Positions 1 to 64,000 of a DNA stretch of 64,000 nucleotides are shown piece by piece. This DNA comes from Chrysomallon squamiferum. Taxonomy: Eukaryota; Animalia; Mollusca. A program made the translations under genes and the position numbers. The stretch's first letter is position 1, and each line of letters starts with the position of its first letter. Below the pieces are notes generated by a model. It saw nothing but the letters and a program-made list of their open reading frames with translations, was not told where the DNA came from and did no database searches. The DNA lies in the NCBI GenBank assembly GCA_012295275.1, contig CM022671.1, forward strand, positions 33,480,001 to 33,544,000, read 5' to 3'.

Positions 1-562
1 ATAGTTTAGAAAGTTTCCTATTTTTCAATAATTAATTCAATATATTTATAATGAAAATATTGTTTGCAAACTAAGATAGGCTGCCTGAACAAGCATCATT
101 TGTAGCCTGACAACATTTTATTTTTAATGTTTTAAATTGTTTTAAATTGATTATTTCTGTTTGGCATATTTATTGTGAGTGTGTGCAAATGGCCAGCTGC
201 ATAGGTGTATGTTTTGTATATATACCATCTCTTTAAAAAAATTGTCTCTGTGACTGTGCAAGTGTACGAAACTTATGTAGATACTGTATTTCTTCTGATC
301 ACTGGTCTTATTCATTGTTAAACGTTTCATTTATTATGCAATGCTATTTATCATTCATTAACCACGTGTAGTAGATTGAAAAGAACTATACTATATTATT
401 TTGTGAGTTAAGCTCTAAATGAGTTTTAGTTTTTTTTTAAGTTTCCACTTAAAACTTTCATTACTGAGTATATTTGGTCACATGAATATTTCCCCAGTGA
501 CAGCTCTACTGATGACTTGGTTTCTAACAGCCAGACAAAAAACATAATCAGTCAGTGAAATT

Positions 563-3500
563 TTACACAGAACTGTGCTTTCTGTACATCATAACTGGAC
601 CTGTGGGGACGTACATGTAAGACTTTCCAGTCAGGTATTCCTGCTCTCCTTGGGCTTTATGTCTTGTGTTACCACTGATATCATAAATAAAAATGTCTTT
701 GACATCAAAATTTTCCCCTTCATGAACAATCTGCATTCCATTCATATTAGTATCCAGCCTTTCTCTGTTATCTTCATTAAGGCTATCCTTGACATCAACA
801 TTGTACCCTCCATTCATATCAGCGTTCAGCCTTTCTCTGCTGTCACCCTTCAGCCTATCCTTGTCATCAACATTGTACCTTCCATTCAAATTACCATTCA
901 GCCTTTCTCTGTTGTCATCATTAAACTTATCCTTGACATTGACCTTCTGTCTTCCATTCACATTAGCATTCAGCCTTTCTATGTTTTGATTATAAACCGT
1001 ATGTTTGACACGCGCCTTCCGCCTTCCATTTACAATACCATTCACAATAGCATTCAATCCTTCTCTGTCAACATCAAGCCTATGATTCACATGAACTTTC
1101 TGCCTTCCATTGACATTAGAATTCAGTCGTTCTCTCTTTTCTTCATTAAGCCTATGCTTGATGTGACCATTCTGCCTTCGACAGACATTAGCATTATGCC
1201 TTTTTCTTTTGTCATCATAACGGCTATCCTTGATATCACTATTCTGCCTTCCATTCATATTAACATTCAGCCTTTCTCTGTTGCCATCATTAAGGCTATC
1301 CTTGACATCAGTATTCTGCCTTCCATTCATATTAGTATTCAGCCTTTCTCTGTTGCCATCATTAAGCCTATCCTTGACACCAGTATTCTGCATTCCCTTC
1401 ATATTAGCATTCAACCTTTCTCTGTTGTCATCATTAAGCCTATCCTTGATATCAGTATTCTGCCTTCCATTCATATTAGCATTCAGCCTTTCTCTGTTGC
1501 CATCATTAAGCCTATTCTTGACATCAGTATTCTGCCTTCCATTCATATTAGCAGTGAGCCTTTCTCTGTTGTCACCATTAAGCCTATCCTTGACATCAGT
1601 ATTCTGCCTTCCATTCATATTAGCATTCAGCCTTTCTCTGTTCTCTTCATTAAGCCTATCCTTGACATCAGTATTCTGCCTTCCATTCATATTAGCATTC
1701 AGCCTTTCTCTGTTCTCTTCATTAATCCTTTCCTTGACATCAGTATTCTGCCTTCCATTCATATTAGTATTCAGCCTTTCTCTGTTGCCATCATTAAGCC
1801 TATCGTTGAATTGACCATACTGCCTTCCATTCACATCAGCATTCAGCCTTTCTTTTTTCTCATCATTACGCCTATCCTTAACATCAGCATTCTGCCTTCC
1901 ACTGAAATTAGCATTCAGCCTTTCTCTATAGTCATCATTAAGCCTCTCCTTGATATCACTATTCTGCCTTCCATTGACATTAGCATTCAGCCTTTCTGTA
2001 TTGTCATCATTAAGCCTATCCTTGACCTCAGCATTCTGCATTCCATTCACATTACAATTCAGCCTTTCTCTATTGTAATCATTAAGCCTATCGTTGATAT
2101 CAGCATTCTGCCTTCCATTCACATTATCATTCAGCCTTTCTCTATTATCATCATTAAGCCTATCCTTGACATCAGTATTCTGCCTTCCATTCACATTATC
2201 ATTCAGCCTTTCTCTGTTGTCATCATTAAGCCTATCGTTGAATTCACCATACTGCCTTCCATTCACTTTAGCATTCAGCCTACCTTTTTTGTCATCATTA
2301 CGCCTATCCTTAACATCAGCATGCTGCCTTCCACTGAAATTAGCATTCAGCCTTTCTGTATTGTCATCATTAAGCCTATCACTGACATCAGTATTCTGCC
2401 TTCCATGGACATTAGTATTCAGCCTTTCTCTGTTGCCATCATTAAGCCTATCGTTGATATCAGCATTCTGCCTTCCATTCACATTAACATTCAGCCTTTC
2501 TCTATTGTCATCATTAAGCCTATCGTTGACATCATCATACTGCCTTCCATTCACATTAGCATTCAGCCTTTCTCTATTGTCATCATTAAACCTATCGTTG
2601 ACATCAGAATTCTGCCTTCCATTCATATTAGCATTCAGACTTTCTCTATCGTCATCATTAAGCCTATCGTTGACATCACCATACTGCCTTCCATTCACAT
2701 TAGCATTCACCCTTTCTCTATTGTCATCATTAAGCCTATCCTTCACATCAGATTTCTGCCTTACACTGACATTAGCATTCAGCCTTTCTGTATTGTCATC
2801 ATTAAGCCTATCGTGGACATCAGTATTCTGCATTCCATTGACAGTAGTATTCAGCGTTTCTCTGTTGCCATCATTAAGCCTATCCTTATAATCAGTATTC
2901 TGCCTTCCATTGACAATAGTATTCAGCCTTTCTCTGTTGCCATCATTAAGCCTATCCTTGACATCAGCATTCTCGATTCCATTCACATTAGCATTCAGCC
3001 TTTCTCTATTGTGACCATTAAGCCTATTCTTCACATCAGCATTCTGCCTTCCATTCATATTAGCATTCAGCCTTTCTTTGTTCTCATCATTAAGCCTATC
3101 CTTGACATCAGCATTCTGTCTTCCATTCACATTAGCATTCAGCTTTTCTCTTTTGTCATCATTAAGCCTATCGTTGACATCAGCATTCTGCCTTCCATTC
3201 GTATTAGCATTCAGCCTTTCTCTGTTGTCATCATCAAGCCTATACTTGACATGAACCTTTTGCCTTCCATTCACATTAGCAATCAGCCTTTCTCTGTTGT
3301 CATCATCAAGCCTATCCTTGACATCAGCATTCTGCCTTCCATTCACATTAGCAATCAGCCTTTCTCTATTGTCATCATTAAGCATATCGTTGACATCAGC
3401 ATTCTGCCTTCCATTCACATTAGCATTCGGCCTTTCTCCGTTGTCATCATCAAGCATATCGTTGACATGAACATTTTGCGTTCCATTCACAGTAGAATCC

Positions 3501-5151
3501 AGCCTTTCTCCGTTGTCCTCATTAAGCCTATACTTGACATGAACCTTTTGCCTTCCATTCACAGTAGAATCCAGCCTTTCTTTTTTGTCATCATTACGCC
3601 TATCCTTGACATCAGCATTCTGCCTTCCATTCACATTAGCAATCAGCCTTTCTCTATTGTCATCATTAAGCATATCGTTGACATCAGCATTCTGCCTTCC
3701 ATTCATATTAGCACTTAGCCTTTCCGTCTTATCATCATTAACCCTATTCTTGATATGAACATTCTGCCTTCCATTTTGCAACTGTTGACTTGGTGAAGTT
3801 GCTTCTGATACTCTGCTTCCTGAATTCTTAAATTCTATATTATCTGAAGATAGGAACTGTTTATTTACAGGTACAACCTGCTCTCTAATGTTCACTGCTG
3901 ACTGGTAATTGCCTGATTTCTTCCTTTCTCTTAACAGTTCTTCAATGACCTGATCAAGGTCTGGACTGAAGAGGATACTGGGTGGTGCAAACCCATTTTC
4001 CTTGCTTAGACGAATGATGGCCTGTCGTTGTCCTTCAGTTATGTACAGCAGCAGCTGAGGAGGAAAATTCCATGTGGTCCGACCACTGACGTCCTGATAG
4101 AAGAGCTTGTTTTTTGTAGCAGCCTCTTGACTTCTGTGAATTGTCCAGCCATCTGGCAGGGCAGAATCTATTAGAAGAATCCCACAATCACATCTTTCTG
4201 AATTCTTCAGATTCCTTTTAAGGGTCTCTAACTTAGGAGCATTTTCATCAAATGGGGTTGAGTAATAAACATTATCCATGTTGGGACAGTCTGGAAGTGG
4301 CAATGCTGGTCGACTGACTGGTACATTAACTTTCCTCTGACGGTCCTTTTCAATTATGTTTCTTCTGATGTCTGAAATTTTCTGAGTGGATGATGGGAGC
4401 CAGCTGGCTACTGCTTCTAGTTCAGTTAAGCTATCAAGTGACACGTGTTTTTCACTGGTCTGGCTGAATAATGGAATTCTGTTCTTCTCTCTGAAAGACG
4501 AAGTGCTGGAACATCTTACAGGAAATGCTGTTTTAGCTTCTGGAAAATAAAACATTATTCACTGCTGTTTTATGAAATAGGTTAAACAATACCATAGATA
4601 CAAAAGAGATATGTTAGTGTTGAAATATCTATCATTAGTGAAGGAAATATACATCAGTCAAATAATAATAACAACAACAACAGAATTAATATTAGAATTA
4701 ATGATAGTAATAATAATTTAATACAAGAGTGCAGTAGAGTAAAGATACCAAATCGCTGTACCTGGACTCGTGGCTAAGAAGGACGGATGTAGTGAGTTTG
4801 GTGATATCGCATGTGGTATCATGGCCTGAGGTATACCTTTTCCCATCTGTTCATCCGGTTGTATCGTCCTTTTACTCACACCGCCCAACCTTTCGTAGTC
4901 CGAGTAATTGTTAATTGGATACAGCAAGTGCACATTCTCTATCTTTTCCAAGTTACCTATTCTGTGGTGCTTGTAAAAGCTACACAGTTTCATGAATGAC
5001 ATGAATTTCTTTCCAGGAACGATGTAATACAGGAAGTGTCCACCTTGTTTCTCCATAACCACATTTATGTGTCGTACGGAACTATCACTTATACTGTAAG
5101 ATACATAAATAAATAAACAAATTAATAGCCGATATCAACAACAGCAATAAC

Positions 5152-5204
<53 letters not shown>

Positions 5205-5206
5205 TA

Positions 5207-5249
<43 letters not shown>

Positions 5250-6707
5250 TAATTTATAACAGTAATAGTAATAAACAATGATATAAATTAAAAATCAATA
5301 TCAAATAAGCTGTTATTGGTACACTGCCTTTTTAGAAAACAATATCAATATACTTGACAAAGATATCACTGACAATCATACTGTAAACAAGAACAGTTAT
5401 AAAATGAAATTACAAAAAATAAAATAAAATACATTTGAAAACATTTTTCTTTAAACCTAAACGTTTTGAAACAAATTATTTCAAAACGTTTAGTTAATTA
5501 TTATATTACTAACCATTTATCATCAAGAATTATTTTCTGATGTTCACAGTCATTACTTATAAACTCTAAATATATTGATATTCTCATATTTTACCTGACA
5601 GATAAAGACAAGTAGTTATCTCCCTTCGTACTCAGCCGCAACAGATAACATCCAGTACTTACAGGACTGTAATGTTTAATGAACCTTGTCGCCTGTAGAA
5701 TAAAAATACAAATAAATTAGATAATGAAATATTAAAAGTAATCAAAATTAATTAATAAATTATAGACACATAATATACATGTACAAATGTAAAATCTTAT
5801 AAAGAAACACACCAACCAGTTATCCTGATGTCATCATGAAGTGAAGCATATAGACACGTGTATTTTCACATATATAAATAAACAAACAAACTCATGCCCA
5901 TATACTTACCTATCTGCCTGCCTACTTACGTATCTATGTATCTAATCAGTGTAGGAAAGCACAACCTTGTATTTACAATTCTAATAATTTTGAGAAGAAT
6001 GACATAAAATGTGTAACAGTGCTAGACTGCACAAGAGATGGCAGCTTTAATCATAAACGATAATACTGCAGATACAATATCTCTACATCTTAACATCTCT
6101 GTTGATATAAGTTTTTTTGCTTTAATTTAATAAGATGCAGTAGACTGTAAGATTGTGTCCTCACAAAAGACCCATCAGTCTATTTTTTATTTTACCCAGT
6201 GATTCACAGTTGATGTACAAAATGTTGTACGGTAAGTGCTATTTTGTCTGCAGGATGGTGCATATCTAAAGGGTCTCTTGCTGTTAATCAGAAAGAGTAG
6301 TTCACAAAATGGCAGCAGTGGGTTTCCTCTATCACTATCTCAGTGGTCCTTAAGCCTAAACTTTAAACACATAGGTATGATAATTATGTTGTTGGCATCA
6401 TAAAATACAAATTACTTCATTTCTTTTTTCAAAATATTTAGTTATAACAACTGCATATAAATACACAATAAACAAAGTCAGCAAACTACATATAACTGTA
6501 AATATTGATATGACAATGAAATGTATATATATTTACATCCATATATACAAACCATACAACAATAAACATTGATAACTCAGTGACAATATATGTATGACAT
6601 ATAACAGATCAGAAACTTACCTCTTCACTATTTGTAATGTCTGGAAAGAAGAAGGGTAAAGTTGCTATTTCTTTTGGTACATAATTCGTATGATTAGCTT
6701 CAGCCAT
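563..6707 (-). CDS. Copy A: SH2-Pro-rich-WW-24aa repeat-Tyr tail adaptor, ~1497 aa, 4 coding exons (6707-6621, 5692-5595, 5093-4762, 4539-563)
   Basis: All introns are GT-AG and phases join in frame. Spliced SH2: LPFFFPDITNSEE|ATRFIKHYSPVSTGCYLLRLSTKGDNYLSLSVS|ISDSSVRHINVV...KKFMSFMKLCSFY...LLYPI. WW: LPDGWTIHRS...LFYQDVSGRTTWNFP. The start ATG is inferred: a splice acceptor lies just upstream (~6752) and the frame is open, so an upstream coding exon cannot be excluded. Confidence 0.85.
720..3780 (-). repeat. Coding 72-bp minisatellite, ~42 units (copy A)
   Basis: CTGCCTTCCATT recurs every 72 bp (e.g. 1460, 1532, 1604, 1676). Consensus peptide RQNADVKDRLNDDNRERLNANVNG. Confidence 0.95.
5146..5255. 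repeat. (AAT)n microsatellite (homologous tracts in all units)
   Basis: Directly visible. Confidence 0.95.
6130..6425 (+). mobile_element. Decayed SINE in the intron after coding exon 1; homologues at ~17895-18165, 27785-28075, 38610-38880, 48525-48815 and 55945-56235
   Basis: Relatively GC-rich island (GGATGGTGCAT...CTTGCTGTTAATCAGAAAGAGTAG...GGGTTTCCTCT...GTGGTCCTTAA). It resembles, from memory only, an abundant tRNA-derived Nin/Deu-type SINE of gastropods. No database check was possible. Confidence 0.6.
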
Positions 6708-6944
6708 CACTGGTGTGAGGATTCTGTTAAACGTTTTTGTCTTCTTCTGAGCTAAATAACAACACAATATTATTATTTGACAGTATATGAGTGTTTGCGT
6801 AATATCTATTTTAAGGATGTTTTTAAATAAAAAGAGAATCAAATTATCATTCACAAACCAATCACGTTAGAATAACAATTGTGCCTTCAGTTGGAAGAAT
6901 AGTGCCAAGGGAAAAAAAATCAACAAAAAATATTGAAGTAAGAA

Positions 6945-7031
6945 GGAAACTGAAAATGTCAGAGGATATTAAATAAATTAAAACAATATATATTCTTTTC
7001 TAGAATTTACCTATTTAGTTACAGTGAGTCA
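6945..7031. promoter_or_regulatory. ISRE/IRF-like (GAAACTGAAA, 6946-6955) and AP-1 (TGAGTCA, 7025-7031) motifs upstream of coding exon 1
   Basis: Exact consensus matches (GAAANNGAAA; TGASTCA) retained in paralogous units. Function untested; the region may be an intron of the 5' UTR. Confidence 0.35.
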
Positions 7032-7179
7032 TACTGACCTAAATAGTATCTATGATATAAAGTAAAACAGTCAAAACCAGATTACACACACTGTAAGTGT
7101 TTAATTTTGAAATATATTATTAGAGCATAAACTGCTAGTGTTGCTATAATAAGTATTATTATTATTAGTGGTGGCAGTA

Positions 7180-7181
<2 letters not shown>

Positions 7182-7223
<42 letters not shown>

Positions 7224-7283
7224 CAACAATAATAATAATAATTAAATAATAATAAAAATAAATAATAATAATTAATGATAATC

Positions 7284-7332
<49 letters not shown>
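7182..7332. repeat. Interrupted (AAT)n microsatellite
   Basis: Directly visible. Confidence 0.95.
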
Positions 7333-7335
<3 letters not shown>

Positions 7336-7969
7336 TTAAAATCTTCAAATTCTGTTGACGATGGTTCAAAACCTATATAAAATATCCTGAATTAAATAAC
7401 AATCATTTGATACACAACTACTTTATAGTTTTCTTTCTAAGCAGCAAAAATATTGCAACTAATAATAAGGTAGGTATTAATTTCATAATGAAATATTTAA
7501 CTATATTCCTTCATGGTGCATATCATCATCTACTATTGATAAAATGTCATAACAGATAAGTGTTATCTGGTGCAAAAAATTATTTGGAATTTCAAATTTC
7601 TTACCCATAAGGAACCAAACTGCATTATTAGAGCAAAATCTAAGGGAATAAAGTGAAACAGTTAATTGATTTTCATATTTTCAATTAAGAAAATGATCTC
7701 AAAAGTTTACATAATCTTGCACACAATTTAAGACAAACTTTAGGTTTCTAAGAATTATGTATTTAATATTAGGAATTATTACTCCAGACTAAGATTCCAA
7801 GTAACAATAACATTCACTAGTCTCTAGAAGACAGACTAAAGATTGCTTATTAATCATTACAAGTCTTAAAAACGACTATTGCAAAATTATTTATTTTAGT
7901 GAAATTATTTGTATTGATTTGATATATAAACAGAACGTTCTAGTGTTTTGTCTTCATGAAATAAAAAAT

Positions 7970-7970
<1 letters not shown>

Positions 7971-8029
<59 letters not shown>

Positions 8030-8047
8030 GTAGTAATAATAATAATA
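7971..8047. repeat. (AAT)n microsatellite
   Basis: Directly visible. Confidence 0.95.
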
Positions 8048-8177
8048 AAAATATTAAAAATAATAACAGAAATATTAAAGTGAATTTACTAGCCAATAAA
8101 TATAAAATAAAGAATATCAAAATCTAAACACAGATCTGTGGCGAACATAAGTTCCTCTAATTTAAATAAATAAATAA

Positions 8178-8181
<4 letters not shown>

Positions 8182-8233
<52 letters not shown>
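8182..8233. repeat. (AT)n microsatellite
   Basis: Directly visible. Confidence 0.95.
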
Positions 8234-8237
<4 letters not shown>

Positions 8238-10279
8238 TAACTTAATGAAAGTCCTTTATAAAAACTAATTACAATGAAAAACATAAAATGTAATACTTTT
8301 ACAGGTACAATCTATGACTAAGTATTCTGTATTTCAAACGGTCTCTTTATCTAAAAGTAGTTTAGACAGGCCTATATCACTTGTCATTCATATTATTGCT
8401 GAAACTGATTGTATGATGATTAAAGTCAAATAGACTGAGTGACTTTGTTGATAACAAAAACTGAAATAAAAAGTTTAGCCTTTGCTAGAAGCATTAAAAA
8501 TACACGTTAATTCTAACATGTACTAATAGTAATACTCACTCATGTTCATTAACTGACAAAGTTTTTATGGGAACTTTTCACGTCTATTTTGATATTTTTT
8601 CCATTTCTTTTACCCTTAAACAGGAAATTATTGAGCGTCTTCCTGAACAGAAAACGAAACTAAAAAAGAGGGGAAGGCTGACTCATTGTTAATAGTAACG
8701 GGTCCGAAAGTCGTTACTGATTTAAGGTTATACAAAAATGAAGTAAGCTACAAACTTGGTATTACTGCCGCCACCACAATCAGAACATCACTGTTATATT
8801 AAGACTATAGCTGCTGCAATTAGTAGTCCTATAATTATTATACTAGTACTACTACTAATACTACCACTACTGGTACTATTATTCCTAAAATGGTTGCTGC
8901 AGCTACCACCACAATCACACCAGTATGAATTATTTATATGTACCATAACATTGACAACTTCTAATACTTCTACTATTACACAACTACTACCACCGTAGCT
9001 TCTAGCTATTTTTACTACTACTTCTATCCTACAATTTATTTAAGCATCATACTGTTATTGACCCTCTATTTTCTTTCTCCGTCCTCTTCTTCGTACTATT
9101 ATTAGCTGCTTTATGAATTTGATTGTACTTTCGTGTCTCCGTAAAGATATGCGCATTTAATATCCCATACATGCTGATTATGATAAGAATATTTAGATAA
9201 TGAAGACTAATATATGCTTCTCTTAAAATAAACAAATGCATGAATGAATGAATGAACGAATGAATAAATAAATATGTCATTAAACATTTCTTCATTCATA
9301 TTACTACAAGCATTAGTGTAACTCCAATAAATACAACTATTGCTGCTTCTGATACTACTACTGCTGTTATTATTGTTAATACTAATATTTTTGTATTCCT
9401 TATTTCGTTCTCGTCTCAAAAACAAAATTCTAAAATATTTCACCACTGCACCGAAACATTGGTATCTGTTGATAGAAACGAATAGAGGCATTATTGCTTT
9501 CGATTACAATGTAGAGTTTGATAGGTTGTCTTCATCAACGTCGTTATGGGAGACCTGTATGTAACAGGGTTAGCGATGGCTCATTGCGCACCAGAGAAAG
9601 TGACCAATGAGCCACCCTTTCGGGTCATATTGGCCATCATCTTAAACAGTGAAAGAAGCTAGAAAGAACACATATAAATCGGTTTTCTTTTCTTTTTTCT
9701 TCTTCTTATTTTTCTTTCTTTCTTTTTATAATTATTCCTGTCATAAATTTCATTTTAAGCGCACATAATGCAACAAACTAAAGTACGAATTCCAATTTTA
9801 ACACATTGACCTCAGTCTTGGGCATTTTGTGCTAATGATTCAGTCTCCATGTTTTCAACGTACTTTCAAGAGTCCTAGCAAACAGTAAATGTTTTTCAAG
9901 ATTAAACCCATCAAAACTGACAAAAATTGTATGATTCCTTTGTGATTTTTGGCATTTTGCACAACAGGTTTAGTAAGGATATACAAAATTAAATCAGCCT
10001 CAACTGAGCTTATTTCTTCCTGGACAGGCTCAATAAATGCATATGACATAGCGTGGGAGATTTTCTGAGAAAATGGTATGTACATTTTATGGATAAATAA
10101 GTAAATTTTGTATACTTCCTAATTTTTATTTTATGTATTCAAACTAATCTTTTCCAGTGATATCTATAATGAGACAAGGAGAATAGGAGAATAGTTGCAT
10201 TTTGCCAAATGTCAAGTGATCTTTCATGTCATTGGTGTGCCTTGGTCTGTTCTCTTCTGTTAATGTACTACTACTGCTG

Positions 10280-10314
<35 letters not shown>

Positions 10315-12643
10315 GCTAATGATAATAATAATAATAATATTACTACTATTACTGTTAATTCCTCTACAAGTATTAGAATAATTTTATCAGTGGTTATCTG
10401 TTATTATTATTGGTTTCCAGCAATCTGTCCTTAAAATTAGATTACAGAATCAAATGGGAATATAAATAGACTATAAATGTGTTTGTACCAAAAATATAAT
10501 CTAGTGCTTTCATGACAAAACAACAAAAATATAGTAGCATTTTGATAGTACAACAATCTCCAGTTATAAAATATCATATATATTATAATAGTTTTATAAT
10601 AATACAGTGATTATTATGATAACCTATCAACAAGAATATTATTTTATCTGAATATTTTCAATTTGAAAATGTGACATTCAATTCTGTAGTCATTAAACAT
10701 TTAATAGAAGATAAAATACTACTTTATTTACATAATGCTTAAGTGTTCTTCAATATTATACATATAAAAAATAAAATAAAAAGATATTTTACATATAATT
10801 TATAAAATAAGAACAAATAAGAAAAGAAAACTCTACACTAAAAACAGACCAGTCTATTTTAGTTGCTAAAAGTTAGATACTATTTCAAGCACAAATATTT
10901 AAAACAAATAAAATAATATATATATATATATGATAAACGTTATATATAAAAAATAAACATTTTATGAGTGCACACAAATACATAAAGAAATACTGTTTAA
11001 AATTAATTGCAAATTAAGAAAGACATGCCTCCTCATTCGGTGTATTTACACAATTCATTGTTCATATTAAAATGTGCAACTGTGAAACTTGTAGATCAAT
11101 ACAATTTGCAAAAACACTGACAAAGATAAAAATATAGTGCAGTGAATTTATTTAGTCTTTTTCCAAAAAATATTTTACATTTTCACACACACAAACACAC
11201 ACACACACACAGACACAGACAGAGAGAGAGTCATTATATACATAGTAAAAACAAAAACAACATTGATGGTCATTATTGTAGTTTTACAAATGCAAGACCA
11301 CAATAGGCATCATAACATCAGTCTTTACATATACAGGTACAGATCCTCATAAGTATGAATATATTTATAAAATTAAAATAATACAATTTTACAGCAAACA
11401 TTTCTCACTAAAATAAATATTAAATTATTTACTGATAACAATGAGAAATTGTAGTACTGCATATAAAACTATAAAACAACTCCATATTACAGAAAATTAT
11501 GGAAATCATAAGATATTAAATCAGAAACATGAAAATAAAAGATGAAGTAATTAAAGCTCAATTTTAGAAAAAAACACATATTTGAAATTAATATACACGT
11601 TTTAACCGTAACATATACATTTATAAAATATGTATTATAAAAAAACTCATGGAAGTATTGTTATTTTGTACGGCATCTGGTACACATTCACATTCAAATG
11701 TATATAGATTTTTTACTAATTCTTATTTACTTATTTATTCTTATTTTATTATGATTTTGTTATTATATTTGAATGTGTATCCAGATTAATCCGAACATTA
11801 AAGTGTACTAGATGCAGTACAAAATGCTAAATATTTACATATACTTAAATTTCAAGAACTGTCTCACTGGTTTATCTAGATAAAACTAAACCTACATATT
11901 ACAGTGAATGCATCTGAAAGATAATAAAGTACTGTACATTTTCTCAGTTCTAAAAATATTCAGCAGAATGTCTAAGTTTTTGACAGAAGGGCTGTGGCAA
12001 GGCACATCAAAGAACTTATTTTGTAGTTCCATAGTTTAGAAAGATTCCTATTTTTCAAATTATTAATACAGTATCTTTATAATGAAACAATTTTTCCCAA
12101 ACTAGCATCACTTCTAGGCTGACAACACAACATTTATTTAATTATTAATTTTTTTATTTGTATTTTAAATTCATTGTTTCTGGCATATTCATTGTGAGTA
12201 TGAATATTTGTGTTAAGCATTTAGCTGCACATACACATCATCTCTTTATAGAGATGTCTCTGTGACTGTGCAAGTGTACAAAGTTTATATCCAAATGTCA
12301 GTAACTTGGTACTCTATTACTTCAAATCACTGGTCTTATTCATTATTAAAAGATTAATATATTATGCAGAGTTCTTTAACATTTAAAAACACAAACAAAA
12401 AACATTTATTAACCATTTGAAGTAAATTGTAAACCACTATACTAAGTTGTTAGATAAGCTGTAAATCCCTTGTACTTTTAATTTTAAGTTTCCAATTTAG
12501 AACTTTTATTACTGTATGTATTTGGTCACATCGGGTAGACAAAAGAAATAGTGATATATGACACAGTTTGTTGTTATATGCCCAGTTCTGTATGAAAATT
12601 TCGCTGAACACTAAGTCAACCTTGCTGAGGATGTCTCTCTGGA

Positions 12644-15600
12644 TCAGAACTGTCTTTTTCTGTACATCACAACTGGACCTGTGGGGAAGTACAAGTAAGA
12701 CTTTCCAGTCAGGTAATGCTGCTCTCCTTTGGCTTTCTGTCTTGTGTTACCATTGATATCATAAACCGACATATCCCTGACATCAAGATATTGCCTTTGA
12801 TTAATATGGAGAATCTGCCTTCCATTCATATTAGAATTCAGTATGTCTCTGCCGTCATCATTAAGCCTATCCTTCACATCAGCATTCTTCCTTCCATTCA
12901 TATTAGCATTCAGCCTGTCTCTGTTTTCATCATTAAGCCTATCCTTGACATCAGCATTCTGCCTTCCATTCATATTACCATACAGCCTTTCTCTGTTTTC
13001 ATCATTAAGTCTATCCTTGACATCAACATTCTGCCTTCCATTCACATTAGCATTCAGCCTGTCTCTGTTTTCATCATTAAGTCTATCCTTCACATCAACA
13101 TCCTGTCTTCCATTCACATTAGCATTCAGCCTTTCTCTGTTGTCATCATAAAGCCTATCCTTGTCATCAGCATTCTGACTTCCATTGACATTAGCAGTGA
13201 CCATTTCTCTGTTGTCATCATTAAGCCTATCTTTGACATCAGCATTCTGCCTTCCATTGGCATTATCATTCAGCTTTTCTCTGTTGTCATCATTAAGCCT
13301 ATCCTTGACATCAACATTCTGGCGTCCATTCACATTAGCATTCTGCCTTTCTCTGTTCTGATCATTAAGACTATGCTTGACATCAGCATTCTTCCTTCCA
13401 TTCACATTAGCATTCGGCCTTTCTCTGTTGTTATCATTAAGCCAATGCTTGACATGAGCATTCTGCCTTCCACTCACATTGCCATTAACCTTTCCTCTGT
13501 TGTCATCATAAAGCCTATCCTTGTCATCAGCATTCTGACTTCCATTGACATTAGCAGTGACCATTTCTCTGTTGTCATCATTAAGCCTATCTTTGACATC
13601 AGCATTCTCATTGGCATTATCATTCAGCTTTTCTCTGTTGTCATCATTAAGCCTATCCTTGACATCAACATTCTGCCGTCCATTCACATTAGCATTCTGC
13701 CTTTCTCTGTTCTGATCATTAAGACTATGCTTGACATCAGCATTCTTCCTTCCATTCACATTAGCATTCGGCCTTTCTCTGTTGTTATCATTAAGCCAAT
13801 GCTTGACATGAGCATTCTGCCTTCCACTCACATTGCCATTAACCTTTCCTCTGTTGTCATCATTAAGCCTATCCTTGTCGTCAGCATTCTGACTTCCATT
13901 GACATTAGCATTCAGCCTTTCTCTGCCGTTATCATTAAGCCTATATTTGATATCAGCATTCTTCCTTCCATTGACATAAGCATTCAGCCTTTCTCTGTTG
14001 TCATCATTAAGCCTATCCTTCAGATAACCATTCTGCCTTCCATTCACATTAGCATTCACCCTTTCTCTGCTGCCATCATTAAGCCTATCCTTGTCATCAG
14101 CATTCTGACTTCCATTGACATTAGCAGTGAGCATTTCTCTGCTGCCATCATTAAGCCTATCGTTGACATCAGCATTCTGCCTTCCATTCATATTAGCACT
14201 CAGCCTTTCTCTTTTGTCATCATTAAGCCTATCTTTGACATCAGCATTCTGCCTTCCATTCATATTAGCACTCAGCCTTTCTCTTTTGTCATCATTAAGC
14301 CTATCCTTGACATCAACATTCTGCCGTCCATTCACATTAGCATTCAGCCTTTCTCTGTTGTCATCATTAAGCCTATCCTTGACATCAACATTCTGCCGTC
14401 CATTCACATTATCATTCAGCTTTTCTCTGTTGTCATCATTAAGCCTATCCTTGACATCAACATTCTGCCGTCCATTCACATTAGCATTCAGCCTTTCTCT
14501 GTTCTGATCATTAAGACTATGCTTGACATCAGCATTCCTCCTTCCATTCACATTAGCATTCGGCCTTTCTCTGTTGTTATCATTAAGCCAATGCTTGACA
14601 TGAGCATTCTGCCTTCCATTCACATTCCCATTAACCTTTTCTCTGTTGTCATCATTAAGCCTATCTTTGACATCAGTATTCTGCCTTCCATTCAAATTAG
14701 CACTCAGCCTTTCTCTTTTGTCATCATTAAGCCTATCTTTGACAACAGCATTCTGCCATCCATTGGCAATAACATTTAGCCTTTCTCTGTTGTCCTCATT
14801 AAGCCTATCCTTGAGATCAGCATTCTGCCTTCCTTTCATATTAACATTCAGCCTTTTTCTGCTGTCATCGTTAACCCTATCCTTGCCATGAGCATTCTGA
14901 TTTCCATTGAAATTTGCAGTGAACATTTCTCTGTTATCATCATTACACCTATCTTTGACATCAGCATTCTGCCTTCCATTGACATAAACATTCAGCCTTT
15001 CTGTATTGTCATCATTAAACCTATCTTTGATATCAGCATTATGCCATCCATTGGCAATAACATTAAGCCTTTCATCATTAAGCCTATCCTTGAGATGAGC
15101 ATTCTGCCTTCCATTGACATTAGTATTCAGCATTTCTTTTTTGTCATCGTTAAGTCTATCCTTGACATCAGCACTCTGCCTATCTTTGACATCAGCATTC
15201 AACTTTCCATTGACATTAGGGTTCAGCCTTTCTCTGTTGTCATCATTACGCCGATCCTTGACATCAACATTCTGCCGTCCATTGACATTAGCACTCAGCC
15301 TTTCTCTGTTATTATCGTTAAACCGATTCCTGACATCAGCATTCTTTCTTCTATTCATATTAGTACTCAGCCTTTCTTTTTTATCATCATTAAGCCTATC
15401 CTTGACATTAATATCCTGCCTTCTATATTGCAGCTGTTGACTTGGTGAAGTTGCTTCTGATACTGTGCTTCCTGAATTTTCAAACTCGCTATTATCTGAA
15501 GATAGGAACTGTTTATTTACAGGTACAACCTGCTGTCCAATATCCAATGCAGACTGGTAATTATCCAATTTCTTCCTTTTTGTTAAAAGTTTTTCGAGGA

Positions 15601-16934
15601 TCATGTCACATTCTGGACGGAAGAGAATACTGGGTGGTGCAAACCCATTTTCCTTGCTTAGACGAATGATGGTCTGTCGTTGCCCTTCAGTTATGTACAG
15701 CAGCAGCTGAGGAGGAAAATTCCATGTGGTCCGACCACTGACGTCCTGATAGAAGAGCTTGTTTCTTGTAGCAGCCTCTTGACTTCTGTGAATTGTCCAG
15801 CCATCTGGCAGGGCAGCATCTGTGAGAAGAATCCCACATTCACATCTTTCTAAATCCTTCAGTTTCCTTCTAAGGATCTCTAACTTAGGAGCATTTTCAT
15901 CAAGTGGGGTTGAGTAATAAACATTATCCATGTTGGCACAGTCTGGAGGAGGCAATGGTGGTCGACTGTTTGGTAAACTAGCTTTCGTCTGACGGTACTT
16001 TTCAGTGATGTTTGTTCTTATGTCTGGATCTTTCTGACTGGATGATCGCAGCCCAATGGCTACTGCTTTTACTTTAGTTACCCTATCAAGTGACATGCGT
16101 TTTTCACTCCTGTGGTTTCTTACAGGATGTGCTCTTTTACCTTCTGGAAAACAAAAAAGTGTTTAATCCTCTTTTATGAAATAGGTCAAAGAATACAACA
16201 GATATAAAAGAGATATGTTAGTGTTGAAATATATATCATTACTCAAGGAAATAATATTTATAGGTATTTTATACATTTAAAGAGAGTTAAAAAAATGCAA
16301 TTAATCTGAGATAATTTAGTCTGAACATTAACATTTACTATATAATATAATTATAATAATAATTTAATGCAACGATAACAACAAAAGAGTAAATGATGAA
16401 AAAAAAAAAAAAACTATATCAATAATAACATAAAACAACAACAACAAAAAACATGATGAACAGCAACCATAATAACAATAATAACAACAGAATTAATATT
16501 AGAATTAGTGATAGTAATCGTGATCTAATACAAGAGTGCTGTATAGTAAAGATACCAAATCGCTGTACCTGGACTCATTGCTAAGAAGGACGGCTGTAGT
16601 GAGTTTGCTGATGTCGCAGGTAGTATCATGACCATCTGTTCATCGGGCTGCATCGTTCTTTTACTCACACCGCCCAACCTTTCGTAGTCCGAGTAGTTGT
16701 TAATTGGATAGAGCAAGCGCACATTCTCTATCTTTTGCAAGTTACGTATACTGTGTTGCTTGTAAAAGCTACACAGTTTCATGAATGACATGAATTTGAT
16801 TCCAGGAACGATATAATACTGGAAATGTACACCTTGTTTCTCTATAACCACATTTATATGTCGTACAGAACTTTCACTAATACTGTAGAATAGATAAATA
16901 AATAAACAAATCAATAACTGATATCAACAACAGC

Positions 16935-16997
<63 letters not shown>

Positions 16998-18444
16998 TTA
17001 TAACAGTAATAGTAATAAACTATGAGATAAATTAAAAAGTTAATAAATTTTAAACTTAAGAAGCAATGTCAAATAAGCTGGTATTGGTACACTGCCTTTT
17101 TATAAACAATATCAGTATACTTGACAAAGACATCATTGACAATCATCCAGTAAAAAAGAACAGTTATAAAATGAAATCAGAAAAAATAAAAATAAAATAC
17201 ATTTGAGAACAATTTTCTTTAAACTTAAATGTTCTGAAACAAATTATTTCAAAACATTTAGATAATTATTATATAACTAACCATTTATCATCAAGAATTA
17301 TTTTCTGATATTCACACTCATTTCTTATAAACTCTAAATATATTGATATTCTCATATTTTACCTGACAGATAAAGACAAGTAGTTATCTCCCTTCGTACT
17401 CAGCCGCAACAGATACCATCCAGTACTTACAGGACCGTAATGTTTAATGTACCTTGTCGCCTGTAGAATAAAAATACAAATAAATTAGGTAATGAAATAT
17501 TAAAAGCAATCAAAATTAGTTAATAAATGATAGACACAAAATATACGTGTACAAATATAAAATCATACAAAGAAACCAACCAACCAGTTATCCTGATCTC
17601 CTCATGAAGTGAAGCATATAGACATGTGTATTTTCACATATATAAATAAACAAACAAACTCATGCCCATACACTTACTTATCTCCCTGCCTACTTATCTA
17701 TCTATGTATCTAATCAGTGTATGAAAGCATAACCTTGTGTTTACAATTCTAATCAGTTTGAGGAGAATGACATAAAATGTGTAACAGTGCTAGACTGCAC
17801 AAGAGATGGCAGCTTTAATCATAAATGATAATGCAGATATAATATCTCTACATCTGAACATCTCTATTGACATAAGTTTTTTTGCTTTAATTTAATAAGA
17901 TGCAGTAGACTGCAAGACCCATCAGCCTATCTTTTATTTTACCCAGTGATTCACAGTTGATGTACAAAAATCTATATGGTAAGTGCTATGTTATCTGCAG
18001 GATGGAGCATGTCTAAAGGGTCTCTTGCTGTTAATCAGAAAGAGTAGCTCACAAAATGGCAGCAGTGGGTTTCCTCTATCATTATCTCAGTGATGCCTAA
18101 ACTTTAAAACCATAGGTATGATAATTATGTTGATGGCATAATAAAATACAAATTACTTCATTTCTTTATTCAAAATGTTTAGTTATAACACCTGGCTATA
18201 AATACACAATCAAGAAAGTCAACAAACTATATATAACTGTTAATATTGATATGACAATGAAATATGTATATACATCAATATATACAAACCATACAACAAT
18301 AAGCATTGATGTCTCAGTGACAATATATGTATGACATATAACAGATCAGAAACTTACCTCTTGACTATTTGTAATGTCTGGAAAGAAGAAGGGTAAAGTT
18401 GCAATTTCCTCTGGTACATAATTCGTATGACTAGCTTCAGCCAT
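12644..18444 (-). CDS. Copy B: SH2-WW-repeat adaptor, ~1332 aa (exons 18444-18358, 17460-17363, 16882-16569, 16143-12644)
   Basis: Same exon structure with exons of 87, 98, 314 and 3500 nt, all in frame. GWYLLRLS SH2 core, RPPLPPP, WW, ~36 repeats, tail ...GKSYLYFPTGPVVMYRKRQF. Confidence 0.85.
12800..15430 (-). repeat. Coding 72-bp minisatellite, ~36 units (copy B)
   Basis: Same unit, with a 360-bp higher-order repeat (the lines at 13141 and 13501 are identical). Confidence 0.95.
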
Positions 18445-19780
18445 CACTGGTGTGAGGATTCTGTTAAACGTTTTTGTGTACTTCTGAGCTAAATAACAAC
18501 ACAATATTATTATTTGACAGTATATGAGTGTTTGCATAATATCTATTTTAAGGAATGTTTTTAAATAAAAAGCTGGCACACAATCAAATTACCATTCACA
18601 AAGCAATTATGTTTGAATAATAATTGTGCCTTCAGTTGGAAGAATAGTACGAAGAAAAAAAATCCATAAAAAATAGTGAAGTAACAAGGAAACTGAAAAT
18701 GTCAATAGATACTAAATAAATTAAAAATAAAAATATTCTTGTCTAGAAGTTGAGTATTTAGTTACAGTGAGTCATACTGACCTAAATAGTATCGATTTTA
18801 TAAATCAAAACAGTCAAAACCACATTACACACACTGTAAGTGTTTAATTTATAAATATATTATTAGAGCATAAACTGCTAGTGTTCCTATAATAAATATT
18901 ACTAGTAGTGATGAAATAAGAACTGTAATTAATAATAATATTAATAATAATAATAATAATAACAACAACAACAACAACAATAACAATAATAAGAATAAAA
19001 TAAGAATAAGAATATATAATAATAATAATAATTAAATATTAAAATCTTCAAATTCTGTCGACGATGGTTCAAAACCTATATAAAATATCCTGAATTAAAT
19101 AACAATCATTTGATACACAACTACTTTATAGCTTTCTTTCTAAGCAGCAAAAATATTGCAACTAATAACAACGTAGGTATTAATTTCATAATGAAATATT
19201 CAACTCTATTCCTTCATATTAATATTTAGCAAAATTTCAGATGTATAATACAATTAGGTCTACTCTGATTCAGACTGGGTGATAAGTAAATGTAGAGCTT
19301 TGGCCAATTTTCGTTCTACTGATACACCAAGTTTATTTCATTTGAAATGCAGTGGTTAAAGATGCATACGATCATCTACTTTTGATAAAATGTCATTACA
19401 GAGGAGTGTTATCGGGTGTAAAAAAAAACAAACCAAAATACATTATTAGAGCAAAATCTAAGGGAATAAAGTGAAACAGTTAATTGATTTTCAGTTAAGA
19501 AAATTATCTCAAAAGTTTACATAATCTTGCACACAAGTTATGACTAACTTTAGGTTTCTAAGAATTATGTATTTAATATTAGGAATTATTACTCCAGACT
19601 AAGATTCCAAGTAACAATAACATTCACTAGTCTCTAGAAGACAGACTAAAAATTGTTTATTAATCATTACAAGTCTTAAAAACGACTATTGCAAAATTAT
19701 TTATTTTATTGAAATTATTTGTATTGATTTGATATATAAACAGAACCTTCTAGTGTTTCGTCTTCATGAAATAAAAAATG

Positions 19781-19799
19781 TAATAACAATAATAATAAC

Positions 19800-19859
<60 letters not shown>

Positions 19860-19878
19860 AAGAAGAAGAAGAAGAAGA
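19781..19878. repeat. (AAT)n(AAG)n compound microsatellite (also ~40533-40625)
   Basis: Directly visible. Confidence 0.95.
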
Positions 19879-21246
19879 AAAGGATAAAAAATAATAACAG
19901 AAATATTAAAGTGAATTTTCTAGCCAATAAATATAAAATAATTAAAATCAAAATCTAAATACAGATCTGTCGCGAACATAAATTCCTGTAATTGAAATAA
20001 ATATATACATAAATATATTAAGTACCTTAATGAAAGTCCTTTATAAAAACTAATTACAATGAAAAACATAAAATGTAATACTTTTACAGGTACAATCTAT
20101 GACTAAGTGTTCTGTATATCAAACGGTCTCTTTATCTAAAAGTAGTTTAGACAGGCCTATATCACTTGTCATTCATATTATTGCTGAAACTGATTGTATG
20201 ATGATTAAAGTCAAATAGACTGAGTAACTATGTTGATATTTAAGGCTGAACTTAAAAGTTTAGCCTTTGCTAGAAGCATTAATAATACACGTTAATTCTA
20301 ACATGTACTAATAGTAATACTCACTCATGTTCATTAACTGACAAAGTTTTTATGGGAACTTTTCACGTCTATTTTGATATTTTTTCCATTTCTTTTACCC
20401 TTAACCAGGAAATTATTGAGCGTCTTCCTGAACAGAAAACGAAACTAAAAAAGAGGGGAAGGCTGACTCGTTGTTAATAGTAACGGGTCCGAAAGTCGTT
20501 ACTGATTTAAGGTTATACAAAAATGCAGTAAGCTACAAACTTGGTATTACTGCTGCCGCCACAATCAGAACATCACTGTCATATTAAGACTATAGCTGCT
20601 GCAATTAGTAGTCCTATAATTATTATACTAGTACTACTACTAATACTACCACTACTGGTACTATTATTGCTAAAATGGTTGCTGCAGCTACCACCACAAG
20701 CATACCAGTATAAATTATTTATATGTACCATAACATTGACAACTTCTAATACTTCTACTATTACACTACTACTACCACCGTAGCTTCTAGCTATTTTTAC
20801 GACTACTTCTATCCTACAATTTATTTAAGCATCATACTGTTATTGACCCTCTATTTTCTTTCTCTGTCCTCGTCTTCGTGCTATTATTAGCTGCTTTATG
20901 AATTTGATTGTACTTTCGTGTCTCCGTAAAGATATGCGTGTTTAATATCCCATACATGCTGAATATAAGAATATTTACATAATGAAGACATGTTTATCAT
21001 CGTAAGAAATATGATCATCACCTAGTATATGCTTCTCTTAAAATAAATATATAGATGAATGACTGAATGAACGAATGAATAAATAAATATGCCGTTAAAC
21101 ATTTCTTCATTCATAATACTACAAGCATTAGTATAACTCCAATAAATACAACTATTGCTGCTTCTGATACTATTACTGCTGTTATTATTGTTAATATTAA
21201 TATTTTTTATTCCTTATAGTGTTCTCGTCTCAAAACCAAAATTATA

Positions 21247-22040
21247 TAGGGGAAACTGGGGACCTTTGAGCCATTTTTAAAATATTTGACCATTGCACCG
21301 AAACATTGGTATCTGTTGATAGAAACGAATAGAGGCATTATTGCTTTCGATTACAATGTAGAGTTTGATAGGCTGTCTTCATCAACGTCGTTATGGGAGA
21401 CCTGTATGTAACAGGGTTAGCGATGGCTCATTGCGCACCAGAGAAAGTGACCAATGAGCCACCCTTTCAGGTCATATTGGCCATGATCTTAAACAGTGAA
21501 AGAAGCTATAAACAACACATATAAATCGGGTTTCTTTTCTTTTTTCTTATTATTATTTTTCTTTTTTTTTTTATAAATATTCCTGTCAGAAATTTCATTT
21601 TAAGTGCACATAATGCAACAAACTAAAGGGCGAATAACATTTTTAACATTCACCTCAGTCTTGGGCATTTTGTGCTAATGATTCAGTCTCCATGTTTTCA
21701 ACGTAGTTTCAAGAGTCCTAGGAAACAGTAAATGGTTTTCAAGATTGAATCCGTCAAAACTGACACTGAGTTGTATGATTCCCTTGTGATTTTTTGGTAT
21801 TTTGCACAACAGGTTTAGTAAGGATATACAAAATTAAATCAGCCTCAACTGAGCTTATTTCTTCCTGGAGAGGCTCAATAAATGCAAATGATATAGCGTG
21901 GGAGATTTTCTGAGAAAATGGTATGTACATTTTATGGATAAATAAGTAAATTTTGTATACTTCCTAATTTTTATTTTATGTATTCAAACTAATCTTTTCC
22001 AGTGATATCTATTATGAGACAAGGAGAATAGGAGAATAGT
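21247..22040 (-). mobile_element. Putative 3' remnant of a pogo/Tc1-mariner-like DNA transposon; homologues at ~9430-10190, 30895-31670, 41992-42800, 50057-50470 (partial) and 61230-61990
   Basis: TA followed by a TIR-like GGGGAAACTGGGGACCTTTGAGCCA at 21247-21273, and the subterminal inverted pair TGGCTCATTG/CAATGAGCCA. A variably frameshifted ORF (FIEPVQEEISS.EAD.IL.ILPK.VVQ...SFDGFNL) points toward that end. Confidence 0.4.
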
Positions 22041-24461
22041 TGCATTTTGCCAAATGTCAAGTGATCTTTCATGTCATTGGTGTGCCTTGGTCTGTTCTCT
22101 TCTGTTAATGTACTACTACTACTACTACTACTAGTAATAATAATAATAATAATAATTCTATTACAGATACTATTACTACTAATTCTCCTCTAAGTATTAT
22201 TACACATATTATTATAATGTGTTAAGATAAAAGAAAGATAGTATATTTTCAGATTCTATCAGTGTTTTCATATGTTATTATTATTGGTTTCCAGTAATCT
22301 GTCCTTAAAATTAGATTACAGAATCAAATCGGAATATAAATAGACTATAAATGTGTTTGTACCGAAAATATAATATAGTGGTTTTATGATAAAACAACAA
22401 AAATATAGTAGGATTATGAAAGTACAGCAACCTCTAGTTATAAAACATGGTATATATTATAATAGTTTTATAATAATATAGAGACTGCATTATGATAATA
22501 CATCAACAAGAATATTATTTTCTCTGAATATTTTCAATTTGAAAATGTGACATTAAATTCTGTAATCATTAAACATTTAATAGAAGAAAATCTACTACTT
22601 TATTTACATAATCCTTAAGTTTTCTTGAATATTATACATATAAAAAAAATATTAAAATATTTTACATATAATTTATGAAATAAGAACAAAGTAGAAAAGA
22701 AAATACTACACTAAAATCCCACCAGTCTATTTTAGTTGCTAAGCACAAAGAATTAAAAAAATAAAATATATATATATAATATAAATCTTATAAGAAAAAA
22801 ACATTATATGAGTGCACAAAAATACATAAAGAAATACATTTTTAAATTAATTCCAAATTAAGAAAGACATAACTCCTCTTTCGGTGTATTTACACAATTC
22901 ATTGTTCATATTAAAATGTGCAACTGTGAAACTTTGTAAAAACATGGACAAAGATAAAAATATAGTGCAGTGAATTTATTTAGTCTTTTTCCACAAAATA
23001 TTTTACATTTTCTCACGCACACACACACACACACATTATATACATGTATAGCAAAAACAAAAACAACTTTGATGGTCATCGTTGTAGTTTTACAAACGCA
23101 AGACCAAAATAGGCATCCTAACATCAGTCTTTACATATATAGGTATAGATCCTCATAAGTATGAATTTATTAAATCATTTAACTCTGTCATGAGAATAGA
23201 TGAAGTTCAGTAATTCTTTAACATAATTTAATATTCAAAAAATGCAAAACAAACATAAATAATAATAATAATTAAAATTTATAAATCAAACATAATAAAA
23301 AAAAAGAATAATAATAAATTAAATGAATCTCTACATGTTTATCCCATCAGAAATAAAAATAAAAATATGTAAGTTCCAGAATTCTAATAAGCTTGTTATT
23401 TATTATTGTCATACTTTATTAATGGTAAAGTAACAAATTAAACAAACTCATGGAAGTATTGTGTGTTTAATATGTTATTTTGTACTGCACCTGGCACACA
23501 TTCACATTCAAATGTATATAGATTTTTTATTAATTCTTATTTACTTATTTATTCTTATTTTATTATGATTTTGTTATTATGTTTGAATGTGTATCCAGAT
23601 TAATCAGAACATTAAAGTGTACTAGATGCAGTACAAAATGCTAAATATTTATATATACTTAAATTTCAAGAACTGTCTCACTGGTTTATCTAGATAAAAC
23701 TAAACCTACATATTACAGTGAATGCATCTGAAAGATAATAAAGTAATGTACATTTTCTCAGTTATAAAAATATTCAGCAGAATGTCTAAGCTTTTGGCAG
23801 AAGGGCTGTGGCAAGGCACATCAAAGAACTTATTTTGTAGTTGCATAGTTTAGAAAGATTCCTATTTTTCAAGTTATTAATACAGTATATTTATTATGAA
23901 ACAATTTTTCCCAAACTAGCATCAGTTCTAGTCTGACAACACAACATTTATTTAATTATTAATTTATTTATTTGTATTTTAAATTGATTATTTCTGGCAT
24001 ATTTAGTGTGAGTATGAATATTTGTGTTAAGCATTTAGCTGCACATACACATCATCTCTTTATAAAGATGTCTCTGTGACTGTGCAAGTGTACAAAGTTT
24101 ATATCCAAATGTCAGTAACTTGATACTCTATTTATTCAAATCACTGGTCTTATTCATTATTAAAAGATTAATATATTATGCAGAGTTCTTTAACATTTAA
24201 AAAACAAACAAAAAACATTTATTAACTATTTGAAGTAAATTGTAAACCACTACACCATAGTAAGTTGTTAGATAAGCTGTAAATCCCTTGTACTTTTAAT
24301 TTTAAGTTTCCAATTTAGAACTTTTATTACTGTATGTATTTGGTCACATCGGGTAGACAAAAGAAATAGTGATATATGACACAGTTTGTTGTTATATGCC
24401 CAGTTCTGTATGAAAATTTCGCTGAACACTAAGTCAACCTTGCTGAGGATGTCTCTCTGGA

Positions 24462-25942
24462 TCAGAACTGTCTTTTTCTGTACATCACAACTGGACCTGT
24501 GGGGAAGTACAAGTAAGACTTTCCAGTCAGGTACTGATGCTCTCCTTTGGCTTTCTGTCTTGAGTTAGCATTAATATCATAAACCGACATATCCCTGACA
24601 TCAAGATATTGCCTTTGATTAATATGGAGAATCTGCCTTCCATTCATATTAGAATTCAGTATGTCTCTGCCGTCATCATTAAGCCTATCCTTCACATCAG
24701 CATTCTTCCTTCCATTCATATTAGCATTCAGCCTGTCTCTGTTTTCATCATTAAGTCTATCCTTGACATCAACATTCTGCCTTCCATTCACATTACCATA
24801 CAGCCTTTCTCTCTTATCATCATTAAACCTATCTTTGATATCAGCATTATGCTATCCATTGGCAATAACATTCAGCCTTTGTCTTATGTCATAATTAAGC
24901 CTATCCTTGAGATCAGCTTTCTGCCTTCCATTGATATTAGTATTCAGCCTTTCTCTGTTGTCGTCGTTAAGGCTATCGTTGACATGAGCATTCTGATTTC
25001 CATTGTCATTAGCATTCAGCCTTTGTCTTATGTCATCATTAAGCCTATCCTTCAGATCAGCATTCAACTTTCCATTGACATTAGCATTCAGCGTTTCTCT
25101 GTTGTCATCATTACGCGTATCCTTGACATCAACATTCTGCCGTCCATTGACATTAGCACTCAACCTTTCTCTCTTATTATTATTAAGCCAATTCATGACA
25201 TAAGCATTCTTCCATCTATTCATATTAGTACTCAGCCTTTCTCTTTTATCATCATTAAGCCTATCCTTAACATTAATATCCTGCCTTCTATATTGCAGCT
25301 GTTCACTTGGTGAAGTTGCTTCTGATACTGTGCTTCCTGAATTCTCAAACTCGCTATTATCTGAAGATAGGAACTGTTTATTTACAGGTACAACCTGCTG
25401 TCCAATATCCAATGCAGAGTGGTAATTATCCAATTTCTTCCTTTTTGTTAAAAGTTTTTCGAGGATTATGTCACATTCTGGACTGAAGAGAATACTGGGT
25501 GGTGCAAACCCATTATCCTTGCTTAGACGAATGATGGTCTGTCGTTGTCCTTCAGTTATGTTCAGCAGCAGCTGAGGAGGAAAATTCCATGTGGTCCGAC
25601 CATTGACGTCCTGATAGAAGAGTTTGTTTTTTGTAGCAGCCTCTTGACTTCTGTGAAGTGTCCAGCCATCTGGCAGGGCAGCATCTATGAGAAGAATCCC
25701 ACATTCACATCTTTCTAAATGCTTCAGTTTCCTTGTAAGGGTCTGTAACTTAGGAGCATTTTCATCAAGTGGGGTTGATTAATAAACATCATCCATGTTG
25801 GCACAGTCTGGAGGAGGCAATGGTGGTCGACTGTCTGGTACACTAGCTTTCCTCTGACGGTCCTTTTCAGTGATGTTTGTTCTTATGTCTGGAGCTTTCT
25901 GACTGGATGATCGCAGCCCAATGGCTACTGCTTTTACTTCAG
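24462..25942 (-). pseudogene. Copy C: dead remainder of the last exon (WW, ~9 repeats, Tyr tail)
   Basis: Lies downstream of the frameshift stop and has two more nonsense codons in the ancestral frame: Tyr->TAA at 25779-25781 and Trp->TAG at 24852-24854. Confidence 0.8.
24625..25295 (-). repeat. 72-bp minisatellite, ~9 units (copy C)
   Basis: Same unit, contains a nonsense codon. Confidence 0.9.
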
Positions 25943-26819
25943 TTACCCTATCAAGTGGCTGAATAATGGTATTCTTTTCTGCTTTCTGAGAGAAGAAGTG
26001 CTGGAACTTCTTACAGGATGTGCTCTTTTAGCTTCTGTAAAACAAAACAGTGTTTACTCCTCTTTTATGAAATAGGTTAAAGAATACTTTGGATATAAAA
26101 GAGATATGTTAATGTTGAAATATCTATCATTAGTCAAGGAAATAATATTTATAGGCATTTTCTACATTTAAAGAGAGTTTAAAAAATGCAATTAATCTGA
26201 GATAATTTAGTGTGAACCTAAACTTTAACTATATAATATAATTATAATAATAATTTAATGCAACGATAACAACAAAAGAGTAAATGATAAAACTATATCA
26301 ATAATAACATAAAACAACAACAACAACAAAAAAACATTATGAACAGCAACCATAATAATAATAATAACAACAGAATTAATATTAGAATTAGTGATAGTAA
26401 TCGTGATCTAATACAAGAGTGCTGTATAGTAAAGATACCAAATCGCTGTACCTGGACTCATTGCTAAGAAGGACGGCTGTCGTGAGTTTGCTGATGTCGC
26501 AGGTAGTATCATGACCATCTGTTCATCGGGCTGCATCGTTCTTTTACTCACACCGCCCAACCTTTCGTAGTCCGAGTAGTTGTTAATTGGATAGAGCAAG
26601 CGCACATTCTCTATGTTTTGAAAGTTACGTATACTGTGCTGCTTGTAAAATGTACACAGTTTCATGAATGACATGAATTTGATTCCAGGAACGATAAAAT
26701 ACTGGATATGTACACCTTGTTTCTCTATAACAACATTTATATGTCGTACAGAACTTTCACCGATACTGTAGAATAGATAAATAAATAAACAAATCAATAA
26801 CTGATATCAATAACAGTAA

Positions 26820-26857
<38 letters not shown>

Positions 26858-28354
26858 ATAATAATAATAATAATAATTCATAACAGTAACACTAATAAAC
26901 GATGAGATAAATTAAAAAGTTAATACATTTTAAAATTAAGAAGCAATATCAAATAAGCTGTTATTGGTACACTGCCTTTTTAGAAAACAATATCAGTATA
27001 CTTGACAAAGATATCACTGACAATCATACAGTAAACAAGAACAGTTATAAAATGAAATCATAAAAAAAATAAAATAAAATCAATCTGAAAACATTTTTTC
27101 TTTAAACCTAAATGTTTTGAAACAAATTATTTCAAAACGTTTAGGTATTTATTATATTACTAACCATTTATCATCAAGAATTATTTTCTGATATTCACAC
27201 TCATTATTTTTACACCATAAATATACTGATATTCTCATATTTTACCTGACAGATAAAGTTAAGTAGTTATCTCCCTTCGTACTCAGTCGCAACAGATAAC
27301 ATCCAGTACTTACAGGACGGTAATGTTTAATGTACCTTGTCGCCTGTAGAATAAAAATACAAATAAATTAGATAATGAAATATTAAAAGTAATCAAAATT
27401 AGTTAATAAATGATAGACACATAATATACATGTACAAATATAAAATCTTATAAAGAAACAAACCAACCAATTATCCTGATCTCATCATGAAGTGAAGCAT
27501 ATAGACACGAACATCTTCACATATATAAATAAACAAACAAACTCATGCCCATATACTTACCTATCTACCTGCCTACTTACGTATCTATGTATCTAATCAG
27601 TGCACGAAAGCATAACCTTATATTTACAATTCTAATAATTTTGAGAAGAATGACATAAAATGTGTAACAGTACTAGACTGCACAAGAGGTGGCAGCATTA
27701 ATCATAAACGATAATACTGCAGATACAATATATCTACATCTTTACATCTCTATTGAGATAAGTTATTTTGCTTTAATTTAATAAGATGCAGTAGATTTTA
27801 AGATCGTGTCCTCACAAAAGACCCATCAGTCTATTATTTATTTTACCCAGTGATTCACAGTTGATGTACAAAAATCTATATGGTAAGTGCTATGTTGTCT
27901 GCAGGATGGTGCATGTCTAAAGGGTCTCTTGCTGTTAATCAGAAAGAGTAGCTCACAAAATGGCAGCAGTGGGATTCCTCTATCATTATCTGAGTGGTCC
28001 TTAAGCCTAAACTTTAAAAACATAGGTATGATAATTATGTTGATGGCATCATAAAATACAAATTACTTCATTTCTTTATTCAAAATGTTTAGTTATAACA
28101 TCTGCGTATAAATACACAATCAAGAAAGTCAAAAATCTATATATAACTGTAAATATTAATATGACAATGAAATATGTATATACATCCATATATACAAACC
28201 ATACAACAATAAACATTGATAACTCAGTGACAATATATGTATGACATATAACATATCAGAAACTTACCTCTTGACTATTTGTAATGTCTGGAAAGAAGAA
28301 GGGTAAAGTTGCAATTTCCTCTGGTACATAATTCGTATGATTAGCTTCAGCCAT
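25943..28354 (-). CDS. Copy C: truncated, predicted SH2-only protein of 196 aa (exons 28354-28268, 27343-27246, 26765-26452, 26034-25943); may be a pseudogene
   Basis: SH2 exons and splice sites are intact. A 22-nt deletion relative to copy F near the start of the last exon shifts the frame to ...RIPLFSHLIG*. Confidence 0.6.
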
Positions 28355-28847
28355 CACTGGTGTGAGGATTCTGTTAAACGTTTTTGTGTACTTCTGAGCT
28401 AAATAACAACACAGTATTATCATTTGATAGTATATGAGTGTTTGTATAATATCTATTTTAAGGAATGTTTTTAAATAAAAAGTTGGCACACAATCAAATT
28501 ACCATTCACAAAGCAATTATGTTTGAATAATAATTGTGCCTTCAGTTGGAAGAATAGTACGAAGAAAAAAAAATCAATAAAAAATAGTGAAGTAACAAGG
28601 AAACTGAAAATGTCAATAGATACTAAATAAATTAAAAATAAAAATATTCTTGTCTAGAAGCTGAGTATTTAGTTCCAGTGAGTCATACTGACCTAAATAG
28701 TATTGATTTTATAAATCAAAACAGTCAAAACCAGATTACACACATTGTAAGTGTTTAATTTATAAATATATTATTAGAGCATAAACTGCTAGTGTTCCTA
28801 TAATAAATATTATTATTAGTGATGAAATAAGAACTGTAATTAATAAT

Positions 28848-28889
<42 letters not shown>

Positions 28890-29509
28890 AATAATAAAAT
28901 AAGAATAAGAATAAATAATAATAATCATAATAAATAATAATAATAATAATACAAATTAAAATCTTCAAATTCTGTTGACGATGGTTCAAAACCTATATAA
29001 AATATCCTGAATTAAATAACAATCATTTGATACACAACTACTTTATAGTTTTCTTTCTAAGCAGCAAAAATATTGCAACTAATAACAACGTAGGTATTAA
29101 CTTCATAATGAAATCTTTAACTATATTCCAATATGTAATGTTACCCATAACAAACCAAAATACATTATTAGAGCAAAATCTAAGGGAATAAAGTGAAACA
29201 GTTAATTGATTTTCATATTTTCAATTAAGAAAATTATCTCAAAAGTTTACATAATCTTGCACACAATTTAAGACTAACTTTAGGTTTCTAAGAATTATGT
29301 ATTTAATATTAGGAATTATTACTCCAGACTAAGATTCCAAGTAACAATAACATTCACTAGTCTCTAGAAGACAGACTAAAGATTGCTTATTAATCATTAC
29401 AAGTCTTAAAAACGACTATTGCAAAATTATTTATTTTAGTGAAATTATTTGTATTGATTTGATATATAAACAGAACGTTCTAGTGTTTTGTCTTCATGAA
29501 ATAAAAAAT

Positions 29510-29542
<33 letters not shown>

Positions 29543-29688
29543 GTAGTAGTAGTAATAATAATAATAAAAATATTAAAAATAATAACAGAAATATTAAAGT
29601 GTATTTACTAGCCAATAAATATAAAATAAAGAATATCAAAATCTAAACACAGATCTGTCGCGAACATAAATTCCTCTAATTTAAATAA

Positions 29689-29734
<46 letters not shown>

Positions 29735-32700
29735 TAACTTAATGAAAGTCCTTTATAAAAACTAATTACAATGAAAAACATAAAATGTAATACTTTTACA
29801 GGTACAATCTATGACTAAGTGTTCTGTATTTCAAACGGTCTCTTTATCTAAAAGTAGTTTAGACAGGCCTATATCACTTGTCATTCATATTATTGCTGAA
29901 ACTGATTGTATGATGATTAAAGTCAAATAGACTGAGTGACTTTGTTGATAACAAAAACTGAAATAAAAAGTTTAGCCTTTGCTAGAAGCATTAAAAATAC
30001 ACGTTAATTCTAACATGTACTAATAGTAATACTCACTCATGTTCATTAACTGACAAAGTTTTTATGGGAACTTTTCACGTCTATTTTCATATTTTTTCCA
30101 TTTCTTTTACCCTTAACCAGGAAATTATTGAGCGTCTTCCTGAACAGAAAACGAAACTAAAAAAGAGGGGAAGGCTGACTCATTGTTAATAGTAACGGGT
30201 CCGAAAGTCGTTACTGATTTAAGGTTATACAAAAATGAAGTAAGCTACAAACTCGGTATTACTGCCGCCACCACAATCAGAACACCACTGTTATATTAAG
30301 ACTATAGCTGCTGCAATTAGAAGTCCTGTAATTATTATACTAGTACTACTAGTAAAACTACCACTACTAGTACTATTATTCCTAAAATGGTTGCTGCAGC
30401 TACCACCACAATCACACCAGTATGAATTATTTATATGTACCATAACATTGACAACTTCTAATACTTCTACTATTACACAACTACTACCTCTATCCTACAA
30501 TTTATTTAAGCATCATACTGTTATTGACCCTCTATTTTCTTTCTCCGTCCTCTTCTTCGTACTATTATTAGCTGCTTTATGAATTTGATTGTACTTTCGT
30601 GTCTCCGTAAAGATATGCGCATTTAATATCCCATACATGCTGATTATGATAAAAATATTTAGATAATGAAGACTAATATATGCTTCTCTTAAAATAAACA
30701 AATGCATGAATGAATGAATGAACGAATGAATAAATAAATATGTCATTAAACATTTCTTCATTCATATTACTACAAGCATTAGTGTAACTCCAATAAATAC
30801 AACTATTGCTGCTTCTGATACTACTACTGCTGTTATTATTGTTAATACTAATATTTTTTTATTCCTTATTTCGTTCTCGTCTCAAAAAGAAAATTCTAAA
30901 ATATTTCACCACTACACCGAAACATTGGTATCTGTTGATAGAAACGAATAGAGGCATTATTGCTTTCGATTACAATGTAGAGTTTGATAGGTTGTCTTCA
31001 TCAACGTCGTTATGGGAGACCTGTATGTAACAGGGTTAGCGATGGCTCATTGCGCACCAGAGAAAGTGACCAGTGAGCCACCCTTTCGGGTCATATTGGC
31101 CATAATCTTAAACAGTGAAAGAAGCTACAAACAACACACATATAAATCGGTTTTCTCTTCTTTTTTCTTCTTATTATTTTTCTTTCTTTCTTTTTATAAT
31201 TATTCCTGTCATAAATTTCATTTTAAGTGCACATAATGCAACAAACTAAAGGGCGAATAACATTTTTAACACATTCACCTCAGTCTTGGGCATTTTGTGC
31301 TAATGATTCAGTTTCTATGTTTTCAACGTACTTTCAAGAGTCCTAGCAAACAGTAAATGTTTTTCAAGATTAAACCCATCAAAACTGACATTGAATTGTA
31401 TGATTCCCTTGTGATTTTTGGCATTTTGCACAACAGGTTTAGGAAAGATATACAAAATTAAATCAGCCTCAACTGAGCTTATTTCTTCCTGGACAGGCTC
31501 AATAAATGCACATGACATAGCGTGGGAGATTTTCTGAGAAAATGGTATGTACATTTTATGGATAAATAAGTAAATTTTGTATACTTCCTAATTTTTATTT
31601 TATGTATTCAAACTAATCTTTTCCAGTGATATCTATTATGAGACAAGGAGAATAGGAGAATAGTTGCATTTTGCCAAATGTCAAGTGATCTTTCATGTCA
31701 TTGGTGTGCCTTGGTCTGTTCTCTTCTGTTAATGTACTACTACTACTACTACTACTAGTAATAATAATAATAATAATTCTATTACAGATACTATTACTAC
31801 TAATTCTCCTCTAAGTATTATTACACATATTATTATAATGTGTTAAGATAAAAGAAAGATAGTATATTTTCAGATTCTATCAGTGTTTTCATATGTTATT
31901 ATTATTGGTTTCCAGTAATCTGTCCTTAAAATTAGGTTACAGAATCAAATGGGAATATAAATAGACTATAAATGTGTTTGTACCGAAAAATATAATATAG
32001 TGGTTTTATGATAAAACAACAAAAATATAGTAGGATTATGAAAGTACAAGCAACCTCTAGTTATAAAACATGATATATATTATAATAGTTTTATAATAAT
32101 ATAGAGACTGCATTATGATAATACATCAACAAGAATATTATTTTTCTGAATATTTTCAATTTGAAAATGTGACATTAAATTCTGTAATCATTAAACATTT
32201 AATAGAAGAAAATCTACTACTTTATTTACATAATCCTTAAGTTTTTTCTTGAATATTATACATATAAAAAAAATATTAAAATATTTTACATATAATTTAT
32301 GAAATAAGAACAAAGTAGAAAAGAAAATACTACACTAAAATCCCACCAGTCTATTTTAGTTGCTAAGCACAAAGAATTAAAAAAATAAAAATATATATAT
32401 AATATAAATCTTTAAGAAAAAAAACATTATATGAGTGCACAAAAATACATAAAGAAATACATTTTTAAATTAATTCCAAATTAAGAAAGACATAACTCCT
32501 CTTTCGGTGTATTTACACAATTCATTGTTCATATTAAAATGTGCAACTGTGAAACTTTGTAAAAACATGGACAAAGATAAAAATATAGTGCAGTGAATTT
32601 ATTTAGTCTTTTTCCACAAAATATTTTACATTTTCTCACACACACACACACACACACATTATATACATGTATAGCAAAAAAAAACAACTTTGATGGTCAT

Positions 32701-34084
32701 CGTTGTAGTTTTACAAACGCAAGACCAAAATAGGCATCCTAACATCAGTCTTTACATATATAGGTATAGATCCTCATAAGTATGAATTTATTAAATCATT
32801 TAACTCTGTCATGAGAATAGATGAAGTTCAGTAATTCTTTAACATAATTTAATATTCAAAAATGCAAAACAAACATAAATAATAATAATAATTAAAATTT
32901 ATAAATCAAACATAATAAAAAAAAAGAATAATAATAAATTAAATGAATCTCTACATGTTTATCCCATCAGAAATAAAAATAAAAATATGTAAGTTCCAGA
33001 ATTCTAATAAGCTTGTTATTTATTATTGTCATACTTTATTAATGGTAAAGTAACAAATTAAACAAACTCATGGAAGTATTGTGTGTTTAATATGTTATTT
33101 TGTACTGCACCTGGCACACATTCACATTCAAATGTATATAGATTTTTTATTAATTCTTATTTACTTATTTATTCTTATTTTATTATGATTTTGTTATTAT
33201 GTTTGAATGTGTATCCAGATTAATCAGAACATTAAAGTGTACTAGATGCAGTACAAAATGCTAAATATTTATATATACTTAAATTTCAAGAACTGTCTCA
33301 CTGGTTTATCTAGATAAAACTAAACCTACATATTACAGTGAATGCATCTGAAAGATAATAAAGTAATGTACATTTTCTCAGTTATAAAAATATTCAGCAG
33401 AATGTCTAAGCTTTTGGCAGAAGGGCTGTGGCAAGGCACATCAAAGAACTTATTTTGTAGTAGCATAGTTTAGAAAGATTCCTATTTTTCAAGTTATTAA
33501 TACAGTATATTTATTATGAAACAATTTTTCCCAAACTAGCATCAGTTCTAGTCTGACAACACAACATTTATTTAATTATTAATTTATTTATTTGTATTTT
33601 AAATTGATTATTTCTGGCATATTTAGTGTGAGTATGAATATTTGTGTTAAGCATTTAGCTGCACATACACATCATCTCTTTATAAAGATGTCTCTGTGAC
33701 TGTGCAAGTGTACAAAGTTTATATCCAAATGTCAGTAACTTGATACTCTATTTATTCAAATCTGGTCTTATTCATTATTAAAAGATTAATATATTATGCA
33801 GAGTTCTTTAACATTAGAAAAAAAACAAACAAAAAACATTTATTAATCCTATTTGAAGTAAATTGTAAACCACTACACCATAGTAAGTTGTTAGATAAGC
33901 TGTAAATCCTTTGTACTTTTAATTTTAAGTTTCCAATTTAGAACTTTTATTACTGTATGTATTTGGTCACATCGGGTAGACAAAAGAAATAGTGATATAT
34001 GACACAGTTTGTTGTTATATGCCCAGTTCTGTATGAAAATTTCGCTGAACACTAAGTCAACCTTGCTGAGGATGTCTCTCTGGA

Positions 34085-37000
34085 TCAGAACTGTCTTTTT
34101 CTGTACATCACAACTGGACCTGTGGGGAAGTACAAGTAAGACTTTCCAGTCAGGTACTGATGCTCTCCTTTGGCTTTCTGTCTTGAGTTAGCATTAATAT
34201 CATAAACCGACATATCCCTGACATCAAGATATTGCCTTTGATTAATATGGAGAATCTGCCTTCCATTCATATTAGAATTCAGTATGTCTCTGCCGTCATC
34301 ATTAAGCCTATCCTTCACATCAGCATTCTTCCTTCCATTCACATTAGCATTCAGCCTGTCTCTGTTTTCATCATTAAGTCTATCCTTCATATCAGCAGTC
34401 TGCCTTCCATTCACATTAGCATTCAGCCTGTCTCTGTTTTCATCATTAAGCCTACCCTTCATATCAGCAGTCTGCCTTCCATTCACATTAGCATTCAGCC
34501 TTTCTCTGTTGTCATCATAAAGCCTATCCTTGTCATCAGCATTCTGCCTTCCATTGACATTATCATTCAGCTTTTCTCTGTTGTCATCATTAAGCCTATC
34601 CTTGAAATCAACATTCTGCCGTCCATTCACATTAGCATTCAGCCTTTCTCTGTTGTCATCATAAAGCCTATCCTTGACATCAGTATTCTGACTTCCATTG
34701 ACATTAGCAGTGACAATTTCTCTGTTGTCATCATTAAGCCTATCCTTGACATCAGCATTCTGCCTTCCATTGACATTATCATTCAGCTTTTTTCTGTTGT
34801 CATCATTAAGCCTATCCTTGAAATCAACATTCTGCCGTCCATTCACATTAGCATTCAGCCTTTCTCTGTTGTTATCATTAAGCCAGTGCTTGACATGAGC
34901 ATTCTGCCTTCCATTCACATAGCCATTAACCTTTCCTCTGTTGTCATCATTAAGCCTATCCTTGTCATCAGCATTCTGACTTCCACTGACATTAGCAGTG
35001 ACCATTTCTCTGTTGTCATCATTAAGCCTATCTTTGACATCAGCATTCTGCCTTCCATTCACATTAGCATTCAGCCTTTCTCTGTTGTTATCATTAAGCC
35101 AGTGCTTGACATGAGCATTCTGCCTTCCATTCACATAGCCATTAACCTTTCCTCTGTTGTCATCATTAAGCCTATCCTTGTCATCAGCATTCTGACTTCC
35201 ATTGACATTAGCAGTGACCATTTCTCTGTTGTCATCATTAAGCCTATCCTTGAGATAAGCATTCTGCCTTCCATTCACATTAGCATTCACCCTTTTTCTG
35301 CTGCCATCATTAAGCCTATCCTTGTCATCAGCATTCTGACTTCCATTGACATTATCATTCAGCTTTTCTCTGTTGTCATTATTAAGCCTATCCTTGACAT
35401 CAACATTCTGCCGTCCATTCACATTAGCATTCAGCCTTTCTCTGTTCTGATCATTAAGCCAGTGCTTGACATGAGCATTCTGCCTTCCATTCACATTGCC
35501 ATTAACCTGTTCTCTGTTGTCATCATTACGCCTATCTTTGACAACAGCATTCTGCCATCCATTGGCAATAACATTTAGCCTTTCTCTGTTGTCCTCATTA
35601 AGCCTATCCTTGAGATCAGCATTCTGCCTTCCTTTCATATTAACATTCAGCCTTTTTCTGCTGTCATCGTTAAGCCTATCCTTGCCATCAGCATTCTGAT
35701 TTCCATTGAAATTTGCAGTGAACATTTTTCTGTTATCATCATTACACCTATCTTTGACATCAGCATTCTGCCTTCCATTGACATAAACATTCAGCCTTTC
35801 TGTATTGTCATCATTAAACCTATCTTTGATATCAGCATTATGCCATCCATTGGCAATAACATTAAGCCTTTCATCATTAAGCCTATCCTTGAGATGAGCA
35901 TTCTGCTTATCTTTGACATCAGCATTCAACTTTCCATTGACATTAGGGTTCAGCCTTTCTCTGTTGTCATCATTACGCCGATCCTTGACATCAACATTCT
36001 GCCGTCCATTGACATTAGCACTCAGCCTTTCTCTGTTATTATCGTTAAACCGATTCCTGACATCAGCATTCTTTCTTCTATTCATATTAGTACTCAGCCT
36101 TTCTTTTTTATCATCATTAAGCCTATCCTTGACATTAATATCCTGCCTTCTATATTGCAGCTGTTGACTTGGTGAAGTTGCTTCTGATACTGTGCTTCCT
36201 GAATTTTCAAACTCGCTATTATCTGAAGATAGGAACTGTTTATTTACAGGTACAACCTGCTGTCCAATATCCAATGCAGACTGGTAATTATCCAATTTCT
36301 TCCTTTTTGTCAAAAGTTTTTCGAGGATCATGTCACATTCTGGACGGAAGAGAATACTGGGTGGTGCAAACCCATTTTCCTTGCTTAGACGAATGATGGT
36401 CTGTCGTTGTCCTTCAGTTATGTACAGCAGCAGCTGAGGAGGAAAATTCCATGTGGTCCGACCATCGATGTCCTGATAGAAGAGCTTGTTTTTTGTAGCA
36501 GCCTCTTGACTTCTGTGAATTGTCCAGCCATCTGGCAGGGCAGCATCTGTGAGAAGAATCCCACATTCACATCTTTCTAAATCCTTCAGTTTCCTTCTAA
36601 GGATCTCTAACTTAGGAGCATTTTCATCAAGTGGGGTTGAGTAATAAACATTATCCATGTTGGCACAGTCTGGAGGAGGCAATGGTGGTCGACTGTTTGG
36701 TAAACTAGCTTTCGTCTGACGGTACTTTTCAGTGATGTTTGTTCTTATGTCTGGATCTTTCTGACTGGATGATCGCAGCCCAATGGCTACTGCTTTTACT
36801 TTAGTTACCCTATCAAGTGACATGCGTTTTTCACTCCTGTGGTTTCTTACAGGATGTGCTCTTTTACCTTCTGGAAAACAAAAAAGTGTTTAATCCTCTT
36901 TATGAAATAGGTCAAAGAATACAACAGATATAAAAGAGATATGTTAGTGTTGAAATATATATCATTACTCAAGGAAATAATATTTATAGGTATTTTCTAC

Positions 37001-37660
37001 ATTTAAAGAGAGTTAAAAAAATGCAATTAATCTGAGATAATTTAGTCTGAACATTAACATTTACTATATAATATAATTATAATAATAATTTAATGCAACG
37101 ATAACAACAAAAGAGTAAATGATGAAAAAAAAAAAAACTATATCAATAATAACATAAAACAACAACAACAAAAAAACATGATGAACAGCAACCATAATAA
37201 CAATAATAACAACAGAATTAATATTAGAATTAGTGATAGTAATCGTGATCTAATACAAGAGTGCTGTATAGTAAAGATACCAAATCGCTGTACCTGGACT
37301 CATTGCTAAGAAGGACGGCTGTCGTGAGTTTGCTGATGTCGCAGGTAGTATCATGACCATCTGTTCATCGGGCTGCATCGTTCTTTTACTCACACCGCCC
37401 AACCTTTCGTAGTCCGAGTAGTTGTTAATTGGATAGAGCAAGCGCACATTCTCTATCTTTTGCAAGTTACGTATACTGTGTTGCTTGTAAAAAGCTACAC
37501 AGTTTCATGAATGACATGAATTTGATTCCAGGAACGATATAATACTGGAAATGTACACCTTGTTTCTCTATAACCACATTTATATGTCGTACAGAACTTT
37601 CACTAATACTGTAGAATAGATAAATAAATAAACAAATCAATAACTGATATCAACAACAGC

Positions 37661-37711
<51 letters not shown>

Positions 37712-39157
37712 TTATAACAGTAATAGTAATAAACTATGAGATAAATTAAAAAGTTAATAAATTTTAAACTTAAGAAGCAATGTCAAATAAGCTGGTATTG
37801 GTACACTGCCTTTTTATAAACAATATCAGTATACTTGACAAAGACATCATTGACAATCATCCAGTAAAAAGAACAGTTATAAAATGAAATCAGAAAAAAA
37901 TAAAAATAAAATACATTTGAGAACAATTTTCTTTAAACTTAAATGTTCTGAAACAAATTATTTCAAAACATTTAGATAATTATTATATAACTAACCATTT
38001 ATCATCAAGAATTATTTTCTGATATTCACACTCATTTCTTATAAACTCTAAATATATTGATATTCTCATATTTTACCTGACAGATAAAGACAAGTAGTTA
38101 TCTCCCTTCGTACTCAGCCGCAACAGATACCATCCAGTACTTACAGGACCGTAATGTTTAATGTACCTTGTCGCCTGTAGAATAAAAATACAAATAAATT
38201 AGGTAATGAAATATTAAAAGCAATCAAAATTAGTTAATAAATGATAGACACAAAATATACGTGTACAAATATAAAATCATACAAAGAAACCAACCAACCA
38301 ATTATCCTGATCTCCTCATGAAGTGAAGCATATAGACATGTGTATTTTCACATATATAAATAAACAAACAAACTCATGCCCATACACTTACTTATCTCCT
38401 GCCTACTTATCTATCTATGTATCTAATCAGTGTATGAAAGCATAACCTTGTGTTTACAATTCTAATCAGTTTGAGGAGAATGACATAAAATGTGTAACAG
38501 TGCTAGACTGCACAAGAGATGGCAGCTTTAATCATAAATGATAATGCAGATATAATATCTCTACATCTGAACATCTCTATTGACATAAGTTTTTTTGCTT
38601 TAATTTAATAAGATGCAGTAGACTGCAAGACCCATCAGCCTATCTTTTATTTTACCCAGTGATTCACAGTTGATGTACAAAAATCTATATGGTAAGTGCT
38701 ATGTTATCTGCAGGATGGAGCATGTCTAAAGGGTCTCTTGCTGTTAATCAGAAAGAGTAGCTCACAAAATGGCAGCAGTGGGTTTCCTCTATCATTATCT
38801 CAGTGATGCCTAAACTTTAAAACCATAGGTATGATAATTATGTTGATGGCATAATAAAATACAAATTACTTCATTTCTTTATTCAAAATGTTTAGTTATA
38901 ACACCTGGCTATAAATACACAATCAAGAAAGTCAACAAACTATATATAACTGTTAATATTGATATGACAATGAAATATGTATATACATCAATATATACAA
39001 ACCATACAACAATAAGCATTGATGTCTCAGTGACAATATATGTATGACATATAACAGATCAGAAACTTACCTCTTGACTATTTGTAATGTCTGGAAAGAA
39101 GAAGGGTAAAGTTGCAATTTCCTCTGGTACATAATTCGTATGACTAGCTTCAGCCAT
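34085..39157 (-). CDS. Copy D: SH2-WW-repeat adaptor (~1094 aa if corrected) with a +1 frameshift in SH2 exon 3 (exons 39157-39071, 38174-38077, 37608-37294, 36870-34085)
   Basis: Near-identical to copy B. Exon 3 is 315 nt against 314 in B because the A-run at 37489-37493 has 5 A instead of 4. The last exon is fully open (912-aa ORF). Either a sequencing error or a young pseudogene. Confidence 0.7.
34245..36160 (-). repeat. Coding 72-bp minisatellite, ~26 units (copy D)
   Basis: Same unit, with a 216-bp higher-order repeat (AGCCAGTGCTTGAC at 34881 and 35097). Confidence 0.95.
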
Positions 39158-40577
39158 CACTGGTGTGAGGATTCTGTTAAACGTTTTTGTGTACTTCTGA
39201 GCTAAATAACAACACAATATTATTATTTGACAGTATATGAGTGTTTGCATAATATCTATTTTAAGGAATGTTTTTAAATAAAAAGCTGGCACACAATCAA
39301 ATTACCATTCACAAAGCAATTATGTTTGAATAATAATTGTGCCTTCAGTTGGAAGAATAGTACGAAGAAAAAAAATCCAAAAAAAAGTAGTGAAGTAACA
39401 AGGAAACTGAAAATGTCAATAGATACTAAATAAATTAAAAATAAAAATATTCTTGTCTAGAAGTTGAGTATTTAGTTACAGTGAGTCATACTGACCTAAA
39501 TAGTATCGATTTTATAAATCAAAACAGTCAAAACCACATTACACACACTGTAAGTGTTTAATTTATAAATATATTATTAGAGCATAAACTGCTAGTGTTC
39601 CTATAATAAATATTACTAGTAGTGATGAAATAAGAACTGTAATTAATAATAATATTAATAATAATAATAATAATAACAACAACAACAACAACAATAACAA
39701 TAATAAGAATAAAATAAGAATAAGAATATATAATAATAATAATAATTAAATATTAAAATCTTCAAATTCTGTTGACGATGGTTCAAAACCTATATAAAAT
39801 ATCCTGAATTAAATAACAATCATTTGATACACAACTACTTTATAGCTTTCTTTCTAAGCAGCAAAAATATTGCAACTAATAACAACGTAGGTATTAATTT
39901 CATAATGAAATATTCAACTCTATTCCTTCATATTAATATTTAGCAAAATTTCAGATGTATAATACAATTAGGTCTACTCTGATTCAGACTGGGTGATAAG
40001 TAAATGTAGAGCTTTGGCCAATTTTCGTTCTACTGATACACCAAGTTTATTTCATTTGAAATGCAGTGGTTAAAGATGCATACGATCATCTACTTTTGAT
40101 AAAATGTCATTACAGAGGAGTGTTATCGGAAAAAAAAAAAAAAAAAAAAAAAAATGGAATTTCCAATTTGTTACCCATAACAAACCAAAATACATTATTA
40201 GAGCAAAATCTAAGGGAATAAAGTGAAACAGTTAATTGATTTTCAGTTAAGAAAATTATCTCAAAAGTTTACATAATCTTGCACACAAGTTAGGACTAAC
40301 TTTAGGTTTCTAAGAATTATGTATTTAATATTAGGAATTATTACTCCAGACTAAGATTCCAAGTATCAATAACATTCACTAGTCTCTAGAAGACAGACTA
40401 AAAATTGTTTATTAATCATTACAAGTCTTAAAAACGACTATTGCAAAATTATTTATTTTATTGAAATTATTTGTATTGATTTGATATATAAACAGAACCT
40501 TCTAGTGTTTCGTCTTCATGAAATAAAAAATGTAATAACAATAATAATAACAATAATAATAATAATAATAATAATAA

Positions 40578-40608
<31 letters not shown>

Positions 40609-43600
40609 AAGAAGAAGAAGAAGAAAAGGATAAAAAATAATAACAGAAATATTAAAGTGAATTTTCTAGCCAATAAATATAAAATAATTAAAATCAAAAT
40701 CTAAATACAGATCTGTCGCGAACATAAATTCCTGTAATTGAAATAAATATATACATAAATATATTAAGTACCTTAATGAAAGTCCTTTATAAAAACTAAT
40801 TACAATGAAAACATAAAATGTAATACTTTTACAGGTACAATCTATGACTAAGTGTTCTGTATATCAAACGGTCTCTTTATCTAAAAGTAGTTTAGACAGG
40901 CCTATATCACTTGTCATTCATATTATTGCTGAAACTGATTGTATGATGATTAAAGTCAAATAGACTGAGTAACTATGTTGATATTTAAGGCTGAACTTAA
41001 AAGTTTAGCCTTTGCTAGAAGCATTAATAATACACGTTAATTCTAACATGTACTAATAGTAATACTCACTCATGTTCATTAACTGACAAAGTTTTTATGG
41101 GAACTTTTCACGTCTATTTTGATATTTTTTCCATTTCTTTTACCCTTAACCAGGAAATTATTGAGCGTCTTCCTGAACAGAAAACGAAACTAAAAAAGAG
41201 GGGAAGGCTGACTCGTTGTTAATAGTAACGGATCCGAAAGTCGTTACTGATTTAAGGTTATACAAAAATGCAGTAAGCTACAAACTTGGTATTACTGCTG
41301 CCGCCACAATCAGAACATCACTGTCATATTAAGACTATAGCTGCTGCAATTAGTAGTCCTATAATTATTATACTAGTACTACTACTAATACTACCACTAC
41401 TGGTACTATTATTGCTAAAATGGTTGCTGCAGCTACCACCACAAGCATACCAGTATAAATTATTTATATGTACCATAACATTGACAACTTCTAATACTTC
41501 TACTGTTACACTACTACTACCACCGTAGCTTCTAGCTATTTTTACGACTACTTCTATCCTACAATTTATTTAAGCATCATACTGTTATTGACCCTCTATT
41601 TTCTTTCTCTGTCCTCGTCTTCGTACTATTATTAGCTGCTTTATGAATTTGATTGTACTTTCGTGTCTCCGTAAAGATATGCGTGTTTAATATCCCATAC
41701 ATGCTGAATATAAGAATATTTACATAATGAAGACATGTTTATCATCGTAAGAAATATGATCATCACCTAGTATATGCTTCTCTTAAAATAAATATATAGA
41801 TGAATGACTGAATGAACGAATGAATAAATAAATATGCCGTTAAACATTTCTTCATTCATAATACTACAAGCATTAGTATAACTCCAATAAATACAACTAT
41901 TGCTGCTTCTGATACTATTACTGCTGTTATTATTGTTAATATTAATATTTTTTATTCCTTATTTCGTTCTCGTCTCAAAACCAAAATTATATAGGGGAAA
42001 CTGGGGACCTTTGAGCCATTTTTAAAATATTTGACCATTGCACCGAAACATTGGTATCTGTTGATAGAAACGAATAGAGGCATTATTGCTTTCGATTACA
42101 ATGTAGAGTTTGATAGGCTGTCTTCATCAACGTCGTTATGGGAGACCTGTATGTAACAGGGTTAGCGATGGCTCATTGCGCACCAGAGAAAGTGACCAAT
42201 GAGCCACCCTTTCAGGTCATATTGGCCATGATCTTAAACAGTGAAAGAAGCTATAAACAAGACATATAAATCGGGTTTCTTTTCTTTTTTCTTATTATTA
42301 TTTTTCTTTCTTTTTTTTATAAATATTCCTGTCAGAAATTTCATTTTAAGTGCACATAATGCAACAAACTAAAGGGCGAATAACATTTTTAACATTCACC
42401 TCAGTCTTGGGCATTTTGTGCTAATGATTCAGTCTCCATGTTTTCAACGTAGTTTCAAGAGTCCTAGGAAACAGTAAATGGTTTTCAAGATTGAATCCGT
42501 CAAAACTGACACTGAGTTGTATGATTCCCTTGTGATTTTTTGGTATTTTGCACAACAGGTTTAGTAAGGATATACAAAATTAAATCAGCCTCAACTGAGC
42601 TTATTTCTTCCTGGAGAGGCTCAATAAATGCAAATGATATAGCGTGGGAGATTTTCTGAGAAAATGGTATGTACATTTTATGGATAAATAAGTAAATTTT
42701 GTATACTTCCTAATTTTTTATTTTATGTATTCAAACTAATCTTTTCCAGTGAGTATCTATTATGAGACAAGGAGAATAGGAGAATAGTTGCATTTTGCCA
42801 AATGTCAAGTGATCTTTCATGTCATTGGTGTGCCTTGGTCTGTTTCTCTTCTGTTAATGTACTACTACTACTACTACTACTAGTAATAATAATAATAATA
42901 ATAATTCTATTACAGATACTATTACTACTAATTCTCCTCTAAGTATTATTACACATATTATTATAATGTGTTAAGATAAAAGAAAGATAGTATATTTTCA
43001 GATTCTATCAGTGTTTTCATATGTTATTATTATTGGTTTCCAGTAATCTGTCCTTAAAATTAGATTACAGAATCAAATCGGAATATAAATAGACTATAAA
43101 TGTGTTTGTACCGAAAATATAATATAGTGGTTTTATGATAAAACAACAAAAATATAGTAGGATTATGAAAGTACAGCAACCTCTAGTTATAAAACATGGT
43201 ATATATTATAATAGTTTTATAATAATATAGAGACTGCATTATGATAATACATCAACAAGAATATTATTTTCTCTGAATATTTTCAATTTGAAAATGTGAC
43301 ATTAAATTCTGTAATCATTAAACATTTAATAGAAGAAAATCTACTACTTTATTTACATAATCCTTAAGGTTTCTTGAATATTATACATAAAAAAAAATAT
43401 TAAAATATTTTACATATAATTTATGAAATAAGAACAAAGTAGAAAAGAAAATACTACACTAAAATCCCACCAGTCTATTTTAGTTGCTAAGCACAAAGAA
43501 TTAAAAAAATAAAATATATATATATAATATAAATCTTATAAGAAAAAAACATTATATGAGTGCACAAAAATACATAAAGAAATACATTTTTAAATTAATT

Positions 43601-45207
43601 CCAAATTAAGAAAGACATAACTCCTCTTTCGGTGTATTTACACAATTCATTGTTCATATTAAAATGTGCAACTGTGAAACTTTGTAAAAACATGGACAAA
43701 GATAAAAATATAGTGCAGTGAATTTATTTAGTCTTTTTCCACAAAATATTTTACATTTTCTCACGCACACACACACACACACATTATATACATGTATAGC
43801 AAAAACAAAAACAACTTTGATGGTCATCGTTGTAGTTTTACAAACGCAAGACCAAAATAGGCATCCTAACATCAGTCTTTACATATATAGGTATAGATCC
43901 TCATAAGTATGAATTTATTAAATCATTTAACTCTGTCATGAGAATAGATGAAGTTCAGTAATTCTTTAACATAATTTAATATTCAAAAATGCAAAACAAA
44001 CATAAATAATAATAATAATTAAAATTTATAAATCAAACATAATAAAAAAAAAGAATAATAATAAATTAAATGAATCTCTACATATTTATCCCATCAGAAA
44101 TAAAAATAAAAATATGTAAGTTCCAGAATTCTAATAAGCTTGTTATTTATTATTGTCATACTTTATTAATGGTAAAGTAACAAATTAAACAAACTCATGG
44201 AAGTATTGTGTGTTTAATATGTTATTTTTTGTACTGCACCTGGCACACATTCACATTCAAATGTATATAGATTTTTTATTAATTCTTATTTACTTATTTA
44301 TTCTTATTTTATTATGATTTTGTTATTATGTTTGAATGTGTATCCAGATTAATCAGAACATTAAAGTGTACTAGATGCAGTACAAAATGCTAAATATTTA
44401 TATATACTTAAATTTCAAGAACTGTCTCACTGGTTTATCTAGATAAAACTAAACCTACATATTACAGTGAATGCATCTGAAAGATAATAAAGTAATGTAC
44501 ATTTTCTCAGTTATAAAAATATTCAGCAGAATGTCTAAGCTTTTGGCAGAAGGGCTGTGGCAAGGCACATCAAAGAACTTATTTTGTAGTTGCATAGTTT
44601 AGAAAGATTCCTATTTTTCAAGTTATTAATACAGTATATTTATTATGAAACAATTTTTCCCAAACTAGCATCAGTTCTAGTCTGACAACACATTTATTTA
44701 ATTATTAATTTATTTATTTGTATTTTAAATTGATTATTTCTGGCATATTTAGTGTGAGTATGAATATTTGTGTTAAGCATTTAGCTGCACATACACATCA
44801 TCTCTTTATAGAGATGTCTCTGTGACTGTGCAAGTGTACAAAGTTTATATCCAAATGTCAGTAACTTGATACTCTATTACTTCAAATCACTGGTCTTATT
44901 CATTATTAAAAGTTTCATTTATTATGCAGAGTTCTTTAACATTTAAAAAACAAACAAAAAACATTTATTAACTATTTGAAGTAAATTGTAAACCACTACA
45001 CCATAGTAAGTTGTTAGATAAGCTGTAAATCCCTTGTACTTTTAATTTTAAGTTTCCAATTTAGAACTTTTATTACTGTATGTATTTGGTCACATCGGGT
45101 AGACAAAAGAAATAGTGATATATGACACAGTTTGTTGTTATATGCCCAGTTCTGTATGAAAATTTCGCTGAACACTAAGTCAACCTTGCTGAGGATGTCT
45201 CTCTGGA

Positions 45208-46687
45208 TCAGAACTGTCTTTTTCTGTACATCACTACTGGACCTGTGGGGAAGTACAAGTAAGACTTTCCAGTCAGGTACTGATGCTCTCCTTTGGCTTT
45301 CTGTCTTGAGTTAGCATTAATATCATAAACCGACATATCCCTGACATCAAGATATTGCCTTTGATTAATATGGAGAATCTGCCTTCCATTCATATTAGAA
45401 TTCAGTATGTCTCTGCCGTCATCATTAAGCCTATCCTTCACATCAGCATTCTTCCTTCCATTCATATTAGCATTCAGCCTGTCTCTGTTGTCATCATTAA
45501 GTCTATCCTTGACATCAACATTCTGCCTTCCATTCACATTACCATACAGCCTTTCTCTCTTATCATCATTAAACCTATCTTTGATATCAGCATTATGCTA
45601 TCCATTGGCAATAACATTCAGCCTTTGTCTTATGTCATAATTAAGCCTATCCTTGAGATCAGCTTTCTGCCTTCCATTGATATTAGTATTCAGCCTTTCT
45701 CTGTTGTCGTCGTTAAGGCTATCGTTGACATGAGCATTCTGATTTCCATTGTCATTAGCATTCAGCCTTTGTCTTATGTCATCATTAAGCCTATCCTTCA
45801 GATCAGCATTCAACTTTCCATTGACATTAGCATTCAGCGTTTCTCTGTTGTCATCATTACGCGTATCCTTGACATCAACATTCTGCCGTCCATTGACATT
45901 AGCACTCAACCTTTCTCTCTTATTATTATTAAGCCAATTCATGACATAAGCATTCTTCCATCTATTCATATTAGTACTCAGCCTTTCTCTTTTATCATCA
46001 TTAAGCCTATCCTTAACATTAATATCCTGCCTTCTATATTGCAGCTGTTCACTTGGTGAAGTTGCTTCTGATACTGTGCTTCCTGAATTCTCAAACTCGC
46101 TATTATCTGAAGATAGGAACTGTTTATTTACAGGTACAACCTGCTGTCCAATATCCAATGCAGAGTGGTAATTATCCAATTTCTTCCTTTTGTTAAAAGT
46201 TTTTCGAGGATTATGTCACATTCTGGACTGAAGAGAATACTGGGTGGTGCAAACCCATTATCCTTGCTTAGACGAATGATGGTCTGTCGTTGTCCTTCAG
46301 TTATGTTCAGCAGCAGCTGAGGAGGAAAATTCCATGTGGTCCGACCATTGACGTCCTGATAGAAGAGTTTGTTTTTTGTAGCAGCCTCTTGACTTCTGTG
46401 AAGTGTCCAGCCATCTGGCAGGGCAGCATCTATGAGAAGAATCCCACATTCACATCTTTCTAAATGCTTCAGTTTCCTTGTAAGGGTCTGTAACTTAGGA
46501 GCATTTTCATCAAGTGGGGTTGATTAATAAACATCATCCATGTTGGCACAGTCTGGAGGAGGCAATGGTGGTCGACTGTCTGGTACACTAGCTTTCCTCT
46601 GACGGTCCTTTTCAGTGATGTTTGTTCTTATGTCTGGAGCTTTCTGACTGGATGATCGCAGCCCAATGGCTACTGCTTTTACTTCAG
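45208..46687 (-). pseudogene. Copy E: dead remainder of the last exon
   Basis: Same nonsense codons as C (46524-46526 and 45598-45600), plus a 1-nt shorter T-run near 46188. Confidence 0.8.
45370..46040 (-). repeat. 72-bp minisatellite, ~9 units (copy E)
   Basis: Near-identical to the copy C array. Confidence 0.9.
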
Positions 46688-47563
46688 TTACCCTATCAAG
46701 TGGCTGAATAATGGTATTCTTTTCTGCTTTCTGAGAGAAGAAGTGCTGGAACTTCTTACAGGATGTGCTCTTTTAGCTTCTGTAAAACAAAACAGTGTTT
46801 ACTCCTCTTTTATGAAATAGGTTAAAGAATACTTTGGATATAAAAGAGATATGTTAATGTTGAAATATCTATCATTAGTCAAGGAAATAATATTTATAGG
46901 CATTTTCTACATTTAAAGAGAGTTAAAAAAATGCAATTAATCTGAGATAATTTAGTGTGAACCTAAACTTTAACTATATAATATAATTATAATAATAATT
47001 TAATGCAACGATAACAACAAAAAGTAAATGATAAAACTATATCAATAATAACATAAAACAACAACAACAACAAAAAAACATTATGAACAGCAACCATAAT
47101 AATAATAATAACAACAGAATTAATATTAGAATTAGTGATAGTAATCGTGATCTAATACAAGAGTGCTGTATAGTAAAGATACCAAATCGCTGTACCTGGA
47201 CTCATTGCTAAGAAGGACGGCTGTCGTGAGTTTGCTGATGTCGCAGGTAGTATCATGACCATCTGTTCATCGGGCTGCATCGTTCTTTTACTCACACCGC
47301 CCAACCTTTCGTAGTCCGAGTAGTTGTTAATTGGATAGAGCAAGCGCACATTCTCTATGTTTTGAAAGTTACGTATACTGTGCTGCTTGTAAAATGTACA
47401 CAGTTTCATGAATGACATGAATTTGATTCCAGGAACGATAAAATACTGGATATGTACACCTTGTTTCTCTATAACAACATTTATATGTCGTACAGAACTT
47501 TCACCGATACTGTAGAATAGATAAATAAATAAACAAATCAATAACTGATATCAATAACAGTAA

Positions 47564-47601
<38 letters not shown>

Positions 47602-49095
47602 ATAATAATAATAATAATAATTCATAACAGTAACACTAATAAACGATGAGATAAATTAAAAAGTTAATACATTTTAAAATTAAGAAGCAATATCAAATAA
47701 GCTGTTATTGGTACACTGCCTTTTTAGAAAACAATATCAGTATACTTGACAAAGATATCACTGACAATCATACAGTAAACAAGAACAGTTATAAAATGAA
47801 ATCGCAAAAAATAAAATAAAATCAATCTGAAAACATTTTTCTTTAAACCTAAATGTTTTGAAACAAATTATTTCAAAACGTTTAGGTATTTATTATATTA
47901 CTAACCATTTATCATCAAGAATTATTTTCTGATATTCACACTCATTATTTTTACACCATAAATATACTGATATTCTCATATTTTACCTGACAGATAAAGT
48001 TAAGTAGTTATCTCCCTTCGTACTCAGTCGCAACAGATAACATCCAGTACTTACAGGACGGTAATGTTTAATGTACCTTGTCGCCTGTAGAATAAAAATA
48101 CAAATAAATTAGATAATGAAATATTAAAAGTAATCAAAATTAGTTAATAAATGATAGACACATAATATACATGTACAAATATAAAATCTTATAAAGAAAC
48201 AAACCAACCAATTATCCTGATCTCATCATGAAGTGAAGCATATAGACACGAACATCTTCACATATATAAATAAACAAACAAACTCATGCCCATATACTTA
48301 CCTATCTACCTGCCTACTTACGTATCTATGTATCTAATCAGTGCACGAAAGCATAACCTTATATTTACAATTCTAATAATTTTGAGAAGAATGACATAAA
48401 ATGTGTAACAGTACTAGACTGCACAAGAGGTGGCAGCATTAATCATAAACGATAATACTGCAGATACAATATATCTACATCTTTACATCTCTATTGAGAT
48501 AAGTTATTTTGCTTTAATTTAATAAGATGCAGTAGATTTTAAGATCGTGTCCTCACAAAAGACCCATCAGTCTATTATTTATTTTACCCAGTGATTCACA
48601 GTTGATGTACAAAAATCTATATGGTAAGTGCTATGTTGTCTGCAGGATGGTGCATGTCTAAAGGGTCTCTTGCTGTTAATCAGAAAGAGTAGCTCACAAA
48701 ATGGCAGCAGTGGGATTCCTCTATCATTATCTGAGTGGTCCTTAAGCCTAAACTTTAAAAACATAGGTATGATAATTATGTTGATGGCATCATAAAATAC
48801 AAATTACTTCATTTCTTTATTCAAAATGTTTAGTTATAACATCTGCGTATAAATACACAATCAACAAAGTCAAAAATCTATATATAACTGTAAATATTAA
48901 TATGACAATGAAATATGTATATACATCCATATATACAAACCATACAACAATAAACATTGATAACTCAGTGACAATATATGTATGACATATAACATATCAG
49001 AAACTTACCTCTTGACTATTTGTAATGTCTGGAAAGAAGAAGGGTAAAGTTGCAATTTCCTCTGGTACATAATTCGTATGATTAGCTTCAGCCAT
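46688..49095 (-). CDS. Copy E: truncated, predicted SH2-only protein of 196 aa (exons 49095-49009, 48084-47987, 47509-47196, 46779-46688); may be a pseudogene
   Basis: Near-identical to copy C, with the same frameshift and stop and intact SH2 exons. Confidence 0.6.
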
Positions 49096-49585
49096 CACTG
49101 GTGTGAGGATTCTGTTAAACGTTTTTGTGTACTTCTGAGCTAAATAACAACACAGTATTATCATTTGATAGTATATGAGTGTTTGTATAATATCTATTTT
49201 AAGGAATGTTTTTAAATAAAAAGTTGGCACACAATCAAATTACCATTCACAAAGCAATTATGTTTGAATAATAATTGTGCCTTCAGTTGGAAGAATAGTA
49301 CGAAGAAAAAAAAATCAATAAAAAATAGTGAAGTAACAAGGAAACTGAAAATGTCAATAGATACTAAATAAATTAAAAATAAAAATATTGTCTAGAAGCT
49401 GAGTATTTAGTTCCAGTGAGTCATACTGACCTAAATAGTATCGATTTTATAAATCAAAACAGTCAAAACCAGATTACACACATTGTAAGTGTTTAATTTA
49501 TAAATATATTATTAGAGCATAAACTGCTAGTGTTCCTATAATAAATATTATTATTAGTGATGAAATAAGAACTGTAATTAATAAT

Positions 49586-49633
<48 letters not shown>

Positions 49634-51411
49634 AATAATAATAAAATAAGAATAAGAATAAATAATAATAATCATAATAAATAATAATAATAATAATACA
49701 AATTAAAATCTTCAAATTCTGTTGACGATGGTTCAAAACCTATATAAAATATCCTGAATTAAATAACAATCATTTGATACACAACTACTTTATAGTTTTC
49801 TTTCTAAGCAGCAAAAATATTGCAACTAATAACAACGTAGGTATTAACTTCATAATGAAATCTTTAACTATATTCCAATATGTAATGTTACCCATAACAA
49901 ACCAAAATACATTATTAGAGCAAAATCTAAGGGAATAAAGTGAAACAGTTAATTGATTTTCATATTTTCAATTAAGAAAATTATCTCAAAAGATAAATAG
50001 ACTATAAATGTGTTTGTACCAAAAATATAGTATAGTGGTTTTATGATAAAACAACATTTTTAACACATTCACCTCAGTCTTGGGCATTTTGTGCTAATGA
50101 TTCAGTTTCTATGTTTTCAACGTACTTTCAAGAGTCCTAGCAAACAGTAAATGTTTTTCAAGATTAAACCCATCAAAACTGACATTGAATTGTATGATTC
50201 CCTTGTGATTTTTGGCATTTTGCACAACAGGTTTAGGAAAGATATACAAAATTAAATCAGCCTCAACTGAGCTTATTTCTTCCTGGACAGGCTCAATAAA
50301 TGCACATGACATAGCGTGGGAGATTTTCTGAGAAAATGGTATGTACATTTTATGGATAAATAAGTAAATTTTGTATACTTCCTAATTTTTATTTTATGTA
50401 TTCAAACTAATCTTTTCCAGTGATATCTATTATGAGACAAGGAGAATAGGAGAATAGTTGCATTTTGCCAAATGTCAAGTGATCTTTCATGTCATTGGTG
50501 TGCCTTGGTCTGTTCTCTTCTGTTAATGTACTACTACTACTACTACTACTAGTAATAATAATAATAATAATAATTCTATTACAGATACTATTACTACTAA
50601 TTCTCCTCTAAGTATTATTACACATATTATTATAATGTGTTAAGATAAAAGAAAGATAGTATATTTTCAGATTCTATCAGTGTTTTCATATGTTATTATT
50701 ATTGGTTTCCAGTAATCTGTCCTTAAAATTAGGTTACAGAATCAAATGGGAATATAAATAGACTATAAATGTGTTTGTACCAAAAATATAGTATAGTGGT
50801 TTTATGATAAAACAACAAAAATATAGTAGGATTATGAAAGTACAACAACCTCTAGTTATAAAACATGATATATATTATAATAGTTTTATAATAATATAGA
50901 GACTGTATTATGATAATACATGAGCAAGAATATTATTTTCTCTGAATATTTTCAATTTGAAAATGTGACATTAAATTCTGTAATCATTAAACATTTAATA
51001 GAAGAAAATCTACTACTTTATTTACATAATCCTTAAGTTTTCTTGAATATTATACATATAAAAAAGTATTAAAATATTTTACATATAATTTATGAAATAA
51101 GAACAAAGTAGAAAAGAAAATACTACACTAAAATCCCACCAGTCTATTTTAGTTGCTAAGCACAAAGAATTAAAAAAATAAAATATATATATAATATAAA
51201 TTTTTATATGAGTGCACAAAAATACATAAAGAAATACATTTTTAAATTAATTCCAAATTAAGAAAGATATAACTCCTCTTTCGGTGTATTTACACAATTC
51301 ATTGTTCATATTAAAATGTGCAACTGTGAAACTTTGTAAAAACATGGACAAAGATAAAAATATAGTGCAGTGAATTTATTTAGTCTTTTTCCACAAAATA
51401 TTTTACATTTT

Positions 51412-51412
<1 letters not shown>

Positions 51413-51459
<47 letters not shown>
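51413..51459. repeat. (CA)n microsatellite
   Basis: Directly visible. Confidence 0.95.
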
Positions 51460-51460
<1 letters not shown>

Positions 51461-52567
51461 CAAAAACAAAAACAACTTTGATGGTCATCGTTGTAGTTTT
51501 ACAAATGCAAGACCAAAATAGGCATCCTAACATCAGTCTTTACATATATAGGTATAGATCCTCATAAGTATGAATTTATTAAATCATTTAACTCTGTCAT
51601 GAGAATAGATGAAGTTCAGTAATTTTTTAACATAATTTAATATTCAAAAATGCAAAACAAACATAAATAATAATAATAATTAAAATTTAAAAAATGAAAC
51701 ATAATAAAAAAACAAGAATAATAATAAATTAAATGAATCTCTACATATTTATCCCATCAGAAATAAAAATAAAAATGTGAATGTTCCCGTATTCTAATAA
51801 GCTTGTTATTTATTATTGTCATACTTTATTAGTAGTAAAGTAAAAAATTAGATAAACTCAGGGAAGCATTGTGTGTTTAATATGTTATTTTGTACTGCAT
51901 CTGGTACACATTCACCTTCAAATGTATATAGACTTTTTATTAATTCTTATTTACTTATTTATTCTTATTTTATTATGATTTTGTTATTATGTTTGAATGT
52001 GTATCCAGATTAATCAGAACATTAAAGTGTACTAGATGCAGTACAAAATGCTAAATATTTTCAAGAACTGTCTCACTGGTTTATCTAGATAAAACTAAAC
52101 CTACATATTACAGTGAATGCATCTGAAAGATAATAAAGTACTGTACATTTTCTAAGTTACAAAAATATTCAGCAGAATGTCTAAGCTTTTGGCAGAAGGG
52201 CTGTGGCAAGGCACATCAAAGAACTTATTTTGTAGTTGCATAGTTTAGAAAGATTCCTATTTTTCAAATTATTAATACAGTATGTTTATAATGAAACAAT
52301 TTTTCCCAAACTAGCATCAGTTCTAGTCTGACAACACAACATTTATTTAATTATTAATTTATTTATTTGTATTTTAAATTGATTATTTCTGGCATATTTA
52401 TTGTGAGTATGAATATTTGTGTTAAGCATTTAGCTGCACATACACATCATCTCTTTATAAAGATGTCTCTGTGACTGTGCAAGTGTACAAAGTTTATATG
52501 CAAATGTCAGTAACTTGGTACTCTATTACTTCAAATCACTGGTCTTATTCATTATTAAAAGTTTCAT

Positions 52568-53000
52568 TTATTATGCAGTGTCGTTTAACATTAAGAAAAA
52601 GAGACAATATATCATTCATTATCCATTTGAAGTAAATTGTAAACCACAACACCATAAATGTTGTTAGCTAAGTTATAAATCCTTTGTAGTTTAATTTTAA
52701 GTTTAGAACTTTTATTACTGAGTGTATTTGGTCACATCACTATTTCCCCAATTACAGCAGTGCTGATGACTAAGTTTCTATCAGCGAGACATTATTATGC
52801 AGTGTCATTTAACATTAAGAAAAAGAGACAATATATCATTCATTATCCATTTGAAGTAAATTATAAACCACTACACCATACAAAGTTGTTAGCTAAGCTC
52901 TAAATCCCTTGTACTTTAATTTTAAATTTAGAACTTTTATTACTGAATGTATTTGGTCACATAACTATTTCCCCAACTATAGCAGTTTCTATCGGCCATT
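52568..53000. repeat. ~225-bp tandem duplication in the 3' flank of copy F
   Basis: TTATGCAGTGTC.TTTAACATTAAGAAAAAGAGACAATATATCATTCATTATCCATTTGAAG...GTATTTGGTCACAT occurs twice. Confidence 0.85.
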
Positions 53001-53080
53001 CAAAAGAAATAGTTAGTGAAATATTACACAGTTTGTTGTTATATGCCCAGTTCTGTCTTCAAATTTTGCTGAACACTAAG

Positions 53081-55223
53081 TCAGACTTGCTGAGGCTGTC
53101 TGTCTGGATCAGAACTGCATTTTCTGTACATCATAACTGGACCTGTGGGGACATACATGTAAGACTTTCCATTGAGGTCTCCTTGTGCACTCTGTCTTGT
53201 GTTAGCATTGACATCATAAATTGACATGTCTCTGGCATCAACAGTTTGCCTTTGATTAATAAGGACAATCTGCCTTCCGTTCATGTCAGCATTCAGTCTG
53301 TCTCTGTTGTCATCATTAAGCCTATGCTTGACAACAGCATTCTGCCTTCCATTCATATTAGCATTCAGCCTTTCTCTGTTGTCATCATTAAGCCTATGCT
53401 CGATATCAGCATTATGCCTTCTATTCACATTAGCATTCAGCCTTTCTCTGTTGTCATCGTTAAGCCTATGCTCGATATCAGCATTATGCCTTCCATTCAC
53501 ATTAGCATTCAGCCTTTCTCTGTTGTCATCATTAAACCTATCACTGACATCAGCATTCTGCCTTCCATTCACATTAGCATTCAGCCTTTCTCTGTTGTCA
53601 TCATTAAGCCTATCCCTGACATAAGCATTCTGCCTTCGATTTTGCAACTGTTGACTTGGTGAAGTTGCTTCTGATACTGTGCTTCCTGAATTCTCAAACT
53701 CGCTATTATCTGAAGATAGGAACTGTTTATTTACAGGTACAACCTGCTGTCCAATATCCAATGCAGAGTGGTAATTATCCAATTTCTTCCTTTTTGTTAA
53801 AAGTTTTTCGAGGATCATGTCACATTCTGGACTGAAGAGAATTCTGGGTGGTGCAAACCCACTTTCGTTGCTTAGACGAATGATGGTCTGTCGTTGTCCT
53901 TCAGTTATGTTCAGCAGCAGCTGAGGAGGAAAATTCCATGTGGTCCAACCATTGACATCCTGATAGAAGAGCTTGTTTTTTGCAGCAGCCTCTTGACTTC
54001 TGTGAAGTGTCCAGCCATCTGGCAGGGCAGCATCTGTGAGAAGAATCCCACAATCACATCTTTCTGAATTCTTCAGTTTCCTTCTAAGTATCTCTAACTT
54101 AGGAGCATTTTCATCAAGTGGGGTTGAGTAATAAACATCATCCATGTTTGCACAGTTTGGAGGAGGCAGTGGTGCTCGACTGTCTGGTACACTAGCTTTC
54201 CTCTGATGGTACTTTTCAGTGATGTTTGTTCTTATGTCTGGAGCTTTCTGACTGGGTGATGGCACCCAGCTGGCTACTGCTTTTACCTGAGTTACGCTAT
54301 CAAGTGACATGTGTTTTTCACTGCTGTGGCTCAATAATGGTATTCTTTTCTTCTTTCTGAAAGATGAAGTGCTGGAACTTCTTACAGGATGTGCTCTTTT
54401 AGCTTCTGGAAAACAAAAAAGTGTTTACTCCTCTTTTATGAAATAGGTTAAAGAATACTTTGGATATAAAAGAGATATGTTAATGTTGAAATATCTATCA
54501 TTAGTCAAAGAAATAATATTTATTCGCATTTTCTACATTTAAAGACAGTTAAAAAAAACTGCACTTAATCTGAGATAATTTAGTGTGAACCTAAACTTTA
54601 ACTATATAATATAATTATAATAATAATTTAATACGATAACAACAAAAGAGTAAATGATAAAAAAGATAATAAAAATAGAAACAACTATATCAATAATAGT
54701 ATAAAAGAACAACAAAAATAATGATCAACAGAAACAATGATAATAATAATAATAACAACAGAATTAATATTAGAATTAGTGATAGTAACAATAATTTAAT
54801 ACAAGAGTGCTGTATAGTAAAGATACCAAATCGCTGTACCTGGACTCATTGCTAAGAAGGATGGATGTAGTGAGTTTGCTGATGTCGCAGGTGGTATCAT
54901 GGCCTGTGGTATACCTTTTCCCATCTGTTCATCCGGTTGTATCGTCCTTTTACTCACACTGCCCAACCTTTCGTAGTCCGAGTAGTTGTTAATTGGATAC
55001 AGCAAGCACACATTCTCTATGTTTTGCAAGTTACCTATACTGTGCTGCTTGTAAAATGTACACAGTTTCATGAATGACATGAATTTGATTCCAGGAACGA
55101 TGTAATACAGGAAGTGTCCACCTTGTTTCTCCATAACCACATTTATGTGTCGTACGGAACTATCACTTATACTGTAAGATAGATAAATAAATAAACAAAT
55201 TAATAGCCGATATCAACAACAGC

Positions 55224-55264
<41 letters not shown>

Positions 55265-56515
55265 TAACAATAATTTATAACAGTAATAGTAATAAACGAT
55301 GATATAAATTAAACTCAATATCAAATAAGCTGTTATTGGTACACTGCCTTTTTAGAAAACAATATCAGTATACTTGACAAAGACATCACTGACAATCATA
55401 CAGTAAACAAGAACAGTTATAAAATGAAATCACAAAAAATAAAATAAAATACATTTGAAAACATTTTTCTTTAAACCTAAATGTTTTGAAACAAATTATT
55501 TCAAAACATTTAGATAATTATTATATTACTAACCATTTATCATCAAGAATTATTTTCTGATATTCACAGTCATTATTTATACACTCTAAATATACTGATA
55601 TTCTCATATTTTACCTGACAGTTAAAGACAAATAGTTATCTCCCTTTGTACTCAGCCGCAACAGATAACATCCAGTACTTACAGGACCGTAATGTTTAAT
55701 GAACCTTGTCGCCTGTAGAATAAAAATACAAATAAATTAGATAATGAAATATTAAAAGTAATCAAAATTAGTTAATAAATGATAGACACAAAATATACAT
55801 GTACAAATATAAAATCATATAAAATGTGTAACAGTGCTAGACTGCACAAGAGATGGCAGCTTTAATCATAAATGATAATGCAGATATAATATATCTACAT
55901 CTTTACATCTCTGTTGAGATAAGTTTTTTTGCTTTAATTTAATAAGATGCAGTAGACTGTAAGATTGTGTCCTCACAAAAGACCCATCAGTCTATTTTTT
56001 ATTTTACCCAGTGATTCACAGTTGATGTACAAAAATCTATATGGTAAGTGCTATGTTGTCTGCAGGATGGTGCATGTCTAAAGGGTCTCTTGCTGTTAAT
56101 CAAAAAGAGTAGGTCAGAAAATGACAGCAGTGGGTTTTCTCTATCACTATCTCAATGGTCCTTAAGCCTAAACTTTAAAAACATAGGTATGATAATTATG
56201 TTGATCGCATCATAAAATACAAATTACTTCATTTCTTTATTCAAAATGTTTAGTTATAACATCTGCGTATAAATACACAATCAAGAAAGTCAACAAACTA
56301 TATATAACTGTAAATATTGATATGACAATGAAATATGTATATACATCAATATATACAAACCATAAAACAATAAACATTGATAACTCAGTGACAATATATG
56401 TATGACATATAACATATCAGAAACTTACCTCTTGACTATTTGTAATGTCTGGAAAGAAGAAGGGTAAAGTTGCTATTTCTTTTGGTACATAATTCGTATG
56501 ATTAGCTTCAGCCAT
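53081..56515 (-). CDS. Copy F: SH2-WW-short repeat adaptor, ~613 aa (exons 56515-56429, 55712-55615, 55171-54840, 54405-53081)
   Basis: Exons of 87, 98, 332 and 1325 nt, all in frame. Only ~5-6 repeats. Tail ...GKSYMYVPTGPVMMYRKCSSDPDRQPQQV. Confidence 0.85.
53260..53645 (-). repeat. Coding 72-bp minisatellite, ~5-6 units (copy F)
   Basis: Same unit. Confidence 0.9.
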
Positions 56516-56637
56516 CACTGGTGTGAGGATTCTGTTAAACGTTTTTGTCTTCTTCTGAGCTAAATAACAACACAATATTATTATTTGATAGTATGTCAGT
56601 GTTTGCATAATATCTATTTTAAGGAATATTTTTAAAT

Positions 56638-58681
56638 CCAAAGCTGGCACACAATCAAATTATCATTCACAAAGCAATCACGTTTGAATAACAATTGTCC
56701 CTTCAGTTTGAAAAATAATCCCCCCTCCCCCAAAAAAAAAAATAGTGAAGAAACCAGGAAACTGAAAATGTCAATGGATACTAAATAAATTAAAATTATA
56801 ATATTCTTGTCTAGAATTTACCTATTTAGTTACAGTGAGTAATACTGACCTAAATAGTATCTATGTTATAAATCTTAATAGAGAAAACTAGATTACATAC
56901 ACTGTAACTGTTTAATTTTGAAATAAATTATTAGAGGATAAACTGCTAGTGTTGCTATAATAAATATTATTATTATTATTAGTGGTGGCAGTAAGAGCTG
57001 TAATTAATAATAATAATATTAACAATAATAATAAAAATAAAATAATAATAACAATAAATAATAATATTTAATAATAATAATAATAACAATAGTAATAATA
57101 ATAATGATAATAATCAATATTAAAATTTTCAAATTCTGTTGACGATTGTTCTAAACATATATAAAATATCCTGATTTACATAAACAATCATTAGATATAC
57201 AACTATTTCATATTTTTCTTTCTAATCGGCTAAATATTGCAACTAATAACAACATAGGCATAAATTTCATTATGAAATATTTAACTATATTGCTTCATAT
57301 TAATATTTAGCAAAATGTCATATGCATAATACAGTTACGATTGGTCTGATTCAGACTTGGTAATAAGTAAATGTAAAATAAAATTTTGGCCAATTCTCGT
57401 TGTAATGATACACCAAGTTTATTTCATTTGAAATGCAGTGTTTAAAGATGCATACCATCATCTACTTTTGATAAAATGTCATAACAGAGGAGTGTTATCT
57501 GGGGTAAAAAATTATTTGCAAATTTCAAATTTCTCACCCATAAGGAACCAAAATACATTATTAGAGCAAAATCTAAGGGAATAAAGTGAAACAGTTAAGA
57601 AAATTATCTTAAAAGTTTGGATAATCTGCACACAATTTAAGACTACTTTTTAGGTTTCTAAGAATGATGCATTTAATATTAGGAATTATTACTCTAGTCT
57701 AAGATTCCAAGTAACAATAACATTTGCTAGATTCAAGAACACAGACTAAAGATTGTTTGTTAATCATTTCAAGATATTAAAAATCTCTATTGCAAAATAT
57801 GATGTGTGTGTGTGTGTGAAGAAAAAAAGGAACTAAGGCAAATCTGGAGACTCGGTCTTACAATTTGTGTTGATTATATTGTAATCTGTGTTTAAACTGT
57901 AAATGAAAGAAATGAATAAACCCCAAATTTTGGTTGGTGTTAAGAACATCAGAAATTCTGTTTTCAATATGGTTTCAGGCAGGCTATTTTGCAATTTTCA
58001 CAATAATAATAAGTATAATAATAGTAGTACTAGTAGTAGTAGTAGTAGTAGTAGTAACAACAACGATAATAAGAAGAAGAAGAAAGAGAAGAAGAAGAAA
58101 AATAGATTTAAGAATTTATCAACTTATTATTTTTAATTTCTGGCATCCACATTACATAGATACTGCTACTTATGTTGTTACACTCACTGACCAAGTTGAT
58201 AATGATAATAATAATTAAAACAGAGAAGAAGGTGAACAATTTAGAGTTACAAGTATGTGCCTGGATAATTAAATTCTGTGTTGATTCTTATCATACAAGT
58301 AAACAGTAAATGACAACCTGAAACTGGCAAAACAACTGATTGTCATTTTTATAATATACTTTTCAGTCTCACAGAAATATTTTCTTACTTCATATAACAC
58401 ACACACTCACTCACACCCACCCACTCACTCAAACACATGTTTGCCAATATGGGAACATACATACATGCATGAAAATAAATGTGAAACCACAATAATACAC
58501 AAACACATTTCAGTTTCAAAGATGCATTTTCTACTATTATTTTTTAAAACATTTTATGGAAGGAAATATCATTACTGTCTAATTACAATTAATTGAAAAG
58601 TTGGCAGACAATCAAATTATCATTCACAAAGCAATAATGTTAAAATAACAGTTGTCCCTTCAGTTAGAAATATTTTACAAA

Positions 58682-58722
<41 letters not shown>

Positions 58723-59720
58723 AAAAAGAAAAAGAGAAAAAAGGAAAAGGAAGTAACCAGGATATTGAATGTCAGAGGATACAAAACAAATTAAAATTAA
58801 AAATATTCTTGTTTAGAAGTTACCTGTTTAGTTACAATGAGTCATACTGACCTATATAGTATCTATGTTATGAAACCAAAACAGTCAAAATCTGATTACA
58901 TACACTGTAACTGTTTAATTATAAAATAAATTATTAAAGTATAAACTGCTAGTGCTGCTGCTAAAAATATTATTATTAGTAGTAGTGGCAGTAGTAACAT
59001 AGCAATGGCATTATCATAAAAAACTGTAATAATAATAATAATAATAATATAAATCTAAAATGCATAAAATATCCTGATCTAAATAAACAATCATTTGATA
59101 CACAACTATTTTATAGTTTTCTTTCTAAGCAGCAAAAATATTGCAACTAATAATAAGATAGGTGTAAATTTCATTATAAAATATTTAACTATATTCCTTC
59201 ATATTAATAGTTAGCAAAATTTCAGATGTATAATACATTTAGGACTACTCTGATTCAGACTGGGTGATAAGTAAATGTAGAGCTTTGGCCAGTTCTCGTT
59301 CTACTGATACACCAAGTTTATTTCATTTGAAATGCAGTGTTTAGAGATGTATACGAACATCTACTTTTGATAAAATGTCATAACAGATGAGTGTTATCTG
59401 GTGCAAAAATTATTTGGAATTTCAAATTTCTCACCCATAAGGAACCAAAATACATTATTAGAGCAAAATCTAAGGGAATAAAGTGAAACAGTTAAGTGAT
59501 ATTAATATTTTCAGTTAAGAAAATTATCTCAAAAGTTTACATAATCTTGCACACAATTTAAGACTAACTTTAGGTTTCTAAGAATTATGTATTTAATATT
59601 AGGAATTATTACTCCAGACTAAGATTCCAAGTAAGAATAACATTCACTAGTCTCTAGAAGACAGACTAAAGATTGTTTATTAATCATTACAAGTCTTAAA
59701 AACGACTGTTGCAAAATTAT
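56638..59720. repeat. Internal ~1.15-kb duplication of the upstream block in unit F (~56638-57797 and ~58596-59720)
   Basis: Two diverged collinear copies, each starting ...TGGCA(C/G)ACAATCAAATTATCATTCACAAAGCAAT and ending ...TTGCAAAAT, separated by ~800 bp of unique DNA. Confidence 0.85.
58684..58742. repeat. Poly(A)/A-rich tract
   Basis: Directly visible. Confidence 0.9.
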
Positions 59721-60397
59721 TTATTTTAGTGAAATTATTTGTATTTATTTGATATATAAACAGAACGTTCTAGTGTTTTGTCTTCATGAAATAAAAAATT
59801 TAATAATAATAATAATAATAATAATAGTAATAATAATAAGAAGAAGAAGAAGAAGAAGAAGAAGATCAAAAATAATAACAGAAATATTAAAGTGAATTTT
59901 CTAGCCAATAATGATAAAATAATTAAAATCTAAACACAGATCTGTCGCGAACATAAATTCCTCTTATTTAAATATATATATATTAAGTACCTTAATGAAA
60001 GTCCTTTATAAAAACTAATTACAATGAAAAACACAAAATGTAATACTTTTAAAGGTACAATCTATGACTAACTTAGTCACTAAGTGTTCTGTATTTCAAA
60101 CGGTCTCTTTATCTAAAAGTAGTTTAGACAGGCCTATATCACTTGTCATTCATATTATTCCTGAATCTGATTATATGATGATTAAATTTTAATTTAAAGT
60201 CAAAATGACTGAGTAACTTTGTTGATATTAAAAACTGAAATTAAGAGTGTAACCTTTGCTAGAAGCATTAATAATACACGTTAATTCTAACATGTACTAA
60301 TAGTGATACTCACTCATGTTCATTCACTGACAATATTTTTATGGGAACTTTTCACGTCTATTTTGATATTTTTTCCATTTCTTTTATCCTTAACCAG

Positions 60398-60517
60398 GAA
60401 ATTATTGAGCGTCCTCCAGAACAGAAAACGAAACCAAAAAAAGAGGGGAAGGCTGACTCGTTGTTAATAGTAACGGGTCCGAAAGTCGTTACTGATTTAA
60501 GGTTATACAAAAATCCA
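60398..60517 (+). other. Orphan plus-strand exon-like segment, 120 nt, phase 0-0: EIIERPPEQKTKPKKEGKADSLLIVTGPKVVTDLRLYKNP
   Basis: Long pyrimidine tract + CAG acceptor, GTAAGC donor and an open frame. Frameshifted 119-nt versions lie at 8624-8742, 20409-20527, 30121-30239 and 41154-41272. Confidence 0.45.
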
Positions 60518-63469
60518 GTAAGCTACAAACTCGGTATTTCTGCCGCCACCACAATCAGAACACCACTGTTATATTAAGACTATAGCTGCTGCAATTAGAA
60601 GTCCTGTAATTATTATACTAGTACTACTAGTAAAACTACCACTACTAGTACTGTTATTCCTAAAATGGTTGCTGCAGCTACCACCACAATCACACCAGTA
60701 TGAATTATTTATATGTACCATAACATTGACAACTTCTAATACTACTACTGTTACACTACTACTACCACCGTAGCTTCTAGCTATTTTTACTACTACTTCT
60801 ATCCTACAATTTATTTAAGCATCATACTGTTATGACCCTCTATTTTCTTTCTCCGTCCTCTTCTTCGTGCTATTATTAGCTGCTTTATTAATTTGATTGT
60901 ACTTTCGTGTCTCTGTAAAGATATGCGCATTTAATATCCCATACATGCTGAATATAAGAATATTTAGATGATGAAGACATGTTTATCATCATTACAAATA
61001 TGATCATCAACTAATATATGCTTCTCTTAAAATAAATAGATGAATGAGTGAATGAACGAATGAATAAATAAATATGCCGTTAAACATTTCTTCATTCATA
61101 ATACTACAAGCATTAGTATAACTCCAATAAATACAACTATTGCTGCTTCTGATACTACTACTGCTGTTATTATTGTTAATACTAATATTTTTTTATTCCT
61201 TATTTCGTTCTCGTCTCAAAAACAAAATTCTAAAATATTTCACCACTGCACCAAAACATTGGTATCTGTTGATAGAAACGAATAGAGGCATTATTGCTTT
61301 CGATTACAATGTAGAGTTTGATAGGTAGTCTTCATGAACGTCGTTATGGGAGACCTGTATGTAACAGGGTTAGCGATGGCTCATTGCGCACCAGAGAAAG
61401 TGACCAATGAGCCACCCTTTCAGGTCATATTGGCCATAATCTTAAACAGTGAAAGAAGCTATAAACAACACACATATAAATCAGGTTTCTTTTCTTTTTT
61501 CTTCTTCTTCTTCTTATTATTATTATTTTTATATAATTATTCCTGTCATAAATTTCATTTTAAGTGCACATAATGCAACAAACTAAAGGACGAATAACAT
61601 TTTTAACACATTCACCTCAGTCTTGGGCATTTTGTGCTATTGATTCAGTCTCCATGTTTTCAACGTAGTTTCAAGAGTCCTAGGAAACAGTAAATGGTTT
61701 TCAAGATTAAATCCGTCAAAACTGACACAGTTGTATGATTCCCTTGTGATTTTTGTATTTTGCACAACAGATTTAGGAAGTATACCCAAAATGAAATCTG
61801 CCTCAAGTGAGCTTATTTCTTCCTGGACAGGCTCAATAAATGCACATGACATAGCGTGGGAGATTTTCTGAGAAAATGGTATGTACCTTTTATGGACAAA
61901 TCAGTAAATTTTGTATACTTCCTAATTTCTATTTTATGTATTCAAATTAATCTATAATGAGACAAGGAGAATAGGAGAATAGTTGCATTTTCCCAAATGT
62001 CAAGTAATTTCTTGTCATTGGTGTGCCTTGATCCTTTCTAGTCTGTTAATTTACTACTACTACTACTACTAATAATAATATTTCTATTACTACTATTACT
62101 GCTACTAATACTACTAATTTTCCTACAAGTATTATTACACATATTATTATGAGTTAAGCGAAAAAAATGTAGGACATTTTCAGATTCTATCATTTGCTAT
62201 CATATGTTATTATTATTATTGGTTTCCAGTAATCGGTCCTTAAAATTAGATTACAGAATCAAATGGGAATATAAATAGACAATAAATGTGTTTGTACCAA
62301 AAATATGTGGCTATGGTGCATGATGTACAGTTTACCCTGGATTTTATGGACTACTATGGTGGACGTGTCCATTATCAGAAAATCATTTGTATTTGATAAA
62401 CTATGTTACATTAATGGTTCAAACTCATTACTATATAGTTTTTCTTTTATACATTTGATATAATAAAAAATACATATATACATATATAAAATATTTTATT
62501 GGTAGATGTTTGTTTAAGAAATACATTCTACATGCAATAACAATTTAAGTACTGACAAAATTACAATAATATGCTGAAAACATTTATCACATCAGTATAT
62601 TTAGTGATGTAATGCTAAATGAAAAAGGAAGGTTCCCAATATCAACAGGAAACACATTTAGAACCAGTTTAACAGGGAATGTATTTTAATAGTAAGTATT
62701 TTTTATATCAACAGAGAACTTATTTCAATAGTTGTAAAAAATGTATCAACAGAACATATCTAAAACAAATAAAGGAATAAACCAAAAGAGCATGTTTTAA
62801 AAGGTAGGGAAACATTTCAACATGGAACTGATTTAAAACATTAAGAAAAAATGAAGAAATTACATCAACTGAGAACTAATTTCATTAGTAGTGAAATTAT
62901 GTCAACAGAATATATTTCAACAGTGAGGAAATTCTATCAACACACTTCATTAATTAGGGAATCATTTCAACAATATTGAGGGAATTATGTTAACAGTTGA
63001 AGAGTGGGCTATTTCTGTAGTAGAGAAATTATTTACAGTAGCAGTAATCCTTTCAGTAGTTAATAAAATATTTGGATGGTGGAAAAAATGTGTGACAGTG
63101 GAGGAAATAGTAGGGATTCATTTATCATGGAATGTATTTCCATTCTCCAAAATGTGATGGTATTAGTACCTTTTTTCAGAATTATGAAGATCCTTATTGT
63201 GAAATGTTTGATTATTACTTGTTTTTTTTGAGAATTATTTCTACAGTGTTACCCATTCCTTGTCATCATTATTTTTCATTGCACTGTAGCTCTAATATAT
63301 AACCATTAAAATCTGTAATTATCAATTTTTTTTTTATAACTTTATTGTTTTTTCTTCTTGGAACTTTTTATTTATAAATGAAAAACACTGAGATAACATC
63401 TATTAAGTAAATAAAGTAGAAAGCATTTATAATTAATCAAATTATATATGGCATTAAAATATAACATTT

Positions 63470-63470
<1 letters not shown>

Positions 63471-63520
<50 letters not shown>
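63471..63520. repeat. (AAT)n microsatellite
   Basis: Directly visible. Confidence 0.95.
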
Positions 63521-63525
<5 letters not shown>

Positions 63526-64000
63526 TGATAAAACAAATACATTGTAATATAATATTATGATAAAACAGCTGCACCATGATAAAACAAAATAAACACTGTA
63601 ATATAGTGGCATTATAAAATACAACAGCTGCACTATAATATATAATAGAAATATATAATCTAGTAGTTTTATCACAAAACAACAAAAATATAGTAGCATT
63701 ATGATTGTACAACAGCCTCTTGTTATAAAACATCATATATATTATAATAATAGCTTTATAATACAGTGACTGTATTATAATATATCAACAAGAATATTGT
63801 TTTCTCTGAATATTTTCAATTTGAAAATGTGACATTAAATTCTGTAATCATTAAACATTTAATAGAAGAAAATCTACTACTTTACTTACATAATGCTTAA
63901 GTTTTCTTGAATATTATACATATAAAAAAATAAAATAAAATATTTTACATATTCTTTATAAAATAAGAACAAAGAAGAAAATTCTACTCTAAAATCCCAC

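Follow-up and report, generated by a model that had tools for sequence, protein, structure and literature searches.

A tandem array of putative SH2 adaptor genes with a divergent WW-like module and a length-variable 24-residue repeat tail in Chrysomallon squamiferum

The window, by which we mean the whole 64,000-nucleotide stretch analysed here, carries six paralogous genes on the minus strand between positions 563 and 56515, each with four coding exons (A–D) separated by GT–AG introns (Table 1). An earlier note on this DNA had proposed such an array, with the SH2 domain split over small exons, and both proposals are borne out: the SH2 coding sequence is shared by exons A, B and C, and the exon carrying the YLLRLS motif was found in all six copies. 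The note gave all six paralogues the same spliced product; this holds for copies 1, 2 and 6, which are open, but not for copies 3, 4 and 5, which are broken. The RPxLPxP motif that it listed is RAPLPPP in copy 6. Exon D of copies 3 and 5 has a 22-nucleotide deletion, a stop at the conserved tyrosine and a stop in the repeat, and both copies would end at 196 residues as an SH2-only product; they may have been retained as SH2-only decoys. That their breaks all lie within exon D is unremarkable, exon D being long. Copy 5 differs from copy 3 by 0.14% substitutions and has the same breaks and one additional break; a match to the 5' exon was sought for it and none was found. In copy 4 a run of T in exon C is one base too long, and the resulting frameshift, which may be an assembly error, ends the product at 108 residues.

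Table 1. Coordinates of the genes and features in the window.
Feature	Position	Strand	Details
Copy 1, intact, 1497 aa	563..6707	-	A 6621-6707, B 5595-5692, C 4762-5093, D 563-4539
Copy 1 repeat, about 42 units	730..3775	-	Longest 72-nt coding minisatellite
Copy 1 5' exon match	near 8540-8925
Copy 2, intact, 1332 aa	12644..18444	-	A 18358-18444, B 17363-17460, C 16569-16882, D 12644-16143
Copy 2 repeat, about 36 units	12814-15423	-
Copy 2 5' exon match	near 20325-20710
Large repeated block	13534..29245, again at about 34255-49992		0.14-0.38% substitutions outside repeats
Copy 3, broken in exon D	24462..28354	-	A 28268-28354, B 27246-27343, C 26452-26765, D 24462-26034
Copy 4, frameshifted in exon C, otherwise open	34085..39157	-	A 39071-39157, B 38077-38174, C 37294-37608, D 34085-36870
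Copy 5, near-identical to copy 3	45208..49095	-	A 49009-49095, B 47987-48084, C 47196-47509, D 45208-46779
Copy 6, intact, 613 aa, spliced and transcribed	53081..56515	-	A 56429-56515, B 55615-55712, C 54840-55171, D 53081-54405
Copy 6 repeat, about 5 units	53269-53641	-
Copy 6 conserved module	53837..54178	-	First Cys 54058; invariant His 54002-54004; Tyr-x-x-Pro, CxCG
Copy 6 non-coding 5' exon	60314..60700	-	Donor 60314; 5' end provisional; outside the coordinates of the earlier note

The transcript evidence consists of RNA contigs from four runs of a single study. The A–B joint is present in all four runs and the B–C joint in two, so that the contigs show both of the SH2 joints expected from the proposed splicing; the only trace of the C–D joint is a loose end of 13 letters, found in one run, that matches the start of exon D. 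The joint between the non-coding 5' exon and copy 6 (60314 to 56559) occurs in three of the four runs. Transcripts of copy 6 and of a sequence resembling copy 1 are among the contigs, which also hold sets of variants that match none of the copies in the window, and further paralogues or divergent alleles must therefore exist.

Against a profile of 14 Pfam-SH2-positive homologues the spliced copies score 91–96 bits (66 bits for the truncated copy 4), and the nearest named homologue lies above the Pfam SH2 (PF00017) cut-off (27.4 versus 21 bits). Run on the separate exons of the window, Pfam found neither SH2 nor WW at E ≤ 1. The homologue profile thus confirms, at the level of sequence similarity, that the spliced copies contain an SH2 domain, but the Pfam WW model (PF00397) gave no match at its gathering cut-off for any copy in the window. 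YLLRLS and VRH are found in all six copies, and the columns that we take to be the βB5 Arg of the FLVR motif and the βD4 His are invariant in 23 aligned rows. The αA2 Arg is absent, with Ser or Thr at this position in the copies and in most homologues. This arginine, which belongs to Src-type pockets, is not needed by all SH2 domains.

The module of ∼115 residues comprises a Pro-rich motif, a conserved tyrosine, a helix, the signature C-x-C-G-x11-W-x-x-H, a WW-like sheet and helices. A search with the module returned 117 hits, of which 102 were aligned; the remaining 15 (plain WW proteins, two-module proteins and fragments) were left out, and the invariance described here is partly a result of this selection. 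All 102 aligned homologues share the C, C, G, H, W and P and a spacing of 11 between CxCG and WxxH; Trp64 is found in 100 of 103 rows, and Trp89 and Pro92 are invariant. The tyrosine is kept in 95 of the 98 rows with a residue at this position and is followed at +3 by Pro, Val or Ile in 75 of these 95, while the upstream Pro motif is present in 67 of 96 rows, and in 90 of 99 rows the residue two positions ahead of the first Cys is acidic. Only three Cys or His columns are invariant (Cys, Cys and His), forming a likely zinc site by prediction; a structural zinc finger has four such ligands in tetrahedral geometry, and no fourth one emerged from the aligned columns.

The AlphaFold model of the module has a pLDDT of 88.6 and contains strands. 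Its top Foldseek row is a WW domain (r.m.s.d. of 2.3 Å over 35 columns, E = 0.23); rows suggesting an MBD were rejected, as their r.m.s.d. values are mostly 9–10 Å compared with 2–3 Å for WW. A profile of the core searched against the PDB ranked WW proteins first, with weak E-values, and seven of 15 core segments gave weak matches to Pfam WW (best E = 1.8e-4). ESM Atlas places the module with WW clusters at 0.86, which is a lead only. A wide fold search of the PDB with the whole module returned nothing at Z ≥ 5, which does not prove a new fold. A zinc-containing model that docks the Pro/Tyr segment onto the module, made without use of the alignment, scored 0.12 and is given no weight here. With canonical WW domains (NEDD4L, YAP1, Prp40 and Pin1; PF00397) the module has in common the LP-x-GW...F-[FY]...T-x-W-x-x-P core and the three-strand sheet, but it has a longer first loop, an invariant His in strand 1, a CxCG hairpin and flanking helices. 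Judged from these comparisons and the predicted model, it is a divergent, extended WW-like domain and not a plain WW domain. The description of a CxCG-WW domain was thus right as to the WW-like core, but did not anticipate the extension, the likely zinc site or a score under the Pfam cut-off.

The 72-nucleotide, 24-residue repeat proposed for this family is present in all six copies (about 42, 36, 9, 26, 9 and 5 units in copies 1–6), and the Tyr-rich tail is found in the intact proteins, with 4–6 Tyr among the last 50 residues. The unit consists of three eight-residue sub-units and is rich in Asn, Arg and Asp. Between units pN/pS is 1.44, with 19 synonymous and 105 non-synonymous distinct changes (43 and 168, respectively, are possible), a pattern indicating that the repeat varies neutrally, without amino-acid constraint. 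The repeat is absent from the 153 proteins compared by BLASTP, and a tandem repeat of any kind was found in just one of 108 homologues, with a different period; to the question of whether homologues lack the repeat, the answer for those examined is yes. Two other readings of the region were discarded: a Pfam MgtE_N match, which is over the cut-off in copy 1, is compositional and the model shows no helices, and the long antisense ORFs across the repeats are by-products of the minisatellite. ESM Atlas gave nothing informative for the repeat. It is most likely to be a flexible, nearly neutral spacer that changes in size by unequal crossing-over, and it is also likely to seed the crossovers that produce mosaic copies.

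The core of SH2 plus module is found in gastropods, bivalves, a chiton, a brachiopod and an annelid, with orthologues in, for example, Gigantopelta aegis (LOC121369458), Haliotis, Patella, Lottia, Babylonia, Biomphalaria, Crassostrea, Mytilus, Liolophura, Lingula and Capitella. SH2 and module are common to these lophotrochozoan orthologues and the copies of the array, whereas the 24-residue repeat occurs only in the latter. The Gigantopelta protein is 58% identical over the module. In the tree the six copies group together (SH-aLRT 99) on a stem of 0.35, with the Gigantopelta protein plus one further protein as sister. No SH2 was found in 31 of 102 homologues, many of which look N-terminally incomplete. 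A word-indexed protein search with the module gave no match among 357 candidates, the family surfacing in an unfiltered search, and later word-indexed searches (5 and 18 proteins returned) gave no named deuterostome.

A deuterostome member is nevertheless in print. The accessible text of PMC11593052 describes a 317-residue ‘SH2/WW’ protein of the sea star Patiria miniata (XP_038061760), which is uncharacterized and whose egg transcript was confirmed by RT-PCR, and assigns the same CDART architecture, by architecture alone, to a Branchiostoma belcheri protein; its main text, as far as accessible, nowhere mentions zinc, cysteine, histidine or molluscs. Translated by eye from the amplicon in the supplement, the sea-star protein has the N-terminal SH2, Pro-rich motif, tyrosine and helix, and likewise the full C-x-C-G-x11-W-x-x-H...F-F...W-x-L-P signature, but lacks the repeat tail of the array copies. 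The copies fit this sea-star and lophotrochozoan family, in which an N-terminal SH2 is followed by the C-x-C-G-x11-[WY]-x-x-H module. In the literature searched, which included few subscription papers, the family is described only in the accessible text of PMC11593052, and no characterized protein with the repeat-bearing architecture was found. The earlier claim that no characterized protein has the full architecture therefore stands for the repeat, but the SH2 and WW core is ancient and already published. By homology, this core is not new and belongs to an ancient, uncharacterized family; the 24-residue repeat tail of about 5–42 units is lineage-specific among the homologues examined, and the tandem, mosaic and fast-evolving array is probably so.

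The large repeated block in the window is either a recent duplication or an assembly duplicate. Copy 4 is a mosaic: its 5' part resembles copy 2, while its tail and flank resemble copy 3 (0.27% from copy 3 and 3.25% from copy 2). The SH2 domain has dN/dS values of 0.29–0.91 in all six pairs, at low power. For the module five of the six pairs give 0.83–0.97 and the sixth gives 1.94, and the constraint on it is therefore weak. Even so, three of the 34 family-conserved module sites vary among the copies compared with 23 of the 81 others (Fisher p = 0.027). With three of the six copies broken, mosaic copies and a long stem branch, the birth-and-death evolution suggested in the earlier note is supported, and the array is best read as evolving in this way under relaxed constraint.

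The broken copies, together with the module dN/dS of about 1, would also fit a mostly neutral expansion in which one or two working genes are accompanied by decaying duplicates, copies 4 and 5 being in part copies 2 and 3 duplicated by the assembly. The low divergence of the repeated block, with many one-base gaps in runs, and the missing 5' exon of copy 5 point the same way. Against this, copy 4 differs from copy 2 in the number and order of its repeats (26 versus 36 units) and carries the tail and flank of copy 3, the copy 3–4 spacer resembles the copy 1–2 spacer at a level of only about 91%, and transcripts exist for copy 6 and for a sequence like copy 1; we consider this account somewhat unlikely. 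The same birth-and-death pattern, mosaic copies and long stem, the module dN/dS near 1 and the RNA variants that call for more paralogues or divergent alleles would also fit a locus for immunity or allorecognition that is under diversifying selection, with each paralogue reading different receptor tails; the earlier note had likened the evolution of the array to that of immune or allorecognition loci. That inference is unsupported: SH2 dN/dS is below 1 (albeit at low power), changes avoid the conserved module sites, the repeat is neutral, and neither an ectodomain nor a hypervariable region facing a ligand was found. Moreover, the one expression record of the family, in the accessible text of PMC11593052, is a maternal egg transcript of the sea star, and two papers found on snail haemocyte SH2 adaptors do not name the family in their titles or opening abstract lines. 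An immune role is thus unlikely.

A structural role for the tail was also weighed, in which the repeat folds as a curli-like two-strand β-solenoid and the adaptors polymerize into filaments sized by repeat number. AlphaFold gives two strands per 24-residue unit, and the model aligns to SufB/SufD-type β-helices (Z = 17.7, r.m.s.d. of 2.5 Å, 188 aligned) and to curli CsgA (Z = 16.6, r.m.s.d. of 8.8 Å), but its pLDDT is just 54.6, with other models at 33–46, and Foldseek gave no match at E ≤ 0.001. All six hydrophobic consensus positions have the same parity, although this follows from the eight-residue sub-unit, and Pro and Asp occupy would-be inward positions. Gly11 is conserved in 76 of the 81 units, yet the units as a whole are unconstrained by pN/pS; in-frame stops are absent from the arrays of copies 1, 2 and 4, but the antisense frame is almost as open (one stop). 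We regard the solenoid as very unlikely. Also very unlikely is the extension of this idea to an ancient bilaterian SH2 adaptor with an undescribed zinc-capped WW domain, an open fourth zinc site at the ligand groove for a Cys, His or phosphate of a partner and, in this lineage, a curli-like tail of variable length, by which the shuffling array would yield polymerizing phosphotyrosine scaffolds tuned by repeat number.

We favour, with a probability of roughly 0.6, the reading that the six copies (three of them intact) belong to an ancient family of likely cytoplasmic phosphotyrosine adaptors, with an SH2 domain and a predicted zinc-binding WW-like module, that has here gained a variable 24-residue repeat tail. 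The intact proteins have no hydrophobic segment (no Kyte–Doolittle window of 19 exceeds 1.2) and the copies no catalytic domain, in support of the cytoplasmic, non-catalytic SH2 scaffold proposed in the note. In such an adaptor the SH2 domain, with its βB5 Arg and βD4 His kept, would dock on an activated receptor or kinase through one of its phosphotyrosines, and the R-x-x-P-x-x-P-type motif could then recruit an SH3-bearing tyrosine kinase. The recruited kinase would phosphorylate the conserved Tyr-x-x-[Pro/Val/Ile] site, which would either provide a second docking site for SH2 domains or release the segment from the module. A zinc ion bound by the Cys-x-Cys and the invariant His would lie at the rim of the WW ligand groove and thereby shape the choice of ligand.

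Enzyme-free adaptors that pair an SH2 domain with Pro-rich and Tyr motifs include TSAd/SH2D2A and ALX/HSH2D. The array proteins, likewise enzyme-free with SH2, Pro-rich and Tyr elements, would resemble these and SLP-76/BLNK as functional analogues only. WW and SH2 domains are also paired in amphioxus bbslp76, which the accessible part of PMC5431462 gives as SAM-WW-Pro-rich-SH2. Compared with SLP-76/BLNK, the SH2 domain of the array proteins is N-terminal and not C-terminal, and Pfam gave no SAM match for the copies or the nearest homologue.

The module is a conserved domain with neither a Pfam model nor a close solved structure, and it recurs behind SH2 from snails to sea stars. Its invariant Cys-Cys-His set offers a cheap and direct handle on a family that is mentioned once, without a function, in the literature searched. 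If the repeat did polymerize, phosphotyrosine signalling would be tied to amyloid-type assembly in a mollusc. The array illustrates how such a gene can become a recombining cluster after a coding minisatellite enters its last exon.

The window is AT-rich DNA of an animal, and its minus strand carries six related genes, each with the exon encoding YLLRLS. Joining exons by coordinates at GT-AG sites gave four coding exons (A–D) in every copy, and copies 1, 2 and 6 read open for 1497, 1332 and 613 amino acids, respectively. Copies 3 and 5 lack 22 nt near the start of exon D and have one stop at the conserved tyrosine and another within the repeat; in copy 4 a T-run in exon C has one extra T. The earlier note had proposed six paralogues with a full product: the six genes stand, but owing to these lesions three are intact, two are broken and one is doubtful. 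Copy 3 retains its 5′ exon match, its splice sites and an open SH2 domain, with the first stop in the last exon, and may thus encode a decoy of 196 aa made of the SH2 alone. Within the first intron of copy 6 two stretches resemble each other, apparently through duplication; upstream of other copies such a stretch occurs once.

Positions of the gene array and associated features
Feature	Position	Strand
Array of six copies	563–56515	minus
Copy 3	24462–28354	minus
Copy 6	53081–56515	minus
3′ UTR (copy 6 region)	52792–53094	
Related stretches, first intron of copy 6	57300–57800; 59060–59750	
Non-coding 5′ exon of copy 6	ends at 60314	
Antisense ORFs over minisatellites	548–3718; 12629–14779; 34187–35578	plus

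Contigs of four RNA runs from one study were aligned to copy 6. Transcripts across the predicted junctions were found for A–B (all four runs), B–C (two of four) and the joint to the non-coding 5′ exon (three of four), but for C–D only as a 13-letter loose contig end equal to the start of exon D. Some of the contigs are identical to copy 6; others form variant sets combining letters of copies 1 and 4 or have a 3′ UTR unlike any of copies 1–4, which argues that additional paralogues or divergent alleles are transcribed. The deepest 3′ UTR contig of run X1 shows ten differences plus a gap of 93 nt; it agrees with none of copies 1–4 or 6, which suggests that a paralogue or allele from outside the window is expressed.

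A Pfam search of the separate exons did not detect the split SH2 domain; exon C alone ranked the Src SH2 first, weakly (E = 0.14). With a profile built from 14 Pfam-positive homologues, the five copies whose SH2 is complete scored 91–96 bits, and the nearest named homologue lies above the Pfam SH2 cut-off, which upholds the SH2 assignment. Every row of the profile alignment keeps the residues that we take to be betaB5 Arg and betaD4 His, and the presumed alphaA2 Arg is substituted. A hydrophobicity scan of the proteins found no stretch sufficient for a signal or membrane segment, in agreement with the earlier note. Directly after the SH2, many homologues have R-[RKPN]-x-S (alignment A1, linker), a possible basophilic kinase site.

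C-terminal to the SH2 lies a module with CxCG and a WW-like region. An unfiltered search with a 141-aa query gave 117 protein matches, the best named being from Gigantopelta (58% identity), and the window probably derives from a gastropod close to that genus. Uncharacterised relatives among the 30 of 117 matches checked for name come from Gigantopelta, Haliotis, Patella, Lottia, Babylonia, Crassostrea, Sinanodonta, Plakobranchus, Biomphalaria, Liolophura, Lingula and Capitella; other searches added Mercenaria, Ruditapes and Mytilus. Across 102 aligned matches (15 plain WW proteins, two-module proteins and fragments were omitted, which favours invariance), C49, C51, G52, H67, W89 and P92 are invariant and CxCG and WxxH are always 11 residues apart. 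Tyr25 is conserved in 95 of 98 (P, V or I at +3 in 75 of the 95) and the upstream Pro motif in 67 of 96; 28 homologues show a full SH2, 43 a partial one and 31 none. Homologue P0012 has the module in two tandem copies.

The reading of this region as CxCG-WW holds in part. AlphaFold models the module with confidence (pLDDT 88.6; 72–87 for the Pro/Tyr segment) and the core of the model resembles WW domains, both by structure comparison (weak E-values) and by a core profile, but the module is under the Pfam WW cut-off, and a whole-module fold search gave no match with Z of at least 5. That a cytosolic protein keeps two cysteines and, at fixed spacing, a histidine without exception points to a putative metal site; the aligned homologues have no fourth conserved Cys/His column. 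By WW numbering, the histidine presumably sits on the ligand face next to the groove.

The last exon of every copy contains a 72-nt minisatellite (about 42, 36, 9, 26, 9 and 5 units in copies 1–6). Whether homologues have the encoded 24-aa repeat had been asked; it is absent from all 153 fetched proteins. As the Tyr-bearing tail beyond it is weakly matched in one close homologue (E = 0.005), the repeat has likely been inserted into a C-terminal region that is itself old. AlphaFold models it as a two-strand beta-solenoid resembling SufB/SufD and curli (pLDDT 54.6), and a stable curli-like fold is a minor rival, opposed by Pro and Asp at inward positions and by neutral variation: the units vary without amino-acid constraint, yet remain in frame. 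Antisense ORFs over the minisatellites (up to 1056 aa, Ile/Ser/Pro-rich) were set aside as genes and ascribed to the repeat itself.

A quickly built tree of 104 module rows, from which four short ones had been removed, groups the six copies in a single clade (SH-aLRT 99) on a long stem, sister to the Gigantopelta protein and one other. The copies are mosaics: copies 6 and 1 are 1–2% apart in exons A and C but 10% apart in the module, and copy 4 has a copy-2-like 5′ part and a copy-3-like tail and flank. A block with most of copies 2 and 3 occurs again with 0.14–0.38% substitutions. Copy 4 differs in its repeats and its tail, which argues for real recombination, although the second block may be an assembly duplicate. 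The suggestion of diversifying evolution fared less well. SH2 dN/dS among copies is 0.29–0.91, that of the module is 0.83–0.97 for five pairs and reaches 1.94 for a pair with two synonymous changes, and conserved module sites are still spared change (p = 0.027); at this low power, relaxed constraint with a protected core fits better than diversifying selection.

The full architecture had been thought uncharacterised. An uncharacterised 317-aa ‘SH2/WW’ transcript, confirmed by RT-PCR, is reported from sea-star eggs together with an amphioxus protein of like architecture (PMC11593052); its main text has no word on zinc, cysteine, histidine or molluscs. Translated by eye, the supplementary amplicon of that paper shares with the module the Pro motif, the Tyr, CTCG, the 11-residue spacer, W-x-x-H and W-x-L-P. 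Judged by this sequence match, the sea-star protein and the window copies are the same family, which thereby reaches deuterostomes, and the signature is confirmed independently of the module search. The SH2-module core is thus already reported; the architecture that includes the repeat matched no characterised protein in the literature searched. Amphioxus bbslp76 (SAM-WW-Pro-rich-SH2; PMC5431462) differs from the window copies in architecture. By the features tested, the window proteins belong to neither the TSAd- nor the SLP-76-type adaptors.

The proteins are most likely cytoplasmic adaptors, presumably working much as those two types do. Architecture and conservation are observed; each binding step is inferred: the SH2 would dock on phosphotyrosine, the Pro motif would recruit an SH3 kinase, the conserved Tyr would offer another docking site and a WW groove shaped by zinc would bind one more partner. 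The repeat would serve as a drifting spacer and seed of recombination. The window copies are members of the SH2/WW family, itself without a name. The domain signature is undescribed, and the array and the tail are specific to this lineage.
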